Shown here in pieces: positions 1-64,000 of a DNA stretch of 64,000 nucleotides (positions within the stretch are counted from its first letter, which is position 1; the number at the start of each line of letters is the position of its first letter). The position numbers and the translations under genes were made by a program. The notes below the pieces were generated by a model. That model saw nothing but the letters and a program-made list of their open reading frames with translations, did not search any database and was not told where the DNA came from. The stretch spans positions 160,001 to 224,000 of the IMG/VR virus record IMGVR_UViG_3300005259_000074; one strand, 5' to 3'. This DNA is from a virus. Its lineage: Duplodnaviria > Caudoviricetes.

Positions 1-497
1 CCTTCTTGGACATTGATGAGCTGGTTGATTGCGTTGTCGGCTCCGATGTTGAAGTCGCTGTGCTTCTGAGGGTCGACTTTGCCGTCTGCCTCTTGGAGGA
101 TTGGCCGGAACCTTGAGAAGTGGTGGAGGCCCTCGTGCAAGACTTCGTGCTCGAGGACGAAGAGTTGCATCGGACGACTGAGTGTAGCCAGGAAGTAGTT
201 GTTGATCTCAATCAACAGTTTTTGGCAGTTCACCGCAGCAGTTGGAACACTCGTGGATATCTTCCTATCGAGGCGGCTCAGTGTGTAGCCGTAAAACGGT
301 TTGTTAAGGTAGAGTGATTTGATGAGTTCCGATATGTAGAATGAGTTTATCTCCGACGGTTGTTGGACGTATGGCCTCCCGTTGTAGTAGTCGGGGTTGT
401 TCTGAGTCGCGAGGATGCGCTCGAGGATGGGCTTGGCGTTCCACCGGTCAGCTTCCGCTTGCGTTACGAGCTTGACAGTCTTTGGAAGTTCGTTCAT
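1..497 (-). CDS. DUF2201-N-type putative metallopeptidase (usually fused to vWA); runs off the window edge
   Basis: Hand-translated from ATG 497 (absent from ORF track): MNELPKTV...KPFYGYTLSRL...PTAAVN...FVLEHEVLHEGLHH...FNIGADNAINQLI; HExxH at 135-149. Confidence 0.8.
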   Translation of the reverse strand, partial: MNELPKTVKLVTQAEADRWNAKPILERILATQNNPDYYNGRPYVQQPSEINSFYISELIKSLYLNKPFYGYTLSRLDRKISTSVPTAAVNCQKLLIEINNYFLATLSRPMQLFVLEHEVLHEGLHHFSRFRPILQEADGKVDPQKHSDFNIGADNAINQLINVQE

Positions 498-561
498 GTG
501 AGACCTTTCGCTTTATGTATAATACAAGATAGGCATTCGTAAATTCTTCTTCTACAGGTCT

Positions 562-589
562 AATATAACCTTCGAACCGAAGATGTAAA
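562..589 (-). promoter_or_regulatory. Early-type promoter TTTACA-N16-TATATT
   Basis: Minus strand reads tttaca-16 nt-tatattagac upstream of the metallopeptidase gene. Confidence 0.7.
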
Positions 590-743
590 ACAGTTCTAAG
601 AAAAAAGTCTCAAAAAAGTAGGGCTCAAGTTTGTGTGAAAATTCTTTCGAATTCCCTTTACATTTACATTTGATGGATTATACGCGTACGCGCGTTTGTA
701 TATGGAATGGAATTAAATGAGTGCATTTTTTCTGAAATTTCCC

Positions 744-776
744 TTTACATCTTTACTTATGGCGTTATATTAGACT
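744..776 (+). promoter_or_regulatory. Early-type promoter TTTACA-N16-TATATT
   Basis: tttaca 744-749, tatatt 766-771; 756-776 is identical to 15799-15819. Confidence 0.75.
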
Positions 777-793
777 CCATTGAGGGAATCACG

Positions 794-961
794 ATGCCTC
801 CTTCACAAATAGATGAAATTGAGATGGCTAAGAAGTTGTCGCGGAAGCAAGCTATGTGGAACGACGTGCTGAAGTCGACGGAGGCTGCGGCAAAAGCTGA
901 GAAGACACCAGAACAATATGCCGTTTTCAAAGCATACCAAGACAAGTGCGGTGCCTTCTGA
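794..961 (+). CDS. Small hypothetical protein
   Basis: Start moved to ATG 794 because the upstream part of ORF 707-961 overlaps the promoter; gaggga precedes it. Confidence 0.55.
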   Translation: MPPSQIDEIEMAKKLSRKQAMWNDVLKSTEAAAKAEKTPEQYAVFKAYQDKCGAF

Positions 962-1012
962 GAAGACTGATAACTTCGAGTCTAAGCACTTTAGAGACGG
1001 AGACCATGACTA

Positions 1013-1282
1013 ATGAAAACATCTGTACCACCGCTGCTAGAAAAGGATGAGGAAACTGACGTCACAATGCCGGATCTACTTCCAGTGATAAGGTCGATGA
1101 CGACCGCCCCGAGAGATGGAACAGTCATCATCCTCTTTACTGACGCGGCGTTCACCTCGACTGCTTATAAAGGTCGCTGGAAAGCAGGCATAGCATGGGA
1201 GATTCCTGGACACGTGACATGGTATAAGGACTGCGCTTTCATCGGCTGGTTGCCCGCAACAGTCGAGAAGATAACTCAGTGA
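1013..1282 (+). CDS. Hypothetical protein
   Basis: 89 aa ORF with upstream ggag. Confidence 0.6.
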   Translation: MKTSVPPLLEKDEETDVTMPDLLPVIRSMTTAPRDGTVIILFTDAAFTSTAYKGRWKAGIAWEIPGHVTWYKDCAFIGWLPATVEKITQ

Positions 1283-1339
1283 ACTTAGATTAAGGAGAAC
1301 ACTACTCTGAAGAAACAATTAAAAAATCTGAAAGTTCCC

Positions 1340-1367
1340 TTTACATTCACTCGATGTGAATTACATT
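1340..1367 (+). promoter_or_regulatory. Early-type promoter TTTACA-N16-TACATT
   Basis: Same ccctttacat context and spacing as the 744 promoter. Confidence 0.65.
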
Positions 1368-1423
1368 AGGTATTATTAACAGCAATCAGAAGTAAAACCT
1401 TCCCAAATCCAAAAGGAGAAAAC

Positions 1424-2575
1424 ATGGCAAGGGTGAACATCTCGAAGTTCAAGGAAATCGTGGCCTTCATCGCGAGGGCAAAGAGAGAACACGGTATCAC
1501 GTGCCCCATCCTCGTGTGGGGGAAGCAAGCAACCGGCAAGACGTCTTCGGTCAGACAGACTGCGGTCGCAATCAACGACATCCTCAAAGCTGCGGGCGGA
1601 GAAGTGACGAGTGCCACGTCCGTGACGCTGAACCTGGCTAACCAGACCCCGGAGGAGCTGCTAGGCTTTCCTAGCAAAGACGAGAAGAGCCAGACTACGA
1701 TCTACTTCCGGCCTTCGTGGATGCTCGACGAACCCAACACCCAAGTCTTCTACTTCTTGGACGAGATCAACAGAGCGCCGAAGTACGTGCTGCAGAGCAT
1801 GTTCAACTTCATCAATGAGGGGCGTCTCCATGATCATTCCATAAAGCCAATCGACATCGTCATCGCGGCGGCGAACCCACCAACGGAAGAATTTGAAGTC
1901 ACCGACTTCGATGACGCAGCGTTCATATCCAGGTTCGCTCACTTCGAGTTGGAACCCGATCTCGAAGAAGTCTTGAAGTACTTTGCTGCCAACAAGGACA
2001 TAGATCCGATCGTTCAAGACGTGATGAAGGAAGCCCCCGCCATCGATTCCGACGTCCCAGCGATCAAGATCGTTCCCGACTTCAGGATGTATGAGAGGGC
2101 TGGTCTCCTCTTGAAGATCATGAAGGAAGCTGAACTGGAGTCTTTCGGAAGTCACCTCATGACAGCAATGCTCGGCCCTGATATCTCTACGCTGATCCTG
2201 CGGAAAGCAAAGGACAGGCTGAAGGACATCAAGGCCGAAGACCTCCTCACCGGCAAGGTGAAGTTGTCGAGCATCCCACTCGACCGCATAGACGTGATCA
2301 CTGTGCTCAACGCGAACATTGCGAGGTACTTCAAGTCGAAAGGGTGGGCATTCCCCGACAAGAATGGGAAGATCACCGCGGTAGCTCCGACGTCCGTCCT
2401 GAAGATCATCGCAAGCTATGTCGAATACATCCCCAGAGATTCGGCGATCGCGCTGATCAAGGACTTCAAGATCCAGGGAACTCCTACTAAGGTAGTGAGA
2501 GATTACGTTCTCACGGAACTTAGCAAGAATTTCCTCTATGAGCTCTTGGAGGTTCAAGGATCAGCAAAACGCTGA
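1424..2575 (+). CDS. MoxR/dynein-related AAA+ ATPase (AAA_5-like)
   Basis: Walker A GKQATGKT, Walker B FFLDEINRA, AAANP, D.AFISRF. Confidence 0.85.
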   Translation: MARVNISKFKEIVAFIARAKREHGITCPILVWGKQATGKTSSVRQTAVAINDILKAAGGEVTSATSVTLNLANQTPEELLGFPSKDEKSQTTIYFRPSWMLDEPNTQVFYFLDEINRAPKYVLQSMFNFINEGRLHDHSIKPIDIVIAAANPPTEEFEVTDFDDAAFISRFAHFELEPDLEEVLKYFAANKDIDPIVQDVMKEAPAIDSDVPAIKIVPDFRMYERAGLLLKIMKEAELESFGSHLMTAMLGPDISTLILRKAKDRLKDIKAEDLLTGKVKLSSIPLDRIDVITVLNANIARYFKSKGWAFPDKNGKITAVAPTSVLKIIASYVEYIPRDSAIALIKDFKIQGTPTKVVRDYVLTELSKNFLYELLEVQGSAKR

Positions 2576-2620
2576 TCACATTAGGGTGTCTTCGGACACC
2601 CACATATTTCAGGAGACAAA

Positions 2621-3316
2621 GTGATGGGAAAGTGTTGGAGTGCACTGTCATCAGCTGCCGAAGCCATGCAAAATGTAGGCAGTGGTTTGACCGTGATAGT
2701 TCCACGCAGAACTCCAGATGCATGGTGGAAAGATGACAGTTATGCCGATGCGGTGTTAGAGCTCTCTGATCTGAAATACGGATTCCCAGTGATCAGAGCT
2801 GAATTTCACCCAGTGATCTCAGATACTCAGTATTCCGTGATCATAGGAGTACCGTTCAGTATCGATGAAACTAATGTCATGGCGGTCATTAAAAATCTTT
2901 ATTTCGAGCAGACTTATCTATGTGATGATGTTGTCAACACTCGGATAGTGAGTGCGGCTGTCATTGCAGTATTGGAGCGCGTCAGAGATTCTGGATTGCT
3001 CGGAAAGTTGAAAGCAAAGATATCTGAAGAATGTGAGAAGATCATCAATGTAGCGAAAGTCAGCGTAGAAGACGTGAGGTTTTTTCCCGTGTTCGATGGG
3101 TTATCCTTCACCAATAGAAGAGGAAACCCCATCGGAATTGTGATGAAACATAAGAAGTATAACATATCTGCGACTTTCATGACTAACGGAAAGATTCTAG
3201 TCGAATCTTCGGATGGAAAGTTGTGTCCAGATTCTCACATGCTTCCTGCAGTCTGGCAGTTGATGCTAGACATAGCTGCCAGTAAAAGTGCGAGTTCTAC
3301 AATAGAGAACTTATGA
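2621..3316 (+). CDS. Hypothetical protein
   Basis: 231 aa ORF in operon. Confidence 0.65.
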   Translation: MMGKCWSALSSAAEAMQNVGSGLTVIVPRRTPDAWWKDDSYADAVLELSDLKYGFPVIRAEFHPVISDTQYSVIIGVPFSIDETNVMAVIKNLYFEQTYLCDDVVNTRIVSAAVIAVLERVRDSGLLGKLKAKISEECEKIINVAKVSVEDVRFFPVFDGLSFTNRRGNPIGIVMKHKKYNISATFMTNGKILVESSDGKLCPDSHMLPAVWQLMLDIAASKSASSTIENL

Positions 3317-3621
3317 AGACGAAGAATAGCGATCCTCTTAGTTCCTGCATTGTGTCAGTGATCATCGATAAGACGTACATGCAGAGGGGAGTGTTTGTCA
3401 TGATGCTGTGTGTCATTTCTCTCTTGTTCTGCAATTCAATTATTTTCTTAACAGGATATTTGATAGCAGATGTAGTGTGCTATCACGATTGGATCGCAAT
3501 CTTTCCTACAATATTCGCTGTCGCATCCACATACGTGTACTTTTTGATGCTGTTTCAGTTGTGTCGAGCTGTCGAGAAGGAGCTAGCGGATCGTGTTGAA
3601 GACGCAGTAGAGAAGCTCTAA
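3313..3621 (+). CDS. Hypothetical membrane protein
   Basis: Two hydrophobic segments; ATGA overlap with previous gene. Confidence 0.65.
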   Translation: MKTKNSDPLSSCIVSVIIDKTYMQRGVFVMMLCVISLLFCNSIIFLTGYLIADVVCYHDWIAIFPTIFAVASTYVYFLMLFQLCRAVEKELADRVEDAVEKL

Positions 3622-3634
3622 AACATCCTCCGCG

Positions 3635-3967
3635 GTGTATTTTAAAGAAACGAAAGGACATAATCATATGCAAATGGACTCTGAAGAAGTTCGTAAGACT
3701 ATCTCGGAAGTGTGCGAAGAGCTGAAGAGCATATTGTTGGAGAAGAACAAGGCGTATGGGAACTCAGCGCTCGAACCAGTCAGAGTGTTCTCCCGTGCCA
3801 ACCCGCTCGAGCAGATCAACGTCAGGATCGATGACAAGCTATCTCGTATATCTCGTGGTAGTGAATTCCAAGGAGATGATACAGAGTTCGACCTCATTGG
3901 GTATCTGATTCTCAAGAGAGTCTACAAGAGGATGACTACAAATGAAAATAGAGACGGAAAAGGCTAA
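3635..3967 (+). CDS. DUF1599 / nucleotide-modification-associated domain 1-like protein
   Basis: LLEKNKAYGNS...RIDDKLSRI...D.EFDLIGYLIL signature. Confidence 0.75.
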   Translation: MYFKETKGHNHMQMDSEEVRKTISEVCEELKSILLEKNKAYGNSALEPVRVFSRANPLEQINVRIDDKLSRISRGSEFQGDDTEFDLIGYLILKRVYKRMTTNENRDGKG

Positions 3968-4265
3968 TTTGCGTTATCGTCTCAATTCTTTTTGTCTCGC
4001 TCTAAAGAAGATCTCTGAAGATACAGAAGACTTCGATGATATATTTTGTCTTCCACTGATGAACACAAATGGAAAGTCAAAGACTCTGAAAGAGAGCCGA
4101 GAATTGCAGAAGAAGTGCACTCTCTATCAATCTCATGAATCTGGGTGGTGCAAGTTCTGCATGTCTGTCAGGGACTTCGACGGTGAGGAAGTGTGGTCAG
4201 ACATCTGTAAGAATGATTTCGCCAAAGATAAAGCCGCTATCATCAAAGCACTCGATGACATCTGA
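3942..4265 (+). CDS. Cys-rich hypothetical protein
   Basis: ORF track; ends AAIIKALDDI. Confidence 0.65.
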   Translation: MKIETEKANLRYRLNSFCLALKKISEDTEDFDDIFCLPLMNTNGKSKTLKESRELQKKCTLYQSHESGWCKFCMSVRDFDGEEVWSDICKNDFAKDKAAIIKALDDI

Positions 4266-4274
4266 GGAATTCGT

Positions 4275-4505
4275 ATGACCGCTAAAGAGAATTTCTGCTC
4301 AGTCAGTACAGTCGACGTGGCTTTTGTATGCGGATGGCCTCACCAAGGAGATAAGGTTCCTTCTAAATGCAAATTTTTTATCAGAGCGAGACCGTGGAAC
4401 CTCAATGTTTGTAAGTGGTTCCAAGGTAGGACGCGCCCTAATTCTTGTTGCTGCGAAGAAGCTCAAGATGAAGCGATCATCGTCATGAAGATAGGTGACA
4501 TATGA
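4275..4505 (+). CDS. Cys-rich hypothetical protein
   Basis: ORF track; ends IVMKIGDI. Confidence 0.65.
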   Translation: MTAKENFCSVSTVDVAFVCGWPHQGDKVPSKCKFFIRARPWNLNVCKWFQGRTRPNSCCCEEAQDEAIIVMKIGDI

Positions 4506-4804
4506 AGAAGACGTTCTGGGGAACTATGGATGGCGCTAAGAAGTTCAATCTGGCAGTGTACAGAGACCTTGATAAGTACGGCAGGCCAAACTCCAACTTA
4601 GTTCAGAGGGTCACCGAGAGAATTCTTCCCCGGTGTTCAGATGAATGTGAACGTGGAGATTGTTGCAGTTATCTTGAAGTAGAAGAGTTGGATGATTGTT
4701 ATTTTGCTTTTGAAGACAACACGATATCTTATTATTGCTCTAAGATTGGAGCGTATAAGCGCGCGGTAGATGCTGATCTTCTCAGGAAAATCGAGAACAT
4801 ATGA
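4502..4804 (+). CDS. Cys-rich hypothetical protein
   Basis: ORF track; ends LLRKIENI. Confidence 0.65.
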   Translation: MKKTFWGTMDGAKKFNLAVYRDLDKYGRPNSNLVQRVTERILPRCSDECERGDCCSYLEVEELDDCYFAFEDNTISYYCSKIGAYKRAVDADLLRKIENI

Positions 4805-5064
4805 ATGATCGTTTGTTTGCGGGAACACTGAATAAGAGTATAAAAAGATTTGGAGAGGTTCTTCCTGCTTGTACAAATGGTGGGAATATATGGTGCTCTT
4901 ACTTTAAGTACGAGAAGAATGAACTATACTGCATACATGTACAGTTCTTGTCTCATAGTGAACAATTTGAAGAACACGCGTCATGTGGATATTTCTGCAG
5001 GCATGTGAATGCCTTTTGCCTCGCACAAGAGGCTGACTCTATAAGGAAATTGGAAGAGATTTGA
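4801..5064 (+). CDS. Cys-rich hypothetical protein
   Basis: ORF track; ends SIRKLEEI. Confidence 0.65.
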   Translation: MNDRLFAGTLNKSIKRFGEVLPACTNGGNIWCSYFKYEKNELYCIHVQFLSHSEQFEEHASCGYFCRHVNAFCLAQEADSIRKLEEI

Positions 5065-5591
5065 AAGTCATCAATTTTTTCGGGGCTTCTGGAGTAGGTA
5101 AGAGCACTCTCGCAGCGGGCCTCTTCCACATGATGAAGATGAATGGCCAGCGGGTCGAGTTGGTCACTGAGGTCGCTAAAGACTTAGTGTGGGCCGGTAG
5201 GAAGAAGTGTCTGTCGGACCAGATGTACGTCATAGCGATGCAGAATCATCGTCTAGAAGTCCTTAGAGATCAAGTGGACTACGTTGTCACTGACTCCCCT
5301 ATACCGCTGGGCATAGTCTACGCACCAACGAAGTACTTCAAGTCGTTTCCAGTGTTGATCATGGAGATCTTCAACAGCTACGAGAACCAAAATTTCTACG
5401 TCACTAGGAGGAATTTCGACTACGTCCGCGATGGACGTAAAGAGACGGAACAAGAATCCGATGCCAAAGGAAAGACCATCCTCCGCCTGCTAGAAGACCA
5501 ACACGTTCCTTATGAACACATAAGAGGGGACACTAAAGTGCTGTCCACTGTGTATATTGAGGTTGTCGGAGCAACACCAAAGGTAGTTTAA
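5061..5591 (+). CDS. P-loop NTPase/kinase (AAA_28/NadR-like)
   Basis: GASGVGKST, ELVTEVAKDLVW, VVTDSPI. Confidence 0.75.
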   Translation: MKVINFFGASGVGKSTLAAGLFHMMKMNGQRVELVTEVAKDLVWAGRKKCLSDQMYVIAMQNHRLEVLRDQVDYVVTDSPIPLGIVYAPTKYFKSFPVLIMEIFNSYENQNFYVTRRNFDYVRDGRKETEQESDAKGKTILRLLEDQHVPYEHIRGDTKVLSTVYIEVVGATPKVV

Positions 5592-5783
5592 ATGTTCATG
5601 AAAAGAGACAAAGCTGAGAAGTTAGTAGATGAACTGATAGAAGAAGCTCGAAAACACAAGAGCTTTGGCGTCAGCAGACTCGACGTTCTCAGACGAGTTG
5701 TGATCGATGAGTTGGCTGAACCCAACTGGATCGACACTGCGAATCTATTTCCGGATGATAAAGAAGAGAATGAAGATCATTAA
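5592..5783 (+). CDS. Hypothetical protein
   Basis: 63 aa ORF filling the gap before thyX. Confidence 0.55.
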   Translation: MFMKRDKAEKLVDELIEEARKHKSFGVSRLDVLRRVVIDELAEPNWIDTANLFPDDKEENEDH

Positions 5784-6399
5784 CCAGTCTCACGAGATCC
5801 TTCCACCATTTCCAGAACAGGCTACTAGAGCTATAGAAGTAGCTGCGAGGACGTGTTACAAGTCAGAACGGCTCATCGATCACGATGAAGAGTCTGACGT
5901 AGAACTCTGCAATAAGTTGATCATCAGAGATCACACTGCTATGCTAGAGTTCGCTGATATCACCGTCAGATTCATCACCGACCGCGGTGTCACCCATGAG
6001 TTAGTCCGTCACAGAGTCTGTAGCTTCGCACAGGAGAGCACTCGGTACGTGAGGTACGACGGGAGCATGGAGTTCGTCAGGCCTGTGTGGTTCAAAGAGT
6101 GCCAAGTAGAAGGTGCAGTCAACCCGTCTACTATCTGGTTCGACGCCTGTCTAGCATCTGAGAACGCTTATCACTCGATGATCGAGTGTGGTTCGACACC
6201 TCAGGAAGCAAGGCAAGTCTTGAACAACAGCGTCAAGACGGAGATATGCATGAAGGCGAACGTCAGAGAGTGGAGACACATATTCAAACTCAGGACGTCT
6301 AAAGCAGCTCACCCGCAGATGAGGGCGTTGATGATGCCCCTGCTCGAAGAGTTGAAGTCCAGACTTCCGGTGTTGTTCTCAGACATCATTCCCAAGTAG
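5770..6399 (+). CDS. thyX: FAD-dependent thymidylate synthase
   Basis: RGVTHELVRHRVCSFAQESTRY, WRHIFKLR...AHPQMR; start set to MKIIN at 5770. Confidence 0.93.
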   Translation: MKIINQSHEILPPFPEQATRAIEVAARTCYKSERLIDHDEESDVELCNKLIIRDHTAMLEFADITVRFITDRGVTHELVRHRVCSFAQESTRYVRYDGSMEFVRPVWFKECQVEGAVNPSTIWFDACLASENAYHSMIECGSTPQEARQVLNNSVKTEICMKANVREWRHIFKLRTSKAAHPQMRALMMPLLEELKSRLPVLFSDIIPK

Positions 6400-6460
6400 A
6401 CCACCGCTACTGCTACCATATAGTCCTAGATGAAATGCCTAGGTCGGTGGACGTATTTCT

Positions 6461-6494
6461 ACCGTCGGGAGGTCATTTTTCCGACGGTTTTTTC
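6461..6494 (+). terminator. Rho-independent terminator
   Basis: accgtcgg...ccgacggt stem followed by a T tract. Confidence 0.75.
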
Positions 6495-6502
6495 TATAAA
6501 TA
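6495..6502 (+). promoter_or_regulatory. T4-type late promoter TATAAATA
   Basis: Exact T4 gp55 consensus ~40 nt upstream of the kamA-like gene. Confidence 0.65.
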
Positions 6503-6541
6503 ACGATCGTATTAAAACTCGAAAGGACTACGTTTTAAATC

Positions 6542-7642
6542 ATGTCGAACTCTGACGCTGGGTCTGTGGAAGCAGATCAACCTCCCTTGCCTAAGAATGA
6601 AAACTGCTGGAGATGGCAGTTAGCTAACAGGATAACCACAGCAGCTCAGCTGTCTGATATCATAGAACTAACCGAAGACGAACGATCTGCAATAGACCAC
6701 ACTGGTCTTCCCTTCGCGATAACTCCTTATTACGCGAAGCTGATATCAAACCCTCATATAAGAAAGTGCGTAGTGCCGAGCACTCATGAGATGACACACA
6801 GCGTCGGAGAAGACGCGGACCCACTCGGAGAAGAGTCTCACTCGAACGGCACGTGCGTAGTCCACCGGTACCCTGATCGCTGTCTGTTCATGGTGACTAA
6901 ATTCTGCTCGACGTTCTGCCGGTACTGCACTCGTTCTAGACTGGTTAGTGAAGGTGAGTGCATCTCAGATACTGACATAGAGGCAGGCATAGCTTATATC
7001 AGAGACCACGCGAAGATCAGAGATGTGATAGTGTCGGGTGGAGACCCTCTGACACTGTCTACAGATAAGTTAGACCGCATACTGACTGCGATAAGAAGCA
7101 TTTCACACGTGGAAGTCATCAGAATAGGTACTAAGGTTCCTGTGGTCCTTCCTCAGCGGATCGATCAAGAATTATGCCACATGTTAATGAAACACCACCC
7201 ACTGTTCGTTAATATACACTTCACTCACCTTGCGGAGCTGACACCTGAATGTGTTTCAGCGTGTTCTAAGCTTGCCAATTCTGGGATACCATTGGGATCT
7301 CAAACAGTGCTACTGAAAGGCGTCAACGATGATGCAACAACTATGAGACAGCTGTTTCAGGGACTGTTGAAGGCTCGGGTGATACCGCGATACTTGTACC
7401 AGTGCGACCCGGTGTTCGGTTCGTCTCACTTCCGGACTGACACGTCAGTGGGGTTAGACATCATCAGGTCTCTCAGAGGGTGGACTAGTGGGATGGCATG
7501 TCCCAGGTACGTCATTGACGCGCCTGGTGGTGGAGGAAAGATATGTCTAGAGCCGAACAGCGTGGTTGAAGACAATAGTGAAAAAATCACCATGAAGAAC
7601 TTCAGAGGAGAACTATACTCCTATCCGAAATTAGCGTCGTGA
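6542..7642 (+). CDS. kamA: KamA-family radical SAM lysine 2,3-aminomutase-like enzyme
   Basis: VHRYPDR, CSTFCRYCTR, SGGDPL, RIGTKVPVVLPQR, QTVLLKGVND, PGGGGKI (PLP Lys). Confidence 0.9.
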   Translation: MSNSDAGSVEADQPPLPKNENCWRWQLANRITTAAQLSDIIELTEDERSAIDHTGLPFAITPYYAKLISNPHIRKCVVPSTHEMTHSVGEDADPLGEESHSNGTCVVHRYPDRCLFMVTKFCSTFCRYCTRSRLVSEGECISDTDIEAGIAYIRDHAKIRDVIVSGGDPLTLSTDKLDRILTAIRSISHVEVIRIGTKVPVVLPQRIDQELCHMLMKHHPLFVNIHFTHLAELTPECVSACSKLANSGIPLGSQTVLLKGVNDDATTMRQLFQGLLKARVIPRYLYQCDPVFGSSHFRTDTSVGLDIIRSLRGWTSGMACPRYVIDAPGGGGKICLEPNSVVEDNSEKITMKNFRGELYSYPKLAS

Positions 7643-8050
7643 TCACATATTTTCTATAATTTTCTCTGATACTGACTTAAGTCTCTCCTCAGCCACATTC
7701 GTAGACATGAGAGGTTCTTCTGTTCTCCACGAGGTGCGAGTGCTCATCCAACCTTTCCACGATTCTTCTGAATCAAAATAAGTCGCACTCTTGATCATCT
7801 CCGCGACGACGTCTTCGTAGCTAGCTTCTTCAGCTTCCCAACTATCACAACCAGAGCAAGAACCATATGAATACTCGTAGCTGAACACTCTTCCATCAGA
7901 GAGGAGCGCTGAGATGTCGACATTTCCTTGATAGTCAGATACATAATTTAAAAAGAGGAGCCTAACGGCGTGAACTTGTCTGAGTGCTTCACCGAGCTGG
8001 TGACAGTACCTGCAGTCTTCGACTATTTCTTCTATGTGGTCGTAGAACAC
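7643..8050 (-). CDS. Hypothetical protein (GSCSGCD motif)
   Basis: 135 aa ORF, YEYSYGSCSGCDSWE. Confidence 0.7.
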   Translation of the reverse strand: MFYDHIEEIVEDCRYCHQLGEALRQVHAVRLLFLNYVSDYQGNVDISALLSDGRVFSYEYSYGSCSGCDSWEAEEASYEDVVAEMIKSATYFDSEESWKGWMSTRTSWRTEEPLMSTNVAEERLKSVSEKIIENM

Positions 8051-8241
8051 ATTTTGTCCTTCCTTTTAGACCTTAACAATCGACATATCTCGCAGTCACA
8101 TTCTTCGACTGACACGTCAGATATGTCGATGTGATCATAGAGCGTGTTACCGATCCTCTCCCAACAAAGAGGACAATACACATCGCCTTCAAATCCTCGA
8201 CATACTTCTTCGAGTTTGTTGAGACAAGATGGACACATCAT
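8032..8241 (-). CDS. Small Zn-finger-like protein
   Basis: CPSC, CPLC and CDCEIC motifs. Confidence 0.6.
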   Translation of the reverse strand: MMCPSCLNKLEEVCRGFEGDVYCPLCWERIGNTLYDHIDISDVSVEECDCEICRLLRSKRKDKMCSTTT

Positions 8242-8633
8242 CGGAAATCATCGTCATCGATCTTCGCGTTTGTGACACCTATGGCTTTAAAGAACGCCCC
8301 CATGTCGAAGTTGTCGACTACGGTGAATCCTCTGATCTTTCCTAGGTCTTCGTCAAAAGATATACTCCACGGATCGTACCATCCAAATTCTTCGCTGATC
8401 TGACCGTCTGATTCTCCGCTGAAAAACTGTTCTTTGATCTCTCCGCAGTCCGCCATGTTAGCGATTATGATCAGTTCTTCAAGAGGTTTGTCATGGGTGT
8501 CGGAGGCCGTCATCAGAGCGGCGATGTCGCAGTGCTTGTCTATAGCAGCAACCTGTGTGTCCGTGAGATCGCGGATGTTCACCACGAACGACGAACAAGA
8601 ACTGTTGCTGACGAACCCTACTCGAAGTTTCAT
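8238..8633 (-). CDS. GFVSNSSSSSF-family protein
   Basis: N-terminus MKLRVGFVSNSSCSSF. Confidence 0.75.
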   Translation of the reverse strand: MKLRVGFVSNSSCSSFVVNIRDLTDTQVAAIDKHCDIAALMTASDTHDKPLEELIIIANMADCGEIKEQFFSGESDGQISEEFGWYDPWSISFDEDLGKIRGFTVVDNFDMGAFFKAIGVTNAKIDDDDFR

Positions 8634-8640
8634 TGCTGCG

Positions 8641-9042
8641 TCAGCACGTAGTGAATGGGATCACTAACGGCTCTTCTTTGAAGTTCTTTCGGAATGTTTT
8701 GACGCACTCCTTGAAGTTGTCTTCGAAATCTGAGATAGATTCTTCTCCGCCGTTCTCTACGTCTGCGACAGTCAGACCGAGTATGAATCGCTCGAAACAT
8801 TCATCACTGTTGATCTCGACGTCTTTGATCTTCATCTTGTCGAACGCCTCTAGGATGATCTCTTGGATCTCTCCTGGATCTTCTTCATCTATGTCCTCAG
8901 CTACTGCGGCGTACGTCTCTTTGAATTTATCGAGGTTTTTGTTGAGGAATTTCACGAGGTCTCCAATTTCTTCAAAAGACTTTCCAACGATGAGAAAGCT
9001 CGAAGAACTGCTGTTAGACACGAATCCCGCTCTGATCTTCAT
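8641..9042 (-). CDS. GFVSNSSSSSF-family protein
   Basis: N-terminus MKIRAGFVSNSSSSSF. Confidence 0.75.
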   Translation of the reverse strand: MKIRAGFVSNSSSSSFLIVGKSFEEIGDLVKFLNKNLDKFKETYAAVAEDIDEEDPGEIQEIILEAFDKMKIKDVEINSDECFERFILGLTVADVENGGEESISDFEDNFKECVKTFRKNFKEEPLVIPFTTC

Positions 9043-9054
9043 CTTCTACCCCTT

Positions 9055-9354
9055 TCAGTATGTTTCTTGCAATATGTCGATCTTCATCTCTCTCAACATG
9101 AAACCCAAAAGAATGCTCACGTGTTGGTCAGTTGTGAGATGGTATGCTGAGAGTCCCTTGCACTTCCCATCGGAGATCTTCTTCTTACTCTCTTCATTGA
9201 GGTCCCAATCAGTCTCGTCTAGATCGTGTACTGAAGAATCGAACTCCGTTTCAGCTTTGCACATCCTCTTCATGAAACCCAGCTGATCTTTGTCAGCTAG
9301 TACTATGAAGCTAGATGAACTGCTGTTAGACACAAAACCATCTCTGCACTTCAC
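9055..9354 (-). CDS. GFVSNSSSSSF-family protein
   Basis: N-terminus MKCRDGFVSNSSSSSF. Confidence 0.75.
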   Translation of the reverse strand: MKCRDGFVSNSSSSSFIVLADKDQLGFMKRMCKAETEFDSSVHDLDETDWDLNEESKKKISDGKCKGLSAYHLTTDQHVSILLGFMLREMKIDILQETY

Positions 9355-9584
9355 TTTGACCTCTTACTGTTTTACCATGAATGAACCGAAGATTATGATC
9401 GACCATATCCCGACTATCGTGAAGAAGATGTAGTCCATCAATGACATTCACTTGCTGTCGAAATAGACAGCTACGCTGACGACGAGCAACACTGCTAGAA
9501 AAATGAGGATTATGACTGACACTTGACACCTCTTTGACAATTCACGTTTGAACCTAGACTAGTATACTTGCTACTGATTAACTG

Positions 9585-9890
9585 TCATAGGTTCGATAAT
9601 TCATTATCTGTTTCATTTGCTATTTCAGCGAGGATTTCTGCGTGGCAATATTTTGGAGAGCACCAACATCCCAAGATCTTGTCTTTCAATTCACATCTTA
9701 CTTTTTCTCTCAGTTCTATGTTCTCATTCAGCCATTTTTTGAACTTGAGGATCACTTCATTCCGATTTCCATCTTTTCCAATCTCGAACGGATTTCCGAA
9801 TGGACTTGGCCGTCCCACATAAACATCATATGTCGTCTTTTTGCAGTGCACGACATACTTAGCGTATTTTCTCTTGGAAGATTTTGACAT
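9585..9890 (-). CDS. DUF4326 family protein
   Basis: YDVYVGRPSPFGNPF...LGCWCSPKYCHAEILA. Confidence 0.85.
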   Translation of the reverse strand: MSKSSKRKYAKYVVHCKKTTYDVYVGRPSPFGNPFEIGKDGNRNEVILKFKKWLNENIELREKVRCELKDKILGCWCSPKYCHAEILAEIANETDNELSNL

Positions 9891-9897
9891 ATGAAGT

Positions 9898-9969
9898 AGC
9901 CCAAAATCGGTGCCGACCCGATGACCTCGTCCTTACCAAGGACGTGCTCTACCGCTGAGCTACTTGGGC
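9898..9969 (-). tRNA. tRNA-Thr(GGT), no encoded CCA
   Basis: Cloverleaf; CGTCC-TT GGT AA-GGACG. Confidence 0.85.
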
Positions 9970-9975
9970 ATATGT

Positions 9976-10049
9976 TGGTGCGGTTAGGGAATTACGATAT
10001 CCCGATTGCTGTCTGGCAGGCAGCCGTCTTTCCTCTAGACTATAACCGC
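9976..10049 (-). tRNA. tRNA-Gly(GCC)
   Basis: GCTGC-CT GCC AG-ACAGC; CCA end. Confidence 0.85.
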
Positions 10050-10060
10050 AATGTAATTAT

Positions 10061-10453
10061 TTACCCTCTCAGGCAGCTTCCACAAGCTCCAGAAGGTTTG
10101 CAGTCTTCTGGACACCTTGTCATATCTTCTTCGTCTCTGTACTTCTCGATCATTGTCTTAGCTGTGAAGATCAACGCGCGATTTCTAGCGCCTTTCATCG
10201 TCTTGGAGTATGGAGTGACCTCTAAAAATCCTTTCCACGTGACGAATCCCCTATAAGTCTTACCCACGCTGAACACGTGGACTCTGACATCTTTCGCTGG
10301 GTCACAGTGATATCTGTTATCTCGCTCTTTCACCCACTTAGCTTTCTTGAAGACCTGCAATCGTTCTTTCACGTCGAACAGAGTTGGATGATACTTGACA
10401 TCGTCTTCTGAGAACGATATGTCTATCTTCTGCATGATCGTGAAATTGTCCAT
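10061..10453 (-). CDS. Hypothetical protein
   Basis: 130 aa ORF with a Cys-rich tail. Confidence 0.6.
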   Translation of the reverse strand: MDNFTIMQKIDISFSEDDVKYHPTLFDVKERLQVFKKAKWVKERDNRYHCDPAKDVRVHVFSVGKTYRGFVTWKGFLEVTPYSKTMKGARNRALIFTAKTMIEKYRDEEDMTRCPEDCKPSGACGSCLRG

Positions 10454-10454
10454 G

Positions 10455-10649
10455 TCATCTTCTCACTTCTGGTATTGGAAGTCCTTCTTCTCTCAGCATT
10501 TCTATCCCATCATCGATAGCTTCTTCTAGAATCTCTAGAGCTTTCACTTGGTCTCTATCAATACCCGACAGATGAGGAAAATCTTTGCACACGGCGATGA
10601 ACTCACCGTGTTCTTCGTCGTACACAATGATCTTGTTGTAGTGTGACAT
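10455..10649 (-). CDS. HicB-like antitoxin N-terminal domain only
   Basis: YDEEHGEFIAVCKDFPHLSG...ALEILEEAI...LREEGLPIP matches the HicB partial RNase H fold pattern; no DNA-binding domain. Confidence 0.75.
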   Translation of the reverse strand: MSHYNKIIVYDEEHGEFIAVCKDFPHLSGIDRDQVKALEILEEAIDDGIEMLREEGLPIPEVRR

Positions 10650-10724
10650 TGGTATCCTCTGTAGGTAACGAGCCTACGACCTTCGCGATGTGAACGCGAT
10701 GCTCTACAACTGAGCTAAGAGGAC
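10650..10724 (-). tRNA. tRNA-Val(CAC)
   Basis: TCGCG-TT CAC AT-CGCGA; CCA end. Confidence 0.85.
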
Positions 10725-10735
10725 AAGAAACTTCA

Positions 10736-11041
10736 TCATTTCCACAATTTGTACCAAGAGAACGGCTTCGGCCACTGATCGTTAGGCCTTGGACAGAACA
10801 CCAACGCAGTCTCAGCACCACCAAGTCCCGACTCGGTCATCAACACGTATTTGTCGAACTTCTTGGCGTTCTCAAATTCTCTGTCGTTGAGCTTACAGAT
10901 GCACTTCCTGAAAGACTTGTCTAGCCATAGGTCGTAGTCTGCGTCTTTCCCAGAGAACTGCCTGTCGGCCGCTAACACTCCGTGCCCGACGGCCAGCATA
11001 GCGTGTCCTATGTCGATAGACTCTCTGACCAAGATGTACAT
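10736..11041 (-). CDS. Pth2-family peptidyl-tRNA hydrolase
   Basis: MYILVR...GHAMLAVGHG...WL...FRKCICK...ESG...ETALVFCP pattern. Confidence 0.7.
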   Translation of the reverse strand: MYILVRESIDIGHAMLAVGHGVLAADRQFSGKDADYDLWLDKSFRKCICKLNDREFENAKKFDKYVLMTESGLGGAETALVFCPRPNDQWPKPFSWYKLWK

Positions 11042-11054
11042 CCTGGTGCTGCAC

Positions 11055-11240
11055 TCAGTCGAAGTCGTCGTACTCACTGTACTTGTCCATTTCTACGTCA
11101 TCTAGGAGTTCTTCGATGAGCTTCTTCTCAGACACTCGTTTTTCGTTGCGGTTCTTCATCGTCTTCTCTTGTGGGTTGACTTCCCACATTTTGCGTGTCA
11201 ATTTGTAGGACGGCGTCTTCTGGTGCTTCTTAGAGCTCAT
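11055..11240 (-). CDS. Small hypothetical protein
   Basis: 61 aa ORF. Confidence 0.55.
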   Translation of the reverse strand: MSSKKHQKTPSYKLTRKMWEVNPQEKTMKNRNEKRVSEKKLIEELLDDVEMDKYSEYDDFD

Positions 11241-11398
11241 TTCATCTTTCTCTTCTTGATAACTGTACTGCGTCTAGCTCTCTTCCAGAATTCCTCAGTG
11301 AGTTCTGGAATGTCTGAATAGTCTATTTCAGAATCTTTCATCGCCCTGAGTCTGTCGATGTCATCTTGTTTTATCTTTCGTGTAGAGCGATCTACCAT
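11237..11398 (-). CDS. BrnA-antitoxin-like N-terminal peptide (53 aa)
   Basis: Hand-translated: MVDRSTRKIKQDDIDRLRAMKDSEIDYSDIPELTEEFWKRARRSTVIKKRKMK. Confidence 0.7.
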   Translation of the reverse strand: MVDRSTRKIKQDDIDRLRAMKDSEIDYSDIPELTEEFWKRARRSTVIKKRKMK

Positions 11399-11553
11399 TC
11401 TGTGATAGTCTTTCTGAAATCTTCTTTCGGAAGATTCTTATACCTGCGAACTTTCTTCTTGCAGTAAGGACAGCGTTCTCCTTCGCTCACGAGTGCGTGA
11501 TCGCAACATGGACACCAAGAATGCCTGTATCTGTGTAAAGGGCCGCGCTTCAT
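11392..11553 (-). CDS. Small Zn-ribbon protein
   Basis: CPCC...CPYC; start moved to MKRGP so it does not overlap the tRNA. Confidence 0.6.
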   Translation of the reverse strand: MKRGPLHRYRHSWCPCCDHALVSEGERCPYCKKKVRRYKNLPKEDFRKTITEW

Positions 11554-11556
11554 AAT

Positions 11557-11631
11557 TGGTAGGAGTAGAGGAAATCGAATCCCCATAGCCGACGTGTAGA
11601 GTCGGTGCACTTACCGTTGTGCTATACTCCC
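11557..11631 (-). tRNA. tRNA-Val(TAC) with C33
   Basis: CCGAC-TC TAC AC-GTCGG; CCA end. Confidence 0.75.
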
Positions 11632-11639
11632 ATAACAAA

Positions 11640-11740
11640 GTCTAGATCGAGCAAGTTTGGAGCGGTCCGGACATTTTACTGCAGCAATCTGTCCAAACAT
11701 CCTAAAGCATCTAATTATATATTTCTTGCTCGACCTAGAC
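11640..11740 (-). ncRNA. Candidate ~100 nt structured RNA
   Basis: 16-bp terminal stem GTCTAGGTCGAGCAAG/CTTGCTCGATCTAGAC plus an internal GGACA/TGTCC hairpin. Confidence 0.5.
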
Positions 11741-11752
11741 CCATAAATCATC

Positions 11753-11887
11753 TGGTGCCTATAACCGGTCTCACGACCAGTAACCCTCCCGACTCCTCGA
11801 CTGTTGGTCTAGCAGATTTACCATGGCACTCTGCTATACTCTGTCGCACCCTCGTTCGCGTGAAAGCAATCGATTGCTTTCCTAGGC
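11753..11887 (-). ncRNA. Multi-arm tRNA-like RNA ending in ACCA
   Basis: Acceptor GCCTAGG/TATAGGC-A-CCA with a T-arm-like hairpin and extra hairpins. Confidence 0.55.
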
Positions 11888-11908
11888 TGGCGCTTGACGT
11901 ATCAAGCG
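11888..11908 (-). ncRNA. CCA-tailed microhelix
   Basis: CGCTTGA-TACG-TCAAGCG-CCA. Confidence 0.45.
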
Positions 11909-11912
11909 TAAA

Positions 11913-11986
11913 TGGTCCCTCCAGCAGATCTCGAAACTGCGTCTCGGGCTTATGAAACCCGCGTTCTTCCTGTGAACTATAGAGGG
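11913..11986 (-). tRNA. tRNA-Met/Ile2(CAT)
   Basis: CGGGT-TT CAT AA-GCCCG; CCA end. Confidence 0.8.
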
Positions 11987-11996
11987 ATAATGCACG

Positions 11997-12070
11997 TGGT
12001 ACTCCTTGAGGGTTCGAAACCTCGACCTCTTCCATGTCACGGAAGTGCTCTACAACTGAGCTAAAGGAGC
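11997..12070 (-). tRNA. tRNA-Val(GAC)
   Basis: CTTCC-GT GAC AT-GGAAG; 5' end overlaps the NADAR stop codon. Confidence 0.85.
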
Positions 12071-12501
12071 ATGAGATCGTTCTTGACTGTCCTTCTGATG
12101 TTCTTCCTTATCAGCATGATCATCTTACCTAGTACGTTCTTCCCAGTGCCTTTGCACTGGCTGCAATAACATACTCCCCAGCAGCGGTCGTGCCACGTGT
12201 TGCCTTCTTCGAGGTACTGATCGCCTGTGTCTAGCAACTTCTGCCTCAACACTGGGTCTCTGAACTTGTAGACCAGAAGTCGGTACATCACTCGGTACTT
12301 CTTGACTTCCCAGTCTGGAACCATTGAACAGACTTGACCTGCTCTCTTGGCTTGCCCTGGAGATGGGAGGTGAGCGATGTACTTCCTAGTCGAGGGACTA
12401 GATGCTTTCGCAGCTTGGTAGTAGTGCTCGATAGTCTTTCCGTTCGGGAACTTCGAAAAATTGGAGAGCCAACGAGTGTCGCCGCGAAATTCCTTGATCA
12501 T
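12061..12501 (-). CDS. NADAR (YbiA/DUF1768) family protein
   Basis: WLSNF, EHYYQAAK, M..L...KF....L...LL.TG...L.EGN.WHD..WG....GKNVLGK. Confidence 0.9.
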   Translation of the reverse strand: MIKEFRGDTRWLSNFSKFPNGKTIEHYYQAAKASSPSTRKYIAHLPSPGQAKRAGQVCSMVPDWEVKKYRVMYRLLVYKFRDPVLRQKLLDTGDQYLEEGNTWHDRCWGVCYCSQCKGTGKNVLGKMIMLIRKNIRRTVKNDLMLL

Positions 12502-12608
12502 CTCATCCTCTTCGTTTGAATTTTCCCGAGCTCCTTCGCGTCTATCCGGTCCTGGCAGGCGGCGACGTGTAGTGCCGCTCTTCGAGTCGAAGAAGGGACC
12601 CTCGAGAA

Positions 12609-12682
12609 TGGAGCACTGTGGGAATTCTGACATCCCAACTGCAACTTGGGAAGTTGCGGTCTTTCCTTTAGACTAACAGTGC
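12609..12682 (-). tRNA. tRNA-Gly(CCC)
   Basis: GCAAC-TT CCC AA-GTTGC; CCA end. Confidence 0.85.
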
Positions 12683-12685
12683 AGA

Positions 12686-12759
12686 TGGTGCGAGTAGAGA
12701 ATTCCGACATCTCGTCGCTAGTTTGGAAAACTAGGGTCCTTCCTCTGAACGATACTCGC
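12686..12759 (-). tRNA. tRNA-Gly(TCC)
   Basis: CTAGT-TT TCC AA-ACTAG; CCA end. Confidence 0.85.
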
Positions 12760-12891
12760 ATTAACACTCGGACTACTGATCCCTCTCCGGTCTCGACTAT
12801 ACGGTGACCTCGAGTGGATCCTTCATCCGAATCTGGCTCGGATAGATGTGGAGAGCGTCTATACGGTTCTTCACGTCTATTCGAAAACTTC

Positions 12892-12967
12892 TGGCGCATC
12901 CAAGGAGTGCTGACCTCCTGACCTGCGGATCGACAATCCGCTGCACTAACCGTTGTGCTATGGATGC
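12892..12967 (-). tRNA. tRNA-Asp(GTC)
   Basis: GCGGA-TT GTC GA-TCCGC; G73, CCA end. Confidence 0.85.
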
Positions 12968-12982
12968 ATGATCTAATATACT

Positions 12983-13056
12983 TGGTACTCCATAGCGGTG
13001 TTGATCCGCTTCCTCATGGCTGAGAACCATGTGGTCTACCGTTAACCTAATGGAGC
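12983..13056 (-). tRNA. tRNA-Glu(CTC)
   Basis: CATGG-TT CTC AG-CCATG; CCA end. Confidence 0.85.
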
Positions 13057-13064
13057 ATGAATTC

Positions 13065-13140
13065 TGGTGGACGCAGTGGTAATCGAAACCACATTCTCCG
13101 GGTGCAAACCGAAAGTAATAAACCGTTATACTATGCGCCC
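13065..13140 (-). tRNA. tRNA-Ala(TGC)
   Basis: TT TGC AC loop; G3.U70; CCA end. Confidence 0.88.
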
Positions 13141-13296
13141 TGTTGAATCTCTAAAGATTCATAAAGATAAATCAAACTGCCGCTCCTGTCAATGAAGACC
13201 AATTGAATCTTCACGAGAGCGATCTTCTCTCATTGCAACGCACTGAGATCTATCCGGACTACAACCGGAGTTCGATAGGCGGACGTCTCCGCTTTC

Positions 13297-13372
13297 TGGT
13301 GGATACGGGAGGTGATCGAAACCTCTCTTGCAAGATGCGAACCTGCCGTGCAGCCATCTACACTACCGACCC
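13297..13372 (-). tRNA. tRNA-Ala(CGC)
   Basis: GCAGG-TT CGC AT-CTTGC; G3.U70; bulged acceptor; CCA end. Confidence 0.8.
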
Positions 13373-13393
13373 ATAATAATGATGCATCTGACT

Positions 13394-13469
13394 TGGAGCC
13401 TACGGGCAAGGATTTGAACCGCCATCCATCGGGTACAGACCGATGATTCTACCTTTGAACTACGCAGGC
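13394..13469 (-). tRNA. tRNA-Thr(TGT) with C33
   Basis: ATCGG-TC TGT AC-CCGAT; CCA end. Confidence 0.75.
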
Positions 13470-13478
13470 ATGAAAAAC

Positions 13479-13562
13479 TGTAACAGAGGTGGAGAGTTGA
13501 ACCCACAATGCGTTTCCGCCTGGGTTATGAGCCCAGTTAGCCTACCGAGGCTCGTCTCTGTA
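13479..13562 (-). tRNA. Initiator-like tRNA-Met(CAT) with long variable arm
   Basis: TGGG-CT CAT AA-CCCA, 1:72 mismatch, GCGGAAACGC variable hairpin. Confidence 0.7.
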
Positions 13563-13565
13563 ATC

Positions 13566-13654
13566 TGGTGGAGAGGGAACGATTCGAACGTCCGACACAG
13601 AGCCCTAATTCAAACATCAGTTGGCTCCTGCTCTACCGCTGAGCTACCTACTCC
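13566..13654 (-). tRNA. Atypical tRNA with extended anticodon arm (identity unclear)
   Basis: Normal D and T arms and CCA, but 20 nt lie between the GGAGC and GCTCT stem strands. Confidence 0.65.
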
Positions 13655-13671
13655 ATTATTTCTATGAAGAG

Positions 13672-13745
13672 CTCCTGTGGCATGGCTCGAACATGCGACT
13701 TGGAGATTAACAATCTCCCGTTCATACCGACTGAACTACACAGGA
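13672..13745 (-). tRNA. tRNA-Asn(GTT), CCA-less, acceptor extended by 14 bp
   Basis: GGAGA-TT GTT AA-TCTCC; flanks 13659-13672 and 13746-13759 are complementary. Confidence 0.85.
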
Positions 13746-13761
13746 GCTCTTCATAGAAAGT

Positions 13762-13837
13762 TGGCTCACTTGGCTTGATTCGAACAAGCATGTTCAGAGT
13801 TAACAGCTCTGCCTACTGCCAATTGTAGTACAAGTGA
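13762..13837 (-). tRNA. tRNA-Asn(GTT)
   Basis: CAGAG-CT GTT AA-CTCTG; G73, CCA end. Confidence 0.88.
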
Positions 13838-13975
13838 ATAAGAAATTAGACTGGTCGCTCTTCCGCTGAGCTATCGTGTACATTCTACTTCGTTAGCTGG
13901 ACTCAGTAGAAGTAGGTCCTCCGCGTGCACTCATCAGACCACTCACGAGTCGGATTTGAACCGACGTCTTCCAGT
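13838..13975 (-). tRNA. Circularly permuted tRNA-like gene C (3' half 13975-13941, then 5' half 13880-13838)
   Basis: CCAGT/ACTGG anticodon stem and CACGA/TCGTG acceptor pair only in permuted order; canonical D and T arms. Confidence 0.7.
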
Positions 13976-13996
13976 TGATGGTGTCTCTAGGGCACC
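13976..13996 (-). ncRNA. Minihelix ending A-TCA (CCA-like)
   Basis: GGTGCCCTAGAGACACC-A-TCA; near-identical hairpin recurs at ~14590-14606. Confidence 0.4.
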
Positions 13997-14080
13997 TTAA
14001 TGAGTGCGAGTGTTCTACCATTAAACTACCAGCAAGGTATTTCACTCGCCAGCTTGGAATCGAACCAAGACCTCTCGCTT
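13997..14080 (-). tRNA. Circularly permuted tRNA-like gene B (3' half 14080-14045, then 5' half 14035-13997)
   Basis: CTCGC/GCGAG anticodon stem; TTGCTGG/CTGGCGA acceptor; G73; 9-nt linker. Confidence 0.72.
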
Positions 14081-14114
14081 TGGTGGAACGCCGCTCTTTT
14101 CATAACCGCGCCCC
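14081..14114 (-). ncRNA. 34-nt Ala-type minihelix with ACCA end
   Basis: GGGGCGC...GCGTTCC-A-CCA with G3.U70 and A73. Confidence 0.55.
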
Positions 14115-14305
14115 ATAAATGCCTCGACACATTAGCCGCTATGCTACTAGTGCCAACAAATCCACTGAAAAGCATGGTTGTGTTGCAACACAGTTCTCTC
14201 CTAGAAGAGAACGCTCGTCAGTTTCATTGAGGTGTCGAAACGCGGTTGCAATCCGCTTTACGACCTATTGCACAAGTTGGGATTTGAACCCAACTCTTCG
14301 AGGGT
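14115..14305 (-). tRNA. Circularly permuted tRNA-like gene A (3' half 14305-14269, then 5' half 14153-14115)
   Basis: TCGAGG/CCTCGA anticodon stem; GCACTAG/CTTGTGC acceptor; 115-nt structured linker. Confidence 0.72.
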
Positions 14306-14381
14306 TGGTGGTGTCGGCGGGCAATGATCCCACAACTTTCCGGGTAAGAGCCGGATACTCTGCCAATTGAGTTACGACACC
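14306..14381 (-). tRNA. tRNA-Lys(CTT)
   Basis: TCCGG-CT CTT AC-CCGGA; CCA end. Confidence 0.88.
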
Positions 14382-14388
14382 TTGAATC

Positions 14389-14512
14389 TGGTAACGGACC
14401 TACATTTAGTAGTGCCTCATGGGCTATGTTGCCCAGCGTGCTGCCCCGCCAAATGTTTCTATCCGGGGCGAGGTGACGCAGTGATGGTTCTGCGCCTTTA
14501 CACCATTCCGTA
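14389..14512 (-). ncRNA. Multi-arm tRNA-like RNA ending in ACCA
   Basis: ACGGA/TCCGT acceptor, D-arm-like 5' TGGTGTAAAGG, three internal hairpins, degenerate T arm. Confidence 0.55.
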
Positions 14513-14520
14513 ATAAACTG

Positions 14521-14588
14521 TAGCGGAGCTGGATTCGATACCAGATCACCAGGTTATGAGCCTAGTATGCTACTTACACCACCCCGCA
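14521..14588 (-). tRNA. Initiator-like tRNA-Met(CAT)
   Basis: TGCGGGG/CTCCGCT with 1:72 mismatch; CTAGG-CT CAT AA-CCTGG. Confidence 0.72.
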
Positions 14589-14940
14589 TGTTGGTGTCTC
14601 TAGGACACCATAAAGAGTCATCAGTTGACGCTCTCCGAGCGATCATCAGAGGTGGAGAAGTTTCTTAGACAGAGATGAATCTTGACGGGACCATTTGAGT
14701 TGGGTAAAAACCCACGTGAGGTCCTTCGTGGCACATGTCTGTCAGACGCCGGCTGCTCAGCAACCGACATCGCTCCTCCACCTCGGATGACCACTGGAAA
14801 GCGATCACCTGAGAATAATCCTCATTTTCAAAGAACGGTGCATGAGCTTTAGTAGCACGCATATCTCTCAGTCTGTTCAGCTAGCGACTTGCGCCTCTAG
14901 CATCTGAAAGCTCTCGCGACTCATGCTGAGTCCATTTTGT
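14589..14940 (-). ncRNA. Candidate ~350 nt structured RNA of unknown class
   Basis: TCATCCGAGGTGGAG/CTCCACCTCTGATGA long-range helix plus several local hairpins. Confidence 0.5.
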
Positions 14941-14942
14941 CT

Positions 14943-15017
14943 TGGTGCGCTCGGAGAATTTTGAAATCTCGACTCTCTGGTTAAAAGCCAGATACTCTGC
15001 CTCTGAGTTACGAGCGC
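14943..15017 (-). tRNA. tRNA-Lys(TTT)
   Basis: TCTGG-CT TTT AA-CCAGA; CCA end. Confidence 0.9.
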
Positions 15018-15055
15018 ATATTTCTAATCAGCACCTGAGACTTTCACATCTCATT

Positions 15056-15132
15056 TGGTGGGAGAACCGGGTTTCGATTCCGGATATCCTGCTCTTCAGG
15101 CAGGAGCTCTTGACCGTTTGAGCTATTCTCCC
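15056..15132 (-). tRNA. tRNA-Phe(GAA)
   Basis: CCTGC-CT GAA GA-GCAGG; CCA end. Confidence 0.88.
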
Positions 15133-15141
15133 ATAAACTTC

Positions 15142-15216
15142 TGGTATCCCGTGTCGGTATCGATCCGACTTCCCCTGGATGAAGGCCAGGCATCCTAGCC
15201 AGTAGACGAACGGGAC
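15142..15216 (-). tRNA. tRNA-Glu(TTC) with C33
   Basis: CCTGG-CC TTC AT-CCAGG; CCA end. Confidence 0.82.
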
Positions 15217-15379
15217 AAATGTGAATGAGATGTCTCGCGACATACCAGTTGCAAGCAACTGTCTCACTCATATTCAATGATCACCGGCTTCCGATCTCTC
15301 GTCCGCCTAATCCAATTATACACCACGTGGTGAAAATTGTAATAGGACTTTCGAAAAATCTTCGACCTTTCTTTCGAAC

Positions 15380-15454
15380 TGGAGCTGGTTCCCGGTGACG
15401 ATCCGAGGTCTGTGGGATACGAATCCACTGCTCTACCATTTGAGCTAAACCAGC
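15380..15454 (-). tRNA. tRNA-Thr(CGT)
   Basis: TT CGT AT loop; CCA end. Confidence 0.82.
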
Positions 15455-15625
15455 ATCATCTTCTAAAACTAAGAAGCCCTGCTTTTCTGCAGGGCCCGTT
15501 CTAATCTTCATCTTTGATTTCGAACAGACCCTATGACGTGACTCCTTCAGCCGCATCAAACATTGCGGTTTCATTTTTCTTATCTGTCATCACGTTCATC
15601 ATACGAATCATTCCTCTTCACAGTC

Positions 15626-15633
15626 TATTTATA
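15626..15633 (-). promoter_or_regulatory. T4-type late promoter TATAAATA heading the tRNA cluster
   Basis: Exact consensus on the minus strand. Confidence 0.6.
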
Positions 15634-15786
15634 CTGTGTGCTATGAAGTTTTTGAACTGTCTGCCGAGAAAATGTGAAAATTCTTTTACCCCTATATAAG
15701 GTATAAATGAAGAAATGAAGTTATCGCAGGATGTTGTTCATTACCAACGAGTTATAAGAAAAATGAAAGAAAATGATGAATTCTGC

Positions 15787-15819
15787 TGTACATCCTCCCT
15801 TATGGCGTTATATTAGACT
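15787..15819 (+). promoter_or_regulatory. Early-type promoter TGTACA-N16-TATATT
   Basis: 21-bp identity with 756-776. Confidence 0.72.
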
Positions 15820-15863
15820 ACATAGGGAAACCAACAACGGCAACCCACAAATGGAGAACAGCG

Positions 15864-16022
15864 ATGAAAAAGAATCCGATTGCAAAGAAGCCTGTTAAAC
15901 AGAAGACACCTTCTCTTTCAAAGTTACAGAAGATCAATGACAAGCGCATACACGATGCGTGCGAGATGGATCCCGCTCTATGTGATGATGCATTCTGGGA
16001 TAATCTCTGCAAGACATTATAA
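15864..16022 (+). CDS. Small protein, possibly BrnA-N-like (52 aa)
   Basis: Hand-translated MKKNPIAKKPVKQKTPSLSKLQKINDKRIHDACEMDPALCDDAFWDNLCKTL; ggaga SD. Confidence 0.55.
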   Translation: MKKNPIAKKPVKQKTPSLSKLQKINDKRIHDACEMDPALCDDAFWDNLCKTL

Positions 16023-16038
16023 TAAGTGAGGAAACTCC

Positions 16039-16461
16039 ATGAAGACGACGGTCGTCAAATACGGCCTCCAAGACATAGAGACCGGCAAGATAGTGGGAGT
16101 CACTGAACGTACCGCGTCGACTCCCGAGGAGGGGAACAGCATCGAGTACCAGCTTGACACTCACGGAGGAGAGCGAGAGTGGCTAGTCGACTCAGCGGAG
16201 CACGCTGAGTGGGTGCGTCTCAACGACACCGCGTATTACAATTCAGGTTACGACACTCCTCAGCACATGGGATTGCGCCCCGAGCAGTTGAGAGTCATCA
16301 GAGTCAAGAAGGTTGTCGAGGTCACACCCGTCGAGGTGAAGATACCGACGAAGCTCGAACTCTACCGTAAGGTGTACGAAGAGGGCGTGACGATAAGGCC
16401 GGGCGGCTTCCTCATAGCGCCGACGGGCTGGGTCACCTCGCTATGTTGGAAGCTAACATAG
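16039..16461 (+). CDS. Hypothetical protein (possible -1 frameshift near 16386)
   Basis: ORF track; the -1 frame stays open to 16529. Confidence 0.6.
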   Translation: MKTTVVKYGLQDIETGKIVGVTERTASTPEEGNSIEYQLDTHGGEREWLVDSAEHAEWVRLNDTAYYNSGYDTPQHMGLRPEQLRVIRVKKVVEVTPVEVKIPTKLELYRKVYEEGVTIRPGGFLIAPTGWVTSLCWKLT

Positions 16462-16531
16462 ACGATTACGAGCCGTTGTACTGGGACTATGTGCAGTACT
16501 ATAGAGACGTCGAAAAGAAGAGGATCTGAAC

Positions 16532-16852
16532 ATGCTGAAGAAACTCAGTAGAAAGAAGATTACATCTGGTTCGATCAGCGAAGTTGCAGATATCTTGACT
16601 GAATTCGCTGGAAAATATCCGAAATTCCAGAAAGAGTTAGACGATTTCATCTGGTCAAGGGGATCTTACCAGACACCTGATGTCGCAGATGACGATCCTG
16701 CTCTGATAGATGAGACCAAGAAGACCAACAGAGAAACTATAGTCAGGCGCATTTCAGAACTGACGTCGGCAGAAGACAGCGAGAGATTCCGCACTGCGCT
16801 AGCGAAATACATCGCGAATAAGAAATCACACGAAGGACTAGAGGAAAGTTGA
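16532..16852 (+). CDS. Hypothetical protein
   Basis: 106 aa; resembles the next gene (KYP.L/FQK.L..F). Confidence 0.65.
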   Translation: MLKKLSRKKITSGSISEVADILTEFAGKYPKFQKELDDFIWSRGSYQTPDVADDDPALIDETKKTNRETIVRRISELTSAEDSERFRTALAKYIANKKSHEGLEES

Positions 16853-16853
16853 T

Positions 16854-17219
16854 ATGTTGGAAGAAAAGTGGGTTGAATTCCTTTACAAGTTGTACGAGAA
16901 ATATCCACAACTATCAAAAGATCTCCACGAGTTTGTTGTGCCGAAGGGACATTTTGATGATCGGATAGCGGCTGCTGGTCAAGATCTCGATAAAATGACA
17001 GCCGCAAAGAAAGCGAACCAAGAGGATTTCGTCAATTTTCTCGCATCAAAGACGTCACAGGATGAAGCGGAAGAATTCAGGAGGATCTTAGAAGAATGCC
17101 GCGCAGCTAAGAAAGTCCAGAAGGAACTCTTTGAGAAAAAGTGGGAAGATGAAAAGGAAAAGAGAAGCCACTGCTACAAGGCTGATGACTACATGAAAAC
17201 GATAGGACGAGATGAATAA
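16854..17219 (+). CDS. Hypothetical protein, paralog of 16532-16852
   Basis: KYPQLSKDLHEF...KK.NQE...S.E.AEEFR. Confidence 0.65.
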   Translation: MLEEKWVEFLYKLYEKYPQLSKDLHEFVVPKGHFDDRIAAAGQDLDKMTAAKKANQEDFVNFLASKTSQDEAEEFRRILEECRAAKKVQKELFEKKWEDEKEKRSHCYKADDYMKTIGRDE

Positions 17220-17430
17220 CCGATGAGCAATCACCCAAGACGACGAGAACGGTGTCGCGTCATTATGCGACAACTGGCCTATATTGGGAGAAAGATCAGA
17301 TAAAAAGTGCTACTATTTTGAAGAGTCCGGTGATTTAATTCACTGTGAATACGAAGGGAAAGGATGCTCTTGCCTCCATGAGAAAGCGCTGAAAGAAGCG
17401 CTTGCGATGCACAGAATGAACGTGATATGA
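17212..17430 (+). pseudogene. Cys-rich family member with in-frame TGA at codon 5
   Basis: MNNR*AITQDDENGVASLCD...AMHRMNVI aligns to MFRGVISEDINGGREVLCD (19207). Confidence 0.5.
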
Positions 17431-17448
17431 ACTGCGAAAGAACTTCAA

Positions 17449-17649
17449 ATGATCATCACGACTGAAGAAGAGTACGAAGCTGCATTGAAGAGAGTCGAGA
17501 GCCTGTGGGTTGCCGAAGATGGCTCCTCTGAGGCCGACGAACTACACTCTCTCGTCCTCGCGATAGAGGAGTGGGATGACGAACACTATCCCATAGATCC
17601 ACCTACAGCCGAAGCGGCGATTGAGTTCAGGAGAGAACAAGAGAAGTGA
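17449..17649 (+). CDS. HigA-like antitoxin N-terminal domain only
   Basis: TEEEYEAALKRVESLW...EADELHSLVLAIEEWDDEHYPIDPPTAEAAIEFRREQ; stops where the HTH would start. Confidence 0.8.
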   Translation: MIITTEEEYEAALKRVESLWVAEDGSSEADELHSLVLAIEEWDDEHYPIDPPTAEAAIEFRREQEK

Positions 17650-17945
17650 ACTTGGAAGTGGTTTCTTCTCCAGTTGAATATTCGAAGCCGTCGTGGAATG
17701 ACACGGTTATCCGGGATTCTAACGGTATGTACTGGATCATCGATAGTACAGCCCCGGGGAATTCTTTTTGTAAGCAGCGCCAATGTAAGGATGATGGGAC
17801 GGAATTTGATAAGTCGACTATCGCTCGGACGGGGTTTGCGCGCCCGACGCACGAACTTTTAGCTGATCTGGGAAGAGGAAGAATTATGATTTGTGAGAAG
17901 TTGACGGCGGAACTCAGATTGCTGAAGAAGATAGATGGAGTCTGA
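17646..17945 (+). CDS. Hypothetical protein
   Basis: ends LLKKIDGV. Confidence 0.65.
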   Translation: MNLEVVSSPVEYSKPSWNDTVIRDSNGMYWIIDSTAPGNSFCKQRQCKDDGTEFDKSTIARTGFARPTHELLADLGRGRIMICEKLTAELRLLKKIDGV

Positions 17946-17948
17946 TAG

Positions 17949-18380
17949 ATGCGTATGAAATTGAGATTCTTACGCGAGTGGCAGAGCATCAATGACGCAA
18001 AAAGAAGTCTCTTAAATCAGTTACGACATAACTGGGAACCCTCTAAATGGCCAGAAGGAGTCGAGGAAGCCGTCCTCGAGAAGCTCAAGAAGTTTCCAAA
18101 CTGCGACGGTTGGATCACCATGTATTTCCTCTCGACGGCGTTCTTCGTTGTATGCGCTCTGATATTCTCAGTGCCTTTTCTCATTGGCGTCCCAGTGCGG
18201 TCAGGAGCGGATCGCATGACAGTTGTCTTCTTCATTGTAACGTTGACGACTATATCAATCTTCATCGTCAGCTCTATATTCATGATCGTGAAGAACACCC
18301 GGGCTGGCCAACAGATGTTGAATCAAGCACGCGAAAATCTACAAGACGGATTGTTAGATCATAAATTAGAGGAACTATGA
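17949..18380 (+). CDS. Membrane protein
   Basis: Two TM segments; ends DHKLEEL. Confidence 0.65.
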   Translation: MRMKLRFLREWQSINDAKRSLLNQLRHNWEPSKWPEGVEEAVLEKLKKFPNCDGWITMYFLSTAFFVVCALIFSVPFLIGVPVRSGADRMTVVFFIVTLTTISIFIVSSIFMIVKNTRAGQQMLNQARENLQDGLLDHKLEEL

Positions 18381-18670
18381 ACAACAAAGTCTTCAGAGGC
18401 GTTAAGACCGAGATGCTAGAAAAGAAATTTCATGCCGAACTGAAGAAGATGAATATAGAAGAAGAATGCATATGTGAGATAGTATTCACAGATATGAAAG
18501 ACCCTCGCTACATATTCATGACAGAATGTTGTGGTTATAGAAACAACAATTTCAGTGGACAGTGTATGTATGTCATCGATGATAGGCTTTCGATGAGGAT
18601 ATGCAATCATCCCAAGCGTGAAAAATTCATGCAAGAGACTTGTCTCTTAGTTGCGATGGAGAGGATATGA
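18377..18670 (+). CDS. Cys-rich hypothetical protein
   Basis: ends LVAMERI. Confidence 0.65.
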   Translation: MNNKVFRGVKTEMLEKKFHAELKKMNIEEECICEIVFTDMKDPRYIFMTECCGYRNNNFSGQCMYVIDDRLSMRICNHPKREKFMQETCLLVAMERI

Positions 18671-18960
18671 ATCATTTTAAATATCCCTGCGGTGTAACAT
18701 TCATAGAAAAAGCGGCGATGAATTCGCGGTGTTCTTTTTCATGTCCTCATGTTGCGTGTGAGAAATATCCTCGTCATAATGAATGTAATTCAAAGGCGTG
18801 GTTAAATTGGATCATGACATCAAGGTTAGAAGAAGAACTTCCAGGAGCCGACTATTTCATCGGCGTAGATAAGTGCGGACATCCGTTAAACGAGAAAGTG
18901 AAAAGACATTCTCTACTTCTGTATGAGAATCTGGTGAAGAATACTGCGAGACAGAAATGA
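18667..18960 (+). CDS. Cys-rich hypothetical protein
   Basis: Start at the ATGA overlap (18667). Confidence 0.6.
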   Translation: MNHFKYPCGVTFIEKAAMNSRCSFSCPHVACEKYPRHNECNSKAWLNWIMTSRLEEELPGADYFIGVDKCGHPLNEKVKRHSLLLYENLVKNTARQK

Positions 18961-19205
18961 AGAATGCTGTAAGACATTATGAGACACACTCAGTATCATG
19001 CAAGTCTAGTGTTGACTGTTTCGTGTGCAATTATAATGTCATTGGAGAGTGTCTCTATAGAAAAGAAGATAGTAAACACAGATGTCAGTATGTTGGAAAG
19101 TGGTTCTTCAACAGAGGAGAGTGTTACAACAAGAGTGCAATAAATGAGGCTTTTAAAGAGAAAGCCACTGAGGTAAAAGTGTTGAGACAGATGGAGAAAA
19201 TCTGA
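18957..19205 (+). CDS. Cys-rich hypothetical protein
   Basis: ends LRQMEKI. Confidence 0.65.
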   Translation: MKNAVRHYETHSVSCKSSVDCFVCNYNVIGECLYRKEDSKHRCQYVGKWFFNRGECYNKSAINEAFKEKATEVKVLRQMEKI

Positions 19206-19206
19206 T

Positions 19207-19458
19207 ATGTTTAGAGGTGTGATAAGTGAAGACATCAACGGCGGGAGGGAAGTCCTCTGCGACGGAGAAGCTTTCACCGAAGATGATCCTCGCTACTTCA
19301 TGTCTCAAGAACAGTGCGGCTACTTTGAGGAGAACCGTGAAGGTGATTGTTTCCACAGGTACAGGAAGGACCCAGGTGATTGGTGGACGTGCATCCACCC
19401 TCTCCACCGCTCGCTCGCTGAGGATACTCTGATCGAGATACGACTGGAGGGGATATAG
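19207..19458 (+). CDS. Cys-rich hypothetical protein
   Basis: MFRGVI...LCD...DDPR...WWTCIH; ends IRLEGI. Confidence 0.7.
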   Translation: MFRGVISEDINGGREVLCDGEAFTEDDPRYFMSQEQCGYFEENREGDCFHRYRKDPGDWWTCIHPLHRSLAEDTLIEIRLEGI

Positions 19459-19748
19459 TGTTTAAAGGCGTCATAGATCTGAGCATCAATAGTGAGAGGA
19501 AAGTATTCTGTGATAGCAATGCATTCTCTGGAGATGACCCTCGTTCTAAGTATCCCGAATCTTCGACTCTGTGCAGCCACTATAACGCGGGACCCGGGTT
19601 TGGCATTTCTTCTAAAGGATCTTGGACATGCATTCATCGAATCCAACGCTGCGATAAAGGGTGGGGCATGTGCGATCACCCGGATGCTAAAGATCTTGCA
19701 CTGACTACAGAAGAAGCTATACTAGAAGATAAACTGGAGAAGATATAG
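19458..19748 (+). CDS. Cys-rich hypothetical protein, paralog of 19207
   Basis: MFKGVI...FCD...DDPR...SWTCIH; ends DKLEKI. Confidence 0.7.
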   Translation: MFKGVIDLSINSERKVFCDSNAFSGDDPRSKYPESSTLCSHYNAGPGFGISSKGSWTCIHRIQRCDKGWGMCDHPDAKDLALTTEEAILEDKLEKI

Positions 19749-20068
19749 TGTTCAAAGGGACTCTCGATCTCGACTACACTCACCTCAGCAGTAAAGAAAT
19801 AGATGAAATAACTTCGTTGGCGTCGCCAGTCTTGTGCGACAGGTATTTGTTTGTTGGGGTTGACCTTAGGTCACAACTGATGGACCATGAGTGCGAGTGT
19901 TATGAATCAATGATGTCTCCTCAAGGATCAGTAAGTTGTCGTCATTTAAAGAAAATTGAATCTAAAATAACAGGCCCGTGGCGAACGTGCACTCGACACG
20001 ATGCACGACAGCTAGCTAAACATCAAGACGACGAGTGGAAAATCTTACTGAAATTGGAGAACATATGA
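19748..20068 (+). CDS. Cys-rich hypothetical protein, paralog
   Basis: MFKGT...LCD...WRTC; ends LKLENI. Confidence 0.7.
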   Translation: MFKGTLDLDYTHLSSKEIDEITSLASPVLCDRYLFVGVDLRSQLMDHECECYESMMSPQGSVSCRHLKKIESKITGPWRTCTRHDARQLAKHQDDEWKILLKLENI

Positions 20069-20343
20069 AACCTCCTTATGTTCCGATGTTAGAAGTTGAC
20101 ACTATCGTCGATGTCGGTTATTCACTCAGAAGATCGGGAGGATATTTCATGGTGACGAGTATAATAGGAAGTCACTATGAATTCAGGCGGTGCACTAAGT
20201 CCGGCAACAGATTTTTCAAGTATCTGATGGAACACGAATGTGAAGTAGTCGACCGCTTGATCGTCGACGGAGACAATCTATTGCACGTGATGGAAGAAGA
20301 GACGAACGAGTACAGACTCAACAAGAGGCTCCAATCGCTGTGA
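20065..20343 (+). CDS. Hypothetical protein
   Basis: Start at the ATGA overlap; ends KRLQSL. Confidence 0.6.
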   Translation: MKPPYVPMLEVDTIVDVGYSLRRSGGYFMVTSIIGSHYEFRRCTKSGNRFFKYLMEHECEVVDRLIVDGDNLLHVMEEETNEYRLNKRLQSL

Positions 20344-20630
20344 AGATAGAACACAACATGGTGGTGAAGTGCGTCAGAGGAGGGGGCGGCCAGAGCGAAT
20401 GGAAGAACTGGGGCACTGCACTGTATGTAGTGAAATTGACGAAAGAGAAAGGACACTGCTTTCTCGAGAAATGTGAGAGTAAGTTTAAGAAAAATTTCAA
20501 GATAAAAAGTTGTCGAAGTTATAATCTCAAGGTGAAAACTGTAGAGAAGTTCATAACCGAAGGTTCTTTCATTGTAGAAGAGAAGCTGTCAGCTGACTAC
20601 AAAATCTTCTTAGAACTGGAGAAGTTGTGA
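20340..20630 (+). CDS. Hypothetical protein
   Basis: ends LELEKL. Confidence 0.6.
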   Translation: MKIEHNMVVKCVRGGGGQSEWKNWGTALYVVKLTKEKGHCFLEKCESKFKKNFKIKSCRSYNLKVKTVEKFITEGSFIVEEKLSADYKIFLELEKL

Positions 20631-21073
20631 CTGTATTTGAACACAACAAAGAAGCAAAGAGGGTTAGAGATAGAGCTATCACACTCATGAAAGAATGTGA
20701 AGAAGCTTGGGAGGATAATCTCTTGTCAGCGCAAATAGCCATGTACATCTTAAACTATCTGTTAAAATACCTCAAACAAGAATCGGCTCTTGTCGCTGAA
20801 GTCAAAGACTGCATTATCATGAGCGCGATATTCACCGTGCAGATACTCAACTTATTGACGATCATCTATCCTAGTTCATATGATAGTGTTTCCTTTTACA
20901 TTTTTAACACGTTGCAAGTAGTATTGTTGATAATCTTGATGAAGTATTCTACAAAATACAGTCAAACACTGCTCGTGTTGAAGACTGTGACATCTGAGAA
21001 TGATGACAAACTGAACGAAATCACAAGCAGTATGAGAGACATAATAGCAGAAAATAAAATAGAGAGAATATGA
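20627..21073 (+). CDS. Membrane protein
   Basis: TM segments; ends NKIERI. Confidence 0.6.
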   Translation: MTVFEHNKEAKRVRDRAITLMKECEEAWEDNLLSAQIAMYILNYLLKYLKQESALVAEVKDCIIMSAIFTVQILNLLTIIYPSSYDSVSFYIFNTLQVVLLIILMKYSTKYSQTLLVLKTVTSENDDKLNEITSSMRDIIAENKIERI

Positions 21074-21165
21074 ACTCAATGAATGAAAACATATTACAAA
21101 TACAGGAGACGTATGATATAATATAATACTTGTGAATTGAACTATGAAATAAAAAATCAGGAGAG

Positions 21166-22017
21166 ATGATGCCAAAGAAATTGAAGTACGATAGGAACAA
21201 ACAATCGGACATAGTTCAGTCTCAACACGCGTACAATCCTATCGACATATATGTCGAACAGATTGATAGACTCACTAGTTCTGAAGACTTGATCGAGAAG
21301 AATTTAAGATTCGCGCTGAAAGAAGCTCACAAATACAAGAACAACGGCATGGATCTCGAAGATCTTATTCAAGAAGCGAACAAGGGTCTCGTCGTCGCAG
21401 CCGAAAAGTACGATGCGTCGAAAGGTCCTTTCCTGCACTACGCGAAGTTCTACATCCGTAAGTTCATCTTAGCCACATTGACCACGACGAATGGTTCTGT
21501 GTCTGAAGCATCGGGCCACAAGTACGCGGTGCGGATGATAAAGCGGACTAGGCAGAACTTGGTAGAAGCGGGGAATCTAAATCCGTCGATCAGCGATATC
21601 GCAGCTGCCTGTGGAAAGTCAGAACGCCAAGTGAAGTTCGCACTATCGGGCCAAGTGCAGGGTATAGTTAGGCTTGACATGCCGGTCGATCATCACAGCG
21701 GTGACTGTAATAGAGACACCCACGAAGTCATATCTCTAGACAATCTCGATGCCAATGCCGACGGATATGGCTACAGCAGCTCTCCGGAGATGACCGCGAT
21801 GGCAGCCGACCGAAGGGCAATCCTTACTAAGATGTTCTCAGAGTTGCCGGACCAGGAACGAGACGCCGTCATCAAACGCCTCATCGAGGGAAAGACTCTT
21901 CAAGAGATAGCGGAAGAACACGGTATGACAACGACTGGAGTCAAGGGTATCGTGGAACGAGCGGTATGTATGCTCATGGATGCGGCTGAGAAGTACAAAC
22001 AAGAGATGATAGCGTAG
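21166..22017 (+). CDS. Sigma-70 family RNA polymerase sigma factor
   Basis: Region 2 NLRF...DLEDLIQEANKGL..AAEKYD...F..YA; region 4 LPDQER..I......TLQEIA..HGMT. Confidence 0.88.
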   Translation: MMPKKLKYDRNKQSDIVQSQHAYNPIDIYVEQIDRLTSSEDLIEKNLRFALKEAHKYKNNGMDLEDLIQEANKGLVVAAEKYDASKGPFLHYAKFYIRKFILATLTTTNGSVSEASGHKYAVRMIKRTRQNLVEAGNLNPSISDIAAACGKSERQVKFALSGQVQGIVRLDMPVDHHSGDCNRDTHEVISLDNLDANADGYGYSSSPEMTAMAADRRAILTKMFSELPDQERDAVIKRLIEGKTLQEIAEEHGMTTTGVKGIVERAVCMLMDAAEKYKQEMIA

Positions 22018-22045
22018 AACCTAAATAATAGGAAGGACATCTAAG

Positions 22046-22582
22046 ATGGGTAAGACTTACGAGAAGGCTCAGGAGAGGGACATCAAGATTATCGACGACG
22101 TCATGACGAGGAAGTATCCAGACCTCGCGTCTCACAAACTCAAGGTTGGATTCCTCTTCGTATACGGCATCGAAGGAGAAGAAGGGGTCAAGCCCCCTCT
22201 AACCAAGGATGGCGTAGCTCTTGCTGCGACTATCAGGAACTTGACTCTCAAAGACCGCCTCGCTAAAGGTTACGACGTTGAGATCGTCGCTGACGGCGAT
22301 CACTGGGTTGAGATCAACGACAAGAGAAAAGAAGCGCTGATCTACCATGAACTCGGCCACCTGAAGATCAAGAGGAAAGCCGTCAAGAACAAGAAAACTA
22401 AGGAGATCACTGAGGAAGTCGTGTACGATGACCTCGGGAGGCCGTGCTTGAAGATGCTCCGCCACGACCTCAATTTCGGCGGCTTCCGCCACGTCATGGA
22501 GGAGTACGGTGAGGACTGCGAGGAGTACCAGCTCTTCCAGCAGACCGCACAGCGAGTCAAAGACATAGTCAAGAAGACTTGA
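22046..22582 (+). CDS. Phage putative metallopeptidase
   Basis: EALIYHELGH plus downstream HD. Confidence 0.72.
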   Translation: MGKTYEKAQERDIKIIDDVMTRKYPDLASHKLKVGFLFVYGIEGEEGVKPPLTKDGVALAATIRNLTLKDRLAKGYDVEIVADGDHWVEINDKRKEALIYHELGHLKIKRKAVKNKKTKEITEEVVYDDLGRPCLKMLRHDLNFGGFRHVMEEYGEDCEEYQLFQQTAQRVKDIVKKT

Positions 22583-22594
22583 TCGATTTAATTC

Positions 22595-22634
22595 GCCGCT
22601 CGCTGGAGAACAACCCTCGTCTCCAGCGAGCGGC
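22595..22634. terminator. Strong hairpin, probable terminator
   Basis: 14-bp perfect stem GCCGCTCGCTGGAG/CTCCAGCGAGCGGC. Confidence 0.55.
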
Positions 22635-22643
22635 TGATCCCAT

Positions 22644-23462
22644 TTGGAATCTCACATGAGAATGATGCACTTGTCAGATTTGCACATCGGAGCTGCTCCT
22701 CGGCCTAACGCGCTGAACAGCTGTTCTCCTGTTGTTCCGAGAGTGAAGAAACACGTAGCCGAGGAGAAGCCCGATGTCGTAGTGATATCCGGAGACATCT
22801 TCGAGTATGATGTTCCCATGGAGTCTCGAATCTTCACACTCAAACACATGTTCGGTGACATTCCGACAGTATTCTGCTTGGGCAACCACGAGTTCTTCTA
22901 TAGGAACGTCCCAGATGCGCTAGACATGCAGTACGCGTATGATAAAGTCCCAGGATTGTACTGTCTAGACACCTGCGGACACGTTGATATCAGTGGAGTC
23001 AGATTCGTCGGTAACGTACTCTGGTACGATGGAAAGCACAAGCTTCCAGGTCAGGTGATGGAAGAATGGGCTGATGGATGCTGGGCTGACCGTCTGATCG
23101 AGGATCACGCTTCTTCTTGGTGGTTGTTCAATGCAGCATGCATAAAGCAGATAACAGACAACATTGGTAATTCTGACAAAAAGAAAGTGTTGGTGACTCA
23201 CTGTGTCCCACACAGTGATCTCAATGCTTTCAACAAGCAGAAGCCGTCGTCTGACTTCAACGCATACAGCAGCACTGACATCATCGGCAAAGATGATGCG
23301 CTGTACGACGTCTTCGACTACGCTTTGTGCGGTCACACTCACAACCCAGTCAGAATGCAGATAGGAAAGACGCAGTGCTATTGCTCACGTCAAGACTACT
23401 TTAGGTACACGGGAGTCGTAGAGTATGATATCATCGAACTTCTTGATGCAAGTCGAGAATGA
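22644..23462 (+). CDS. Calcineurin-like metallophosphoesterase
   Basis: SDLH, SGD, GNHE, THCVP, GHTH. Confidence 0.88.
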   Translation: MESHMRMMHLSDLHIGAAPRPNALNSCSPVVPRVKKHVAEEKPDVVVISGDIFEYDVPMESRIFTLKHMFGDIPTVFCLGNHEFFYRNVPDALDMQYAYDKVPGLYCLDTCGHVDISGVRFVGNVLWYDGKHKLPGQVMEEWADGCWADRLIEDHASSWWLFNAACIKQITDNIGNSDKKKVLVTHCVPHSDLNAFNKQKPSSDFNAYSSTDIIGKDDALYDVFDYALCGHTHNPVRMQIGKTQCYCSRQDYFRYTGVVEYDIIELLDASRE

Positions 23463-23631
23463 ATCACTGAGCAACACACTGACTAAATTTTTAAACGGTG
23501 AACTGTCAGTGGAAGACTCCCGAGCAATCATCAGCACATCCGGCCTTTCTGAAGAAGCAAAGATGAATTACAACTTACTGCTAGATGTCGCTCTATCGAA
23601 GAAATGCGATAAGAAAATGGAAGAAATATGA
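23425..23631 (+). CDS. Hypothetical protein
   Basis: ends KKMEEI; start uncertain. Confidence 0.5.
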   Translation: MISSNFLMQVENESLSNTLTKFLNGELSVEDSRAIISTSGLSEEAKMNYNLLLDVALSKKCDKKMEEI

Positions 23632-23641
23632 AAGAGTTTCC

Positions 23642-23669
23642 TTTACATTCTTCATTTAGAGATTAATGT
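23642..23669 (+). promoter_or_regulatory. Early-type promoter TTTACA-N16-TAATGT
   Basis: cctttacatt context as at 744 and 1340. Confidence 0.55.
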
Positions 23670-23691
23670 ATCTTACAAGAGAGGGAACCTC

Positions 23692-23967
23692 ATGAGCGAG
23701 AGTAGAGTCAAACACAAAGGAAAGTACTACAAGATAGATGTTGATTGTGTGTTCGAGAAGACGCGAGAAGGCATGATAGGAAATTGGGAAGTGGCAAAAG
23801 AGATGTGTGAATTCTATCAGCCGCTGTTTAGTACGAGAATCGTGTGTAAGCACGCGTATTTCACTCGCTTGAGGAAGACGTGGAAACCTATCAAGTGTCA
23901 CGATCGCAGACGAAAAAAAGCGCAAATACGCGACTATGAGATAGCTGTTGCACTAGAAGAGGTGTGA
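23692..23967 (+). CDS. Hypothetical protein
   Basis: ends VALEEV. Confidence 0.6.
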   Translation: MSESRVKHKGKYYKIDVDCVFEKTREGMIGNWEVAKEMCEFYQPLFSTRIVCKHAYFTRLRKTWKPIKCHDRRRKKAQIRDYEIAVALEEV

Positions 23968-23968
23968 A

Positions 23969-24538
23969 GTGTCAAATTCGTTCATGTCTGAAGAAACTGA
24001 CGCAGTGATAGAAAAGACCGTTGAACTTGGAAGAGATATGTTGAAGACTAATGATATCTCCAAATTCTGTGAAGCTGAAGGCGGTCCTGACAAAGTCATC
24101 GAATTTTTGTCTGCAGCTGAGTCTATTTCCACCATATCATCAGTGGTGTCAACTTCTCAGAAAATCCTCAGATTCATCAATTCTTTTTTTAGAATCGTTC
24201 GGTTAGTGTTAATCACTGTTCTTACTGCTTGTTTTTTCTGGGTGTCTCCTCCGGTGACTTCGCTGTGGTGCGCAGTGGTTATGACGATCATTTTATTGGC
24301 AGCTTTTGTTGCGTTCGTAATAGCGCCGATTGTGATCTACTATTGCGAAGACAAGTTAGAAATCATAAATCCAAAAGTAGAGTTCTACGACACATTGTCT
24401 GCTGAGTGCAAGACAGTGTTAAACAATTTTGGGGGTAAAGAAGTTATCATAGCTTATATTGTGAGGACATATCCCATCACTACTGACAGAGTAGATGTCA
24501 TTATAGAAGAACTATATAAGAAATGGGGCGTCAAATGA
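23969..24538 (+). CDS. Membrane protein
   Basis: Two TM segments. Confidence 0.6.
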   Translation: MSNSFMSEETDAVIEKTVELGRDMLKTNDISKFCEAEGGPDKVIEFLSAAESISTISSVVSTSQKILRFINSFFRIVRLVLITVLTACFFWVSPPVTSLWCAVVMTIILLAAFVAFVIAPIVIYYCEDKLEIINPKVEFYDTLSAECKTVLNNFGGKEVIIAYIVRTYPITTDRVDVIIEELYKKWGVK

Positions 24539-24671
24539 TTAACATTCTTTTGGGAACGTTAGGAGCTTTCTCTATCGTCTTTACAATCACAATGATCTTT
24601 GGGTGGATGTTAAATGGTCTGTCTTTGAACAGACCACGGCATCGTACGAAGATCAGATACGTGAGTGCTAG

Positions 24672-24914
24672 ATGAACGAAGAACAGCCACTTAAAATTAT
24701 AACGGCATCCAATCCACAAGCTAAGAAGTTGTTTTGGACTGGCAAAGGTTGGTCATCACTATTCAAAGAAGCAAAAGCTTTTTCTGCAGATGACAACGTG
24801 ACAGCTGAATCATTCCTTGAAGTCATAAAGTTACATCCTCTTCTCCAACCACACTTCATAGTATCCCTTAAGTTGGCAGTCGAAGCCGCGGATCTCGGAG
24901 ACTCTAGACAATGA
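24672..24914 (+). CDS. Hypothetical protein
   Basis: 80 aa ORF. Confidence 0.55.
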   Translation: MNEEQPLKIITASNPQAKKLFWTGKGWSSLFKEAKAFSADDNVTAESFLEVIKLHPLLQPHFIVSLKLAVEAADLGDSRQ

Positions 24915-25717
24915 AACCGATTATCTTAGTGACGGCTCATGTGTCTGAGGAACACCTCGGAGAATTCTCGCTGTTGCAGAGATTAGGAGATGCACTGTTT
25001 AAGCAGCTGCCGAAGATCAGAAGTAGTGTCACACGTCTAGGCGTCAGAGTGGAGTACATCAGCGCAATAGAAGAAGCTGGCGGCATACCACTGATCGTGT
25101 CTCCATCTAATTCGACTGTCCGAGACGCTAGAGAACTGATGAAATCAGTAGACGGATTGCTGCTGACAGGAGGTCCACACTGGCCACCACAGACTTACAC
25201 TGACGATTTAGAAGTGATTTCTTCAGTCAGAGCAGAAGATTGTGTGTCGATGGATAAGTATAATGCCGATATCGCTCTTTTGAGGGAGGCTGAAGCCCTC
25301 AAAATTCCAATCCTCGGTATCTGCGCTGGTCAACAACTGATGGCTGTCAACAGAGGTGGAAAGCTTGAGAATGAATTCCACAACTTTGAAGTGCACAATG
25401 GGAATCTTCATGTTGTGTCGGTAATTCCCGGTTCTAATCTAAACCAGATGCTAGACGAGGAAATGTTGATCGTGAATTCGAACCACGTGCAGCGAGTCGA
25501 CCTAGATTCGCTGACAACGTGTGAATCTCTTAATCCAGTTGCATACAGCATAAATGACAAGACAGTAGAAGCGGTAGAAGATCCAACGAGAGATTTTTAT
25601 ATCGGTGTTCAGTGGCATCCCGAGAGGGATAGGAGCGAAGCTAACAGGAAGTTGTTCGCATCGTTTACCAGAGCTTGCATCAGGCGGCGGACAAGCCGCT
25701 CACTCGTTGAGCAGTGA
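24911..25717 (+). CDS. Peptidase C26 / gamma-glutamyl-GABA hydrolase (PuuD-like class I amidotransferase)
   Basis: EEAGGIP, DGLLLTGG, LGICAGQQL, VNSNH.Q, GVQWHPE. Confidence 0.88.
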   Translation: MKPIILVTAHVSEEHLGEFSLLQRLGDALFKQLPKIRSSVTRLGVRVEYISAIEEAGGIPLIVSPSNSTVRDARELMKSVDGLLLTGGPHWPPQTYTDDLEVISSVRAEDCVSMDKYNADIALLREAEALKIPILGICAGQQLMAVNRGGKLENEFHNFEVHNGNLHVVSVIPGSNLNQMLDEEMLIVNSNHVQRVDLDSLTTCESLNPVAYSINDKTVEAVEDPTRDFYIGVQWHPERDRSEANRKLFASFTRACIRRRTSRSLVEQ

Positions 25718-25921
25718 CGCCGTCCATTGACCGCAATAGTCGACGTGTGGCATGCCTATCACTGGGAACTTAGAACCGATCTTCTGAACTTTATGACCCA
25801 TGTCATCTAAGACTAGAGACACAACAGGGATTGGTGGATTCAACCTGCAGAAAGAATTGCGCTGATCGAAGTGCGCACAATTCTCGCAGTGACGGTCTAT
25901 TTGGTCATCGTAGTTGGTCAC
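25700..25921 (-). CDS. Small Cys-rich protein
   Basis: CENCAHF...CRLNPP...CGQW. Confidence 0.65.
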   Translation of the reverse strand: MTNYDDQIDRHCENCAHFDQRNSFCRLNPPIPVVSLVLDDMGHKVQKIGSKFPVIGMPHVDYCGQWTASLLNE

Positions 25922-25927
25922 AGATTA

Positions 25928-26347
25928 TCAGTCTTCTAGTTCATCTTCTTCATCGTCGAGATGAGGACCCTCACCTGGAGTCGAGACTGGCTTCAAGGGC
26001 TCATCGACGCCTGCTTTGCTGTTGGCGTTGAACGCCGCTGCTGGGACTATCGGATCAGTGACTCTGTTTCCGTCGACCGTCGCATCTAAGACGGCTTCTG
26101 GCTCAGACTTTGTTGGATTCGGTTTGGACGCGTCGATGTCATCGGCTGGGACATCGACTAACTTGCCGCCGTCCATCTTCTTATTGAACTCTTCGCCGCA
26201 GTTAGGGCAAGCTGACGGATAACTTCCTGGGTACTTCGGAAGGACGAATCCGCACTCGCACTTAGACCTGATTCTTCCTTGAGTTGCCAGGGCTCTCATG
26301 AGACCCTTGGTGAGGATGGCCTCGCAGATATTCTCAAAATTCTTCAT
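25928..26347 (-). CDS. Zn-ribbon protein with acidic tail
   Basis: CECG...CPNCG. Confidence 0.6.
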   Translation of the reverse strand: MKNFENICEAILTKGLMRALATQGRIRSKCECGFVLPKYPGSYPSACPNCGEEFNKKMDGGKLVDVPADDIDASKPNPTKSEPEAVLDATVDGNRVTDPIVPAAAFNANSKAGVDEPLKPVSTPGEGPHLDDEEDELED

Positions 26348-26388
26348 GATGTTCCTAGCTCCAGTTGACTGGAACTATTTACACCCGC

Positions 26389-26580
26389 TCAGGACAAAAG
26401 TATGTCACCGGACGTTTTTTCGCCATTGCCGTTCAACAATCTGGCTTCTTGAGCGAGTTTTTTCAGGCGAGTCGCCTCCCAAGCTGGGAGTTCTGACTCT
26501 CGGACGACTTTGCCGTCTATCATGAAGTCCTTCGTCTCTGGAATGTAAACGATGTTCTGATCTCTCATTCTGCTCTCCAC
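26389..26580 (-). CDS. Hypothetical protein
   Basis: 63 aa ORF. Confidence 0.5.
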   Translation of the reverse strand: MESRMRDQNIVYIPETKDFMIDGKVVRESELPAWEATRLKKLAQEARLLNGNGEKTSGDILLS

Positions 26581-26792
26581 ACCATGGGTTCTGTGCTCTC
26601 GACTATCCTGATCATGACGACATCCCAGTCTTCCATCTGTTTGACAGTGCAGTAGTCGACATCGTCCTCTCCGTCATCGCTGTCTATCATGTAGTCGTAC
26701 GTCTGACCGTCGACGTCGAACGGTCCTCTCCTGAAAATTACGCCGGTCTCGTCTTTGAAGGCGGTGATCTTGTCGTTGTTCCAGAACTTCAT
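26565..26792 (-). CDS. Hypothetical protein
   Basis: 75 aa ORF. Confidence 0.55.
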   Translation of the reverse strand: MKFWNNDKITAFKDETGVIFRRGPFDVDGQTYDYMIDSDDGEDDVDYCTVKQMEDWDVVMIRIVESTEPMVWRAE

Positions 26793-26961
26793 CGTTCGGT
26801 CCTCTTTGCCGTTGAGTTCATTGGTACTTCAGCACCAATGTCAAGATTCCTAATATGATGATCATCACGATCACCGGTCCTACAAAATCTTTAGATTGGT
26901 GTTTCATAATGGTATTTATCTTCCACTGAAGTCAAAAAATCATCTTTAAGAGATAAAATAG

Positions 26962-27006
26962 AACCCATCGTCAGGTGAAAAGGAGAAAATCACCTGACGA
27001 TGGGTT
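26962..27006 (-). terminator. Rho-independent terminator
   Basis: 17-bp stem AACCCATCGTCAGGTGA/TCACCTGACGATGGGTT followed by a T-rich run on the minus strand. Confidence 0.75.
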
Positions 27007-27014
27007 ATCCGAAA

Positions 27015-27212
27015 CTACTTCGCCTTTGCTTCAGCTACACTGAGTTTCCTGTACTCGGTGACGAGCTTCTTGAGCGAGTTTATGGCTTTCCTAGCACGAG
27101 CAGAAGCGGCTCTGTTGCCAGCAGCACCCTTCTCGTGGTCGACAGCGAACTCGGCCCATAGTGCATTCATCTCAGCAAAAACGACCCCAGTTGTTCTCTC
27201 CATGACCCTCAC
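27015..27212 (-). CDS. Histone H1-like (Hc1-family) protein
   Basis: EKGAAGNRAASARARKAINSLKKLVTEYRKLSV. Confidence 0.75.
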   Translation of the reverse strand: MRVMERTTGVVFAEMNALWAEFAVDHEKGAAGNRAASARARKAINSLKKLVTEYRKLSVAEAKAK

Positions 27213-27243
27213 ACTTACCTTTCACTTTGTTTGTCGCAGTCTC

Positions 27244-27672
27244 TCACCTGCGCATCTTCTTTATGTTTGCCAGGATAGCATCCTGATTTGAGAGCGATTC
27301 CCTGAATGTTAATATACCCGTCGGTGTGTTGAATTCTTTCTTATCAGAAGGAGCAACCGTTGAATTAGGAGTATCTTCTGAAATTATTGCATCAGATTTA
27401 GCAACGATAGGGATTCCTCCGTTCATCATCTGTCGATAAGCGTCGCAGAGACCTTTTGCTTCTTTCTTCTGTGCGATTACGGCTGCTTTCTGCTTTTCAA
27501 CATTCTCTTTCATGTTACCGGTGAGTTTAGACGTGTCGACTGATTTATCGAGGATAGAACCTCCTGAATTCTTAGTAGTCGCACCTGTCAACGGATCTAT
27601 CTTGACATCTTTAACACCCGCCATTGCTGCTATTATAGACAGCGCAGCATTCTTTCCATCGACTTTATTCAC
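27244..27672 (-). CDS. Hypothetical protein, possibly late
   Basis: Preceded by AATAAATA (27691-27698). Confidence 0.6.
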   Translation of the reverse strand: MNKVDGKNAALSIIAAMAGVKDVKIDPLTGATTKNSGGSILDKSVDTSKLTGNMKENVEKQKAAVIAQKKEAKGLCDAYRQMMNGGIPIVAKSDAIISEDTPNSTVAPSDKKEFNTPTGILTFRESLSNQDAILANIKKMRR

Positions 27673-27689
27673 AAATCACCTCTTTAATT

Positions 27690-28436
27690 CTATTTATTGT
27701 GATTAGTGAACCAGTGCATTTCTCTCTCGTAGTGGGTCATCATCAGGTCATTATAGAACGAATCGGAAAGGACGACCCCACTCTCTACGTTATGCGCTGT
27801 CGAAAAAGCTCCACCACAGTGTGTGGCTTTTCGGGGGACAGCGTAAGCCAGTTCTTTTCCAGAAGCGAGGAATTTCTTTGACATACAAGAATCTAGTGCA
27901 CCTCCCCATTCTTTTTCGACGAAGTATCCTCCAGCATTCTCCAAAAAATCTCGTCGTAGAACCCATATCCCACCGTTTATGATGTCTGTGGACACGTATT
28001 TCTGTCCTCTGAATTCTTTTTCTTCGCCTTTCAGACCAGAATTTAAGATGTCTTTCAGCTCTCCTCTTTGGCACAAGAAATAGCTGGCTACTCCGATGTT
28101 TTTACTGTCCAACAAACTTAATAGTGGACAGAGCCAGTCTTCCCACACGAAGATGTCTCCGTCTAACTTGACTATCACATCTCCTCTAGCTACTTCTATG
28201 CCTCGTCTGAAGTACTCAGGCGTACGAGTGATATCGTGCACACCTCGTTCATTAGTGAGCGATATCAGAGAAGAAATGGGTTTGTGAGCTAAAGACTCAT
28301 CTAACCCATCTTCCGAACCGGCATCTACGCCTATTATCTCGCAATCAGTCAAGTCTGTGTGAGCCAACACTGACTCCAGACATATCTCAGACAGTCGTTT
28401 TCTGTTCTTGAACAGCACTACGATAGAGCACTTCAT
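27690..28436 (-). CDS. GT2 glycosyltransferase
   Basis: SIVV..KNR, VDAGSEDG, VKLDGD. Confidence 0.85.
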   Translation of the reverse strand: MKCSIVVLFKNRKRLSEICLESVLAHTDLTDCEIIGVDAGSEDGLDESLAHKPISSLISLTNERGVHDITRTPEYFRRGIEVARGDVIVKLDGDIFVWEDWLCPLLSLLDSKNIGVASYFLCQRGELKDILNSGLKGEEKEFRGQKYVSTDIINGGIWVLRRDFLENAGGYFVEKEWGGALDSCMSKKFLASGKELAYAVPRKATHCGGAFSTAHNVESGVVLSDSFYNDLMMTHYEREMHWFTNHNK

Positions 28437-28463
28437 CTTAGAAATTTCCTAATTTTACAAGAT

Positions 28464-29156
28464 TCAACTTATCGGCTTTCTTGGCAACTTGAACGCAGAG
28501 TTGACATCTGTGTTCTTTCTCAAACCAAATGCTGAAGAATATCCAGTCAATTTCACTCTGTACATCAAAAGATCATCGATGTCACCCCAGGGGTAGGCGA
28601 ACGAATCACACGTGACGCCGAGCTGACGTTCTATCATTTGTTTAGGCACTATCAATTCGCAAAAGACTCGTTGGCTGAACTCAGCGTCAGTCTCCACTCG
28701 TCCCCTGAGGGCGTCGTACTCTCTATTCACTAATCCATTTTTGAAACATCCACCTATGTTTTTCCGTCCTAGCAGAGCTCGTGGATCTTTTTCGAGCTCA
28801 TTCACATGACTAGTCGCTACTTTAGAGTGTGTCAGAGAGTGCGCGCCGACGTCGAATACGTCTAGGTTTCTTCTCCAGAAATTCCAGTCGACTATTAGAG
28901 AGGACATGTTGGGATTCATTGTTATCAAGAACGTTAGAGCTCTGATCTTCTTCTTTCGCAAGAACGCTGGAATGTCTGGATACCGTTGCTCAAAACCGTC
29001 ATCAAAAGTCATCAGCGCGCATGCTGAGTTAAGAGAGGAGGCAATGTACGTCTTGTAGTCTACGAACGTCAGAGAGTTCTCAGCAGCATCAGCTAACGCG
29101 CACTCTATCTTAGAGTTCCAATCATCTTTGACGTGAATGCAGTATGCGCATTTCAT
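28464..29156 (-). CDS. Polysaccharide deacetylase (NodB-like)
   Basis: MTFDDG, GAHSLTH, FAYPWG. Confidence 0.85.
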   Translation of the reverse strand: MKCAYCIHVKDDWNSKIECALADAAENSLTFVDYKTYIASSLNSACALMTFDDGFEQRYPDIPAFLRKKKIRALTFLITMNPNMSSLIVDWNFWRRNLDVFDVGAHSLTHSKVATSHVNELEKDPRALLGRKNIGGCFKNGLVNREYDALRGRVETDAEFSQRVFCELIVPKQMIERQLGVTCDSFAYPWGDIDDLLMYRVKLTGYSSAFGLRKNTDVNSAFKLPRKPIS

Positions 29157-29761
29157 TTTTCGACGACGAAAAGGTCGCTCCTGAAGTTGTCAATGCTCAC
29201 TGGAATGTGTTCAACTGTCGAGAATACACTTGCAAGTTCTCTGAGCATTTGTTCTCTGCTAAATTTCCAGACGTTCCCAAAAGAGTCAGCGTTCTTCTTC
29301 AAGTGCGTTGCGTTGTCAGTTACTGGTATCTCCATGAACGCAAGACCTCGTTCTCTCAGCACTGATTCGACGTTCGTCAGCGCTAATTCGTAGTCTTCGA
29401 TCTCTTCGAGCACGTGTTGGAACAGCACTACGTCAAAGCGATTAGGCCCAAAGTGTTCTTTCAAATTTTCCATGCCGACACATTCGTCTACGAAAGCCAC
29501 ATACCTGTGGTCAACTGGATTTCCAGTCTTCCACTTGTCGACACACTTGTACTCGCTTCGGAAGTTGTCTTTGAGCCATTTTCCGAACACCCATTCGTTC
29601 AACGGAGCTATTTCGAGGATAGACCCACCAGTGTTCAAGCGGACAGCTAACACTTCACTCAGGAATCTCTGTCTCTCCATAGCGCCACAGACGCAGCAGA
29701 CTCTCTTAGGTCTGTCTAGAGTCCCGTCGAATTTGTCAGAACCACAGATGAAGCAGCTCAT
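29153..29761 (-). CDS. SAM-dependent methyltransferase with N-terminal CxxC
   Basis: CFIC...CCVCGAMERQR, LEIAP, FDVVLFQHVLEEI. Confidence 0.8.
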   Translation of the reverse strand: MSCFICGSDKFDGTLDRPKRVCCVCGAMERQRFLSEVLAVRLNTGGSILEIAPLNEWVFGKWLKDNFRSEYKCVDKWKTGNPVDHRYVAFVDECVGMENLKEHFGPNRFDVVLFQHVLEEIEDYELALTNVESVLRERGLAFMEIPVTDNATHLKKNADSFGNVWKFSREQMLRELASVFSTVEHIPVSIDNFRSDLFVVEK

Positions 29762-30519
29762 GTCAGTTTGTGTTTCCTTTTGAATACAATCATATTTTCT
29801 TCTTGCATCCGTCTGACTTCTTCTTCACCAAACACAGATTTGAAAGTTGTTCGATGGTGATGTAGTACATACGATGATGGAACAAAAGCTATTTTTCGTC
29901 CAACTTTCGTCATTCTAGCGCAAAAATCATCATCATCTCCCAATCCGCTCTTGAACACTTCGTCTAGCATGCCGAGTTCGTTGAACACTCCTCTGTCGAA
30001 CATAGTGCAGAAAAACGCTACCATAGATACTCGGCGGATTACGTCGTCGTAACGTTCTTTTAACACTCCAGATGCCGAGTCAATTGACATTCTAGATAGG
30101 TCTGGTATGTCTTTGAACATGTTGTTCTTGACATTCTGCCATCCTTGCCAGCTTCCCGATGTATTCGTCATCGGTCCGCTCGCGCTGTAACCTGTCGACA
30201 GAGGTTTTTTCAGCCTGTCCATCCACCCCGGAGTGACTTCGGTGTCGTTGTTCTGCAGCACCAAGTACTCAGAATCTCCAGCTGATATCCCTATGTTAGT
30301 CGCTTTGACGAAACCTAAATTCTTCTCCAACCAAATTGAGACGTAGTCGTGTCTAATTATTTCAGCTAATACCGTCTTTCGAGATTCTTCAGAAGAACCG
30401 TTGTCAACCCACACTATGCGGTAATCATCTTTCGGTGTGTGCTTTCTGATGCTTTCTAAGCACTTGACGGTGAAGTTCTCTTGGTTGAAAGTTGGAATGA
30501 CGATGTCCGTCTTCATCAC
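29758..30519 (-). CDS. GT2 glycosyltransferase
   Basis: IVIPTFNQ, VDNGS, N.GFVKATN.G, QNNDT, DDDDF. Confidence 0.9.
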   Translation of the reverse strand: MMKTDIVIPTFNQENFTVKCLESIRKHTPKDDYRIVWVDNGSSEESRKTVLAEIIRHDYVSIWLEKNLGFVKATNIGISAGDSEYLVLQNNDTEVTPGWMDRLKKPLSTGYSASGPMTNTSGSWQGWQNVKNNMFKDIPDLSRMSIDSASGVLKERYDDVIRRVSMVAFFCTMFDRGVFNELGMLDEVFKSGLGDDDDFCARMTKVGRKIAFVPSSYVLHHHRTTFKSVFGEEEVRRMQEENMIVFKRKHKLT

Positions 30520-31655
30520 TTTCCACCATGTTTCTTTTTCACCGCGTTAGAAGCTTCCTGCCACGATATGCTGTTCTTCGTGATGCCATCTTCTCGATCA
30601 AGAGCAGTGAATAAGTATTCGTCTATCCACCGTCCAGTCTTTCCTCGTTCATTCATTGTCAAGAACATGTCCCAATCTTGGAGCCTCTTTAAATTCTCGT
30701 CGAATTCGACTAAGTCTCTAGCCTTCACCAGCGACATTGTAGAGCAGAAGTTCTTCTTTTTAAGGATAGATGGATCAAACTCAAAGAACTTATGACGCTT
30801 GTTCCCTACTTTGAAATTGCAATACACCCATGAATCTTCTGGATGATCATGCATAGTTTGCACCATCTTCGCGAAAATCGTTTGGTTTAACTTCACATCT
30901 GAGTCACAGAAAAATACAAATTCTCCTTTAGCTAACTTAATTCCAGCATTTCTCGCAGCTGATGCACCCTTGTTAGTCCCCATCGACACAGAGACTTTTA
31001 AACCATGCTGTTCTAACACTTCATCCAACCTGTCTCTGTCAGAAGAACCATCATCTACTACAATTATTTCGAAATGGTTGTACAGCTGACTCTTCAGAGA
31101 ATTCAGTGTGTCAGCGATGAAAGAACTAGAATTGAAACACGGTATGACTACAGATATGAGGCCGGGAGAGAATGTCTTATCATCATTTAGTGATTTCAAT
31201 TCATCCTTCTTTTGAGATTCTATCTTTTCGTATGTGAACGCACAGTAAAGTTCGCCGTTCTTGATATTTCCATTTACAAACATTACTTCTGAAGAATGTG
31301 TGCGAGTTCCCCACTTACAAGTCACAGACGAACCTATGACACCGTTGCTTGTCGTGATCTTGATGAAGTACTTATCCCCTAGTCTCAACGAAGAGTTACA
31401 CTGGAACTTGGTGAACGCGTTGTCGACAAAGGCGTTTCCAGATGCGTTCTTGATAAAGACTCGTTTATTGTCGATGTCCAGTATCTCGACAATGATGTTG
31501 GCTGCGATCCACTTCTTCTTAAAAGTCGCAAAATTGACTGACAGTGTTTTAAGTTTGTCGCCGATCGCTGTGAAAGATTGCAACACAGCCCCTCCTGTCA
31601 CTAGCTCACCGGTTGTGCCGGAGGCGCCCCCATAGACCTCTTCATTAACTTGCAT
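30516..31655 (-). CDS. GT2 glycosyltransferase with extra N-terminal beta-rich domain
   Basis: ISVVIPCFN, VDDGS, GASAARNAG, FCDSD, QDWD. Confidence 0.88.
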   Translation of the reverse strand: MQVNEEVYGGASGTTGELVTGGAVLQSFTAIGDKLKTLSVNFATFKKKWIAANIIVEILDIDNKRVFIKNASGNAFVDNAFTKFQCNSSLRLGDKYFIKITTSNGVIGSSVTCKWGTRTHSSEVMFVNGNIKNGELYCAFTYEKIESQKKDELKSLNDDKTFSPGLISVVIPCFNSSSFIADTLNSLKSQLYNHFEIIVVDDGSSDRDRLDEVLEQHGLKVSVSMGTNKGASAARNAGIKLAKGEFVFFCDSDVKLNQTIFAKMVQTMHDHPEDSWVYCNFKVGNKRHKFFEFDPSILKKKNFCSTMSLVKARDLVEFDENLKRLQDWDMFLTMNERGKTGRWIDEYLFTALDREDGITKNSISWQEASNAVKKKHGGK

Positions 31656-31661
31656 TTTCTC

Positions 31662-32690
31662 TCACTTTGTCAATTTCATTTCCATCAGCGCCCTCGCCCC
31701 ATTGAACACTCTAGACTCGAGGAACTTTGAGTCACTAAAGAACAGATTGTCCTTTTGATTGATGACGTATTCGTTCACATCTTTCTCGACTATGCCTCTC
31801 GGCCAGATGAACACTTTCTGCTTGATGTGGTTCTTACATATCTTCTCGAGTTCTTCTCTAGCTGCGGAGTCGACCCAATTGTTGTCCAACATTATGACAG
31901 GGGTGCATAATTTCTTCGAGAGTAAGTCGACTTGCTTATCTGTTAGTGTCACTCCACCCACGGCGACTCCATTCTTCACCCATACTGCATCTAGAGCTCC
32001 CTCTAAACAGAACACGTATTGGAAGTCTTCGTCTATGTTGTCGTAGTTGAACACGTCTTTGTCTCTGTCGACAGCGCCTTTGTACTTGGGTTGCTGTCCA
32101 TCTCTGACAGCCCTTCCTTGCCAGAACACCAGCTCTCCGGCTCGTCTCCACGGAATCACGATCCTGTTGTCTTCGGTGTCAAAGAACAGTTCGAACCCAT
32201 TCTTCGGAAGGTTCGGCGCCGACATGATCTTTCGGTCTTTCACTATCTTAGCTATGTCCTCAGGTAGAGGAACCCAGCTGTCTTGTAGTTCAGCCGGGAT
32301 TTCTGACATCTCTTTCTTCCGTTTTGCTTCTTCTTCCATTTGGACGAACAACTTCTCTTGCGCTCTCTTGTACTGGTCGACAAGATGGGGATTCTTCCTC
32401 AGAGACTTAAAGAACTCACTCTTGACTGCAGCGGGAGTGCTAGATGTGATGAAAGCAACTAGTTCAACGCCAGACACGCTACCGTTAGCAGGACACCCGG
32501 CGTTAAAGCAGTGATAGCTGTCAGTGGCGATGTAGTACCAACCGCGTTTCATCCTACGATTTTTGTGGCTGTCCCCGCAGATGGGACACCTGAAGTTCCA
32601 CGAAGTCCTTCCCATCTTAATCTTAGTGATGTTCTCGCGTATCTTGTCTTGTATGAAGAACTTTATATCTTCGTTGACCTGGTTGAACAT
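31662..32690 (-). CDS. DNA primase (T4 gp61-like)
   Basis: CPICGDS...HCFNAGC zinc ribbon; TOPRIM EGALDA, LDN. Confidence 0.9.
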   Translation of the reverse strand: MFNQVNEDIKFFIQDKIRENITKIKMGRTSWNFRCPICGDSHKNRRMKRGWYYIATDSYHCFNAGCPANGSVSGVELVAFITSSTPAAVKSEFFKSLRKNPHLVDQYKRAQEKLFVQMEEEAKRKKEMSEIPAELQDSWVPLPEDIAKIVKDRKIMSAPNLPKNGFELFFDTEDNRIVIPWRRAGELVFWQGRAVRDGQQPKYKGAVDRDKDVFNYDNIDEDFQYVFCLEGALDAVWVKNGVAVGGVTLTDKQVDLLSKKLCTPVIMLDNNWVDSAAREELEKICKNHIKQKVFIWPRGIVEKDVNEYVINQKDNLFFSDSKFLESRVFNGARALMEMKLTK

Positions 32691-32693
32691 CTG

Positions 32694-32918
32694 TCAGTCC
32701 TCGTAGTAAAAGACTTCATCTGGATTGAGCGTAGGTATAGCTTGCTCTTGGTTGCACTTGGAGCACTTATACAATTCTTCTTCCGGGGTCACTATATCTA
32801 CAGTACCGCATTTACAACAGACGGCTTTCAGCTCTCCTAAGACGAGCATCTCGTACACGTCGTCATCATTAGTGCCTTTTGGAAAAGCACTGTAATGATC
32901 AAATTCATCTTCGTTCAT
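32694..32918 (-). CDS. Small Zn-ribbon protein
   Basis: CCKCG...CSKC. Confidence 0.6.
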   Translation of the reverse strand: MNEDEFDHYSAFPKGTNDDDVYEMLVLGELKAVCCKCGTVDIVTPEEELYKCSKCNQEQAIPTLNPDEVFYYED

Positions 32919-33196
32919 TCTTTCACCTCTTCAAAACAAGTGGGTAGTTCTTTCCAGTCCGCTGTGAATTTCTGCCCGTTGACCAGCGTGACTTCATATA
33001 ATGATATAGATTTGTGTTTGGAGATGTTCTCGTGCATTTTGACCGTATCAATCTTTCCAGTAGATGGTTCACTACTAGCAACAGCAATCATCGCTAGATC
33101 TTCATCTGAGATGTTTTGAGGAGTCTGTTTACACACTGACGCAATTGCTGTCATCGAGACTAATGTTGTTTCATCTATTCTAAGAAAATGCTTCAT
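32915..33196 (-). CDS. Hypothetical protein
   Basis: ORF in operon. Confidence 0.55.
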   Translation of the reverse strand: MKHFLRIDETTLVSMTAIASVCKQTPQNISDEDLAMIAVASSEPSTGKIDTVKMHENISKHKSISLYEVTLVNGQKFTADWKELPTCFEEVKE

Positions 33197-33447
33197 CTGC
33201 GTTTGGCCTCGAGTTTTTCTAGAGCTTCCCAGAGTTCTGATATTGGGATGTCTATGATGTACTCTTTTTTATGGTTCCCTTCGGCGACTGTCACAAGACA
33301 AGACTTCGTTTTGGTATAGTTGTTTTCAGATTCAACGGCGGAAATCACATAGTCGAAATTGAGTATCACACTTTCGTACCGAGGGTTCGTCCTTTGAAGC
33401 GAATCATTCCAGAAGTCTACTCTATTCTTCAGCAGCAATCTTGTCAT
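33193..33447 (-). CDS. Hypothetical protein
   Basis: ORF in operon. Confidence 0.55.
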   Translation of the reverse strand: MTRLLLKNRVDFWNDSLQRTNPRYESVILNFDYVISAVESENNYTKTKSCLVTVAEGNHKKEYIIDIPISELWEALEKLEAKRR

Positions 33448-33613
33448 CGGTGTTTTCCTTCTTATTGTCTAAGGATACACCTTTCAGATCTTTTTTCCGC
33501 TTCTTGGACTTTTTTCGAAAGATGTCTTCGTAGGACTGCCTGAAAGCGTTCCAGTCTCCTACTTTATCTCCCTCATGAGTCCCATCGTGAGTCATCTTCT
33601 TGATCGTTCCCAT
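33422..33613 (-). CDS. Small basic protein
   Basis: ORF in operon. Confidence 0.5.
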   Translation of the reverse strand: MGTIKKMTHDGTHEGDKVGDWNAFRQSYEDIFRKKSKKRKKDLKGVSLDNKKENTDDKIAAEE

Positions 33614-33625
33614 CTCAACCTCCTA

Positions 33626-36097
33626 TTACGAACACTTACTCCAACCACATGACGGACACATCACGCACCCGTCTTTGTATACTAACTGATCACCACACGT
33701 CTCGCACGCGCCACCAGCTTTTTCACCGTCTCTTATGTACTTCTTGATGATCCTAGCGATGCACCTCTCCAAAGAGAACATGTTGACTTCAGCGCCGTCT
33801 TTCATCAGCTGCTCGCAGATGTACTTGATGGGGACACCATGTCGCATCGCCATACTGATCAGCCTAGTGTAAGAACCAGCATCTGCGCTGAACGATGAAG
33901 CGATGTCTTTTATGATCATGCGCTCTTCCGTGTCTTCTAGAGTCCCGAGATAGAGATCGTAAGACCTCCTAGAGACGCCGTTCTTGTCTTTGATCCGGCC
34001 GTTCTTCTTGATCCAGCCTTTCTTGTACTTCTTCGGAATCTCTATGATAGTCTTTTTACCGCCGAACACGTCGTAAGGCATTCCGTCGAGGAGACCCACG
34101 AAGAACACCCACTGGTTGCCGTTGATGTTGGAGTAGTGTATGTCACACTCCAAGACTTCTGGTCGGTGAGGAGCTTGGTTCAGCTGGATATGGGCTTTCT
34201 TCTCGTCTTTGATGAGAATGCCATCTCTGCACCCATCTCTGTAGACGGTGATGCCTTTGCACCCAGACTTCCAAGCTTCTATGTAAGCTTCTTCAATCTC
34301 CTGGACAGTCGCGGTCGCAGGAAAGTTGATCGTCGAACTTATGCTATGCGTCGTATAACGCTGCATAATAGCTTGAAGGTGAATGCGCTGTTTGATATCT
34401 ATCTCGTTAGACTGAGAGCCCCAGTAAGGACTGTCTTTCTCTGTCTTTCCTGGGTTGTCTCTCAGCCAGTCGATCAACTTGGGATGTGTCACTTCAAAAG
34501 AAGTCCACTCAATTCCGTCACTGTCGACGCTGTTTGCTTTCACACCGCGATCTTTGTCTCCCTGAGTCATCTTCTTGCGGCGGACATACTTGCGCAGGAA
34601 GATTGGCTCTACTCCGCTAGAAGTCCTAGTGAGCATTGACACCGATCCAGCCGGTGAGCAAGTTGTCATACTGATGTTGCGACGGCCGTGCTTCTTTATG
34701 TCATCTTGGAGTGATTGCGGAAGTATCTTGATGTAAGATACGTCTTTCTCCTTGTCCCAGTTCCATATCGGAAATGTGCCTCTCTCTTTCGCGAGGGTCA
34801 CTTGTTCCATCATAACAGACTCATGAAATGCTCCGAATATCTTTTCAGCATTTTTGAGAGATTCTGCTGACCCGTACTTGATGTTCTGCGCGGCAAAACA
34901 GTCGGCGAGGGCTGTTATCCCAAGTCCGACTCGACGACCTTTTCTGTATGTCTCTTTAATTTTCTTCCAGAGATCGAGTTCTCTGCATTTGATATCCATG
35001 TCTTCATCATCAGCTTTGATCTTATCTATGATCTTATCTACTTTCTCAATTTCAAGATCTACCATATCGTCTATCAATCTTGTAGCTAGACGCACTTCTT
35101 CTTCGAACTTAGAGAAATTGAACTTTCCCTCTTTGACAAACGAGAAGAGGTTGACAAGCATCAGAATGCAACTGCCGTACTCAGACAGAGGGAGTTCAGC
35201 ACACGGGTTCGTGCTGACAGTCCTGAAACCGTCAGAAGCATAACCGTCGCTGAGAGAGTTTCCGAGGAACTTGTCCCAGAAGAGCAGCCCCGGCTCAGCG
35301 CCTTCCCAGTTAGCTTGGACTAGTCTTTTCCAGATATCTTTAGCTCTGACAGTGCGCTTGATCTTAGCGTCTTCGTGTGAAGCATTCACCGGCCAGCGAA
35401 GTTCAAATTCTTTGTCTTCAATGGCAGCTTTCATGAACTCGTCACTCACTTTGACAGATATGTTAGCTCCAGTGACCTTCTTTTTGTCTCGCTTGATATC
35501 TATGAACTTCTCGATGTCCGGGCTTCTAACATCTATGCTCATCATTAGGGCCCCGCGCCTGCCACCTTGCGCCACTTCTTTAGTCGTGTTGGAGAACCTC
35601 TCCATGAAACACGTGATACCATCAGATGTCCTAGCTGCGTTGTTCACACCCATGCCAGATGGACGGAGGTTAGATATGTCTATTCCCGCTCCTCCGCGGC
35701 GCTTCATTATCTGAGCTATCTCCTCGTCAGTCTTGAGAATTCCACCGTAGGAGTCCTTAGGTGATCCGACGACAAAGCAGTTGGCGATCGAACTGATCTG
35801 GTGATCATTCCCTATGCCAAACATAGCAGAGCCCTGGGGGACGATGTACTTAAAATTCTTCATCGACTCGAGGATCCGCTTCTTCGACACTGAGTTCTTG
35901 TACTTCGACTCGACCCTCGCGAATTCTGAAGCTATCCTATCGATCATCTGCTCTGGTGACTTCTCGAGGAAATTTCCTTGTTTGTCTCTGAGGAGATACT
36001 TATCTACAGCGACTTTAGCTGCTAGATCGTTACCATCGAAATACGCCAGAGATGCCTCTATCGCCTGAGCGCTAGTATAGACTTGCTTATCAACCAT
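33626..36097 (-). CDS. nrdJ: Class II (B12-dependent) ribonucleotide reductase
   Basis: SIANCF, RRGGGAG, RRGALM, TNPCAE, PAGS, SISSTIN; C-terminal CxxC...CxxC; no beta subunit nearby. Confidence 0.9.
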   Translation of the reverse strand: MVDKQVYTSAQAIEASLAYFDGNDLAAKVAVDKYLLRDKQGNFLEKSPEQMIDRIASEFARVESKYKNSVSKKRILESMKNFKYIVPQGSAMFGIGNDHQISSIANCFVVGSPKDSYGGILKTDEEIAQIMKRRGGAGIDISNLRPSGMGVNNAARTSDGITCFMERFSNTTKEVAQGGRRGALMMSIDVRSPDIEKFIDIKRDKKKVTGANISVKVSDEFMKAAIEDKEFELRWPVNASHEDAKIKRTVRAKDIWKRLVQANWEGAEPGLLFWDKFLGNSLSDGYASDGFRTVSTNPCAELPLSEYGSCILMLVNLFSFVKEGKFNFSKFEEEVRLATRLIDDMVDLEIEKVDKIIDKIKADDEDMDIKCRELDLWKKIKETYRKGRRVGLGITALADCFAAQNIKYGSAESLKNAEKIFGAFHESVMMEQVTLAKERGTFPIWNWDKEKDVSYIKILPQSLQDDIKKHGRRNISMTTCSPAGSVSMLTRTSSGVEPIFLRKYVRRKKMTQGDKDRGVKANSVDSDGIEWTSFEVTHPKLIDWLRDNPGKTEKDSPYWGSQSNEIDIKQRIHLQAIMQRYTTHSISSTINFPATATVQEIEEAYIEAWKSGCKGITVYRDGCRDGILIKDEKKAHIQLNQAPHRPEVLECDIHYSNINGNQWVFFVGLLDGMPYDVFGGKKTIIEIPKKYKKGWIKKNGRIKDKNGVSRRSYDLYLGTLEDTEERMIIKDIASSFSADAGSYTRLISMAMRHGVPIKYICEQLMKDGAEVNMFSLERCIARIIKKYIRDGEKAGGACETCGDQLVYKDGCVMCPSCGWSKCS

Positions 36098-36118
36098 TGT
36101 GTACTACTCTTTTCTTTG

Positions 36119-36589
36119 TTACTTGTCCGAGAAGTCCAGTTTCCTGTACTTCGGCATATAGTGCAAATTTCTTCTGTACCAAACTACAAATTCCTTACGC
36201 TGCATTAACTTAGCGACTGGAACAAAACCACAGATAACGTAAGCATCTAGTGAAATGCAGCGAAACTGATTCATCATGAGATCCCACACTATTAAGAGCT
36301 TACGTTGTCTGTACCAGTTGGGACCTCTCCGGTGTCTAGGTTTCTTCCATTTAAAGTACTTCCTGACGACTGGCGAGCTGATCATCCTCCAGTTGGCTGT
36401 CGCCAACATGTGACGATCAAACTTCATGTGGCCTCGCTCCCTGTTCTTGATGTACCACGGAGGTTTTATGCGGCGCTTGAACGTCAGCTCTACCACGTTC
36501 TCGTGGAAGATAGTCTCCAGCGTCCGGCGAGGTATGCCAGTCTTCTTTGGGACTTTGTTGTCTTTGAGCAGCAGAGGACTTCTTCTCAT
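36119..36589 (-). CDS. SH3/WYL_2-like protein
   Basis: VVELTFKRR...RHMLAT.N...LIVWDL...FRCISLD. Confidence 0.55.
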   Translation of the reverse strand: MRRSPLLLKDNKVPKKTGIPRRTLETIFHENVVELTFKRRIKPPWYIKNRERGHMKFDRHMLATANWRMISSPVVRKYFKWKKPRHRRGPNWYRQRKLLIVWDLMMNQFRCISLDAYVICGFVPVAKLMQRKEFVVWYRRNLHYMPKYRKLDFSDK

Positions 36590-37164
36590 CTGTCGAACAT
36601 CCTGAGCAACTGCTCGTGAGTCTTCTTTTTCTGAAGATCTCTAAAGAACTTAGCGAACTGCTTCTTCTGAGATATAGTAATCAGAGGATGATACGCTACG
36701 ACTCTGAAGTTGTCTAGAGATATGTGTCGCCAGTCTTTTCTTATGAGATCGTACGTTATGATGAGATCGTGCTGGTTGTACCACTTCGTAGTGCGCGGAG
36801 CTATGCCCATAGGCGGTTGATAACCTGTCATATCAGCGTACTCTTCCAAGAAGTTCCACTGGGAAGAGCAGAGCATGCGCCTGACCTGGCTCTTATGACC
36901 TGAAACCGTGTTGGAGAACGGCCAGATGCGCCTGACGAACACCACCTCTATAGCGCCCTGCACTATCATCTTACGAGGAAATGTGTTCGGAATGACGATT
37001 GGACGATCGTTGCGGATGAACAGAGGATTCTCCGGCAGTTCTATCTCAGAGGGGTCTTTCTTTTCAGACTTATCCAGGAGTCTCTTCTTGACACTCTCGA
37101 ACATCGGAGAGAACTCTATGGGAAATTGAAGATCGTCGAACTGCACTGTGTTACCTCTTATCAC
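36586..37164 (-). CDS. SH3/WYL_2-like protein, paralog
   Basis: IEVVFVRR...RRMLCS...IITYDL...WRHISLD. Confidence 0.55.
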   Translation of the reverse strand: MIRGNTVQFDDLQFPIEFSPMFESVKKRLLDKSEKKDPSEIELPENPLFIRNDRPIVIPNTFPRKMIVQGAIEVVFVRRIWPFSNTVSGHKSQVRRMLCSSQWNFLEEYADMTGYQPPMGIAPRTTKWYNQHDLIITYDLIRKDWRHISLDNFRVVAYHPLITISQKKQFAKFFRDLQKKKTHEQLLRMFDR

Positions 37165-37175
37165 TGATTGGCGGA

Positions 37176-37499
37176 TTATTTATCCGTTGTCAGTGAGGAG
37201 GTTGGAAGAAATTGATTTTCTTTCAACATTCCAGTCAACAGAGAAATGACGCACTCCATAGATTCTGTCTTTATGCGCGTCTCAGCGCGAGAAGTAGACA
37301 CCTTGAAGTGAAAATCAGCCGGAGATTTCTTAAAGCACGTGATGACTAACGTCGTCTTCTCTGGATCTACTACGACTACCCATTTTCTCTCATCATCACA
37401 CGCGAACCTGATGTCTACAGATCTGCATACAATGCCTTCGTCACGGAGTCTCTTCAGAAAGTAAGATTTAGTGTAGAGTCTGTTCTTAGGATTCATCAT
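37176..37499 (-). CDS. Hypothetical protein
   Basis: 107 aa ORF. Confidence 0.6.
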   Translation of the reverse strand: MMNPKNRLYTKSYFLKRLRDEGIVCRSVDIRFACDDERKWVVVVDPEKTTLVITCFKKSPADFHFKVSTSRAETRIKTESMECVISLLTGMLKENQFLPTSSLTTDK

Positions 37500-37551
37500 T
37501 CTTCCTGTAGTAAAATGTTCACAATATGTGGGTTCCCAAAGGAACCCTAAA

Positions 37552-38295
37552 TCAACCCTTGATCGTAGTGCTGATGAGATACAGCTGTATCTTGCAGCTC
37601 TCGACTTCCTGCTCAGACTTGATCACGAACACCTTCTTGTCGGTGTATGAGACGTTGATCTTATCCGCAGGAATGAGGTTGAACGACTTGAAGTTGTCGA
37701 GTGTGATCGCGACGACTTCCGTCAGATTGCCCTCCATGTCGTGAGCTATCGGGACTGCGATGTTGTTCGCCAGTTTGTTCTTCTTGTCGTCTATCTCGGC
37801 TACGACTTTCTTCCCTGACCTAGAGAAGTACACCTTGCTGTCTGCGTCGTTGACTATGGCGGTGCACTGGAGTGCCCTCTTTATGAGGTCGCTCGACGTA
37901 GTGAAAGAATACACCTCTTCGAGCTTAGCCGTTATGTCATTTGTGACGTACCGTTCGATGATCTCGGGTTTCACCGTCCTGAGTTTGAAGTTGACGTCAG
38001 CTTTGTACTTGACAAAAGCTCCGTCGAACTCTATGTCGGTCGAAGTCTTGTCTTCCACGGCCGCGATGAGTCCTATCGACTTGTGAAGCTTTGATATGTC
38101 CTGAAAGGAGAACTCCCCATCTTCATCAGCCGACAGCGCGTCAGTCGTCAAGAACGCTCTGATCGTCTGCGACTCGTTGATCATCTTCAGATTGCAATTG
38201 CCCTTCGAGAAGATGAACTTCCCATCTGGCACTATCCTCATCGCCGCGGCCATGAATGAGTTGGCCGCGGCGATGTTCTTAATTGTGATCTTCAT
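37552..38295 (-). CDS. Sliding clamp (T4 gp45-like)
   Basis: 247 aa clamp-like pattern, next to the SSB. Confidence 0.7.
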   Translation of the reverse strand: MKITIKNIAAANSFMAAAMRIVPDGKFIFSKGNCNLKMINESQTIRAFLTTDALSADEDGEFSFQDISKLHKSIGLIAAVEDKTSTDIEFDGAFVKYKADVNFKLRTVKPEIIERYVTNDITAKLEEVYSFTTSSDLIKRALQCTAIVNDADSKVYFSRSGKKVVAEIDDKKNKLANNIAVPIAHDMEGNLTEVVAITLDNFKSFNLIPADKINVSYTDKKVFVIKSEQEVESCKIQLYLISTTIKG

Positions 38296-38313
38296 CTACT
38301 ATAGTCTCCTGAC

Positions 38314-39309
38314 TCAGAATTTACCGTTTTTGACGTCGTTGAGAATCTTCTCGATGTCGACATCGTCGCCTTTAGAAGTCTCTGCGGGAGCAGTAGCGGC
38401 CTCTTTCTGCTCTTCAGCTACTGAGACTGATGGAGCAGTGGGAGCTCCACCCATCGGTATCTCGTCGTGATCTTCGACCACATGCTGGACCGGCTCCGGC
38501 TTGTCTTCATCAGCCCCGAGGATGTACTTCTTCTTGAACTCGAAGATCTCCTCTTTAGTGGAATGGGTGAAGAACCTATCATCGAACTTAAGAGCCTTCA
38601 CCTGCTCGGCGATCTCGGCTTCAGTGATGTTCACTTTCGTCGCTTTGCGGGCGAACGAGCACGCGTAGTCGTTGTACTCCCTGTTATCGGCTTTCTTAGA
38701 ACCGACCGTGATCACCAAGTCGTAGCCGTCTTCGAGCTTGAACGCGTTGATGCCTATCGTGTCTTCGATGACCATCTGGTTGTTAGTCAGGTCCACGCCG
38801 AAGACTTCCTTCTTGAGGAAGCGGTTGATAGTCACCCCGTACCTCATGATCTTGACTTTGCCCTCGAACTCCTTGTTAGATGGGCAACTGACGACGTATG
38901 CCAATGCGAAACCGTTGAACTTGCGCCTGAACGTCTCGTAGAGAGCTTTGGCCGAAGTGGAACCGGCTTCTTTCTCCTTGTAGAACTTAGAAGTGTCACC
39001 GCACACCTCGCACTCTTTGAACCCGGCGTTGTCGGAGATGTACTCTGAAGTCGGGCACACTATCTCCTGCAGCTTGTTGCTGGGCCTGGTGTCGTCCCAG
39101 AAGGTGTGAGTGTAGCGGTTGATGAACGGCATCTTCCTCTTAGAGCCCTCTGGAATGTGGAAGACGAGGCGCAGCTTGTATGTGTTTCCCGATTTGAACT
39201 CGATGAACGAGTCGTCGGTGTTGAACTTCTTGTTGGCCTTGTCGTTGAGTTTCTTGGCCTCTTTCTTCTTGAGGTCGTCGAACATGTTCTGTAGATCGAA
39301 TGCACCCAT
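38314..39309 (-). CDS. Single-stranded DNA-binding protein (T4 gp32-like)
   Basis: CPT...CEVC, EGKVKI.RYG, GYDL, acidic tail DDVDIEKIL. Confidence 0.85.
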   Translation of the reverse strand: MGAFDLQNMFDDLKKKEAKKLNDKANKKFNTDDSFIEFKSGNTYKLRLVFHIPEGSKRKMPFINRYTHTFWDDTRPSNKLQEIVCPTSEYISDNAGFKECEVCGDTSKFYKEKEAGSTSAKALYETFRRKFNGFALAYVVSCPSNKEFEGKVKIMRYGVTINRFLKKEVFGVDLTNNQMVIEDTIGINAFKLEDGYDLVITVGSKKADNREYNDYACSFARKATKVNITEAEIAEQVKALKFDDRFFTHSTKEEIFEFKKKYILGADEDKPEPVQHVVEDHDEIPMGGAPTAPSVSVAEEQKEAATAPAETSKGDDVDIEKILNDVKNGKF

Positions 39310-39349
39310 TGTAGTCCTTGTACCTTTCTTAGTTTCTTCTAGTGTTAGA

Positions 39350-39727
39350 TTACCCTCTGCGGCGCTTCTGCCCGCCGGGTTGTCTCGCTTGATTTGACTT
39401 CTTCATCTGGTTAGTCTTTCTCGCGAGTTCATCGTTCTTCGGTGTCTCCACTTGCTTCTCGTTCTTAGTCTCCGGTGCGTTCTCCTCGTTCTTACTGTCT
39501 CCTGTCCCCGTCATCTTCTCGACTGCGGAGATTATGATGTCTACTGCACTGTTGAAATTCAACTTCAACTTACCCTTCGGCGCCAACACGATAGTCGCGA
39601 TCTCCTCTTCTTTGGACTTGACCGTCGCCGTCATCTTGTTCATCTGAGAGTAGAATTCTATCTTGACGTCTCCAGCTTCCGCGGAGCCGATGTCTAGAAA
39701 AGGCTGTAAGTTCTTCTTGAATGCCAT
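39350..39727 (-). CDS. Hypothetical protein
   Basis: 125 aa ORF. Confidence 0.55.
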   Translation of the reverse strand: MAFKKNLQPFLDIGSAEAGDVKIEFYSQMNKMTATVKSKEEEIATIVLAPKGKLKLNFNSAVDIIISAVEKMTGTGDSKNEENAPETKNEKQVETPKNDELARKTNQMKKSNQARQPGGQKRRRG

Positions 39728-41028
39728 CAGATGTTCCTCTTTTCAGTGTATAAGTGCTTCATTATCGGGAATCTCAGAGACAATTTTCCGTCTCTGTCCT
39801 TAGACTCGGCGAAATACTTGACAGTGATCGTCTTCCCTATCAGCTCTTCTGGATGACTGAAGTACTTCAGTCGCTGTTCATCAGACCACCCAGAGCCGAC
39901 AGACACCTCGTTTCCCTTGTGAGATATCTTGACTGCCGCGAGACACATGGTGTCCTGCATCTTCCCAGCGACCAGCATCGGTTTGATGCCCATCTCGACG
40001 TCTTCGATCACGTATTCATCGTCGTGGAACTCTTTCACCTTCAGCATGTCTTTGCTGCGTTTTCCCACGTAGCCCACGTCAGCCCTGCGCAAGATCAGTC
40101 CCTCCCACCCGTTGGATTTCGCCTCTTCGAGCATCTTCTGCATCGACTCCTCAGTCAAGAGGGTCTGCTCTAGGACGTTAAGTTGGGAAATCCCTTTGGG
40201 GATGATAGAATTGAGCTCGGCATGCCGTTCGAAGAGGGTCCTCGTAGACTTTTTGGAGAAGAACTCCTCGTTAGTCAGACAGTCGAACAGCTTGTAGACT
40301 GGACGTTCGATAGTCGAGTTCTTGCGTTTGATCTCACCGACGACTGCGGTGAAGTCTTCTAAACCATTCTCGTCTACGATGCACATCTCTCCATCGAACA
40401 CTTTTCCTACGATCGATTCTCCCAATTTTTCAAAAGCTTCTCTAACTCTCTGGAGAGTCATGAACTCGTGTCCAGCTCGCGAGTAGAATCTTATGTCTTT
40501 GAGTGAATTCACGACTGTTATACAGCGGACGCCATCAAGCTTCCGACTAACGACGAATGACCCATCAAATGCGACTTTAGATTTCTCGGGATCATACTTA
40601 TCAGCCAGGGCGACATCGAACGTGGGAATGAGGTTGGGAAACACTTTGTTGATAGCTTTAGCGTCGATGCGGCACTTTATATCGCGGTCCAACACTCGCC
40701 AGAACATTTCGGCGGTGTCTGGAAAGTTGTCGGCGAACGAATTGCACGCGCGGAGTGCGTAATGTCCAGTCGCCTTCCTAGTCCGCAGAGCGTCTAACAG
40801 CTCGTACACGTCGCTGCACATGTCAGTCTCGACGATGTCACAAGTGGTGATGTAAGTGCGCTTCTTGCAGTTCTCTGGAGACACTCCGTACTGGTAGAAG
40901 CTGTTGTAGACGTAGAAGAGGATCTTCTTGCACTCTGGATGCTTTGCGAGGATCTCCAATTTGAGCTTCGACGAGTTAGTCGAATTGAGCTCGGTGGCGA
41001 GGATAGATAAGGCTTCTAGATCGTTCAT
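39727..41028 (-). CDS. ATP-dependent DNA ligase
   Basis: RKLDGVR, FDGE, EGLILR, KRSKDMLKVK, VGSG, LRFP. Confidence 0.95.
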   Translation of the reverse strand: MNDLEALSILATELNSTNSSKLKLEILAKHPECKKILFYVYNSFYQYGVSPENCKKRTYITTCDIVETDMCSDVYELLDALRTRKATGHYALRACNSFADNFPDTAEMFWRVLDRDIKCRIDAKAINKVFPNLIPTFDVALADKYDPEKSKVAFDGSFVVSRKLDGVRCITVVNSLKDIRFYSRAGHEFMTLQRVREAFEKLGESIVGKVFDGEMCIVDENGLEDFTAVVGEIKRKNSTIERPVYKLFDCLTNEEFFSKKSTRTLFERHAELNSIIPKGISQLNVLEQTLLTEESMQKMLEEAKSNGWEGLILRRADVGYVGKRSKDMLKVKEFHDDEYVIEDVEMGIKPMLVAGKMQDTMCLAAVKISHKGNEVSVGSGWSDEQRLKYFSHPEELIGKTITVKYFAESKDRDGKLSLRFPIMKHLYTEKRNI

Positions 41029-41085
41029 CGTGTTCTCCGTTCTGTGGATTTTTTCATGAATTCTTCGTCTGTTTATATTTACACT

Positions 41086-41751
41086 TTAATGTGAATTTTC
41101 TGGAGGTGTCATAGCTATCTTCTCGACTACTTGTGGAAGTACGTCGAACAGCTGTCTGACCTTAGGACTAGTCAGCGACTTAGCGCGCAGCATGTCGACC
41201 TCCTCCAAGAAAGAATGAAAGTAAGTGGCTGTTACGTCGGGGGGATAAGATTTGATGATGTCTACGACGTTTGGAACTATGGAAACGAAGAATTTGGTGA
41301 CAGTTCCAGCCTTGAGCTGCTTCGCCATCGTCGGGATTATGGCCTTCCCTTCGAACAAGTACTCGTCGAAAGTCTTAATGTCTCTGTCTCTCATGTACAC
41401 ACCGACTGTCTTGACGGAAGCGACGATGCCTTTCTCGATGGCGACGACCGTGTCAGTAGCGTTGAGGATAGACACGTAGTTGTTATAGAGTTTGATGCTC
41501 TTGAGAGACCCCAAGTTGACCGGATTGAACCACCCACCGTAGAAGTCGACTTGGGCAGCGATGAACACCTTGTAGTCGATGTTCCCTGCGTTGTTGTTGA
41601 CCATCTTCGCGAAGCGCTCGAAATAAGCCCATTCAGGCTTTTCTTTCTGCTTCGCGAAGTCTCTGACAGCCTTAGGGCAGAAATTCTTCTCTTTCAAGAA
41701 GGTCTGCCTCCTCCACTCGGAGAACACCATCTCTGGAGTCACCTCTTGCAC
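41086..41751 (-). CDS. Hypothetical protein (helicase-loader gp59-like by position only)
   Basis: 221 aa, downstream of the helicase. Confidence 0.5.
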   Translation of the reverse strand: MQEVTPEMVFSEWRRQTFLKEKNFCPKAVRDFAKQKEKPEWAYFERFAKMVNNNAGNIDYKVFIAAQVDFYGGWFNPVNLGSLKSIKLYNNYVSILNATDTVVAIEKGIVASVKTVGVYMRDRDIKTFDEYLFEGKAIIPTMAKQLKAGTVTKFFVSIVPNVVDIIKSYPPDVTATYFHSFLEEVDMLRAKSLTSPKVRQLFDVLPQVVEKIAMTPPENSH

Positions 41752-42116
41752 TTCTTACTCCCAATCTTCATGTGTTCTTGGATGGACTTGACTAGCTGTG
41801 AGTTGAACATCTTAGGATACACGTGGATCAGTATCTCCAAGTAGTCTTTTGCGTCGAGAGCGTAGCGCCTGAGCTGAGCCTTGAAAAAGTCTTTGTCTTT
41901 CAGCGCGCGGCGGAGCTTCGGTTCTACTTCCTCCGGAGTCGCGACTTCGAACTCTCTGACATAGTCGTTGACTATCGATTCGGAGTCTATGTTGACCATC
42001 ATCTCCCGGTCGACGTTGTCTCCTATCGAAAAAGGGTGGTTGTCTGCGTGGATATCGTTCATTAGATGTGTCTTTTCATATAGATCCCAGTCCATCGAAG
42101 ACTGAGTCGACTGCAC
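41739..42116 (-). CDS. Hypothetical protein
   Basis: 125 aa ORF. Confidence 0.55.
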   Translation of the reverse strand: MQSTQSSMDWDLYEKTHLMNDIHADNHPFSIGDNVDREMMVNIDSESIVNDYVREFEVATPEEVEPKLRRALKDKDFFKAQLRRYALDAKDYLEILIHVYPKMFNSQLVKSIQEHMKIGSKKCKR

Positions 42117-43476
42117 TCTTGGCAGTTTCTTCTCGTTTCTCTTCCAGATCTGTCACCCTCAAGTTGGAGTAATTGATGAAGAATTCTAGCACCTTTCCAA
42201 TCTTCCCTCCAAACCTGTTCTTGAGGACTTTCATACATATTCGTCCAGCTTCGGCGTCGCCTTCTTGTTGAAAAAGGGCCCCAATGAAGTCTGACGTGTG
42301 GTTGATGCCCGCGGACTCGCTGACGTCGGCCATTGATACTTCAGCTGTGTCGTAACCCATGCGTCCGACTTGCGAAGCTGAGATGACCGGCACGCCAAAT
42401 ATGTAGCTGAGAGCTCTGAGATCGCGGGTGACATCACCGACTTTCTCGTACATGCTCATGTTGTTGGACTTCGTGTTGGGACAGAGGAGATTGATGTAGT
42501 CTACGATTATGACGTCGGGTTTCTTACCCATCGCGACGAGTTTGTCGATGTAAGACTTTATGTGCTTGCTCGCTATGGTGTTAGGAGGATACTCCTTTAT
42601 GAACAGCTCTGCGTTCTTGTGAAAGTCTTTGAACGACAGTATCTTCTCTCTGACTTTCGGTATCTGCACCTGGATGGAATTGATGTCATTTCCCGACAGC
42701 AGCGCGTCTATCCTCTGCCCGTACACGTCTTCGCTCATCTCCAGCGTGATGATCGCTACTTTAAGGTCTTGCGCGAGATAGTTGACGGCGAGGTTCGACA
42801 TGAACATAGACTTACCTAAGCCGGGTTGGGCTAGGAATGTGACGAGACACTTTCCAGTCTTCCAGAACCCGCCGTTCGTCACGTTATCGAGGTCCGTCAA
42901 CTTCGAGAGGATCTTCGCCTCTGGATTAGCTAGGACGTTGAGGTGGCGCTCCAAGTCTTTGAAGTACTCGAATCCCAGAGATTTGTCCATGCTGATCGTC
43001 ATGACTTTGTTCATCTTGTCGATGACGCACGCGACATCTTTAGACTTCTCTATGTCATCGAGAGAGTCCATTATAGCGTAGTACATCGTCTTGTTCTTGA
43101 TGAACTCGATGAACTTGTCTTTGATGAACGTATCGTCGCCCGATAAGTCCAGTTCTAGAGAGCTGTCGAAAGTAGAAGTCAGAGTCTTGAGGTCTACTTT
43201 GAGGTCTCCAGCTCGTTTCGACAGGAGAGCTTCTAGCACAGCTCTCGAAGGCATCTTTGCGTAAGATGAGTAGAAAGACAGCAGTACTTTGACTACGTCT
43301 CCGACTCGGGAGTTCTCGTCGAAGAACCGTCTGTCGTAGTGCTCGAACAGCTTAGACGCGCAGTCTAAGTCTGTGTACACCTTCTTGAGCACTATCTGCT
43401 CGACAACTCCATCCGGAAGGGTGACATCCTTACTTATGACGGATGGGTTGTTCTTTTTCTCAGCAGGATTGACCAT
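42076..43476 (-). CDS. Replicative DnaB-type helicase (gp41-like)
   Basis: AQPGLGKS, ITLEMSE, IIVDYI, SASQVGR, KNRFG. Confidence 0.93.
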   Translation of the reverse strand: MVNPAEKKNNPSVISKDVTLPDGVVEQIVLKKVYTDLDCASKLFEHYDRRFFDENSRVGDVVKVLLSFYSSYAKMPSRAVLEALLSKRAGDLKVDLKTLTSTFDSSLELDLSGDDTFIKDKFIEFIKNKTMYYAIMDSLDDIEKSKDVACVIDKMNKVMTISMDKSLGFEYFKDLERHLNVLANPEAKILSKLTDLDNVTNGGFWKTGKCLVTFLAQPGLGKSMFMSNLAVNYLAQDLKVAIITLEMSEDVYGQRIDALLSGNDINSIQVQIPKVREKILSFKDFHKNAELFIKEYPPNTIASKHIKSYIDKLVAMGKKPDVIIVDYINLLCPNTKSNNMSMYEKVGDVTRDLRALSYIFGVPVISASQVGRMGYDTAEVSMADVSESAGINHTSDFIGALFQQEGDAEAGRICMKVLKNRFGGKIGKVLEFFINYSNLRVTDLEEKREETAKSAVDSVFDGLGSI

Positions 43477-43484
43477 GAGTTAAT

Positions 43485-44696
43485 TTACTCCACTTCGACC
43501 GTGTCGTTCTCTGTCGAAGTGGGTTCTGATGAAGGAGCGCTTTCTTCACCGCTATTCTCAGTCAGCATCTTCTCGAGGTCAGCTTTGGAGTAAGACATAT
43601 CGGCTTTCGATTTCTCGTTGAAAGCATCCAAGAACGTCGCCCATATCGCGTCGTTAGTCTCGATGTCCTTCCGACGAAGCTTGACATCTCGATAAGATGG
43701 GACTGTGTAGTACGCCCCCTCTTGCTTTATGAAACCGTATGAGATCGCAGCTTCGATCAGGCCGTCGTACTTTGCGATGCCACTGGTGAAGTCGACGTAC
43801 ATCTCAGCCTCGAAGAACGGCTTGACTATCCTGTTCTTCGCGGTGAAGAACCTGAGCATGTTGCCCTTGTACGTAGCTTCATCGCTAGCTTCTTCGGTCT
43901 TCACGAAGCGCCTGTCGCACTGGATGGATATCGTCGGGATGTATTTAGTGCCCTTGCCGCCGCCTTGCTCTTTGATCTTCGAAGGATACATCTGGTTAGT
44001 AGCGTCGTAGATGTGGTTGATGACGAGGATCGGAACATCGGACTTCATCGACGGTATAGTCAGACTCTTGAGGAGTGTGTTGCAGAGCCTCGCCCTAAGA
44101 CCCATGTCCATCACTTGCTTGTCTTTGTCGACCGCGTCAGTGTACACCTTGTTGGTGACCAGAGCGCCGAGTGAGTCGAGGATTATCATGAACTTCGAGT
44201 CTTCGTTTCCAGGTTTTGTCTTGTACTCATCTAGAGCTGACAACACTTTCAACATCTGTTGGGTGGCATTCTCAACGCTCTCGCAGAGAACGTGCTCAAT
44301 CTTATCAGGATCGAGATTGAAACCGGTCATCATGTCAACGAGACCTCCACCCTCGGAGTCGAAGTAGAATATGTGGCTGTACCCGTGTTTGTTCACCGCA
44401 TTTGCGGCGATCCTAGCGGCAATGAGGCTCTTGCCCGACGCAGACTCACCAAACAGCATAGTCACGCGGCCTGCGGGAATGCCACCGTAGATGTCTCCGC
44501 TAACGATGCGGTTGAGAGCGAAACACCCGGTGTCGACGTAGTGAGACACGTGGGAGTACTTCGCATTCTTAAAGCTTGCAGAACCTGTCTCCTTGCGGAT
44601 GCCTTTCAACAAGTCTCCTAGTCCCTTTGATGGAGCTTTCTGCTCTACTTCTGTCTTGTCTTTCTTAGCCATTTGTTCTCCTGATTTTGAGTTCAA
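43485..44696 (-). CDS. RecA-like recombinase (UvsX-like)
   Basis: GESASGKS, FDSEG, ILDSLG, GGGKG.KY. Confidence 0.92.
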   Translation of the reverse strand: MNSKSGEQMAKKDKTEVEQKAPSKGLGDLLKGIRKETGSASFKNAKYSHVSHYVDTGCFALNRIVSGDIYGGIPAGRVTMLFGESASGKSLIAARIAANAVNKHGYSHIFYFDSEGGGLVDMMTGFNLDPDKIEHVLCESVENATQQMLKVLSALDEYKTKPGNEDSKFMIILDSLGALVTNKVYTDAVDKDKQVMDMGLRARLCNTLLKSLTIPSMKSDVPILVINHIYDATNQMYPSKIKEQGGGKGTKYIPTISIQCDRRFVKTEEASDEATYKGNMLRFFTAKNRIVKPFFEAEMYVDFTSGIAKYDGLIEAAISYGFIKQEGAYYTVPSYRDVKLRRKDIETNDAIWATFLDAFNEKSKADMSYSKADLEKMLTENSGEESAPSSEPTSTENDTVEVE

Positions 44697-44718
44697 TCTT
44701 CACAGTCTAATATACATT

Positions 44719-45243
44719 TCAGATGTCTTCGATCTTATTGATGATGAGCTCTTCGCTGATCTTTGGGAATACTTCGAAAATGAACTTCATCAAACTATCT
44801 CCGTCGAACAGTCTAGGCATTTTTCCGATTGCGAAGTTCATCGTCACTTCTAGTGTTTCTTCATCATAACCACCGCGGAGGATGATGATGCTGATGTCTT
44901 TTAGAGTTCCAGTCTTAAGAGCATTCTTGTTCATCTCGCTGACAATGCTCTGTTTTATTGCTAACTTAAGACATAAGTTGAAATTTTCAAGATTGTCGCT
45001 GTCCATGTTGAAATATAAGACCGTCACTCCAGCGCTTCTTAAAGTCTCGATGAATTTTCCGATGTCATCTTGCGCTGGTTGTTTATTCACGATGGCATAA
45101 GAAGTACCAGGGAAACTAACGTAGGCGTTTCCAGAAGGAAATGTAGTGTAGCTGTTAGAGGGAACAGTTATGTAATGAGAGAATATACTACCACTAATTG
45201 CGGAAGTGGTTGTTACCGGAGAAATGTTATTCTGGAGTGCCAT
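44719..45243 (-). CDS. Hypothetical protein
   Basis: ends INKIEDI. Confidence 0.55.
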   Translation of the reverse strand: MALQNNISPVTTTSAISGSIFSHYITVPSNSYTTFPSGNAYVSFPGTSYAIVNKQPAQDDIGKFIETLRSAGVTVLYFNMDSDNLENFNLCLKLAIKQSIVSEMNKNALKTGTLKDISIIILRGGYDEETLEVTMNFAIGKMPRLFDGDSLMKFIFEVFPKISEELIINKIEDI

Positions 45244-45874
45244 CTGGTTTGTTAATCTTTCTGAGAACTCTAGTGACCTTATCTACGTTGTCGTAGCTGA
45301 GTGCTTTGTACAATCTTCTAGTCAACTCTATGTCGAACATCGCATCGTGAGACGCGTTCAACAATTCTTCGTCTGACACTTTCTCGACGATGCCGACCAT
45401 CGAAGCGACGTTGTACACAGTGATGAGCTTGAAGTTCGGCATGTCTTTTCTGATCGATTTCATGAACTCACCAGCCAGGCTCATCACATCTAGCGGAGGA
45501 GTCCATATAAATCTGCCGAAATCTGAGTCGAACTCAGTGAACAACTTACGCATGAACTCGTTGTCGAAACCGACGTTGTATCCGACCAAAAAGTACTTGT
45601 CTCTGCGGTCAGCAGAATCGAGATGACCTTTGAAAATCTTAGTTAGAGCTGCGACGGCGTCTTTCTTAGGTTGATACTTCGATAGGCTCTCGTGGGTTAT
45701 CTTAAAATTCTTTGTCACCCATTCATCGATGAACACGTCTGGACCTGGATCCATCTTGACATCGAACTTCTCCAAGATCTTATCATCTTCTTCGATTATC
45801 CCGGCGACTTGCCAAATACCACATACCGCCCTGTCTGAACCTGTCGTCTCTGTGTCTAGGTGTAAGTACTTCAT
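45227..45874 (-). CDS. DEDDh 3'-5' exonuclease
   Basis: LDTETTG, GYNVGFD, SHDAMFD. Confidence 0.9.
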   Translation of the reverse strand: MKYLHLDTETTGSDRAVCGIWQVAGIIEEDDKILEKFDVKMDPGPDVFIDEWVTKNFKITHESLSKYQPKKDAVAALTKIFKGHLDSADRRDKYFLVGYNVGFDNEFMRKLFTEFDSDFGRFIWTPPLDVMSLAGEFMKSIRKDMPNFKLITVYNVASMVGIVEKVSDEELLNASHDAMFDIELTRRLYKALSYDNVDKVTRVLRKINKPDGTPE

Positions 45875-45887
45875 CGTGTGTTCCTTG

Positions 45888-46739
45888 TCAGTTGTTGTTC
45901 CAGAGCCACTCGAAGAATTTGTCTCTGCTTATCGGCGCTTTTCCTTCAGTCATTCCCGAGATGTCCAAGAAAGGACTCCCGTCAGTGTACACTGGAGGCA
46001 TGTCAATCCTAGGTAGTTCTACGGGGATGAAAGGCTTCTCCAGCATCTTGTTCACTAGGTCAAAATCTCTCTCGTAGATGTGGAGAGACACCGCATGGTG
46101 TGTGTACGATCCCAATTCCAAATCACGATACGACGGAAGCAGCTGTTTCCGCATGACCTGCATCAGGTACAGGAAGAACGGAATGTCAAAACAAGTGCCG
46201 AGCACTGCGTCGTTAGACCTCATGATAGTCGACAAGTTCAACTTGTTGTCTCTGATGTTGAACACCGCATTGAGAGTGCACACGAAGTCTTTGACACCAG
46301 GATAAGATACTTTCGGTTTGTTGAACCTAATGATAGCTTGACGGGTGTCTTTATCGTCCACTAGACTTCTGTACGCCCAAGTCCATTCTGTCAGACCGTG
46401 TTCGTTCTTCTCGTTGAAGATCAATTTACCGTAAGCAGAATTGCAAGTTCCATCTTCGTTGGCTATCTTCTTCCAGAACTTCGAGTACTTCTCGATGAAC
46501 TCTAGGTCATTCCTCCCGGAGAAGTACCAGAGCAACTCGCCTTTCAAGTACTTCATTGGGATAGACCTGACTTCGTTCTCGAAAGAATTGCTCCAGCAGT
46601 CATCTATGTGGATGACGGCATCAGTTATCTCGCGTATCTTCATCCCTCTCGGGGATGTGACGAAATCGGGCTTGTTCATTATCTCATTCAGCGCGCATCC
46701 GTAAGCTTCCGCGAACGTCTTCCCTCTTATCTCTCTCAC
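45888..46739 (-). CDS. Thymidylate-synthase homolog of dCMP-hydroxymethylase type
   Basis: DFVCT (catalytic Cys), MRSNDAVLGTCFD with Asp at the E. coli ThyA N177 position, SLHIYERD. Confidence 0.8.
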   Translation of the reverse strand: MREIRGKTFAEAYGCALNEIMNKPDFVTSPRGMKIREITDAVIHIDDCWSNSFENEVRSIPMKYLKGELLWYFSGRNDLEFIEKYSKFWKKIANEDGTCNSAYGKLIFNEKNEHGLTEWTWAYRSLVDDKDTRQAIIRFNKPKVSYPGVKDFVCTLNAVFNIRDNKLNLSTIMRSNDAVLGTCFDIPFFLYLMQVMRKQLLPSYRDLELGSYTHHAVSLHIYERDFDLVNKMLEKPFIPVELPRIDMPPVYTDGSPFLDISGMTEGKAPISRDKFFEWLWNNN

Positions 46740-47272
46740 CAGCGTTTCTCCTCTGCTATCTGATCGAGTATCGAATCTGCTATGTCACGCGGTGAAGAAC
46801 TTAAGTCAGTTCTCACGGTGCGAAGATAGAACGGGCTGTGCTTGCAGAACACCGAGAATTTGCTCTGTAGTAGATCAATGTCTTTCACTGGAGGAGCAGT
46901 CTCGCCTCGAGATAGATGCCGCTGATGGACTATCTCCGGTTTGCACTCGACAAAGACGAGAGCGATGGGTAGAGATTTCCAGTGTTCTTCCAGACCTCGC
47001 AAATATTCTGGGTACCTATCTCTGTACTTCGGCCCGTACACGTACTCACCGGCCCATGCTCTGTCTAAGACCAAGTTGCCTTCCATGATGTTGATCATCT
47101 CGAACAGCATGTCGAACTGGCCGAACTGGAAGCCGTACTTCTCTTCGACAGAGTTTCCTTTTGGGAAGGCGAAGTGGAACTGCTTTGCGTTCAGCGATCC
47201 GATCAACTCAGAGCAGATCGAGCTCTTACCCGAGCAGTCGACTCCCTCTAACACTATAGTCCTAACAGGCAT
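46736..47272 (-). CDS. dNMP/thymidylate kinase-like
   Basis: LEGVDCSGKS, LDRAWAGEYVYG. Confidence 0.82.
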   Translation of the reverse strand: MPVRTIVLEGVDCSGKSSICSELIGSLNAKQFHFAFPKGNSVEEKYGFQFGQFDMLFEMINIMEGNLVLDRAWAGEYVYGPKYRDRYPEYLRGLEEHWKSLPIALVFVECKPEIVHQRHLSRGETAPPVKDIDLLQSKFSVFCKHSPFYLRTVRTDLSSSPRDIADSILDQIAEEKRW

Positions 47273-47318
47273 TTGAAATCCTCCAGTTCGCTAGATTAGA
47301 ATACCTCTTAGACCCATC

Positions 47319-48548
47319 TCAGAGGTGAGTGATAGGCTGAGAATCGACTATCTTGACGAACTTCTGCCCATCGAATCCCTCTACTGACTTCGTCTCGTCG
47401 TTGTACTTGACAAAAGAATAGTTCGTCATCTCACCTTCACCGCGGATGAACGGCAAGACTGCTGCGACCATGTCTCTAGCAGTGCACGTCGGTACATTCT
47501 GCGCGACCATGTTGATATTCTTGCCGTTGATCTTCACCTTAGGATTGCTGTCAACTCCTGCAAGATTCATGTCATGTGGTAGTCCCATCAAGTGCATCCA
47601 CTCTCTGACATTTATCCAGCGGTCCTTCTTAGGATGGATACCATTCCACAGCACTCGGCCTTGGACTGCGTTGATATGGGAGTTGGGGATAATTATCGTG
47701 TTATCCCAGACACCCTTTCCCTCCGCAAGTTTCATGATGAGGCGTTTGCACATCCTCAGAGTGTCTTTGTCTCCCATCTCCTCGCAAACTTTCATGAGTC
47801 CTGCGACGTAGTCAGGATTCTTGTAGATCATGCTCGTGACAGATTTGCAACCGTCGATATGGTCTCTGAAATTCTTACCGAACTGCTTGACCATCCAGTT
47901 GTAGCTTCCGGACACATCCTCGAGCTTGTCGAATCCGTGTGTGAAGTGCTTTTGGTACGTGGCATTCTTCGGAATGTCTTTCAAATAGGCGGAAAGATCC
48001 GGAGAATCGACGTTAGGCATGACGATGCTCGGGCACTTATTGCTTTTGAAGAACACGTAGAACGTGCGGTGGCGATGCTGTGGTATGCCGTGGAGATATG
48101 TGTCAGTCTTAAGCAGCATCAAAGACCTGTTGTACTTCTTAGCGATGTCCAACAGCGCATTCTGCACTTTGACTCCCGACTGGGTGAACAACCTCGGAGC
48201 GTTCTCCCCCATCGCGACAGTCGCATCGAACCTACCGAGGGCGTCTTCAGCGCTCCTGTACACCCACTTTATCGACTCGTACTCAGCCGAAGACTGAGAA
48301 TTGAGAGAGCTAAGCGCGCTACAAGGCGGGGTCATGACGATTAAATCGTATTTCTCCGATTTTGGAGCTGTCTCAGAATCCAATGACACATATGGGACGT
48401 CTTTCCAATATTCTACGAGATTCGTATCGTGTCCTTGAAATCCATCATATGAGTAGATCATATGAGGTTTTGATCCTATGGCCTTAGATGCGCCGAGGGG
48501 AAATCCTCCTATCAGTGGAATTAGTGGTGCCCATTTGATGCCCTTCAT
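47319..48548 (-). CDS. C5-cytosine methyltransferase-like protein
   Basis: PPC (IV), GENAP (VI), PQHRHR (VIII), VRE...MGLP (IX); motif I deviant (PLIGG). Confidence 0.7.
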   Translation of the reverse strand: MKGIKWAPLIPLIGGFPLGASKAIGSKPHMIYSYDGFQGHDTNLVEYWKDVPYVSLDSETAPKSEKYDLIVMTPPCSALSSLNSQSSAEYESIKWVYRSAEDALGRFDATVAMGENAPRLFTQSGVKVQNALLDIAKKYNRSLMLLKTDTYLHGIPQHRHRTFYVFFKSNKCPSIVMPNVDSPDLSAYLKDIPKNATYQKHFTHGFDKLEDVSGSYNWMVKQFGKNFRDHIDGCKSVTSMIYKNPDYVAGLMKVCEEMGDKDTLRMCKRLIMKLAEGKGVWDNTIIIPNSHINAVQGRVLWNGIHPKKDRWINVREWMHLMGLPHDMNLAGVDSNPKVKINGKNINMVAQNVPTCTARDMVAAVLPFIRGEGEMTNYSFVKYNDETKSVEGFDGQKFVKIVDSQPITHL

Positions 48549-49753
48549 TAATGCTCCTTGGTTATTGAGGCGACGGCTTTCATCACAGTGTCATCGAGAT
48601 GATCGCCGTTGAAATACTTGTCAGCCATGAGGCTGTATATGTGGTCTAATATCTTATCGTACTCATCTTTGTGAGTCTCCAGATGCTCTATCCTATCCCA
48701 CATCTCCTTAGGAGTGTTGACTCTGAGTATCTCGGGAACATCGAACAACTTATCGACATCGTACTTGGGGTGGAAGAACGGGATGATGCCGTAGTACAGC
48801 ATCTTCCAGAATTTCTGCGTCACGAATCCCGGTAGTTTCTTGAAGAACGGTGGAATGAAAGTGTACTTACTGTCCCAGAATATGAACTCGACGTTCTTTA
48901 TAGCGCACTCCTCGAATACGCCCGGCCACTTAGCCGTGAAATCTTTATCCCACTTTCCGTATATCTTCATGCCGTCACGGTGAGAAGGATCATTCAAGAG
49001 CCATTCTTCGACTATGCCTTGACGATCGCCTCCGCCGTTCAACCCCATGACGAACTTCGTAGACTTCTTCATAGTCCTGAAGTCTATCTTCGGTTCATCG
49101 AGTAAGAACACTGTCTCCACTCCGGCGTATTTGAACTTGTTCTCCGCCATGCGGTACTCTTGTGAATCGTACTTTCCTCCGGCTATCCTCCGGTTGTACT
49201 TGGTGATGTTGATCTGAGACAGGATGAATTTCTCGTCGTTCAAGATGTCTCTGGATTTCTTCGGAATATACCGGGGGTCACCATTGATGAGGAAATACGG
49301 AACTCCCGTCATGTTGAGAGTATGATATATCGGAGCTGCATACACTTCGAACATCAACAGGCACTTGGCATCGTGCAGTTCGCCCATCACAGTCTTCGTC
49401 CCGACGCCTGGGACGTTGATTCCACCTTCCGGCCCTTGGTATATGATTCCAGCATCGAACTTTATTCCAGTCTCCTGCACCTTTTTAAGCATCCAGTGGC
49501 ACAGTTCTTTCCGGCAGTCCTTGATCCCCACTGGTATGTCTTTGAACATATCTACGATGTTATCGGGGATGTCTATGCCGGACAGACGAGCTTTCTTGAT
49601 GTCAGACCTGCCGATCAAGAAGAATTTGTCCTCCGGATGTCGGCGCGCTAGCATCGTGTACAGCAGAGGAGCTTCTTCATCTCCTGCGTACATTGACCAC
49701 TTGCGTTTGTCGAAATATATCGAACGGCCGATCTTACCTATCAAGTAATTCAT
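48548..49753 (-). CDS. GT-B glycosyltransferase, T4 beta-glucosyltransferase-like C-terminus
   Basis: KFWKMLYYGIIPF...LRVNTPKEMWDRIEHL resembles the C-terminus of T4 BGT. Confidence 0.6.
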   Translation of the reverse strand: MNYLIGKIGRSIYFDKRKWSMYAGDEEAPLLYTMLARRHPEDKFFLIGRSDIKKARLSGIDIPDNIVDMFKDIPVGIKDCRKELCHWMLKKVQETGIKFDAGIIYQGPEGGINVPGVGTKTVMGELHDAKCLLMFEVYAAPIYHTLNMTGVPYFLINGDPRYIPKKSRDILNDEKFILSQINITKYNRRIAGGKYDSQEYRMAENKFKYAGVETVFLLDEPKIDFRTMKKSTKFVMGLNGGGDRQGIVEEWLLNDPSHRDGMKIYGKWDKDFTAKWPGVFEECAIKNVEFIFWDSKYTFIPPFFKKLPGFVTQKFWKMLYYGIIPFFHPKYDVDKLFDVPEILRVNTPKEMWDRIEHLETHKDEYDKILDHIYSLMADKYFNGDHLDDTVMKAVASITKEH

Positions 49754-51345
49754 ATGAGTCCATCTTTCTTCAGTAATTTTGTCAGCATGTTCTTCCCCAA
49801 ATAATACAGAAACAGGACGTAAGGCCAGTCATGCAGCGCGGCAATATTGAGGTATATGAGAGCTGTGAGGTAGTCAACCTTCTTCACGTCGTATCGGTTG
49901 CTCTTCAACCACTCGTCGAACGCCTTCTCCACTTCAACTAAACGGTGCGGTCTATCGATGTCGATGACTGCATGATTGTCATCGATATTTTTCACCATAA
50001 ATTTCCCCTCGTGCACCGATTTGTGCGGGACTATCAACCCGTGCTTGAACTTCGCGAAGTCGTAGTAAGCGTCGCCAAATTCTCTGTCACCGCAGAAATT
50101 TTGCCGCCAGTCGAGGAGACCTGGTGTCCCATCATCTTTGATGATGATGTTCTCGTTGTGAAAATCTCCGTGGAACCTCGATATGTGATAGTCATTCGTT
50201 AAGAATTTCCAAGGGACTCTGTCTAGAAGATCTTTCGTGTTGTTGCCGTTGGGATCTAAGTCATTTATGATGTCGACTTTATCAGTCATCTCGAAGTTTT
50301 TGTAGAACTCGCTAACCCTCTTGTACGTCTTGATCCTATAGAATTCATCCATGACTTTGTGTTGGTCGACACCAGTGATGCGAGGAGATCTCACATTCCA
50401 CATCTTGTCTTTGACTTCATCGAGAACTTTGATGACGTTGACGTCATTGACGACGTCGGACATGATGGTTCCCTCTATCAATTCATAGGTGTAGCAATAC
50501 TCGTTGTGGGACAGCAGTTGGGGGAGAAGTTCTATCGGAAGATTCAGCATCCTCTCGACTCTGTCGGAAATGAACTTCTTATCGACTGAGAACTTGATGA
50601 CTTTGTCATCATGAAACCAGATGGCTTCTCCGTCTTTCTCCAATATGTTATGCTCAGTGTCTCTGAACTTCTTCTTAGCGGCTTCGAGGGCCAGCACGTT
50701 TCCCGTGTCGTACCATTCTCTGATCTCAACCCCCTTAATGTTGGTCAACGACTTGAGCGCATAAGACTCACCCACAGGCACAGCTTCACTCTCATGCATG
50801 TGCTTCCAGAACAGCTGATAGTCTTTAACACCACAGAGTCCGATGTAAGCGTTGCGGGCGCCAAAAGCGTCTTTGGGATTTATAGAAGCCACGTTCCCGA
50901 CATCATCGAGTGTGATGGTCCGATACTTTGATGCATCGGATTTCGCGTCGAGAACGTAATACGCCATCCAATTGTTGCGAGTTGGATCGAAATCAATCAC
51001 ATCTTTCGCTATAGTGTCATTGGAACAGAATACGAATGGACACTGCAGTTCGCTCTCTGCTGACAAAAGGGTGTAGCCTAGGCCGGACTTAGGTCCTTCG
51101 TAGTCGTCGACTGTGACAAAAGTCTTGTTGACATGGGGGAATATCTGCTCTACTACGGCCTTAACCATGTCACCTTTGTACCCGAGTATGATGACGAACT
51201 CGTCAGCGTGAGGGAAAGACTCGATGATGTGCGCGATGACCGGGATCTGCCCGATAGTCAACAGCGCTTTATTGATGTTCTTCGAGTAGTCTCTGACCCT
51301 CGTCCCAAGACCGGCAGTCGGAATGACGACTTTATACTTACTCAA
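49750..51345 (-). CDS. Nucleotidyltransferase fused to APH/choline-kinase-like domain
   Basis: VVIPTAGLGTR...NKALL; HGDFHNENI...LLDWR. Confidence 0.85.
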   Translation of the reverse strand: MSKYKVVIPTAGLGTRVRDYSKNINKALLTIGQIPVIAHIIESFPHADEFVIILGYKGDMVKAVVEQIFPHVNKTFVTVDDYEGPKSGLGYTLLSAESELQCPFVFCSNDTIAKDVIDFDPTRNNWMAYYVLDAKSDASKYRTITLDDVGNVASINPKDAFGARNAYIGLCGVKDYQLFWKHMHESEAVPVGESYALKSLTNIKGVEIREWYDTGNVLALEAAKKKFRDTEHNILEKDGEAIWFHDDKVIKFSVDKKFISDRVERMLNLPIELLPQLLSHNEYCYTYELIEGTIMSDVVNDVNVIKVLDEVKDKMWNVRSPRITGVDQHKVMDEFYRIKTYKRVSEFYKNFEMTDKVDIINDLDPNGNNTKDLLDRVPWKFLTNDYHISRFHGDFHNENIIIKDDGTPGLLDWRQNFCGDREFGDAYYDFAKFKHGLIVPHKSVHEGKFMVKNIDDNHAVIDIDRPHRLVEVEKAFDEWLKSNRYDVKKVDYLTALIYLNIAALHDWPYVLFLYYLGKNMLTKLLKKDGLI

Positions 51346-52052
51346 AGTGCTTCTCCTATGAGTTTTCTCAAGTTGCAGATATTCTGGTGTATAGTGTTCC
51401 GTCGATCATCTCTGTTAGACGGAAGATTCTTAAAGATTGTCGAGGTCCCACACACGATGTTGTTGAATGCCATATTGGTGATGTCCTTGACAGTAGTAGG
51501 TTTCACCCCACCATCTAGCTGTATCATGTCGAGTTCTTTGCCGAAACGAGCATTCATCTCCCTACCGATAGTTATCGCGTGGAATTCGCGTGAAGTCTGG
51601 ACCAACACGCCCGGGTGTATGCCCATCATGACCAGCATGTTGATCTCGTTAGCTCCGATGACGTAATCGAGATGGTGGTAGTTGGACGTCAAGTTCATTG
51701 CGATGCCGGGTTTCTTTCCTCCAGCGCGGATCCTATCGCACAGCCGATAGGTGTTCTCCTCGTTTCCATCAAAATGGAAATTGATGTACTCGACATTAGC
51801 TATCTTAGTGAATGCATCTATGGCCAGTGTTGGTTCATCGACCATCAGGTGGACATCCATCGGGATATCAGTAGTGTCAGCGATGCGCGATGCGATTTCA
51901 GGATATATCCCGTAACGTGGGACATAGTGTCCGTCCATCACGTCAATGTGCATGTAGTCGACACCAGCGTCGACGCATGTCTTCACGTCTTCACCAAGCG
52001 TCATCGGATCCATGCATATGACTGACACTGATATGAAATTCTTGTCTATCAT
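51342..52052 (-). CDS. rpe: Ribulose-phosphate 3-epimerase
   Basis: HIDVMDGHYVP, DVHLMV, QLDGG. Confidence 0.9.
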   Translation of the reverse strand: MIDKNFISVSVICMDPMTLGEDVKTCVDAGVDYMHIDVMDGHYVPRYGIYPEIASRIADTTDIPMDVHLMVDEPTLAIDAFTKIANVEYINFHFDGNEENTYRLCDRIRAGGKKPGIAMNLTSNYHHLDYVIGANEINMLVMMGIHPGVLVQTSREFHAITIGREMNARFGKELDMIQLDGGVKPTTVKDITNMAFNNIVCGTSTIFKNLPSNRDDRRNTIHQNICNLRKLIGEAL

Positions 52053-52056
52053 CGCA

Positions 52057-52599
52057 TCACTCCAAAATTGAATGGTTGTAGCTGATCCATCTAGCATCAA
52101 GCTGAAGGTCTTTCACTATATCGTGAGCCATAGCGTCGAACAGAACGAATGTGAACTGCTCAAATGCAGTCTTCATCATCTGTTTGGACTTGAAATCACC
52201 ATAAGTGAGACACACTGAAGACAACTTTCCGATCGGTGTGTCGCTCGATGAGCACACCGATATGATCGTCGCTCCAGCATCTTTAGCCTGGGATGCCAGC
52301 AGTGCGATCGTCGGAGTAGATCCGGAAGATGAATTGACGATCACCAAATCACCGGAGCCCACTCGTGGGACTACGGTGTCGCCGATGAACGTCGCATCAT
52401 AACCGATGTGTCCCAACCTCATGATGAAAGCTCTGAGAGAGTAACCCATGCGACCTGCGCCCAGACCGACGATCTTCTTATCGATTCCTTTTCTGATCTT
52501 CAGCTCTCCGATGAAATCCTTGTATTTCACTTCATCCAACGATTCATACAATTCGGTCATCTCGTTGATAGATGTCAGGAAACTGCCTCCGGTGATCAC
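52057..52599 (-). CDS. SIS-domain sugar-phosphate isomerase (HxlB/KdsD-like)
   Basis: GLGAGRMG, DLVIVNSSSGST, FEQ. Confidence 0.85.
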   Translation of the reverse strand: MITGGSFLTSINEMTELYESLDEVKYKDFIGELKIRKGIDKKIVGLGAGRMGYSLRAFIMRLGHIGYDATFIGDTVVPRVGSGDLVIVNSSSGSTPTIALLASQAKDAGATIISVCSSSDTPIGKLSSVCLTYGDFKSKQMMKTAFEQFTFVLFDAMAHDIVKDLQLDARWISYNHSILE

Positions 52600-53093
52600 T
52601 TGTTCATCTCCTTTATTATCATCTGAGCTACATAGAATAACACACCCTCTCCTCCTCCGACTGGAAGTATCTTCACATTAGAAGGAAGATCGATGAATCT
52701 AGTGCGCGACGCCGTGTCTATCAGAGAGTTCTTCGGAGCGAAACCGACCTCACACAACTTCATTGCTTCTACGTCATAATAGCCATCGCCGACAAAAGCT
52801 ACTCCAGAATATGGATCTCCATTGATTATGTCGCTGATGAACTTAATTCTCTCAGATTCAGACACTTGGTGTGATTCTACTTTCATGTCAATAAGACGAC
52901 ACTCAGTGATAGGCCAACCGCGCTTGTCAGCTGATATGGCTATGATGTTGATACCAGCGTTTCTTAACATCTTCACGCCATCAGCGTCATGTGCGCCAAA
53001 TGTCTTTGACTGTTTACCGTCTTTGGTGTAGACGAAACGTCCATCAGTCAGAACACCGTCTACGTCGGTGATCACAGTCTTAATGTGCAGCAT
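52596..53093 (-). CDS. KdsC-like HAD phosphatase
   Basis: DVDGVLTDG, DADG, FVGDGYYD. Confidence 0.88.
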   Translation of the reverse strand: MLHIKTVITDVDGVLTDGRFVYTKDGKQSKTFGAHDADGVKMLRNAGINIIAISADKRGWPITECRLIDMKVESHQVSESERIKFISDIINGDPYSGVAFVGDGYYDVEAMKLCEVGFAPKNSLIDTASRTRFIDLPSNVKILPVGGGEGVLFYVAQMIIKEMNK

Positions 53094-53162
53094 TCAACAT
53101 TCTCCGAGATTCATTGACGAGATTATAATACCTTCAAAACAGCGGATTTGAATAGAAGTCAA

Positions 53163-55757
53163 TCACAAAGAGTTGATATCTGACACTTCTTCTTTAGTCG
53201 GGTCAAAGCTCTTCCAATTGTGGTTCCTCTCGAATCCCTTCAGAGGACTGAGCACGACTTTCTCGAACATGGTCATGTAATCTATCGCAAACATCTCGTC
53301 GAACTCGGTCGGCCACGTGTCTTTCCAACCTATGACCTCTATGCCGTAGTCGTTCCTCTTCACGTAGACGTACCTCAGCCTATCACCTGGCTGTATAGTC
53401 TGGTACTTATGCGCTAAGTTCAACTTCTCAACGAGTTGGTTGTAATATATCGCACCTTTTGCATGAGCTCCCGCGCCCTTCCCAGCTTTCAAGAACCCAA
53501 TGACTTCTTTCTCCGTAGAGTAGTTCTTAATGTATCCCAGGTCTTCAGGCTTCATAGAGGTGAACGCGTTCCACGTCGATGATATGAAATCTCTGTACTG
53601 GGATGAAGTCCATTTTTCAGTCATTCCCCGCTTTATCGCATCTGCTAAGATGCCTTTGACTTTGAACGGCAGTTCGTTCTTCTTGACATCTACACCGACG
53701 AATTTGAACTTGTCGACCGAGAGACCTTCTAGATCTCTCAAGTGGAGGACGTAGTGTTTCTTCGCGATGAAGTCTCCTTCGCTGCACAGAGTCTCCCTTT
53801 TGAACTCGATTCGTTTCAGAGGAGAACCGAATATCTCCTTAGTCACCCTGAAACAGTTCTCATTCATTCTATTGACAAAATTGTCATCCAACTCTCTGCA
53901 TATCTTCTGGATGTTTGTCTTCGTCCATTTGACGTCGCCGGAACCTACTACCTTCTCTGTCATCTTACTTAAGTCAAGATATAGACTGTCCGTGTCGCCA
54001 GCAATGACGATATCTGAAGTAGCACTATACATCTCAGAAAACAACTTGTTAGCATACTCAGCTGATTCTTTGATGATCCTCTGACCGGATAGAGTAACAG
54101 CTTCAGCGTTGTCTAGGTCGTATAGAGGAAAGTGCTCACTACCTACTTGTCCATAGATGCTGTTCAAGAAGACTTTGTACGCGCCTTGAATGATGTCGTG
54201 CTGGTCGGCTTGCTTCTTCAGTTCTTTAATCTGCGTGTCATCTTTAGACATTCCATTCTCGATCAGCGCTTGTGCTTTCTTCTGAAAAGTCTGAGCTTGT
54301 TTTTTATGACTCTTCCTAGAATCATACAGTTTCTCGAGGAAAGATGGAATGATGCCTTTCTTCACATCTGGAAGAATGTAGAGAACTTTGTTGTTTGAGA
54401 TGATCGACTTCGTGCGAAGAGCAGCAAACTCGTCTTTCGACAGTCGCTTGATCTTTCCGTCGGCTTTCTTTATCTCGACGTAACCGTCCATCTCCTGTGT
54501 GACTTTGCCTATCTTGGTCTCAGGAGATATGTTGAGAGTTATCATCGTGTTCGGGTACAGAGAGTTCAAGTCGAGGGATGTCACCCCTTTGTCGAAGAAT
54601 CCGACTTGCGGCTCGAAGACAAATGCGCCTTCGAACCCCTCGTTCTGACCTTTATCATCTCTCGAATCAGATAGCAGTTTCACGCCGTTCTTTCGCGCCT
54701 GGATCGTGAGAGCTCCGTAGATGTAGGGCTGAGACTTGAAGATGTTCTCATATTCGACTAACCCCATGTTGCATATGTATCGAGTCAGATCAATGAATTT
54801 CTTCTTCTTGTCTAACTTCACGCACAACTCTACGTCTCGCACGTTGTACTTGACGAAGAGGTCGAAGTCTTTCTCGGCGAACTCTCTGATAGTGTCGTAT
54901 GGATTCTTTATCTTAGTCACACCCAGTTCATCAGCGCAGATGTCGCCGAGTTTGTACGACTCTTTCGATCCAAGCTCGAACTTCGCTTTGTAGAGGATGT
55001 AGTAGTCGAGGATAGACACTCCAGTCACCTTATAAGACGCTATCGGCATCGAGTCTCCCCGCTGCTCGCGGTAGCTCTTCCTCACTTCTCCGAGGGGGGA
55101 CAAGACGTTGATCGCTCCATCGTCTAGTATCTTGTCGCAGCGGTTGACTAAGTAAGGCAAGTCGAACCGCTCGACGTTCCACCCACTCAGTACGTCCGGA
55201 CAGTTGTCTTTCCACCACGAGAGGAAAGATTTCAACAGTTCTGTCTCGTCGTCAAAGCAGAGCAGTTCTGTCGGCACTTCACTGCCAGACAAGTCGGCTG
55301 TCCCGAGAGTCCACGTGTGATACTTTTCACTCAGCGTGTCAAACACTGTTATCACGTTGACGGGTTCTTTGGCTTCTTCTGGCTCCGGGAATGCGTTCTT
55401 GACTTGCACTTCTATGTCCAGAAAGAACGTCCTGAGGGGGAAAGATGCGAAAGCTGGAGAATCTATCACATTCTCAAACTGCTGGACTAGGAATTCTCTG
55501 GCAGGGGGAAGACACTCGAATATCCTACAATCTGGATTCTGGTTGAGCCACTTGCGGCGCAATGATATGTTGGTGAAGTCTTTCCTGCGCAGCATGGTGC
55601 TGAACATCGATTTCACCGAACCCCTGATGTCTTCGTAATAGAGGTACGAATTGTGGGGGAACACTCTGGTGACGCGGTTGCCGTTCTCGTCCCACGTGAA
55701 CAGCACGATTTCACCCTGGAACGAATCATTGATCCTGTAATGGATGTTTCGGTACAT
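53163..55757 (-). CDS. Family B DNA polymerase (gp43-like)
   Basis: Exo DIE, GWN...FD.PY; pol DLNSLYP, K...NS.YG, GDTDS. Confidence 0.97.
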   Translation of the reverse strand: MYRNIHYRINDSFQGEIVLFTWDENGNRVTRVFPHNSYLYYEDIRGSVKSMFSTMLRRKDFTNISLRRKWLNQNPDCRIFECLPPAREFLVQQFENVIDSPAFASFPLRTFFLDIEVQVKNAFPEPEEAKEPVNVITVFDTLSEKYHTWTLGTADLSGSEVPTELLCFDDETELLKSFLSWWKDNCPDVLSGWNVERFDLPYLVNRCDKILDDGAINVLSPLGEVRKSYREQRGDSMPIASYKVTGVSILDYYILYKAKFELGSKESYKLGDICADELGVTKIKNPYDTIREFAEKDFDLFVKYNVRDVELCVKLDKKKKFIDLTRYICNMGLVEYENIFKSQPYIYGALTIQARKNGVKLLSDSRDDKGQNEGFEGAFVFEPQVGFFDKGVTSLDLNSLYPNTMITLNISPETKIGKVTQEMDGYVEIKKADGKIKRLSKDEFAALRTKSIISNNKVLYILPDVKKGIIPSFLEKLYDSRKSHKKQAQTFQKKAQALIENGMSKDDTQIKELKKQADQHDIIQGAYKVFLNSIYGQVGSEHFPLYDLDNAEAVTLSGQRIIKESAEYANKLFSEMYSATSDIVIAGDTDSLYLDLSKMTEKVVGSGDVKWTKTNIQKICRELDDNFVNRMNENCFRVTKEIFGSPLKRIEFKRETLCSEGDFIAKKHYVLHLRDLEGLSVDKFKFVGVDVKKNELPFKVKGILADAIKRGMTEKWTSSQYRDFISSTWNAFTSMKPEDLGYIKNYSTEKEVIGFLKAGKGAGAHAKGAIYYNQLVEKLNLAHKYQTIQPGDRLRYVYVKRNDYGIEVIGWKDTWPTEFDEMFAIDYMTMFEKVVLSPLKGFERNHNWKSFDPTKEEVSDINSL

Positions 55758-55795
55758 TAACTCTCCTGTTTTCCAGTTAGAATACAGCTAGAAGC

Positions 55796-56638
55796 TCAGA
55801 TGCTGTCGAGGACTTTTCTGATTTCTTCTTCGAAGCGGCATTCCTTCAAAATGCTGACGATCTTGGAGAACTTATCAGATGGAATTCGCTGAAAATCAGT
55901 TGAACCACCGTTGGCGAAATAAGATACGGTGTCAGAAGAAGTAGACAGTCTGAAATAGTTATTGCCTTTCAGGAAGTCTAGGCTGAAATTTATCGACAAC
56001 CCGGATGTATCATTTGCGGCGTTGTCATAACTTATTCCCGGTGGGTTGACGAGGTAGTAGTGCTTGTAGTTCTTTCCTAAGAGGCGCTTGAGCTTCAGGA
56101 GTCCACCCCAGAAATACTCGAGGTCTGGCGGTTCCGTCCAGCCGAACTGACCGTAGTGCTTTGGGTCTTTCCTGAGCAAGTTGGACCTGTACCCGGAGAT
56201 AGACAGGGGGTGGTCAACCCAAACTGGGCGCTTCACGTAGGCATTCACATACGCTATCTTCGGTAAGTAGTCTTTGGTGACGTCGAGGTCTTCGTATTCT
56301 TTGAACAGCTGGATAGACACTATGGCCGCGGTGTTGGGTCCTGTAGCTGGATTCGGCGAGGACATCAGAGCTGATGCTTCGTCGAGCATCTTTCGCGCAA
56401 GATTCTCCCTGTAACCTCTAGCTCGGAATTCGTTGCAGCAGATGAAAAAATAGGCGACTAACGCCTGAGAATATCCTTGCCACATCACGAAAGCGGGATG
56501 TCTTCTCCACGCCTTCTTCTCTCTGTCGAGCAAGAGGTGTATCATCTGATAGCACTCTAGCCGTTGCTTTCCGAGCCTCTTAGTGTCCAGACACCTGACG
56601 CTAGAGAGAAAGTTGTCGTAAGGCATGAATGTATTCAC
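55796..56638 (-). CDS. Pyrimidine-dimer glycosylase/DenV-like domain plus C-terminal extension
   Basis: MNTFMPY...LDTKRLGKQRLE...HPA..MW.GY...SNLLRKDP. Confidence 0.78.
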   Translation of the reverse strand: MNTFMPYDNFLSSVRCLDTKRLGKQRLECYQMIHLLLDREKKAWRRHPAFVMWQGYSQALVAYFFICCNEFRARGYRENLARKMLDEASALMSSPNPATGPNTAAIVSIQLFKEYEDLDVTKDYLPKIAYVNAYVKRPVWVDHPLSISGYRSNLLRKDPKHYGQFGWTEPPDLEYFWGGLLKLKRLLGKNYKHYYLVNPPGISYDNAANDTSGLSINFSLDFLKGNNYFRLSTSSDTVSYFANGGSTDFQRIPSDKFSKIVSILKECRFEEEIRKVLDSI

Positions 56639-57126
56639 AAGTTGAACTTCTCGACTACGACGTTATTCTTTAGCAGCATCTCTTTGACTTCATTGTCGTC
56701 AAAGCCGTATTCAGCTCTACAGTACTCATCGCTGTAGACTATTCTTTTGACTCCAGCTTGGATTAACATCGGAAGACAGCGACAACACGGCTGTAGAGTG
56801 CTAAACATAGTCGAGCCTTCGATCTTCACCCCGTTCTTAGCGGCAGCTAAAATCGTGTTGAGCTCCGAATGTATCTCATTTTTGAGAGACCACTCGTGGT
56901 GTTCTCTCCTCTCTTCATCCATGATGTATCCGGCGTCTTTCCACTGAGGAAACTTGTCGCAGCAGTTGATAGATCCCGCGACAGTCCCGTTGACGCCCAT
57001 AGAGACGACTCTGTCATCTCTGACGAGGATCGCTCCTACCTTTATAGACACACACTTAGACAACTTAGCTGCGGAGAAGGCCATCTCCATGAAAACTCGG
57101 TCTTTAAGAGAGCTCATCGCTCTCAC
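56635..57126 (-). CDS. dCMP deaminase
   Basis: IHSELN, PCCRC. Confidence 0.9.
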   Translation of the reverse strand: MRAMSSLKDRVFMEMAFSAAKLSKCVSIKVGAILVRDDRVVSMGVNGTVAGSINCCDKFPQWKDAGYIMDEERREHHEWSLKNEIHSELNTILAAAKNGVKIEGSTMFSTLQPCCRCLPMLIQAGVKRIVYSDEYCRAEYGFDDNEVKEMLLKNNVVVEKFNL

Positions 57127-57138
57127 CTCACATTGAAT

Positions 57139-57375
57139 TCAGGATTTCTTGATTTCTACCGCTTGATTGTGTCCACTTAGGATTGCAGATGCAGCCGCGA
57201 TCATCTTGTTCAATTGATCGAGTTTGACTTGCTGTTCTCCGTCCTTTTTCGCGAGCTGTTTCAGAGCTTTCTCGAGTTCTTCAGCCTTCTTTTCAGCTGT
57301 CAGCGCGCGTTTTTCAGCGGCGAGGGCCTTCGCCTCTGTTTCTTTGATCTCATTTACGAACTTCTCGACATCCAT
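57139..57375 (-). CDS. Coiled-coil protein
   Basis: Heptad-rich 78 aa. Confidence 0.6.
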   Translation of the reverse strand: MDVEKFVNEIKETEAKALAAEKRALTAEKKAEELEKALKQLAKKDGEQQVKLDQLNKMIAAASAILSGHNQAVEIKKS

Positions 57376-57395
57376 GATATGACTCCTCTTGTTTA

Positions 57396-57962
57396 TTAGG
57401 TGATACCGTTGCCAGTCGAACCAAATCCGTCACTGCCGCGCGTAGATGTGAATGAGTAGAGTTCATTCACACTCGCGATCTCCACTAGTTCTTCGTCATT
57501 TATCGGGATCATCACTAGCTGAATGATCTTCTCCCCTGCTGATATACTTACGGAAGTGTCAGACAAGTTGGCGATAGATATGTGTGCTTCACCTTGGTAA
57601 CCTGCATCTAACAGGTTTGCCATGAACACTATGCCTTTTTTGGAAGACACGCCAGACTTATTGCAAGCGATCAGCGCCCAACCTTTAGGGATGTCAAAAT
57701 GAATCCCTGCTGGTATTTTCACTCTGCCGAGAGGGCCGATCACTATAGATGACACGATTTCATCTTCAGCACTCTCATAGATATTGCATATCTTAGAACG
57801 GAAGGTCACATTGAATGAATCATGAAAATTGAAATTGCCTCGACGCAGATCAGTGGGTACAAACATATCAAAACCTGCGTCAAGGGCATGTCCCCTGACA
57901 GGAGACTTGACGTCTCTTACCTTCGAGAACCTTATCTTAGGATACTTCACACTTTCCTCCAT
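57396..57962 (-). CDS. dut: Trimeric dUTPase-family protein
   Basis: AGFD, NKSG, LLDAGYQG, IQLV, RGSDGFGSTG. Confidence 0.9.
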   Translation of the reverse strand: MEESVKYPKIRFSKVRDVKSPVRGHALDAGFDMFVPTDLRRGNFNFHDSFNVTFRSKICNIYESAEDEIVSSIVIGPLGRVKIPAGIHFDIPKGWALIACNKSGVSSKKGIVFMANLLDAGYQGEAHISIANLSDTSVSISAGEKIIQLVMIPINDEELVEIASVNELYSFTSTRGSDGFGSTGNGIT

Positions 57963-58160
57963 TTAAAGATTGTCTTAATAGTACACCGTTGTCCTCACAT
58001 ATGCATCGAGGTTCTATGAGAGGACAGAGTACTATAAGACTATCTGAGAATGTTACAGCGCACAGATTAATCCTTACCACCAGATCCATTACCACCAGTA
58101 AATCGCTATTTGAGTCGCGATGACTCGACGACGTTCCTACCATAAATAGGGCCTGTTGCA

Positions 58161-58712
58161 ATGACCAGGAGACAACCCATTTTTTTCAAGAAGAAAAACG
58201 CGAGTCTTAAGAAAGAAAGTGCTAAGAAGACGAAACCCGAGCGCGCTGTCAGAGAAGAAGTTGAGAAGAAAAAGAAGAAGCGAGTCCCTCCGACAGACCC
58301 GGAGAAAGCTAAGTACTACATCGACCCAGACGACCTGATGAAAGAACTCCGGAAGTTCAAGAAGACGAAGAAGATATCTGAGACCCTGGGGACTTATCTG
58401 ATGAAGTTGGCGAATAAGTACGCGTCGTCGTGGAAGTTCAACAACTATTCTTACAAAGACGAGTTCATTAGTGATGCTATCTGCAGAATGGTGCAGCAAG
58501 TGGATAAAATTAACTTAGATCACCCAAAGTGCAATCCGTTTGCTTATTTGACCATGATGTGTCACAGAGTGTTTATCTCGAGGATAATGAAAGAGAAACG
58601 CTATCAGCAGACTAAAGAGTCTCTAGCTATCGAGAAGTATGGCCTTAGTGCAGATTTCTTCAACAGAGAGATCTTTGACAATGACAACCCGGACCATCAC
58701 AAAGACGAATAG
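58161..58712 (+). CDS. T4 gp55-like late sigma factor
   Basis: KFNNYSYKDEFISDAI, NPFAYLT, EKRYQQ.K. Confidence 0.85.
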   Translation: MTRRQPIFFKKKNASLKKESAKKTKPERAVREEVEKKKKKRVPPTDPEKAKYYIDPDDLMKELRKFKKTKKISETLGTYLMKLANKYASSWKFNNYSYKDEFISDAICRMVQQVDKINLDHPKCNPFAYLTMMCHRVFISRIMKEKRYQQTKESLAIEKYGLSADFFNREIFDNDNPDHHKDE

Positions 58713-58775
58713 TTCGAGTCTAAAATCTGCTTATAGAGTTGTATAATAAATTGTGTTTGTACAGGGGTTGGCATA

Positions 58776-59915
58776 GTGGAAATCATCGACGTCGCAGAAG
58801 AAAAGATAGCGGTCTTCACGGACATCCACTGGGGTAAGTCTAGAGACAGCATGCTCAAACTCAAGTTGGCGAAAGACTTCGTAGACTACTTCGTACTCGA
58901 GTCTAAAGCCAGAGGTGCTAACATCGCACTCTTCTTAGGCGACTGGTTCGACAACCGGAGCTCTCTCAACGTTCTGACTCTCAACTACGCGAAAGACGCC
59001 GTCGAGAAATTGAGCAAGTCTTTCGACAAAGTCATAATGGTCGTCGGCAACCACGACACCTACTTCAGAGAGCGCAGCGAGATCAACAGCGTAGAGCAGT
59101 ATGAGAGTGTCGACAACGTAGTCGTAGTCAAAGAACCGTCTATCTTGAGGTTCAAACACTCAAAGAAAGACATGCTCCTCTGTCCCTGGCACTGGGAGAA
59201 AACTCACATAGTGACTGATGAACAGCCAGACTACGCCGCAGGACATTTTGAAGTCAACGGTGTGTACTTAGCTGGATCAACGGTGTTCACGAATTCCAAC
59301 GCACCTGACACCAACTCGATAGCGTCTATCGCGAAAGAAATGGTGTTGTCAGGACACTTCCACATCAGAAAAGAGTATCCGTGTAAGAACGGCAAGTTGA
59401 TGATGGTCGGTTCTCCACTCCAGTTAGACTGGGGTGACTACGGCAACGATAAGGGATTCTACATCCTCGAACCAACTGGCAGCAGTCTCGAGTTCATTCA
59501 GAACACCAAATCTCCAGTTTACGTGAAGTTCTCTTGGAAACAGCTGTGCGACGGCACTCAGAAAATAAATCCCGAACGAGTGTCTGGGAACTTCGTGAAG
59601 CTAGTCATCGACGACAAGTACGAGTACAAGAACATCGCTCAGTTGACTGATGCAATAAAAAAGCTCAACCCACTGAGCTTCGAAGAAGACTTCATCTTCA
59701 CCATCGGTGGAAAACTGATGCTCGAAGAGGGTGATTGCGATGGATTGACAGATCGCGGTGGCCTCAAATACACGCACTTGGATTACTGCGTCAAATACGT
59801 TGAGAAAATGAGCAAAGAAGAAGGAATGATAGATGGTGTCAATAGACAGGAGCTGATAGACATGCTCAGACAGTACTACGACTCGGTGATGACTGGTTCG
59901 GAGGACAGAGACTGA
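58776..59915 (+). CDS. Mre11/SbcD-like nuclease (gp47-like)
   Basis: TDIHWG, LGDWFD, VGNHD, GHF, SGHFH. Confidence 0.92.
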   Translation: MEIIDVAEEKIAVFTDIHWGKSRDSMLKLKLAKDFVDYFVLESKARGANIALFLGDWFDNRSSLNVLTLNYAKDAVEKLSKSFDKVIMVVGNHDTYFRERSEINSVEQYESVDNVVVVKEPSILRFKHSKKDMLLCPWHWEKTHIVTDEQPDYAAGHFEVNGVYLAGSTVFTNSNAPDTNSIASIAKEMVLSGHFHIRKEYPCKNGKLMMVGSPLQLDWGDYGNDKGFYILEPTGSSLEFIQNTKSPVYVKFSWKQLCDGTQKINPERVSGNFVKLVIDDKYEYKNIAQLTDAIKKLNPLSFEEDFIFTIGGKLMLEEGDCDGLTDRGGLKYTHLDYCVKYVEKMSKEEGMIDGVNRQELIDMLRQYYDSVMTGSEDRD

Positions 59916-61741
59916 TGAAGCAGAGCTTGAAATTCAAGAAGTTGCGCATACAGAACTTCAAGTCAATAGGGCGCGAGATCGAGTTCGACTTCGAGAAGCA
60001 CGAGGGGCTGAACTACATCTTCGGGACCAACTACGACATCGAAGGGACCAAGAACGGGTGCGGCAAGAGCACCATCTGGGACGGCTTGCTGTTCGCGCTA
60101 TTCGGCAAGACGCTGAAGAACACCAACAACACGTACATTCCAAATAGGACTATGTTAGACCCATCGGCGTGGATCACCTGCCAGTGCGAAGTCGAGCTAG
60201 ACTCTGGAGACCGCTCATTCATAGTGAGATCGTTCATAAAGAAACCTGGGCACTGCGTTAACACTGAAGTGTACGAAGGTGAGGAGAATCTTTCAAAAGC
60301 TAGCGTGCACGAGACGAGGTCTTACATCGAGAAGGAAGTATTGAAGTGCACTTTTGAATTATTCAAGACTAGCATATTCATATCATCTTCGGACAAATTC
60401 AGCTTTTTCGACATGAACGCCGCTAAGAAGCGTGAGTACTTAGAGCAGATATTCAAGCTGACATGTTTTGGGGAGATGCTGAAGAAGATAAGGGCTGATT
60501 ACAACTCTCTTGAGAAGGAGATAGCTCTCCTCCAGCGGGAGATAAAGAGCATCGGAGACAACGTTGAGACGTACGCGAAGAAGTCTAATGAGATGAGTGC
60601 CGAGAATATCAGAAAGATCGACCACCTCAAGAAGAAGATAGAACTCAAACGCGGTCAGATGTCTGAGATCAGAGACGTTGCTAACGACAAAGACAAAGTG
60701 CTGTTCAGAGAAGCCGAATTGGCTGAGAAATGCGCCGAGACTCTAGCCGAATTAAAGAACGCACAAGTGAAAGTCTCCAGTGCTATCTCTGGGATAAAGA
60801 AAGACATCAGCCACTACCTAGCCGAGAAATCAAAGCACTCAGAAGTCTTGAAGATAGTGTGCAATGAGTGTGTGAAAGAGATCAGCGCGAAGTTCTCCCT
60901 AGAGGGGTTGCAAAAAGACATCGACGAAGCTGGAGTAAAAGAAGCTAAACTCGAAGTGAAAAAGACTGAGGTTGACGAAGCTGTCGAGAAGATCAAGCTG
61001 AAGCTGAAGAAGCTGAAACCCCAGATCGAGAAGGCAGCTGAAGTCAAGAAGATTCTCTCGAAGAACAAGTGGATCAAAGACCACCTGGAGAAAGACATAA
61101 AGAACCTCGAGCAGGAGCTCGCAGATTCGAAAGACCCAAAGAACCACTTCAGCGAGCTGCTAGAAGCAGCCAGAGCCGACTTCGACGTCAAGAAGAAGAT
61201 GCTCGATGAATTCTTCAATAAGAAGACTAACTTGGACATCTTACAGAAGATCGTCGGGGAAGATGGCGCGAAGAAATTCATCATCAAAGACTTGGTCGAA
61301 ATGCTCAACGTGAGGATCAGACGGTACTTGGACGAGATGGGAGCTGAATTCACGGTGTACTTTGACGAATCGTTCGACTGCCGCTCGATAACATCGACTG
61401 GAGAGTGCGACTACTCGAGTTTCAGCGCGGGGGAGAGAGCTAGGATAAACTTGGCTATCATGCTGACGTTCAAAGATGTTCTGAACTCTAGCGGCGTCGA
61501 TTCCAACATATTCATACTTGACGAAGTGCTAGACGGTGGGATCGACCAGTACGCACTGAAATCTCTAGTCAACATTCTGAAGAATCAGTGTGAGACATAC
61601 AAGCAAACCATTTACTTGATATCTCACCGTTCAGAGATAATCGATGATGGATGTTTCGACAATGTGATAGAAGTCGTGAAGAAAAATAATGTCTCTTATA
61701 TCAAATCAGACCCACAAGGAGGGACTGAAAATTTAGATTAG
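59915..61741 (+). CDS. Rad50/SbcC-like ATPase (gp46-like)
   Basis: NGCGKS, Zn hook CNEC, FSAGE, ILDE, ISH. Confidence 0.93.
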   Translation: MKQSLKFKKLRIQNFKSIGREIEFDFEKHEGLNYIFGTNYDIEGTKNGCGKSTIWDGLLFALFGKTLKNTNNTYIPNRTMLDPSAWITCQCEVELDSGDRSFIVRSFIKKPGHCVNTEVYEGEENLSKASVHETRSYIEKEVLKCTFELFKTSIFISSSDKFSFFDMNAAKKREYLEQIFKLTCFGEMLKKIRADYNSLEKEIALLQREIKSIGDNVETYAKKSNEMSAENIRKIDHLKKKIELKRGQMSEIRDVANDKDKVLFREAELAEKCAETLAELKNAQVKVSSAISGIKKDISHYLAEKSKHSEVLKIVCNECVKEISAKFSLEGLQKDIDEAGVKEAKLEVKKTEVDEAVEKIKLKLKKLKPQIEKAAEVKKILSKNKWIKDHLEKDIKNLEQELADSKDPKNHFSELLEAARADFDVKKKMLDEFFNKKTNLDILQKIVGEDGAKKFIIKDLVEMLNVRIRRYLDEMGAEFTVYFDESFDCRSITSTGECDYSSFSAGERARINLAIMLTFKDVLNSSGVDSNIFILDEVLDGGIDQYALKSLVNILKNQCETYKQTIYLISHRSEIIDDGCFDNVIEVVKKNNVSYIKSDPQGGTENLD

Positions 61742-61781
61742 ACGTAAATAATTTAGCTAGTGTTAAGGGAAGAACAGCCCA

Positions 61782-62021
61782 ATGATGAATCCAAATGAAC
61801 CACTAGGATTGCCAAAAGGATCTGTCAGAGCTATACTAGCACTCGAAATTGTCACATATTGTCTAGTGTACTTCTGGGTGTTCCGTGAATTTTCTGTTCC
61901 AATCGTATCATTACTGTTCACCGTGACGACGTTCTATTTTGCTTCTAGAGCATTTCCAAATAGAGTTTCAAATGAGTATGAAAGTGATCTTAAAGACAAA
62001 CAAATTGCAGACGAAAAATGA
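61782..62021 (+). CDS. Small two-TM membrane protein
   Basis: PLGLPKGSVRAILAL plus TM segments. Confidence 0.65.
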   Translation: MMNPNEPLGLPKGSVRAILALEIVTYCLVYFWVFREFSVPIVSLLFTVTTFYFASRAFPNRVSNEYESDLKDKQIADEK

Positions 62022-62180
62022 CGATCGTATCGTTCATCTTTGGGTTTCTAGTTGCATGTTGGTGGTTTAGTAGAAGTGAATTAAATAATGTAGTCGTGAT
62101 CATTTTATTCTTAGTGGGAATTTTAGTGACAGCATCCACTCTAGTAAAAGACAAGTGAAAGTTGAGTGTGATTTAGAGAC

Positions 62181-62864
62181 ATGAACATTTACATCATTTC
62201 TTGCACAAAATCTAGCAATAAAGAATTCAATGACACTCCGCTGGGTAAGTCAATAGTGAAATTGAACACTGTCTTGGGTATCAATATCACTCCTCTCGTG
62301 TGTTTCAATAACACGGATGGAATGCCAAAAGTCTACAATGACTTTCTATCGATGACATCTGGAAACGATCGCGTGCTGTTCGTTCACGATGATGTTTACA
62401 TCAACGACATATTCTTAGCTGATAAGTTAGAGGAAGGATTCAAGAATTATGACGTCCTGGGAGTCGCTGGTTCCGATAACTTCTCGATAGCCAGAAATCC
62501 CGTGTGCTGGCACAATTCACCGAGAGACAGTTGGAGTGGGGCTGTTGAACACCCTGTGAAGAACAAGAGCGATGGTCAGACATTCGTGACGTCCTTCGGC
62601 GACTGGCCCAAGCGATGCATAGTGCTGGATGGATTGTTCATTGCAGTCAAGAGCGTAGACATAGCCAAGAAGATAGGCTGGGACGAAGATTTTGAATTCG
62701 ACTTTTACGACGCTTCGTTCTGCTTAAGAGCACACCGAGCGGGGTTTAGACTAGGAACTGTTCCAGTCTCTACGACTCACATGTCGCACGGAGATGGGAT
62801 AAAAAAAGAATCATATAAGATATCCCAAGAACTCTTTATATCTAAGTTCAAAAATAAGCAATGA
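62181..62864 (+). CDS. GT-A glycosyltransferase
   Basis: VLFVHDDV, GVAG, LDGLF, FDFYD. Confidence 0.82.
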   Translation: MNIYIISCTKSSNKEFNDTPLGKSIVKLNTVLGINITPLVCFNNTDGMPKVYNDFLSMTSGNDRVLFVHDDVYINDIFLADKLEEGFKNYDVLGVAGSDNFSIARNPVCWHNSPRDSWSGAVEHPVKNKSDGQTFVTSFGDWPKRCIVLDGLFIAVKSVDIAKKIGWDEDFEFDFYDASFCLRAHRAGFRLGTVPVSTTHMSHGDGIKKESYKISQELFISKFKNKQ

Positions 62865-62881
62865 GAGTGTAGAATAGATCT

Positions 62882-63253
62882 ATGAGTAAATTTCCCTTTG
62901 ACGATCTCAAAAATGAGTTCGGAGAAGCATCTGAAGACAGTGCACTAGCAATAGCGATTCTTGAAGATGTTGAATTTTTGATCGAATTCAACCAACTGTC
63001 TGCTCCTCCCGAGATAAACAGAACTTTCAATGTGTTCCAGTACAAAGTGCTCCTGAAGTATTTTAATGATCACATCAAAAAGGTAGTCAAAGACGACAAC
63101 CATAAGATTTTGTGGTTAGCAGACCACACTGACGCTCTTAAAAAGCTCAGAGATATAGGTAACAAGATTCCTGAAAAAGAAGTCATGACTCTGAGCGACA
63201 CGGATGTTCCGAAGTACGCAGAGAAATTGAGTAAGATAGCAAAGTTACTGTGA
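62882..63253 (+). CDS. Hypothetical protein
   Basis: 123 aa ORF. Confidence 0.6.
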   Translation: MSKFPFDDLKNEFGEASEDSALAIAILEDVEFLIEFNQLSAPPEINRTFNVFQYKVLLKYFNDHIKKVVKDDNHKILWLADHTDALKKLRDIGNKIPEKEVMTLSDTDVPKYAEKLSKIAKLL

Positions 63254-63257
63254 GGTA

Positions 63258-63596
63258 GTGATGTCCGGTGAAACGATAGACGTAGAAGCGATCGTCAGTG
63301 AGAGTGAAGTGATAAAATCCAAAGAACCTCAAGTTCTCGTAGCTTCTCCCAAGAAGAACTGCAAGTACTGCAACGGAAAAGGCACCGTCATCTTACTGAA
63401 ACCCAACACGTTCTCAGTCAGCAAGCTCAACGGCGATAAGAAGACTATATTCAAATCTCCTCGTGAATTGACACCGTGTCACTGCCTCATCAACGCGATG
63501 AACAATGCGACAAGCAAGGACCTCAAGCTGAACAGCTTGAAGAACAAGATGAAGTTCAAGACGACCGACGATGGCGTCTTGACGGTGGTGATGTAG
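63258..63596 (+). CDS. Zn-binding hypothetical protein
   Basis: CKYCNGKG...PCHC. Confidence 0.6.
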   Translation: MMSGETIDVEAIVSESEVIKSKEPQVLVASPKKNCKYCNGKGTVILLKPNTFSVSKLNGDKKTIFKSPRELTPCHCLINAMNNATSKDLKLNSLKNKMKFKTTDDGVLTVVM

Positions 63597-63599
63597 ATC

Positions 63600-64000
63600 A
63601 TGGCACAATTCTATAACATTCTGTTATACCCCGCAGATTCGTCAGGTTGCGGTCACTACCGGATGAAATTTCCAGCATGGGCGATGCAGACTGTCTTCAG
63701 AGACATACGCTTCATCGACTCCATGAAATTGATAGGCGATAAGAATTTCTACAGAGACATCCGTGTCGTCCGTCTTCAGCGACAAGTTGCCGATGCCCAA
63801 GCTGAGTTCTTTTTGAAGTTCTTAAAGCCTCTCTGCGACTCGATGGGTGTTTGGACAATGTACGAGATCGATGACGTCGTCGTGTATGACGATCTTCCCG
63901 CTTACAACTGCGCTAGGGACGCATTCAACAACAAGACATTCTTTAAGAATGTTGGTGACATTCTTGCTGGAGTCGACTTCATCACTGTAACATCAGAGAG
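63600..64000 (+). CDS. Glycosyltransferase (GT-B-like), truncated by window end
   Basis: Hand-translated MAQFYNILLYPADSSGCGHYRMKFP...RLQRQ...YEIDD...DFITVT. Confidence 0.7.
   Translation, partial: MAQFYNILLYPADSSGCGHYRMKFPAWAMQTVFRDIRFIDSMKLIGDKNFYRDIRVVRLQRQVADAQAEFFLKFLKPLCDSMGVWTMYEIDDVVVYDDLPAYNCARDAFNNKTFFKNVGDILAGVDFITVTSE

Follow-up and report, generated by a model that had tools for sequence, protein, structure and literature searches.

Results

Nineteen genes of the window end in a common C-terminal signature

The window (the whole stretch of 64,000 nucleotides that was analysed) belongs to an uncultured 262-kb T4-like jumbo phage and holds 19 genes whose products bear the tail described here. 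On the + strand, a 230-aa ORFan (2624..3316; end SASSTIENL), which found no match in Pfam and PHROG searches, has a stop codon overlapping the ATG of the next gene (TTATGA). This next gene encodes a small two-TM protein (3313..3621; end DRVEDAVEKL); it was called from 3352, an ATG at 3313 overlapping the preceding stop, and its own end (CTC TAA) lies 46 nt from the next called gene. A 107-aa Cys-rich protein (3942..4265; end AAIIKALDDI) terminates in CTC GAT GAC ATC TGA, with no GGAG, a 9-nt gap and the Shine-Dalgarno (SD) sequence of the next gene downstream of the stop. It is followed by a 76-aa Cys mini-protein recognized by the family HMM (see below), with the variant tail EAIIVMKIGDI (4275..4505; ATGA overlap), by a 100-aa Cys-rich protein (4502..4804; end DADLLRKIENI; ATGA overlap) and by the paralogue of the latter, an 87-aa Cys-rich protein (4801..5064; end EADSIRKLEEI) that overlaps through TTGA with an AAA_28 gene (5061-5591).

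Further along the same strand lie a 99-aa non-family protein (17646..17945; end ELRLLKKIDGV; 3-nt gap), a 143-aa two-TM protein (17949..18380; end DGLLDHKLEEL; ATGA overlap), a 97-aa Cys-rich paralogue (18377..18670; end LLVAMERI; ATGA overlap), two Cys mini-proteins of 82 aa (18957..19205; HMM member; end EVKVLRQMEKI) and 83 aa (19207..19458; end DTLIEIRLEGI; TAGTG overlap), and two paralogues of 96 aa (19458..19748; end EAILEDKLEKI; TAGTG overlap) and 106 aa (19748..20068; end EWKILLKLENI; ATGA overlap). A 96-aa non-family protein (20340..20630; end DYKIFLELEKL) is joined by a GTGA overlap to a 148-aa two-TM protein (20627..21073; end DIIAENKIERI), which is itself uncoupled: ATATGA is present, with no ORF of at least 30 codons after it. 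The stop of an equally uncoupled 68-aa non-Cys protein (23425..23631; end SKKCDKKMEEI, spelled ATG GAA GAA ATA without GGAG) also still reads ATATGA, yet only a 12-codon ORF lies downstream. The 91-aa Cys mini-protein that comes next (23692..23967; HMM member; end DYEIAVALEEV) is 1 nt from a GTG start.

The two remaining bearers are on the - strand and both finish in ATC TGA. One is a 174-aa ORFan beside a UvsX-like gene (44719..45243; end EELIINKIEDI), 46 nt from the next called gene; we kept it out of the strict uncoupled set because a TTG opens a 302-codon frame 22 nt past its stop. The other, uncoupled with a gap of 38 nt, is a 280-aa Pyr_excise (DenV-like) glycosylase with an extension of about 100 aa (55796..56638; end EEEIRKVLDSI). 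The original prediction that the stops at 4265, 23631, 44719 and 55796 have no overlapping start of a real gene was thus correct.

The signature is a genome-wide feature of small accessory genes

All 17 C-termini quoted in the original prediction were found at the stops given there, and two further bearers, STIENL at 3316 and DAVEKL at 3621, came to light in the interval 2621-23967. With gene calls made anew, 16 of the 46 genes of this interval ended in [LIMV][ED]x[ILV]-stop, as compared with 0.34 expected from the internal frequency of the pattern, 0.0073 per position (binomial P = 5e-23). Over the whole genome 153 of 460 genes matched, where 3.4 would be expected, so that the signature is real and larger than first claimed; the stricter form originally proposed, [KR][LIM][ED]x[IL]-stop, was present in 84 of 460 genes (0.19 expected). 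By construction of the motif, all 153 matches have E or D at -3 and I, L or V at -1. The bearers, which make up about a third of the phage's gene complement, are nearly all small accessory genes of variable regions; virion and replisome genes practically never carry the tail.

An 11-residue, predicted helical tail underlies the signature

The five-residue signature forms the tip of a longer tail, [DE]xxFxx[KR]F[ED]xF-COOH, where F denotes a hydrophobic residue (L/I/M/V/A). We compared positions -5, -8 and -11, which had not been used for picking genes, between members of the Cys family described below and other bearers. A basic residue occupied -5 in 64% of family and 56% of non-family tails (background 12%), a hydrophobic one -8 in 90 and 83% (background 37%), and an acidic one -11 in 85 and 73% (background 14%). 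Beyond -11 the likeness between the two sets ends. Glycine and proline are depleted in the tail, and the hydrophobic residues at -8, -4 and -1 follow a 4-then-3 spacing. In a structure model of the 82-aa protein (18957..19205), residues 59-81 make up one helix, with a mean pLDDT of about 82 for residues 61-82. The tail is modelled as the end of a helix, and this helix is amphipathic and acidic, not hydrophobic as had been suggested.

Most bearers belong to one Cys family, yet the tail is portable

Contrary to the description of the bearers as unrelated, some 11 of the window's 19 appear to be members or paralogues of a single hyper-diverged Cys-rich family, as judged by HMM, blastp paralogy and Cys pattern (4 by HMM, about 7 by Cys pattern, assessed by eye, or blastp). 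An HMM trained with the last 8 residues removed recovered 95-96 members in the genome and 0 decoys. For these genes the tail would also be a family trait. It runs on from a helix that begins at the last Cys and, owing to this continuity, may there simply belong to the fold.

The claim that the tail is portable over Cys-rich, membrane and soluble proteins alike held up: besides the 95 or more family members, about 43-48 bearers genome-wide have other architectures, comprising small membrane proteins, the DenV-like glycosylase and ORFans of 370-400 aa. The 8 window bearers outside the family are TM proteins plus proteins of 68, 174, 230 and 280 aa. Nor is the tail an obligatory part of the Cys domain. 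Among foreign family members from metagenomes it was found in 77 of 98 and was lacking in 21 of 98. Tail-less copies on L027, an unrelated phage whose capsid gene is of SU10 type, and on L029 stop after the last Cys-x-N-P-x-A helix start. The occurrence of tail-less Cys domains in other phages shows that the tail is modular.

Genome-wide, 9 of 28 TM proteins carry the tail, which in 7 of these 9 comes after a K/R-rich stretch past the last TM segment. The placement of such stretches suggests that these tails would lie on the cytoplasmic side.

Translational coupling shapes the codons of the tail but is not its sole cause

An origin of the motif in an SD sequence (GGAG) combined with an ATGA overlap had been considered for part of the cases. 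The tail was indeed most frequent in genes overlapping the next start (90 of 160, against 21-26% in the other classes, among them 24% with a gap of 4-20 nt and 21% with a gap of more than 20 nt), and overlapped tails are spelled with SD-forming codons (xxG GAG ... ATA TGA), one sequence thus serving two uses. Glu at -3 was encoded by GAG in 55 and GAA in 23 overlapped tails, as opposed to 4 and 12 in uncoupled ones (genome, GAG 53%), and the -4 codon ended in G in 56 of 90 overlapped versus 5 of 19 uncoupled tails. In coupled genes, the SD sequence shapes only codon choice.

As a sole cause, coupling did not hold. Enrichment was not confined to overlapping SD/ATG junctions, since strictly uncoupled genes bore the tail in 19 of 122 cases, against 0.9 expected, with the same residues written in GAA, CTA, TTA and ATC codons. 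Positions -8 and -11, both conserved, fall 24-33 nt upstream of the stop, outside any SD window (about 16 nt before the start). Conversely, the tail is not required for coupling, as 70 of the 160 overlapped genes manage without it; 52 of these 70 have an SD core, compared with 62 of the 90 tail-bearing ones. Taken together, the sequence patterns show that the tail is selected as a peptide and not only as a ribosome-binding site. Part of the count may nonetheless have another source: ATGA persists in 7 of the 19 strictly uncoupled tails, a few of which may have lost their coupling only recently, and the bearers being mostly paralogues in coupled arrays, descent and re-use of junctions account for part of it.

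The tail is retained in a relative phage

A relative phage (L023, L030, L032) shares 93% identity in the helicase but only 35-68% in the mini-proteins. Over 37 orthologue pairs identity was 50% in the bodies, 78% at -3 and 65% at -1, and 10 of the 29 identical -3 residues were encoded by a different codon. Two uncoupled non-family pairs had changed only within motif classes (K to R, D to E, I to M, S or D to N). The relative's orthologue of the ORFan at 44719..45243 ends in INKMENI. Among orthologues of the DenV-like glycosylase, one with 64% identity ends in RRVLENI and one with 52% in NKILQDI, and at 44% there is no tail. The comparison indicates that the relative retains the tail through class-conservative changes.

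Discussion

One tail closes a third of this phage's proteins, on different folds, and is kept through about 50% divergence of the bodies. We favour the reading that it is a recognition handle for one common partner, to which we assign a probability of roughly 0.4 from the sequence patterns. The hydrophobic stripe (-8, -4, -1) and the free hydrophobic C-terminus, flanked by acidic and basic residues, would form a docking face by which many accessory proteins, through the ends that face the cytoplasm, could be held on one partner, of phage or host origin; the docked proteins might then be handled as a group, e.g. cleared, localised or assembled. Against this reading, no reader came to light in the phage, where the Pfam models for PDZ and TPR drew no match and the AAA model no Clp/Lon/FtsH-type unfoldase. 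Since selection acts on its residues and not on a ribosome-binding site alone, the tail looks like an undescribed address label. In its strongest form, which we put forward more tentatively, this label would act on the scale of the proteome: a single reader (phage or host) would grip about 150 early accessory proteins as one class by an 11-residue helix, its cargo consisting of Cys mini-binders, small membrane proteins and a repair enzyme, perhaps for timed clearance or common localisation. The original prediction had proposed a degron, a packaging signal or a handle for the phage's AAA/metallopeptidase pair (AAA_5/DUF2201-VWA).

A somewhat less probable reading is that the tail is an autonomous amphipathic helix with no common reader, which caps, stabilises, solubilises or self-associates small proteins and has spread because it is a convenient and harmless way to end a gene. 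The confident 23-residue helix of the model, the depletion of glycine and proline with the hydrophobic residues at -8, -4 and -1, and the continuity of the tail with the last helix of the Cys domain would all fit such a role. It is harder to see why 150 proteins of varied folds, among them membrane proteins and a 400-aa ORFan, should then share six positions and an exact end at -1, and in other phages the family's representatives fold in its absence.

Less probable again is that the peptide is functionless, a by-product of descent and translational coupling in which a gene-junction cassette, made up of ATGA and of tail codons that contain the SD sequence, was copied along the tandem arrays and to adjacent genes, the uncoupled tails being relics. 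The excess of tails on overlapped genes, the GAG and G-ending codons of coupled tails, the ATGA retained in 7 of the 19 uncoupled ones and the paralogy of most bearers are what this reading predicts. Yet an SD sequence needs neither the hydrophobic residues at -4 and -1 nor the Lys at -5, as E-G-G or K-E-V would give better pairing with the anti-SD, and 52 of the 70 tail-less overlapped genes hold an SD without it. It also leaves unexplained the conservation of -8 and -11 beyond the SD window, the use of other codons for the same residues in uncoupled tails, the restriction of changes to motif classes in uncoupled non-family orthologues, and the endurance of the tail class in bodies at 50% identity.

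As a special case of the handle, the tail could be a C-terminal degron through which a host AAA+ protease of FtsH or ClpXP type removes early accessory proteins, soluble or membrane-anchored, at a set time, perhaps with help from the phage's ClpP-like protease (genome 226066-226704). Its position at the extreme C-terminus, its ssrA-like size of 11 encoded residues, its non-polar last residue and its presence on both cytosolic proteins and membrane proteins with cytoplasmic tails are in keeping with this. Typical ssrA-like degrons are, however, unstructured and non-polar, whereas a well-formed, acidic helix is predicted for the tail, and neither an unfoldase nor an adaptor was detected in the phage (the AAA model retrieved no Clp/Lon/FtsH-type unfoldase), so that we regard this specific version as improbable. 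A capsid-packaging or ejection signal, for which the short portable peptide that T4-type phages use on diverse fast-evolving small proteins would be a precedent, is very unlikely, because 9 membrane proteins bear the tail, about 150 cargoes are implausible, and a separate T4-leader-like N-terminal sequence, MSKFQELYE, is found on 11 proteins, none of them with the tail.

If a reader of the handle exists, the tail would open a direct experimental route to the function of about 150 ORFans, among which the fast-evolving mini-proteins form a family of 100 copies, and would supply a ready-made portable tag. As a tagging system that is genetically encoded, it would have no described counterpart in any phage. 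The case also shows that an SD/ATGA overlap and a peptide motif can be superimposed and yet be separable. To our knowledge, phage short terminal peptides that address one hub have only few clients (T4 clamp binders, T4 internal proteins, T7 acidic tails).

Several known systems invite comparison. ssrA/SspB tags are C-terminal degradation signals, and class III PDZ ligands have the form [DE]-x-hydrophobic-COOH. The tail recalls both in being an 11-residue C-terminal tag with a free carboxylate whose last four residues fit the latter pattern. Unlike ssrA, which tmRNA appends, it is genetically encoded, and it is helical and acidic where ssrA is non-polar; unlike the situation for PDZ ligands, no PDZ domain was detectable in the phage (the models PF00595 and PF13180 gave no match with its proteins, controls being positive). 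T-even internal proteins share an N-terminal capsid-targeting sequence of about 10 residues, which the prohead protease removes. This tag is likewise portable and found on small proteins of T4-type phages that evolve fast and are otherwise dissimilar, but it is N-terminal and cleaved off, and the phage's own candidate for it never stands alongside the tail.

Translationally coupled operons offer the same junctions, with an SD sequence in the upstream gene and an ATGA overlap: 90 tails overlap the next start, 62 with an SD core, their codons bent to GGAG. Here, however, the tail is kept without coupling, extends 33 nt upstream and conserves residues rather than bases. The setting resembles the hyperplastic regions of T4-type phages, in which PeSLs, cassettes of intergenic DNA, drive shuffling (Arbiol et al. 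2010, PMC2839356), in that small non-essential ORFans are lined up in variable regions with conserved sigma70-like early promoters between them; the conserved element is in our case a coding peptide at gene ends and not intergenic DNA.

In T4, gp43, gp33 and gp55 carry freely interchangeable C-terminal peptides that bind one hub, the clamp gp45 (Geiduschek and Kassavetis 2010, PMC2988020). The predicted clamp clients of the present phage both lack the tail, its DNA polymerase ending in SDINSL and its gp55-like late sigma in ..ADFFNREIFDNDNPDHHKDE (also given as ..FDNDNPDHHKDE). As in the T4 clamp motif, a short hydrophobic and acidic peptide stands at the extreme C-terminus of various proteins, its interchangeability being suggested here by its presence on unrelated ones. 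It differs in that it has no aromatic residue, sits on membrane proteins and closes about 150 proteins, as opposed to the three clients of the T4 clamp.

Frequency and distribution of the C-terminal tail

All the C-termini quoted in the original prediction were found at the stop codons assigned to them. Between 2621 and 23967 of the window, 16 of the 46 genes end in [LIMV][ED]x[ILV]-stop and a further one carries the variant ending KIGDI. As the internal frequency of the pattern predicts just 0.34 such genes in this region, the probability of this count is 5e-23. The feature is not local, since 153 of the 460 genes of the genome end in this way (3.4 expected) and 84 of 460 (0.19 expected) fit the stricter pattern initially proposed. 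Genes were called de novo with a dicodon model and interval scheduling, and the calls cover 91.5% of the single 262,470-bp contig, the window being its bases 160001-224000.

The tail is largely restricted to accessory genes in variable regions. It clusters in three parts of the genome, at 20-100 kb (113 of 205 genes), 160-180 kb and 240-260 kb. In the virion block (100-160 kb) it is almost missing (4 of 63 genes), and few genes of the replication block have it. Its bearers are small (median 81 aa, versus 150 aa for the remaining genes). The contig also encodes T4-type replication proteins (DNA polymerase, UvsX-like recombinase, DnaB-like helicase, ligase, RNR, SbcCD), a gp55-like late sigma factor, an SSB and a clamp loader. 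The polymerase shares only about 31% identity with cyanomyovirus polymerases, a DNA-level search of the phage collection gave no match to this genome, and no relative emerged when viral and metagenome contigs were scanned with the window proteins encoded at 21169-22017 and 1424-2575.

Several other elements accompany the small genes of the window. In the middle of the array lie a full sigma-70-family factor with regions 2, 3 and 4 (21169-22017, plus strand), distinct from the gp55-like late sigma at 58161-58712, and a phage metallopeptidase (PF18894; 22046-22582, plus strand). A conserved promoter-like element, TTC[CT][CT]TTTACAT-N17-19-TATAtT, is found on the plus strand at 652, 739 and 1335; it has 12 sites genome-wide, 10 of them intergenic, and a closely similar variant lies downstream of the uncoupled tail gene ending at 23631. 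The 20 tRNA genes at 9898-15454 (minus strand) include Glu(CTC), Glu(TTC), Lys(CTT), Lys(TTT), Asp, two Asn, Ile(GAT) and two with anticodon CAT, and several of them decode the codons that the tail uses most (AAG, GAG, GAC, AAC). Two small proteins with a Ser-rich leader (..GFVSNSSSSSF; 8641-9042 and 9055-9354, minus strand) are encoded close to a lysine-2,3-aminomutase-like radical SAM gene (6542-7642, plus strand).

The tail is shared by a Cys mini-protein family and by other proteins

When the last 8 residues were removed, blastp clustering showed almost no paralogy (127 of the 153 bearers remained singletons), and profiles were needed to detect the family. A profile, also made without the last 8 residues, recovered 95-96 members and 0 shuffled decoys. 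Their common pattern is M-K-x-N-x-C ... C ... C-x-[FY]-[FY]-E ... C ... C-x-x-E-A ... tail, and the family had no match in Pfam, PHROG or PDB folds. The bearers had been described as unrelated; this does not apply to about 11 in the window (4 profile members and about 7 Cys-rich paralogues), but it stands for 8 others. Paralogue sets identified by blastp among the Cys-rich window bearers include 18377/19207/19458/19748 and 4502/4801. In the window, the bearers that do not belong to the family comprise two-TM proteins (3313, 17949 and 20627), three proteins encoded at 23425 (68 aa), 20340 (96 aa) and 17646 (99 aa), ORFans of 174 and 230 aa, and a 280-aa Pyr_excise (DenV-like) enzyme. In the whole genome, about 48 bearers are clearly not family members, and these include 9 of the 28 predicted membrane proteins. 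A Pfam search with ten larger tail bearers gave no hit.

When 1.84 billion representative proteins were searched with the profile, 139 hits were obtained. Of these, 98 came from outside this genome, and the tail was present at the end of 77 of the 98. Family members on L027, a phage contig with an SU10-type capsid gene, and on contig L029 stop soon after the last Cys and are tail-less. Since the domain without the tail and the tail without the domain both exist, the tail is separable from the Cys domain.

All tails were aligned from the C-terminus, and only positions unused in gene selection were scored. Position -5 is basic in 64% of family and 56% of non-family tails (background 12%), position -8 hydrophobic in 90% and 83% (background 37%), and position -11 acidic in 85% and 73% (background 14%). 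Upstream of -11, solely family-specific columns were observed (Ala at -10 and -14, Cys at -15 and -17). Sharing between the two groups thus ends at -11, which defines a module of 11 residues, [DE]xxFxx[KR]F[ED]xF-COOH, where F is hydrophobic. The tails are depleted in G and P.

Conservation of the tail in relatives

Contigs L023, L030 and L032, from one metagenome, represent one relative phage, whose helicase is 93% and tail-tube protein 100% identical to those of the present phage. Its mini-proteins are just 35-68% identical, with gene order unchanged; the comparison of L023 with 56-70 kb of the genome gave 93-100% for conserved genes and this same range for syntenic mini-proteins. This divergence indicates that array genes evolve very fast. 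Across 37 orthologue pairs, identity amounts to 50% in the body, versus 78% at position -3 and 65% at -1, and 10 of 29 identical -3 residues are encoded by a different codon. Two uncoupled non-family window genes vary within motif classes only (RKVLDSI to RRVLENI, and NKIEDI to NKMENI). In the DenV-like protein, the tail weakens with distance, being NKILQDI at 52% identity and absent at 44%, and the usual 155-aa homologues miss the whole extension. In distant T4-like polymerase loci (L004-L022), the motif is at background only (0-2 per locus), four of the hits being C-termini of SSB homologues (LLDDL-type).

Possible function of the tail

We consider that the tail is a real, modular feature acting at the level of the peptide, with a probability of about 0.85. 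The 82-aa product of 18957-19205 was modelled with AlphaFold2 from 103 family sequences (mean pLDDT 67); in the model, residues 59-81 form a single helix, and the mean pLDDT is about 82 over residues 61-82. A hydrophobic helix had been described before the motif; this model and the tail alignment indicate instead that the helix is amphipathic and acidic. Foldseek found no match to the model in the PDB, and a homodimer prediction with two copies of the protein scored 0.00, which is evidence neither for nor against.

The tail might expose a hydrophobic stripe (-8, -4 and -1) and a free hydrophobic C-terminus, flanked by charges, and would be carried by cytoplasmic proteins and, in membrane proteins, by the end that faces the cytoplasm. 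In 7 of 9 TM bearers, it comes after a K/R-rich stretch that follows the last TM segment. Docking to a single common reader is a tentative proposal. Models for PDZ (PF00595, PF13180) and TPR (PF13432, PF13424) domains found nothing among the phage proteins, and a search for AAA proteins (PF00004) returned the clamp loader and weak P-loop hits only, with no Clp-, Lon- or FtsH-type unfoldase. Possible candidate readers are encoded by a cluster just beyond the window end (genome 225768-228197), which comprises genes for a Cpn10-like protein, a ClpP-like protease (226066-226704; PF00574, 65 bits) and a Peptidase_C39-like protein; others are the pair envisaged in the original prediction, an AAA_5 ATPase (window 1424-2575) and a DUF2201-metallopeptidase/VWA protein (genome 158863-160497). 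The Cpn10/ClpP/C39-like cluster adjoins four tail-bearing genes (227266, 228272, 229489 and 229735). That the tail is an autonomous helix with no reader is rather unlikely in our judgment.

The tail is not explained by translational coupling alone

We judge it improbable that descent and coupling alone produced the tail as a mere by-product. The tail is present in 90 of 160 genes whose stop overlaps the next start. Where the next gene is adjacent, the count is 9 of 34; with a gap of 4-20 nt it is 17 of 71, and with a wider gap 36 of 169. In coupled tails, the codon choice at -4 and -3 builds GGAG: Glu at -3 is GAG in 55 and GAA in 23, and a G-ending codon occupies -4 in 56 of 90. Yet, as originally predicted, the motif extends beyond such overlaps. 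It ends 19 of 122 strictly uncoupled genes (0.9 expected), i.e. those with no start codon opening an ORF of at least 30 codons between -5 and +25 of the stop. There, GAA outnumbers GAG at -3 (12 versus 4; the genome-wide GAG share is 53%), and a G-ending codon is found at -4 in 5 of 19. Furthermore, an SD does not need the tail residues, the hydrophobic -4 and -1 and Lys -5 contributing nothing to pairing; an SD core is present in 52 of 70 overlapped genes without a tail and in 62 of 90 with one. The conserved -8 and -11 positions lie 24-33 nt 5' of the stop, beyond the SD window. Five tests (class, codons, SD need, position and orthologues) are thus against SD plus ATGA as the sole cause. We conclude from these sequence comparisons that the peptide is probably under selection and that, in coupled genes, the SD is written into its codons. 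The ATGA starts after the tails of 20627-21073 and 23425-23631 open only very short ORFs (21070-21110 and 23628-23666) and resemble remnants of downstream genes that have been lost.

A packaging signal is unlikely because membrane proteins bear the tail and because a separate leader never occurs with it: 11 otherwise dissimilar proteins begin with MSKFQELYE or near variants, and 0 of 11 end in the tail. Their genes are outside the window, at genome 52738-54744 (five genes), 74595, 98702, 117516 and 251065, with looser versions at 233252 and 242481. The leader resembles the T4 capsid-targeting leader. A prohead-protease L/I-x-E site was rejected, as cleavage would drop one residue and Glu occupies -2 in far fewer than half of the tails; a DNA-level recombination cassette was rejected as well, the tail codons varying too much synonymously.

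Comparison with known terminal peptides

Literature searches returned no description of such a tail. T4 gp43, gp33 and gp55 carry an interchangeable hydrophobic-and-acidic C-terminal motif that is read by the clamp (PMC2988020). In the present phage, the polymerase (53163-55757, minus strand) ends in ..SDINSL, its relatives in ..DLFELL or ..DLFSLF, and the gp55-like sigma (58161-58712, plus strand) in ..ADFFNREIFDNDNPDHHKDE. The SSB-like protein (38314-39309, minus strand) ends in ..DVKNGKF, and its homologues in distant relatives in ..LLDDL. Since the polymerase and late sigma end differently from the tail, the clamp is not an obvious reader. Among T4-type phages, the C-terminal motif of gp43, gp33 and gp55 is the closest precedent for the tail.

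What the first reader, a model, noticed from the sequence alone, without database searches (positions are those of the whole stretch)
13838..14305. Three tandem circularly permuted tRNA-like genes in a phage tRNA array
On the minus strand, three tRNA 3' halves (anticodon 3' strand, variable loop, canonical TTCRA T arm, acceptor 3' strand) each lie upstream of their matching 5' half (acceptor 5' strand, D arm, anticodon 5' strand). Unit A pairs TCGAGG/CCTCGA and GCACTAG/CTTGTGC with a 115-nt linker. Unit B pairs CTCGC/GCGAG and TTGCTGG/CTGGCGA with a 9-nt linker. Unit C pairs CCAGT/ACTGG and CACGA/TCGTG with a 60-nt linker. Each break falls in the anticodon loop, and cross-pairing between units fails. 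Permuted tRNA genes are known from red and green algae, nucleomorphs and Thermofilum; I know of none in bacteria or phages. Inference: the RNAs are either ligated into circles and then matured, or kept as anticodon-nicked tRNAs acting as decoys against anticodon nucleases or tRNA-sensing defences.
Basis: partly seen in the sequence, partly recalled or inferred. Interest (0 to 1): 0.95.

Follow-up and report, generated by a model that had tools for sequence, protein, structure and literature searches.

The report
Three back-to-front tRNA look-alikes in phage
A giant phage carries, inside its tRNA gene cluster, three conserved RNAs folded like complete tRNAs but with their halves in swapped order and no anticodon, so they are most likely tRNA mimics (like bacterial Y RNAs) and not working permuted tRNA genes.

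Summary
On the minus strand at 13838-14305, three units each run 3' half, linker, then matching 5' half. When rearranged, only cognate halves are called tRNA by ARAGORN (3 of 3, against 0 of 6 cross-combinations). A genome-wide scan finds no other units. A related phage contig (L002) keeps units A and C. Between the two copies 11 predicted base pairs changed on both sides and none is broken, and one stem gained a whole base pair. They are therefore real, selected, L-shaped RNAs and not an artefact.

No canonical anticodon loop can be rebuilt, the break-point tails differ between close relatives, unit A's linker is better conserved than its tRNA halves, and no splicing endonuclease or BHB motif is present. 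The same topology is already known in bacteria and phages as the tRNA-like domain of YrlA Y RNAs.

This case lacks YrlA's defining partner Ro60 and the Rfam match. It also lacks the DUF7873 partner that this scan noted beside similar modules on other DNA. My reading is non-decoding tRNA mimics cut from the tRNA operon by tRNA-processing enzymes. True permuted tRNAs remain possible (about 8%). There is no RNA-level evidence.

The parts
14306..14381 (-). tRNA-Lys(CTT) with an encoded CCA. Its 3' end abuts unit A, leaving only 'AC' before the unit's first stem strand.
   Evidence: ARAGORN; Rfam 57 bits; sequence
14269..14303 (-). Unit A 3' half: anticodon-stem 3' strand, 4-nt variable loop, T arm (TTGGG TTCAAAT CCCAA), acceptor 3' strand, discriminator A. 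No CCA follows.
14154..14268 (-). Linker A (115 nt). It closes the acceptor stem and folds into two conserved domains. It is 90% identical to L002, and two of its hairpin pairs changed on both sides. The first hairpin has a 7-nt loop, AUUGCAA.
   Evidence: no Rfam family at E<=10
14122..14153 (-). Unit A 5' half: acceptor 5' strand GCACTAG, U8-A9, D arm (GCAT AGCGGCTA ATGT), anticodon-stem 5' strand TCGAGG
14115..14121 (-). AU-rich tail after 5' half A (CATTTAT here, CATTAT in L002)
14081..14114 (-). Mini-helix 1: GGGGCGC / GCGTTCC (7 bp, G3:U70) followed by A-CCA, placed 2 nt before unit B
   Evidence: fold of -15.3 kcal/mol
14045..14078 (-). Unit B 3' half (GCGAG, AGGT, CTTGG TTCGATT CCAAG, CTGGCGA, discriminator G)
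14036..14044 (-). Linker B (9 nt), closing the acceptor stem of unit B
14006..14035 (-). Unit B 5' half (TTGCTGG TA GTTT AATGGTA GAAC A CTCGC). The whole of unit B is absent from L002.
13976..14005 (-). Tail of unit B (ACTCATTAA), then mini-helix 2 (GGTGCC CTAGA GACACC), then A-TCA, directly before unit C. The same mini-helix recurs at 14593-14609 before a tRNA.
   Evidence: the L002 counterpart is GGAGTC..GACTCC-A-CCA
13941..13975 (-). Unit C 3' half (CTGGA, AGAC, GTCGG TTCAAAT CCGAC, TCGTGAG, discriminator T)
13881..13940 (-). Linker C (60 nt): two hairpins. The second has three pairs changed on both sides relative to L002.
13850..13880 (-). Unit C 5' half (TACACGA TA GCTC AGCGGAA GAGC G ACCAG T)
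13838..13849 (-). AU-rich tail of unit C, running up to the 5' end of tRNA-Asn
13762..13837 (-). tRNA-Asn(GTT). RNase P cleavage at its 5' end would set the 3' end of unit C.
   Evidence: the processing step is inference

Best explanation
The stretch encodes three tRNA-shaped RNAs that do not decode. Each is a complete tRNA body (7-bp acceptor stem, D arm, 4-nt variable loop, T arm, 5-6-bp anticodon stem, all core tertiary nucleotides). Its two ends lie where the anticodon loop would be, and its acceptor end is closed by a linker of 9-115 nt. This is the topology of the tRNA-like domain of YrlA Y RNAs.

Shown here: the fold, its conservation with compensatory changes in a relative, its position inside a polycistronic tRNA operon with no promoter-like or terminator-like site of its own, and the absence of any rebuildable anticodon loop.

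Inferred: the units are released by the ordinary tRNA-processing enzymes. Each unit's 5' end would come from 3'-end maturation of the tRNA or CCA-tailed mini-helix immediately upstream. Each 3' end would come from RNase P cleavage at the mini-helix or tRNA immediately downstream. The mature RNAs would then act as tRNA mimics. The most likely role is as decoys or docking platforms for proteins that recognise the tRNA body, such as host tRNA-targeting defence enzymes or RNA-repair and quality-control factors. Such mimics would be immune to attack on the anticodon loop and the CCA end, because they have neither.
For: Permuted cloverleaf: ARAGORN calls rearranged cognate halves only, and RNAalifold recovers the permuted cloverleaf without any hint.

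Selection: between the window and L002, RNAalifold finds 6 pairs (unit A) and 5 pairs (unit C) changed on both sides, with 0 broken. My own four-stem table counts 7 such pairs in the tRNA stems. Unit A's anticodon stem also shows a coordinated base-pair indel, TCGAGG/CCTCGA against TCGGG/CCCGA.

tRNA core: U8, A14, G18G19, A21, the T-loop and G53-C61 are invariant. The Levitt 15-48 pair covaries, G-C against A-U.

Non-decoding: junctions give arbitrary anticodons and no Y-U-NNN-R-N loop. Tails differ between close relatives (57-62% identity, with indels), whereas clear tRNA orthologues keep their anticodon loops in 8 of 9 cases. Unit A's discriminator changes from A to G, and 4 of its 7 acceptor pairs change. 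Linker A is 90% conserved against 72-74% for the halves.

Other points: 21-23 of 29 normal tRNAs encode CCA, but 0 of 3 permuted acceptor ends do. No promoter or terminator lies inside the stretch on the minus strand. [quoted passage not shown]
Against: There is no RNA-level data at all: public runs gave no informative reads. No partner protein was identified. There is no TROVE/Ro60 and no DUF7873 among the 50 ORFs scanned. The Rfam YrlA model does not hit the units.

The 7-bp acceptor stems with a discriminator, the phage's RtcB, Rnl-type ligases and CCA-adding enzyme, and the lack of a normal tRNA-Trp are all compatible with a real-tRNA reading.

The decoy function is pure inference. Unit B folds poorly on its own and is not conserved.
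Confidence: 0.6

Rival explanations
1. Split (two-piece) tRNA-like RNAs. RNase P also cuts inside each unit, at the 5' side of the acceptor 5' strand. The linker is trimmed and the phage or host CCA-adding enzyme adds CCA. Each unit then ends up as two base-paired pieces with a free, possibly chargeable, acceptor end and no anticodon loop, as seen for M. smegmatis YrlA and for two-piece tmRNA.
For: All units have a 7-position acceptor stem plus a discriminator, which Chen et al. name as the determinant for RNase P cleavage of YrlA. The phage encodes a CCA-adding enzyme. In unit C a hairpin starts directly after the discriminator. Unit B's linker is only 9 nt.
Against: Linker A is the best-conserved part of unit A (90%), which suggests it is kept and not discarded. 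Stable linker hairpins would block 3' trimming. Unit A's discriminator is not conserved (A against G) and unit C carries a conserved A2.A71 mismatch, both poor for a fixed amino-acid identity. No CCA is encoded.
Confidence: 0.2
2. Genuine circularly permuted tRNA genes. The ends in the anticodon region are joined by the phage's RtcB or Rnl-type ligase, the linker is removed by RNase P and 3' processing, CCA is added, and working tRNAs result. Units A and B, for example, could be tRNA-Trp using the CCA that precedes each 3' half.
For: The tRNA bodies are complete and sit in a tRNA operon. An RtcB plus adjacent Rnl operon, a second Rnl and a CCA-adding enzyme are present. Trp is the only class-I amino acid without a normal phage tRNA. 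'CA'+'CCAAC' at unit A's break is identical in both relatives.
Against: No join gives a canonical loop: U33 would be A or C. Unit C's implied anticodon differs between relatives. Tails vary by indels. There is no EndA, and I saw no leader/trailer pairing that could form a BHB. Unit B is dispensable in L002. Linker A is under stronger constraint than the tRNA parts. Unit A's acceptor and discriminator evolve fast.
Confidence: 0.08
3. Non-functional debris left by recombination between tRNA genes in a very dynamic array.
For: The array differs greatly between the two relatives, with tRNAs gained, lost and swapped and unit B present in only one. Mini-helix 2 and its flank are a duplicate of a segment 600 nt upstream. 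Adjacent paralogues can mimic a permuted unit.
Against: Eleven predicted pairs changed on both sides with none broken, plus a compensated base-pair indel. The tertiary nucleotides are invariant. Linker A is 90% conserved.
Confidence: 0.04
4. Assembly artefact.
For: The window comes from a metagenome-derived record.
Against: An independently assembled, diverged contig has the same order (L002). So do short contigs of a third relative in run X2, which span linker A into 5' half A and span unit C.
Confidence: 0.01

Closest known systems
YrlA-type Y RNAs of bacteria and phages (Rfam RF02553; Chen et al. 2014, PMC4201824)
   Same: Both have the same gene order (variable region, T arm, closed 'acceptor' stem-loop, D arm), with the RNA ends in the helix that replaces the anticodon arm. 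Both keep the tRNA tertiary nucleotides, including a covarying 15-48 pair. Both occur in phages. Some members have a 7-bp acceptor and are cut by RNase P and given CCA.
   Different: No Ro60/TROVE gene is found anywhere in this genome. The Rfam model gives no hit on the units. There is no Ro-binding handle helix beyond the 5-6-bp stem. The GNCGAAG motif is only approximate. Here there are three tandem units inside a tRNA operon, punctuated by CCA-tailed mini-helices, and two of them have long structured linkers.
Circularly permuted tRNA genes of Cyanidioschyzon merolae, green algae, nucleomorphs and Thermofilum pendens (my own knowledge of Soma 2007, Maruyama 2010 and Chan 2011; reviewed in PMC4390854, listed but not opened)
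   Same: The 3' half lies upstream of the matching 5' half, the break is in the anticodon region, and an intervening sequence joins the acceptor strands.
   Different: Those genes carry a BHB motif cut by the splicing endonuclease, rebuild a canonical anticodon loop through a circular intermediate, and decode. Here there is no EndA, I saw no BHB-forming pairing, and there is no rebuildable anticodon loop.
Two-piece tmRNA from permuted ssrA genes of alpha-proteobacteria and cyanobacteria (my own knowledge, Keiler et al. 2000)
   Same: It is a bacterial precedent for a permuted gene of a tRNA-like RNA whose acceptor-closing segment is excised to give two paired pieces.
   Different: tmRNA has no D stem or anticodon stem, carries a tag reading frame, and is detected by ARAGORN. 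None was detected here.
Tandem permuted tRNA-like modules beside DUF7873 or Ro60-like genes, noted earlier by this scan on other DNA (unpublished AI notes e1-2703945, e1-3598349, e1-3433650)
   Same: Both have two or more back-to-front tRNA look-alikes in one RNA of about 360-400 nt, often inside phage tRNA clusters. The L002 version here is 362 nt with two modules.
   Different: No DUF7873 or Ro60-like gene lies next to the units, and none was found among the 50 ORFs scanned.

Membership tests
Circularly permuted tRNA genes (algal/archaeal type) | 3' half upstream of the cognate 5' half, with complementary acceptor and anticodon stems | tested here: met
Circularly permuted tRNA genes (algal/archaeal type) | Bulge-helix-bulge motif at the break, plus a splicing endonuclease to cut it | tested here: not met
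   No PF01974 hit in the genome, while the control rang in 4 archaea. By eye, the leaders are a tRNA or mini-helix 3' end and the tails are AU-rich, with no mutual pairing.
Circularly permuted tRNA genes (algal/archaeal type) | Joining the ends rebuilds a canonical 7-nt anticodon loop with a conserved anticodon | tested here: not met
   Tails differ between relatives, and U33 is absent in every plausible join.
Circularly permuted tRNA genes (algal/archaeal type) | A circular RNA intermediate and a mature, aminoacylated tRNA | not testable with these tools
   No usable RNA reads
YrlA Y RNA (RF02553) | tRNA-like domain in the order T arm, closed acceptor stem-loop, D arm, with tRNA tertiary nucleotides | tested here: met
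   described in PMC4201824
YrlA Y RNA (RF02553) | Encoded within about 4 kb of a Ro60/TROVE gene on the same strand | tested here: not met
   No PF05731 hit in six frames, while the control rang in Deinococcus and Bacteroides. No TROVE in the ten Ro60-sized ORFs.
YrlA Y RNA (RF02553) | Score at or above Rfam's gathering threshold (69 bits) | tested here: not met
   No hit on the units at E<=10. The best hit in the genome, 20 bits, lies on a tRNA-tRNA junction.
YrlA Y RNA (RF02553) | GNCGAAN0-1G motif near the 5' end (putative Ro60 contact) | tested here: inconclusive
   By eye: unit A has CUCGAAG (CCCGAAG in L002), 6 of 7. Units B and C match 4-5 of 7. The motif overlaps ordinary anticodon-stem and variable-loop sequence.
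DUF7873-linked tandem tRNA mimics (this scan's notes) | RNA lies directly downstream of a DUF7873 gene of about 245 aa | tested here: not met
   I saw no plausible ORF over 100 aa within about 1.2 kb in the window or L002. No DUF7873 hit in any of the 50 ORFs scanned, which include 30 of about 217-283 aa.
Canonical tRNA (RF00005) | Contiguous cloverleaf scoring at least 29 bits | tested here: not met
   Only a 26.3-bit partial hit across two different units. Rearranged sequences could be scored only with ARAGORN, not Infernal.

The most novel reading that the evidence does not exclude
These are the first genuine circularly permuted tRNA genes outside eukaryotes and archaea. They would mature without a splicing endonuclease. 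tRNA 3'-end processing of the upstream tRNA or mini-helix and RNase P cleavage downstream would create the two ends in the anticodon region. The phage's own RtcB or Rnl-type ligase would join them, RNase P and the phage CCA-adding enzyme would finish the acceptor end, and units A and B would supply the missing tRNA-Trp.
Probability: 0.08. Interest if true: 0.9.

Novelty: new variant of a known kind. Interest (0 to 1): 0.55.

Why it matters
tRNA mimicry by non-coding RNAs is documented in bacteria mainly through Ro60-bound Y RNAs, whose tRNA-like domain still has no known function. Here the same design appears without Ro60. It is tripled, embedded in a phage tRNA operon, flanked by elements that look built to borrow the tRNA-processing machinery, and carries conserved structured inserts at the acceptor end.

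The same phage also encodes 29 tRNAs, RtcB, two Rnl-type ligases, a CCA-adding enzyme, NAD-salvage genes and a NADAR gene, which is the typical counter-defence toolkit. If these RNAs are decoys for tRNA-targeting defence enzymes, they would be a new class of RNA-based anti-defence factor. If they are real permuted tRNAs, that would overturn the view that such genes need the archaeal/eukaryal splicing endonuclease.

Either way, standard tRNA finders and Rfam miss them.

Tried and rejected
Hammerhead ribozyme in linker C or linker A (CUGAUGAG / CUGACGAG): the GAAA core is absent and Rfam gives no hit at E<=10. Rejected.

Permuted group I intron or self-splicing: the spacers are only 30-43 nt and Rfam finds no intron. 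Rejected.

A tRNA with an intron formed by 5' half X plus 3' half Y of the next unit: the acceptor and anticodon stems do not pair. Rejected.

ARAGORN's intron mode on rearranged sliding windows found only unit A, so I replaced it with a purpose-built scanner.

Searches for more relatives found little. INPHARED BLAST hit only tRNA-Lys of Myxococcus phage Mx1. Three exact-pattern scans of IMG/VR, two of JGI metagenomes and one of GTDB genomes all gave 0 hits. A protein-based IMG/VR scan with the radical-SAM gene found nothing. The 83%-identical DNA polymerase relative has no DNA on file. IMG/VR DNA-polymerase relatives are at most 37% identical, and 560 kb of their DNA gave only weak hits anchored on normal tRNAs.

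RNA evidence: Logan contigs of four wastewater runs showed no back-joined form, and their 'joints' were ordinary tRNAs of other organisms. Two raw-read runs gave no reads.

A genome-wide count of 'hairpin + NYCA' is too permissive to show enrichment of mini-helices (767 hits). The family name DUF7873 is not accepted by the genome search, so I scanned ORFs one by one instead. A kissing interaction between the two UUGCAA motifs of linker A is unlikely, because the second lies mostly inside a stem.

Full report
CONTEXT. The window is bases 160001-224000 of a single 262,470-bp virus record (48.7% GC). It looks like a T4-like jumbo phage. It has a family-B DNA polymerase, a ribonucleotide reductase, ThyX, a sigma factor, a T4-type baseplate protein and a prohead protease. 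ARAGORN finds 29 tRNAs in two arrays. The finding lies in the larger array (window 9898-15454, minus strand), between tRNA-Lys(CTT) at 14306-14381 and tRNA-Asn(GTT) at 13762-13837.

Read on the minus strand, the 468 nt contain three units. Each has an anticodon-stem 3' strand, a 4-nt variable loop, a canonical T arm, an acceptor 3' strand and a discriminator. A linker of 115, 9 or 60 nt follows. Then come the complementary acceptor 5' strand, U8-A9, a D arm and the anticodon-stem 5' strand. ARAGORN calls a tRNA from each rearranged unit at nearly every junction I tried. With a neutral loop it calls only A/A, B/B and C/C, and none of the six cross-combinations. Shuffling the two 3'-side stem strands cuts detection to 9, 36 and 3 of 200. 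My scanner looks for a T-loop, acceptor pairing within 300 nt, and an ARAGORN call on the rearranged halves. Across the whole genome it finds only these three units, plus one expected look-alike where two tRNA-Gln paralogues sit side by side. It finds nothing in the reversed genome. In genomic order, Rfam reports only a 26.3-bit partial tRNA that joins 5'B to 3'C and lacks an acceptor stem.

THE UNITS ARE UNDER SELECTION AND ARE NOT AN ARTEFACT. A metagenome contig from a related phage (L002; NADAR protein 92% identical) has the same local order: tRNA-Lys, unit A, unit C, tRNA-Asn. Unit B is missing there. RNAalifold, given only the two sequences, predicts the permuted cloverleaf for both units.
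- Unit A: 57 pairs, 6 changed on both sides, none broken.
- Unit C: 33 pairs, 5 changed on both sides, none broken.

In a structure-based table, unit A's acceptor goes from GCACTAG/CTTGTGC to GCGCTGA/TCAGCGC. Its anticodon stem goes from TCGAGG/CCTCGA to TCGGG/CCCGA, a base pair gained or lost on both strands about 150 nt apart. U8, A14, G18G19, A21, the T-loop and G53-C61 are invariant. The 15-48 Levitt pair is G-C in three copies and A-U in unit B; the window's unit A copy has G.G. Short contigs of a third relative in run X2 span linker A into 5' half A and span unit C, so three independent assemblies share the arrangement.

WHY THEY ARE PROBABLY NOT DECODING tRNAs.
1. The break leaves no anticodon loop. 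After each 5' half comes an AU-rich tail: CATTTAT, ACTCATTAA, (T)CTAATTTCTTAT. Before each 3' half there are only 1-2 nt after a CCA or TCA. Simple joining gives loops of 8-14 nt, and no join gives Y32-U33-NNN-R37.
2. The tails differ between the two close relatives in length and sequence (57-62% identity). Clear tRNA orthologues in the same arrays keep their anticodon loops in 8 of 9 cases.
3. Unit A's discriminator changes from A to G and four of its seven acceptor pairs change. This fits a structural constraint better than a synthetase identity.
4. Linker A is 90% identical between relatives, against 72-74% for the tRNA-like halves it joins. It has covarying hairpins of its own. That is unexpected for a spacer that is thrown away.
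5. Most normal tRNAs of this phage encode CCA (21-23 of 29). None of the three permuted acceptor ends does.
6. There is no splicing endonuclease, and the leaders and tails show no pairing that could form a BHB.
7. The amino acids without a normal phage tRNA are Leu, Ser, Tyr and Trp. The first three need a long variable arm, which these units lack.

HOW THE ENDS ARE PROBABLY MADE (inference). The stretch has no promoter-like or terminator-like site on its own strand, so the units must be cut out of the operon transcript. Each 3' half is directly preceded by an acceptor-like helix plus A-CCA:
- Unit A: tRNA-Lys itself.
- Unit B: a 7-bp mini-helix, GGGGCGC/GCGTTCC-A-CCA, with an alanine-type G3:U70.
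- Unit C: GGTGCC-CTAGA-GACACC-A-TCA. In L002 this is GGAGTC...GACTCC-A-CCA, a compensated change.

The CTAGA mini-helix occurs exactly twice in the genome. The other copy lies directly before an odd tRNA(CAT) at 14521-14588. It is therefore a punctuation element of the operon in general. RNase P cleavage at the 5' side of the next mini-helix or tRNA, and 3'-end maturation of the previous one, would release each unit with both ends at its anticodon stem. I cannot tell whether RNase P also cuts inside the units, at the 5' side of the 7-bp acceptor stem, as it does in M. smegmatis YrlA (PMC4201824).

COMPARISON WITH WHAT IS KNOWN. Chen et al. 2014 describe, in more than 250 bacteria and phages, RNAs with the order V, T arm, closed acceptor stem-loop, D arm. 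[quoted passage not shown] That is the same topology, so this is not a categorically new kind of RNA. Membership fails, however:
- There is no TROVE/Ro60 gene in six frames or among the ten Ro60-sized ORFs.
- The Rfam YrlA model does not hit the units.
- There is no handle helix beyond the 5-6-bp stem.
- The GNCGAAG motif is only approximated.

This scan has also noted tandem permuted tRNA-like modules beside a DUF7873 gene on other DNA. Here no plausible ORF over 100 aa lies within about 1.2 kb of the units in either phage. None of the 50 ORFs I scanned, 30 of them about 217-283 aa long, matches DUF7873. Literature searches for permuted or split tRNAs in phages found nothing relevant.

WHAT KEEPS THE BOLD READING ALIVE. 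The phage encodes RtcB (373 bits) directly upstream of an OB-fold plus Rnl-type ligase, a second Rnl-type ligase, and a CCA-adding enzyme. Both ligation chemistries are therefore available. For units A and B, the CCA preceding the 3' half, with two tail nucleotides, would give CA-CCA-AC and AC-CCA-AA. Trp is the one class-I amino acid missing from the set. These loops lack U33, however, and unit C gives different anticodons in the two relatives. RNA-repair genes are also common in large phages for other reasons. I put this reading at about 8%.

LIMITS. There are only two full orthologous sequences, plus fragments of a third. There is no transcript, end-mapping or binding data: the public runs gave nothing usable. 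Rearranged units could be scored with ARAGORN only. The proposed function as a tRNA mimic or decoy is inference from anatomy and genomic company.

VERDICT. I class this as a new variant of a known kind (a YrlA-like tRNA mimic with neither known partner, in a tRNA operon with mini-helix punctuation). Interest is 0.55.

Noticed in passing
window 14589-14942 (-); L002 2174-2530: An ORF-free stretch, 88% identical between the two phages, folds into a very stable structure (RNAalifold -135 kcal/mol). It includes a near-perfect long hairpin of about 215 nt. It is another unknown structured RNA inside the tRNA operon, with no Rfam family.
   Followed up: partly
window 14593-14609 and 13980-13996 (-); L002 2509-2525: The mini-helix GGTG(T/C)C-CTAGA-GACACC occurs exactly twice in the genome (0.31 expected by chance). 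One copy precedes a tRNA and the other precedes permuted unit C. Both have similar upstream flanks (CTCTTTAT / CTCATTAA), which points to a duplicated punctuation cassette.
   Followed up: partly
window 14521-14588 (-): A tRNA(CAT)-like gene is found by Infernal (38.7 bits) but not by ARAGORN. It has mismatches at the top of the acceptor stem and in the T stem, and it is identical in L002.
   Followed up: no
window 14085-14114 (-): Mini-helix 1 has G1-C72, G2-C71, G3:U70 and A73-CCA, the classic alanine acceptor identity set. It may derive from a tRNA-Ala, or even be chargeable by AlaRS.
   Followed up: no
G000:C1:19765-27076 (L007): RtcB and an OB-fold plus Rnl-type RNA ligase form an operon. 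About 2 kb downstream on the same strand lie NAMPT and NMNAT/Nudix NAD-salvage genes. Together they look like a likely counter-defence island.
   Followed up: partly
window 12061-12633 (-): A NADAR-domain gene sits inside the tRNA operon. L002 has a shorter, 92%-identical version.
   Followed up: no
L002 240-1424 and 7468-8238: The relative carries a TnpB-like gene (Cas12f1-like TNB domain) just upstream of its array. It also has a 256-aa zinc-finger / endonuclease-I-like gene inserted between tRNA-Gly and tRNA-Thr. The 256-aa insert is absent from the window, where those two tRNAs are adjacent.
   Followed up: no
window 13482-13654 (-); G000 254456-254538: Three tRNAs are unusually long: Met 80 nt, Ile(GAT) 89 nt and Cys 83 nt. 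The first two have low Infernal scores, or none.
   Followed up: no
G000:C1:158863-160497 (-): A DUF2201_N metallopeptidase plus VWA-like protein (544 aa) is encoded across the window's start.
   Followed up: no

What the first reader, a model, noticed from the sequence alone, without database searches (positions are those of the whole stretch)
13976..14114. CCA-tailed minihelices punctuate the permuted units and could set their ends
Every permuted 3' half starts right after a CCA-like end: the real CCA of tRNA-Lys for A, GGGGCGC...GCGTTCC-A-CCA (34 nt) for B, and GGTGCCCTAGAGACACC-A-TCA for C. Every 5' half ends where another acceptor-like helix or tRNA-Asn begins. The 34-nt helix has G3.U70 and A73, the AlaRS identity set known to suffice for charging minihelices. 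A further microhelix-CCA (11888-11908) precedes the tRNA-like RNA at 11887. The hairpin before unit C recurs at ~14590-14606, just ahead of a tRNA-Met. Inference: RNase P and 3'-end processing of these mimics cut out the permuted tRNAs precisely, and the minihelices may be charged products themselves.
Basis: partly seen in the sequence, partly recalled or inferred. Interest (0 to 1): 0.8.

Follow-up and report, generated by a model that had tools for sequence, protein, structure and literature searches.

The report
tRNA-stub hairpins separating permuted tRNA mimics
In a jumbo-phage tRNA operon, short hairpins that look like tRNA acceptor stems sit exactly between three back-to-front tRNA-like RNAs; they are conserved in two related phages and probably mark where the long transcript is cut, though no RNA ends have been mapped.

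Summary
On the minus strand, between tRNA-Lys(CTT) and tRNA-Asn, lie three circularly permuted tRNA-like units. They are separated by a 34-nt helix with an ACCA tail (P1, 14081-14114) and a 17-nt hairpin with an ATCA tail (P2, 13976-13996). A copy of the hairpin (P3) sits at 14593-14609, and a microhelix-CCA at 11888-11908.

Two related metagenomic phages (L029, L030) support selection on structure:
- P1 keeps its helix through compensatory changes and keeps ACCA in all three genomes.
- L030 has lost unit B and P2 together as one block, leaving P1-ACCA directly before unit C.
- In L029 the tRNA-Lys in front of unit A is replaced by a 6-bp hairpin with ACCA made of the same acceptor strands.
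- Across all helices, 19 of 64 pairs covary.

- G3.U70 occurs only in this phage.
- P2 and P3 lack CCA.
- The 11888 microhelix is absent from both relatives.
- Hairpin+NCCA motifs occur at chance frequency genome-wide.

The units look like YrlA-type tRNA mimics rather than decoding tRNAs. Their joined loops would be 8-16 nt and vary between genomes, and no CCA follows their acceptor strands.

Best reading, at about 0.45: reduced tRNA genes kept as processing punctuation. The cleavage itself is untested.

The parts
14306..14381 (-). tRNA-Lys(CTT) with encoded CCA (14308-14306). It is the acceptor-type helix in front of unit A.
   Evidence: ARAGORN and Rfam. The acceptor GGTGTCG/CGACACC shares its first 6 bp with the P2 and P3 stems.
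14115..14305 (-). Permuted tRNA-like unit A. 3' part 14305-14269: head ACC, closing strand, T arm, acceptor 3' strand. Conserved 115-nt insert 14268-14154. 5' part 14153-14115: acceptor 5' strand, D arm, closing strand, tail GCATTTAT.
   Evidence: Closing, T, D and acceptor stems all covary among the three genomes.
14081..14114 (-). P1: 34-nt minihelix with a 7-bp outer helix, a 16-nt loop and an A-CCA tail.
   Evidence: Fold at -14.8 kcal/mol, z -2.8. Present with ACCA in L029 (2346-2315) and L030 (3002-3036). Two pairs change on both sides and two more change on one side among the three genomes.
13997..14080 (-). Permuted tRNA-like unit B. Its acceptor helix is closed by an 8-nt loop. Tail ACTCATTAA at 14005-13997.
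   Evidence: The Rfam YrlA model aligns to exactly this topology at 18.4 bits, gathering score 69. Present in L029, absent from L030.
13976..13996 (-). P2: hairpin GGTGCC-CTAGA-GACACC with tail ATCA.
   Evidence: In L029 it is a perfect 6-bp hairpin with tail TACA. It is absent together with unit B in L030.
13838..13975 (-). Permuted tRNA-like unit C. 3' part 13975-13941, 60-nt insert with two hairpins, 5' part 13880-13838 including an A/U-rich tail. It abuts tRNA-Asn.
13762..13837 (-). tRNA-Asn(GTT). Its 5' end closes unit C.
14589..14609 (-). P3: second copy of the hairpin (GGTGTC-CTAGA-GACACC) with tail AACA. It lies between a conserved noncoding stretch of about 330 nt and a tRNA-Met-like gene.
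   Evidence: The 17-nt hairpin (stem and loop) is identical in L029 and L030, and the tail is AACA in L030 but GACA in L029.
11888..11908 (-). Microhelix (7 bp, 4-nt loop) plus CCA, between tRNA-Met-CCA and a 135-nt tRNA-like RNA.
   Evidence: It is a 25-nt insertion specific to this genome. In L029 and L030 the CCA of tRNA-Met directly abuts the same RNA.
15315..15343 (-). Promoter-like site, probably driving the transcript that carries all the above.
   Evidence: 10 of 12 consensus match. Conserved in L029 and L030. No promoter-like or terminator-like site on the minus strand between 14620 and 13838.

Best explanation
The hairpins are stubs of tRNA genes, reduced to the acceptor stem. P0, P2 and P3 derive from a Lys(CTT)-type acceptor. 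P1 derives from another tRNA, possibly Ala-like. They are kept as punctuation in one densely packed polycistronic transcript of tRNAs and tRNA-like RNAs.

The three permuted units are closed by what would be the anticodon stem. They therefore have no acceptor termini of their own for the tRNA-processing enzymes to act on. An acceptor-like helix with a tRNA-type A/U leader on its 5' side and an (N)NCA tail on its 3' side supplies those sites. RNase P would cut at the 5' edge of the hairpin and free the 3' end of the upstream unit. An endonuclease cut, or trimming, at the tail would free the 5' end of the downstream unit.

Shown here: the helices, their positions, their conservation and their covariation. 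Inferred: which enzymes cut and where the ends lie.

The released units are most likely YrlA-type tRNA mimics (an elbow-forming core with an open 'anticodon' stem), not decoding tRNAs. The hairpins are not conserved alanine acceptors.
For: 1. P1 exists in all three genomes, with ACCA invariant. Its pairs change as follows: pair 3 G.U to A-U, pair 4 G.U to G-C, pair 5 C-G to U-A, pair 6 G-C to C-G. The G.U pairs place the selection on the sense-strand RNA.
2. In L029 a homing-endonuclease-like gene and a different tRNA-Lys(CTT) lie upstream. The old Lys acceptor survives only as GGTGTT-TAAC-AACACC-ACCA, abutting unit A, with a compensatory C-G to U-A change.
3. L030 lacks unit B and P2 together, so P1-ACCA directly precedes unit C. 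One helix per junction is kept. Run X2 holds a contig of about 90% identity that likewise lacks window 13986-14124 (P1, unit B and the 5' part of P2).
4. P2 and P3 share stem and loop, so the hairpin was reused as a module.
5. P1 and P3 follow a TTAT leader, like about 10 of 29 tRNAs here. Most of the 29 tRNAs (about 23) end in an encoded CCA.
6. No minus-strand promoter or terminator lies inside the segment, so processing is needed.
7. The units are real folded RNAs: 19 of 64 helix pairs covary and only 1 is a non-pair.
8. Precedents exist. Plant-mitochondrial t-elements and acceptor-stem-like stem-loops serve as RNase P/Z signals (PMC1920247). M. smegmatis YrlA is cleaved by RNase P and receives CCA (PMC4201824).
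Against: - No RNA ends are mapped. The public runs gave only contigs, some from other organisms.
- P2 and P3 have 6-bp stems without RCCA, which makes them poor RNase P substrates by established knowledge.
- P2 in this genome has a C.A mismatch and marginal stability.
- P3 lies 5 nt before a tRNA-like gene that could itself supply an RNase P site, so it looks redundant as punctuation.
- The array is so compact (gaps of 0-16 nt) that 'starts right after a CCA' is partly trivial.
- The generic hairpin+NCCA motif is at chance frequency.
- Only three genomes are available, and flanking spacers are also well conserved.
Confidence: 0.45

Rival explanations
1. End caps or insulators rather than tRNA-type cleavage signals. 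RNase E (or another enzyme) cuts the A/U-rich single-stranded tails. The hairpins protect the new 5' or 3' ends from exonucleases, or keep neighbouring tRNA-like domains from mispairing.
For: - Each hairpin is preceded by a 6-13 nt A/U-rich single strand, the usual context of RNase E sites by established knowledge.
- P2 and P3 lack CCA.
- P3 follows a long noncoding RNA and would cap its 3' end.
- The 3' strand of P1 can alternatively pair with the 5' strand of P2 (CACC/GGTG, read directly from the sequence).
Against: - It does not explain why ACCA is invariant after P1 and after P0 in L029.
- It does not explain why the stubs keep tRNA acceptor sequences and tRNA-type leaders.
- Unit C has no cap of its own on its 3' side in any genome.
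Confidence: 0.2
2. Scars without function. The hairpins are what internal deletions and recombination left of tRNA genes in a fast-rearranging array, conserved only because the three genomes are close.
For: - The array is mosaic, with tRNAs replaced, duplicated or lost between genomes.
- The 11888 microhelix is present in 1 of 3 genomes.
- Unit B and P2 are dispensable.
- Tails have decayed from CCA in P2 and P3.
- The motif occurs at chance frequency genome-wide.
Against: - Compensatory changes in P1 and P0.
- ACCA is invariant where present.
- A random deletion would rarely keep both acceptor strands exactly, as in L029 P0.
- The same hairpin has been copied to two sites.
Confidence: 0.17
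3. True permuted tRNA genes. The cuts at the minihelix borders leave 3'-OH and 5'-P ends in the anticodon loop. A phage RNA ligase seals them into a circle, which is then opened at the acceptor stem to give working tRNAs.
For: - The 3' half lies upstream of the 5' half, with matching stems, in 3 units.
- Elbow nucleotides are canonical.
- The genome encodes RtcB and two Rnl-type RNA ligase domains.
Against: - Joined loops would be 9/9/8 nt for A, 11/13 nt for B and 12-16 nt for C. They differ by indels between genomes and have no U33 and no conserved anticodon.
- No CCA follows any unit's acceptor 3' strand, although most of the 29 normal tRNAs (about 23) encode it.
- The acceptor of B is closed by only 6-8 nt.
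- The acceptor of C has only 5 bp.
- The phage genome has no splicing endonuclease and no archease.
- No bulge-helix-bulge motif is seen at the junctions on inspection.
Confidence: 0.07
4. P1 is itself a product: a CCA-ended alanine microhelix charged by AlaRS.
For: G1-C72, G2-C71, G3.U70, A73 and CCA are all present in this genome. By established knowledge, G3.U70 microhelices can be alanylated.
Against: Pair 3:70 is A-U in both L029 and L030. This genome also has G4.U69. There is no T-arm continuation.
Confidence: 0.04
5. P2 and P3 act as DNA palindromes, for example as a protein-binding or recombination site.
For: They are perfect inverted repeats without G.U pairs, so the strand cannot be told. 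The L030 deletion end lies at the 3' ends of the hairpins.
Against: They lie inside a transcribed tRNA operon, in tRNA-like leader/tail context. Their stem equals the tRNA-Lys acceptor. P1 clearly works at the RNA level.
Confidence: 0.05

Closest known systems
Plant-mitochondrial t-elements and acceptor-stem-like stem-loops (and, more broadly, mitochondrial tRNA punctuation and the MALAT1 mascRNA)
   Same: tRNA-derived or acceptor-like structures sit at the borders of non-tRNA transcripts. They are thought to recruit RNase P on their 5' side and RNase Z on their 3' side to make the neighbours' ends (PMC1920247).
   Different: The present case is in a phage of bacteria. The elements are reduced to 6-7 bp hairpins, some with an encoded ACCA. 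They separate permuted tRNA-like RNAs rather than mRNAs. No ends have been mapped.
YrlA-type bacterial and phage Y RNAs (Rfam RF02553)
   Same: The permuted units share the topology of the YrlA tRNA-like domain: closing stem, T arm, acceptor-like hairpin, D arm. The Rfam model aligns to unit B this way. M. smegmatis YrlA is cut by RNase P and gains CCA (PMC4201824).
   Different: Scores are far below the gathering score (18-23 bits against 69). There is no Ro-binding stem. The phage genome has no Ro60/TROVE gene. Three units stand in tandem inside a tRNA operon, and A and C carry 115-nt and 60-nt inserts.
Permuted tRNA genes of Cyanidioschyzon merolae, green algae and Thermofilum pendens
   Same: The 3' half lies upstream of the 5' half, the break is in the anticodon loop, and the acceptor ends are linked by an intervening sequence.
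   Different: No bulge-helix-bulge motif, no splicing endonuclease, non-canonical and variable loop lengths, no CCA or conserved anticodon.
Minihelix and microhelix substrates of RNase P and AlaRS; the RNase P-processed C4 antisense RNA precursor of phages P1/P7 (from my own knowledge)
   Same: An acceptor-like helix with N73 and CCA, a G1-C72 pair and a U at -1.
   Different: No T-stem continuation. G3.U70 is not conserved. Activity has not been tested.

Membership tests
tRNA acceptor minihelix/microhelix (RNase P model substrate) | Helix of about 7 bp with G1-C72, followed by N73 and CCA | tested here: met
   Met for P1 in all 3 genomes and for P0 in L029. Not met for P2 and P3, whose tails are ATCA, TACA, AACA or GACA.
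tRNA acceptor minihelix/microhelix (RNase P model substrate) | Coaxial T-stem-loop continuation (12-bp stack with a T loop) | tested here: not met
   The P1 loop holds only a 3-5 bp inner helix, which is not conserved in this genome. There is no T-loop motif.
tRNA acceptor minihelix/microhelix (RNase P model substrate) | Cleavage by RNase P at the 5' edge | not testable with these tools
   This needs an enzyme assay or end mapping.
Alanine microhelix | G3.U70 with A73, as a conserved identity set | tested here: not met
   Present in the window, but A3-U70 in both L029 and L030.
t-element / tRNA punctuation | tRNA-like or acceptor-like structure located at the border of a neighbouring RNA | tested here: met
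   All 8 unit borders in the three genomes are flanked by such a helix or a tRNA.
t-element / tRNA punctuation | Mapped RNA termini coincide with the edges of the structure | not testable with these tools
   The public runs gave only contigs with no usable ends.
Permuted tRNA gene | 3' half upstream of a matching 5' half | tested here: met
Permuted tRNA gene | Joining gives a canonical 7-nt anticodon loop with a conserved anticodon | tested here: not met
   Loops would be 8-16 nt and vary in length between genomes.
Permuted tRNA gene | Bulge-helix-bulge motif and a splicing endonuclease | tested here: not met
   PF01974 is absent from the phage genome. No 3-4-3 motif was seen at the junctions by inspection. 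The host genome is unknown.
YrlA / Y RNA (RF02553) | Score at or above the Rfam gathering score | tested here: not met
   18.4 bits (window unit B) and 22.9 bits (L029 unit B) against 69.
YrlA / Y RNA (RF02553) | Encoded next to a Ro60/TROVE gene, with a Ro-binding stem | tested here: not met
   No TROVE match at E<=1 in the 262-kb genome. The model's stem positions 1-22 and 89-114 are unmatched.

The most novel reading that the evidence does not exclude
The units are the first permuted tRNA genes outside eukaryotes and archaea. The tRNA-stub hairpins direct RNase P and a 3' endonuclease to leave 3'-OH and 5'-P ends in the anticodon loop. A phage-encoded Rnl-type ligase (or RtcB after end remodelling) seals them, giving circular intermediates and then working tRNAs. 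This would be a protein-ligase tRNA 'splicing' pathway in a bacterial virus.
Probability: 0.07. Interest if true: 0.9.

Novelty: new variant of a known kind. Interest (0 to 1): 0.55.

Why it matters
If these stubs direct cutting, tRNA genes can be whittled down to a 6-7 bp helix and still serve as processing signals. That would show how a phage releases structured RNAs that lack tRNA-type ends from a tRNA operon. It would extend the idea of tRNA punctuation from organelles to bacterial viruses. It would also give a minimal, portable cassette for cutting RNAs out of polycistronic transcripts.

The finding also frames a set of conserved, covarying tRNA mimics in a jumbo phage whose role is unknown. 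They could be decoys for tRNA-binding enzymes or defence nucleases, or scaffolds for the conserved inserts.

Tried and rejected
**Searches that found nothing**
- Near or distant DNA relatives in the phage collection: only a tRNA-Lys hit.
- Exact-pattern scans of viral contigs, metagenome contigs and genome contigs.
- Earlier scan notes on relatives.
- The DNA polymerase finds only relatives at 38% identity or less in viral contigs. NADAR finds nothing useful there.

**Public sequencing runs**
- Only Logan contigs were available. They give no starts, ends or strand, and show no tail-to-head joints for this phage.
- Several 'joints' are ordinary tRNAs of other organisms.
- Two 151-nt contigs identical to the window in a wastewater RNA library could be DNA or precursor and say nothing about processing.
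- No habitat claim is made from the small shares.

**Ideas dropped**
- Hammerhead-like CUGAnGAG strings in the inserts: no GAAA core and no Rfam hit.
- A Ro-binding motif in the inserts: not conserved.
- Hybrid readings (5' half of B with 3' half of C across P2, Rfam tRNA at 26 bits): the stems do not match.
- The ORFs at 14621-14862 as genes: single-base indels in the relative argue for noncoding sequence.

**Method limits**
- The MAFFT alignments of P1 were not in structural register. The pair counts were therefore made by script from explicit strands rather than with the pair-count tool.
- The whole-region MFE folds do not reproduce the cloverleaf cores, as is usual for tRNAs.

Full report
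**Setting**

The window is bases 160001-224000 of a 262,470-bp virus record. A minus-strand tRNA array runs from 15454 to 9898. It holds 20 ARAGORN tRNAs, and the genome has 29 in total. Rfam adds a few more. A promoter-like site at 15343-15315 is conserved in relatives. No promoter-like or terminator-like site lies on the minus strand between 14620 and 13838. The elements below are therefore most likely parts of one precursor transcript.

**What is there**

The 468 nt between tRNA-Lys(CTT) (14381-14306, encoded CCA) and tRNA-Asn (13837-13762) hold three units. In each, the 3' part of a tRNA (anticodon-stem 3' strand, variable loop, T arm, acceptor 3' strand) comes before the 5' part (acceptor 5' strand, D arm, anticodon-stem 5' strand).

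Joining the cognate parts in silico gives ARAGORN cloverleaves for A, B and C. Of the six non-cognate pairings within this genome, five give none.

- Between A and B lies P1 (14114-14081): a 7-bp helix, a 16-nt loop and an ACCA tail.
- Between B and C lies P2 (13996-13976): GGTGCC-CTAGA-GACACC with tail ATCA.
- The same hairpin with a perfect stem (P3) lies at 14609-14593 before a tRNA-Met-like gene.
- A 7-bp microhelix plus CCA lies at 11908-11888.

P1 is a strong hairpin (-14.8 kcal/mol, 0 of 200 shuffles as good). P2 in this genome is weak (-4.5 kcal/mol, 27 of 200). A loosely defined hairpin plus N-CCA is not enriched in the genome: 264 found against 263.6 in shuffles. The motif alone therefore proves nothing.

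**Relatives**

DNA searches of the public collections found nothing. Two syntenic contigs were reached through neighbouring proteins:
- L029, an ENA scaffold of 5.6 kb whose neighbouring-gene product (P0003) is 68% identical to the window's.
- L030, a JGI contig of 10.7 kb whose NADAR protein is 92% identical.

One sequencing run (X2) holds a contig of about 90% identity to the window that, like L030, lacks window 13986-14124.

The layouts are:

| Genome | Order of elements |
|---|---|
| Window | Lys-CCA, A, P1-ACCA, B, P2-ATCA, C, Asn |
| L029 | endonuclease-like gene, P0-ACCA, A, P1-ACCA, B, P2-TACA, C, Asn |
| L030 | Lys-CCA, A, P1-ACCA, C, Asn, with no B and no P2 |

P3 is identical in all three. 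The 11888 microhelix is absent from both relatives. There the CCA of tRNA-Met directly abuts the same downstream 135-nt tRNA-like RNA.

**Selection on structure**

Counting explicit strands, 19 of 64 helix pairs show a change on both sides that keeps the pair. Only one position is a non-pair.

For P1, the window compared with L029 and L030 shows:
- pair 3: G.U to A-U
- pair 4: G.U (window, L029) to G-C (L030)
- pair 5: C-G to U-A
- pair 6: G-C to C-G

The ACCA tail and the following A never change. The G.U pairs show that the sense-strand RNA is what is kept.

P0 in L029 is made of the two acceptor strands of the Lys(CTT) gene that precedes unit A in the other two genomes. They are joined by a 4-nt loop, with one compensatory change and the ACCA intact. 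A random deletion would seldom leave that.

L030 lost B and P2 together, with the deletion ends at the 3' ends of two hairpins. One helix per junction remains.

**What the units are**

They keep the elbow-forming nucleotides and all four stems, so they fold like tRNA. They do not look like genes for decoding tRNAs, for these reasons:
- If the ends at the hairpin borders were joined, the loop would be 9, 9 and 8 nt for A; 11 and 13 nt for B; and 12-16 nt for C.
- These loops differ by indels between genomes and have no U33 and no conserved anticodon.
- None of the acceptor 3' strands is followed by CCA, although most of the 29 normal tRNAs (about 23) encode it.
- The acceptor helix of B is closed by only 6-8 nt, and that of C has 5 bp.

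The Rfam YrlA model aligns to unit B in just this topology, but far below threshold: 18.4 bits here and 22.9 bits in L029, against a gathering score of 69. YrlA RNAs are tRNA mimics encoded next to Ro60, and the M. smegmatis RNA is cut by RNase P and gains CCA (PMC4201824).

This genome has no TROVE gene, no splicing endonuclease and no archease. It does have RtcB and two Rnl-type ligase domains. I therefore file the units as working like YrlA-type mimics without being members of that family.

**How the hairpins most likely work**

A unit closed by its 'anticodon' stem offers no acceptor end to the tRNA-processing enzymes. Each hairpin supplies one.

P1 and P3 follow a TTAT leader, as about ten true tRNAs here do. 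P1 has U-1, G1-C72, A73 and CCA, the format of tRNA-Phe in the same operon. RNase P cutting at the 5' edge would free the upstream unit. A cut or trimming at the tail would free the downstream unit, and would also free tRNA-Lys from a 190-nt structured trailer.

Plant-mitochondrial t-elements and acceptor-like stem-loops are the nearest precedent (PMC1920247).

This step is inference. I give it about 0.45. The main rivals are end caps with RNase E cutting the A/U-rich tails (0.2) and functionless scars (0.17).

**What is not supported**

- The alanine identity of P1 is peculiar to this genome: the relatives have A3-U70.
- P2 and P3 have no CCA.
- The 11888 microhelix is an insertion found only in this genome.
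- The compactness of the array (gaps of 0-16 nt) makes 'begins right after a CCA' partly trivial.
- No RNA ends could be obtained.

**Verdict**

This is a new variant of tRNA-type punctuation, set among conserved permuted tRNA mimics in a jumbo phage. Earlier notes of this scan flagged the same stretch (permuted units, alanine microhelix). I tested those claims independently here.

Noticed in passing
window 14154-14268 (-): The 115-nt insert that closes the acceptor of unit A is the best-conserved part of the whole segment in all three genomes. It includes 26-nt and 36-nt runs that are identical between this window and L029. Its hairpins covary: G-C to A-U and U-A to C-G in L030. It is probably a functional RNA element in its own right.
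   Followed up: partly
window 11753-11887 (-): A 135-nt RNA with paired ends (GCCTA...TAGGC) and an ACCA tail, conserved in L029 and L030. It always starts right after a CCA. It fits no Rfam family.
   Followed up: partly
window 14389-14512 (-): A second tRNA-like RNA of about 124 nt ending in ACCA, between the tRNA-Met-like gene and tRNA-Lys(CTT). It aligns well with L029 and L030.
   Followed up: no
window 14610-14942 (-): A noncoding stretch of about 330 nt, highly conserved in L029 and L030. Single-base indels in the 90% relative rule out the small ORFs there. It has no Rfam match.
   Followed up: partly
G000:C1:254539-254708 (-), outside the window: The 170-nt gap between tRNA-Pro and tRNA-Cys in the second array holds two CCA-ended tRNA-like genes that ARAGORN misses. 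One is Arg(CCT)-like with an odd T loop, the other has a long extra arm.
   Followed up: no
L029:2557-3399 (-); L030:240-1424 (+): Mobile genes sit at the array in the relatives. A DUF559 endonuclease-like gene is inserted between tRNA-Lys(CTT) and the P0 hairpin in L029. A TnpB-like (Cas12f1-like_TNB) gene lies upstream of the array in L030.
   Followed up: no
G000:C1:24912-27004 (-), outside the window: RtcB (373 bits) lies next to an Rnl2-type RNA ligase domain protein. A second RNA_ligase domain is at 246934-247383. Together these form an RNA repair set in a phage that carries about 30 tRNAs.
   Followed up: partly
window 12061-12633 (-): A NADAR-domain gene lies inside the tRNA array. It is 92% identical in L030 and absent from L029.
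   Followed up: partly
window 13940-13881 (-): The insert of unit C holds two conserved hairpins. The first reads GGTCYGAWGAGTGCAC..., which recalls the GGUCCGAAG strand of metazoan Y RNAs in L029 but not in this genome. This is probably coincidence.
   Followed up: partly
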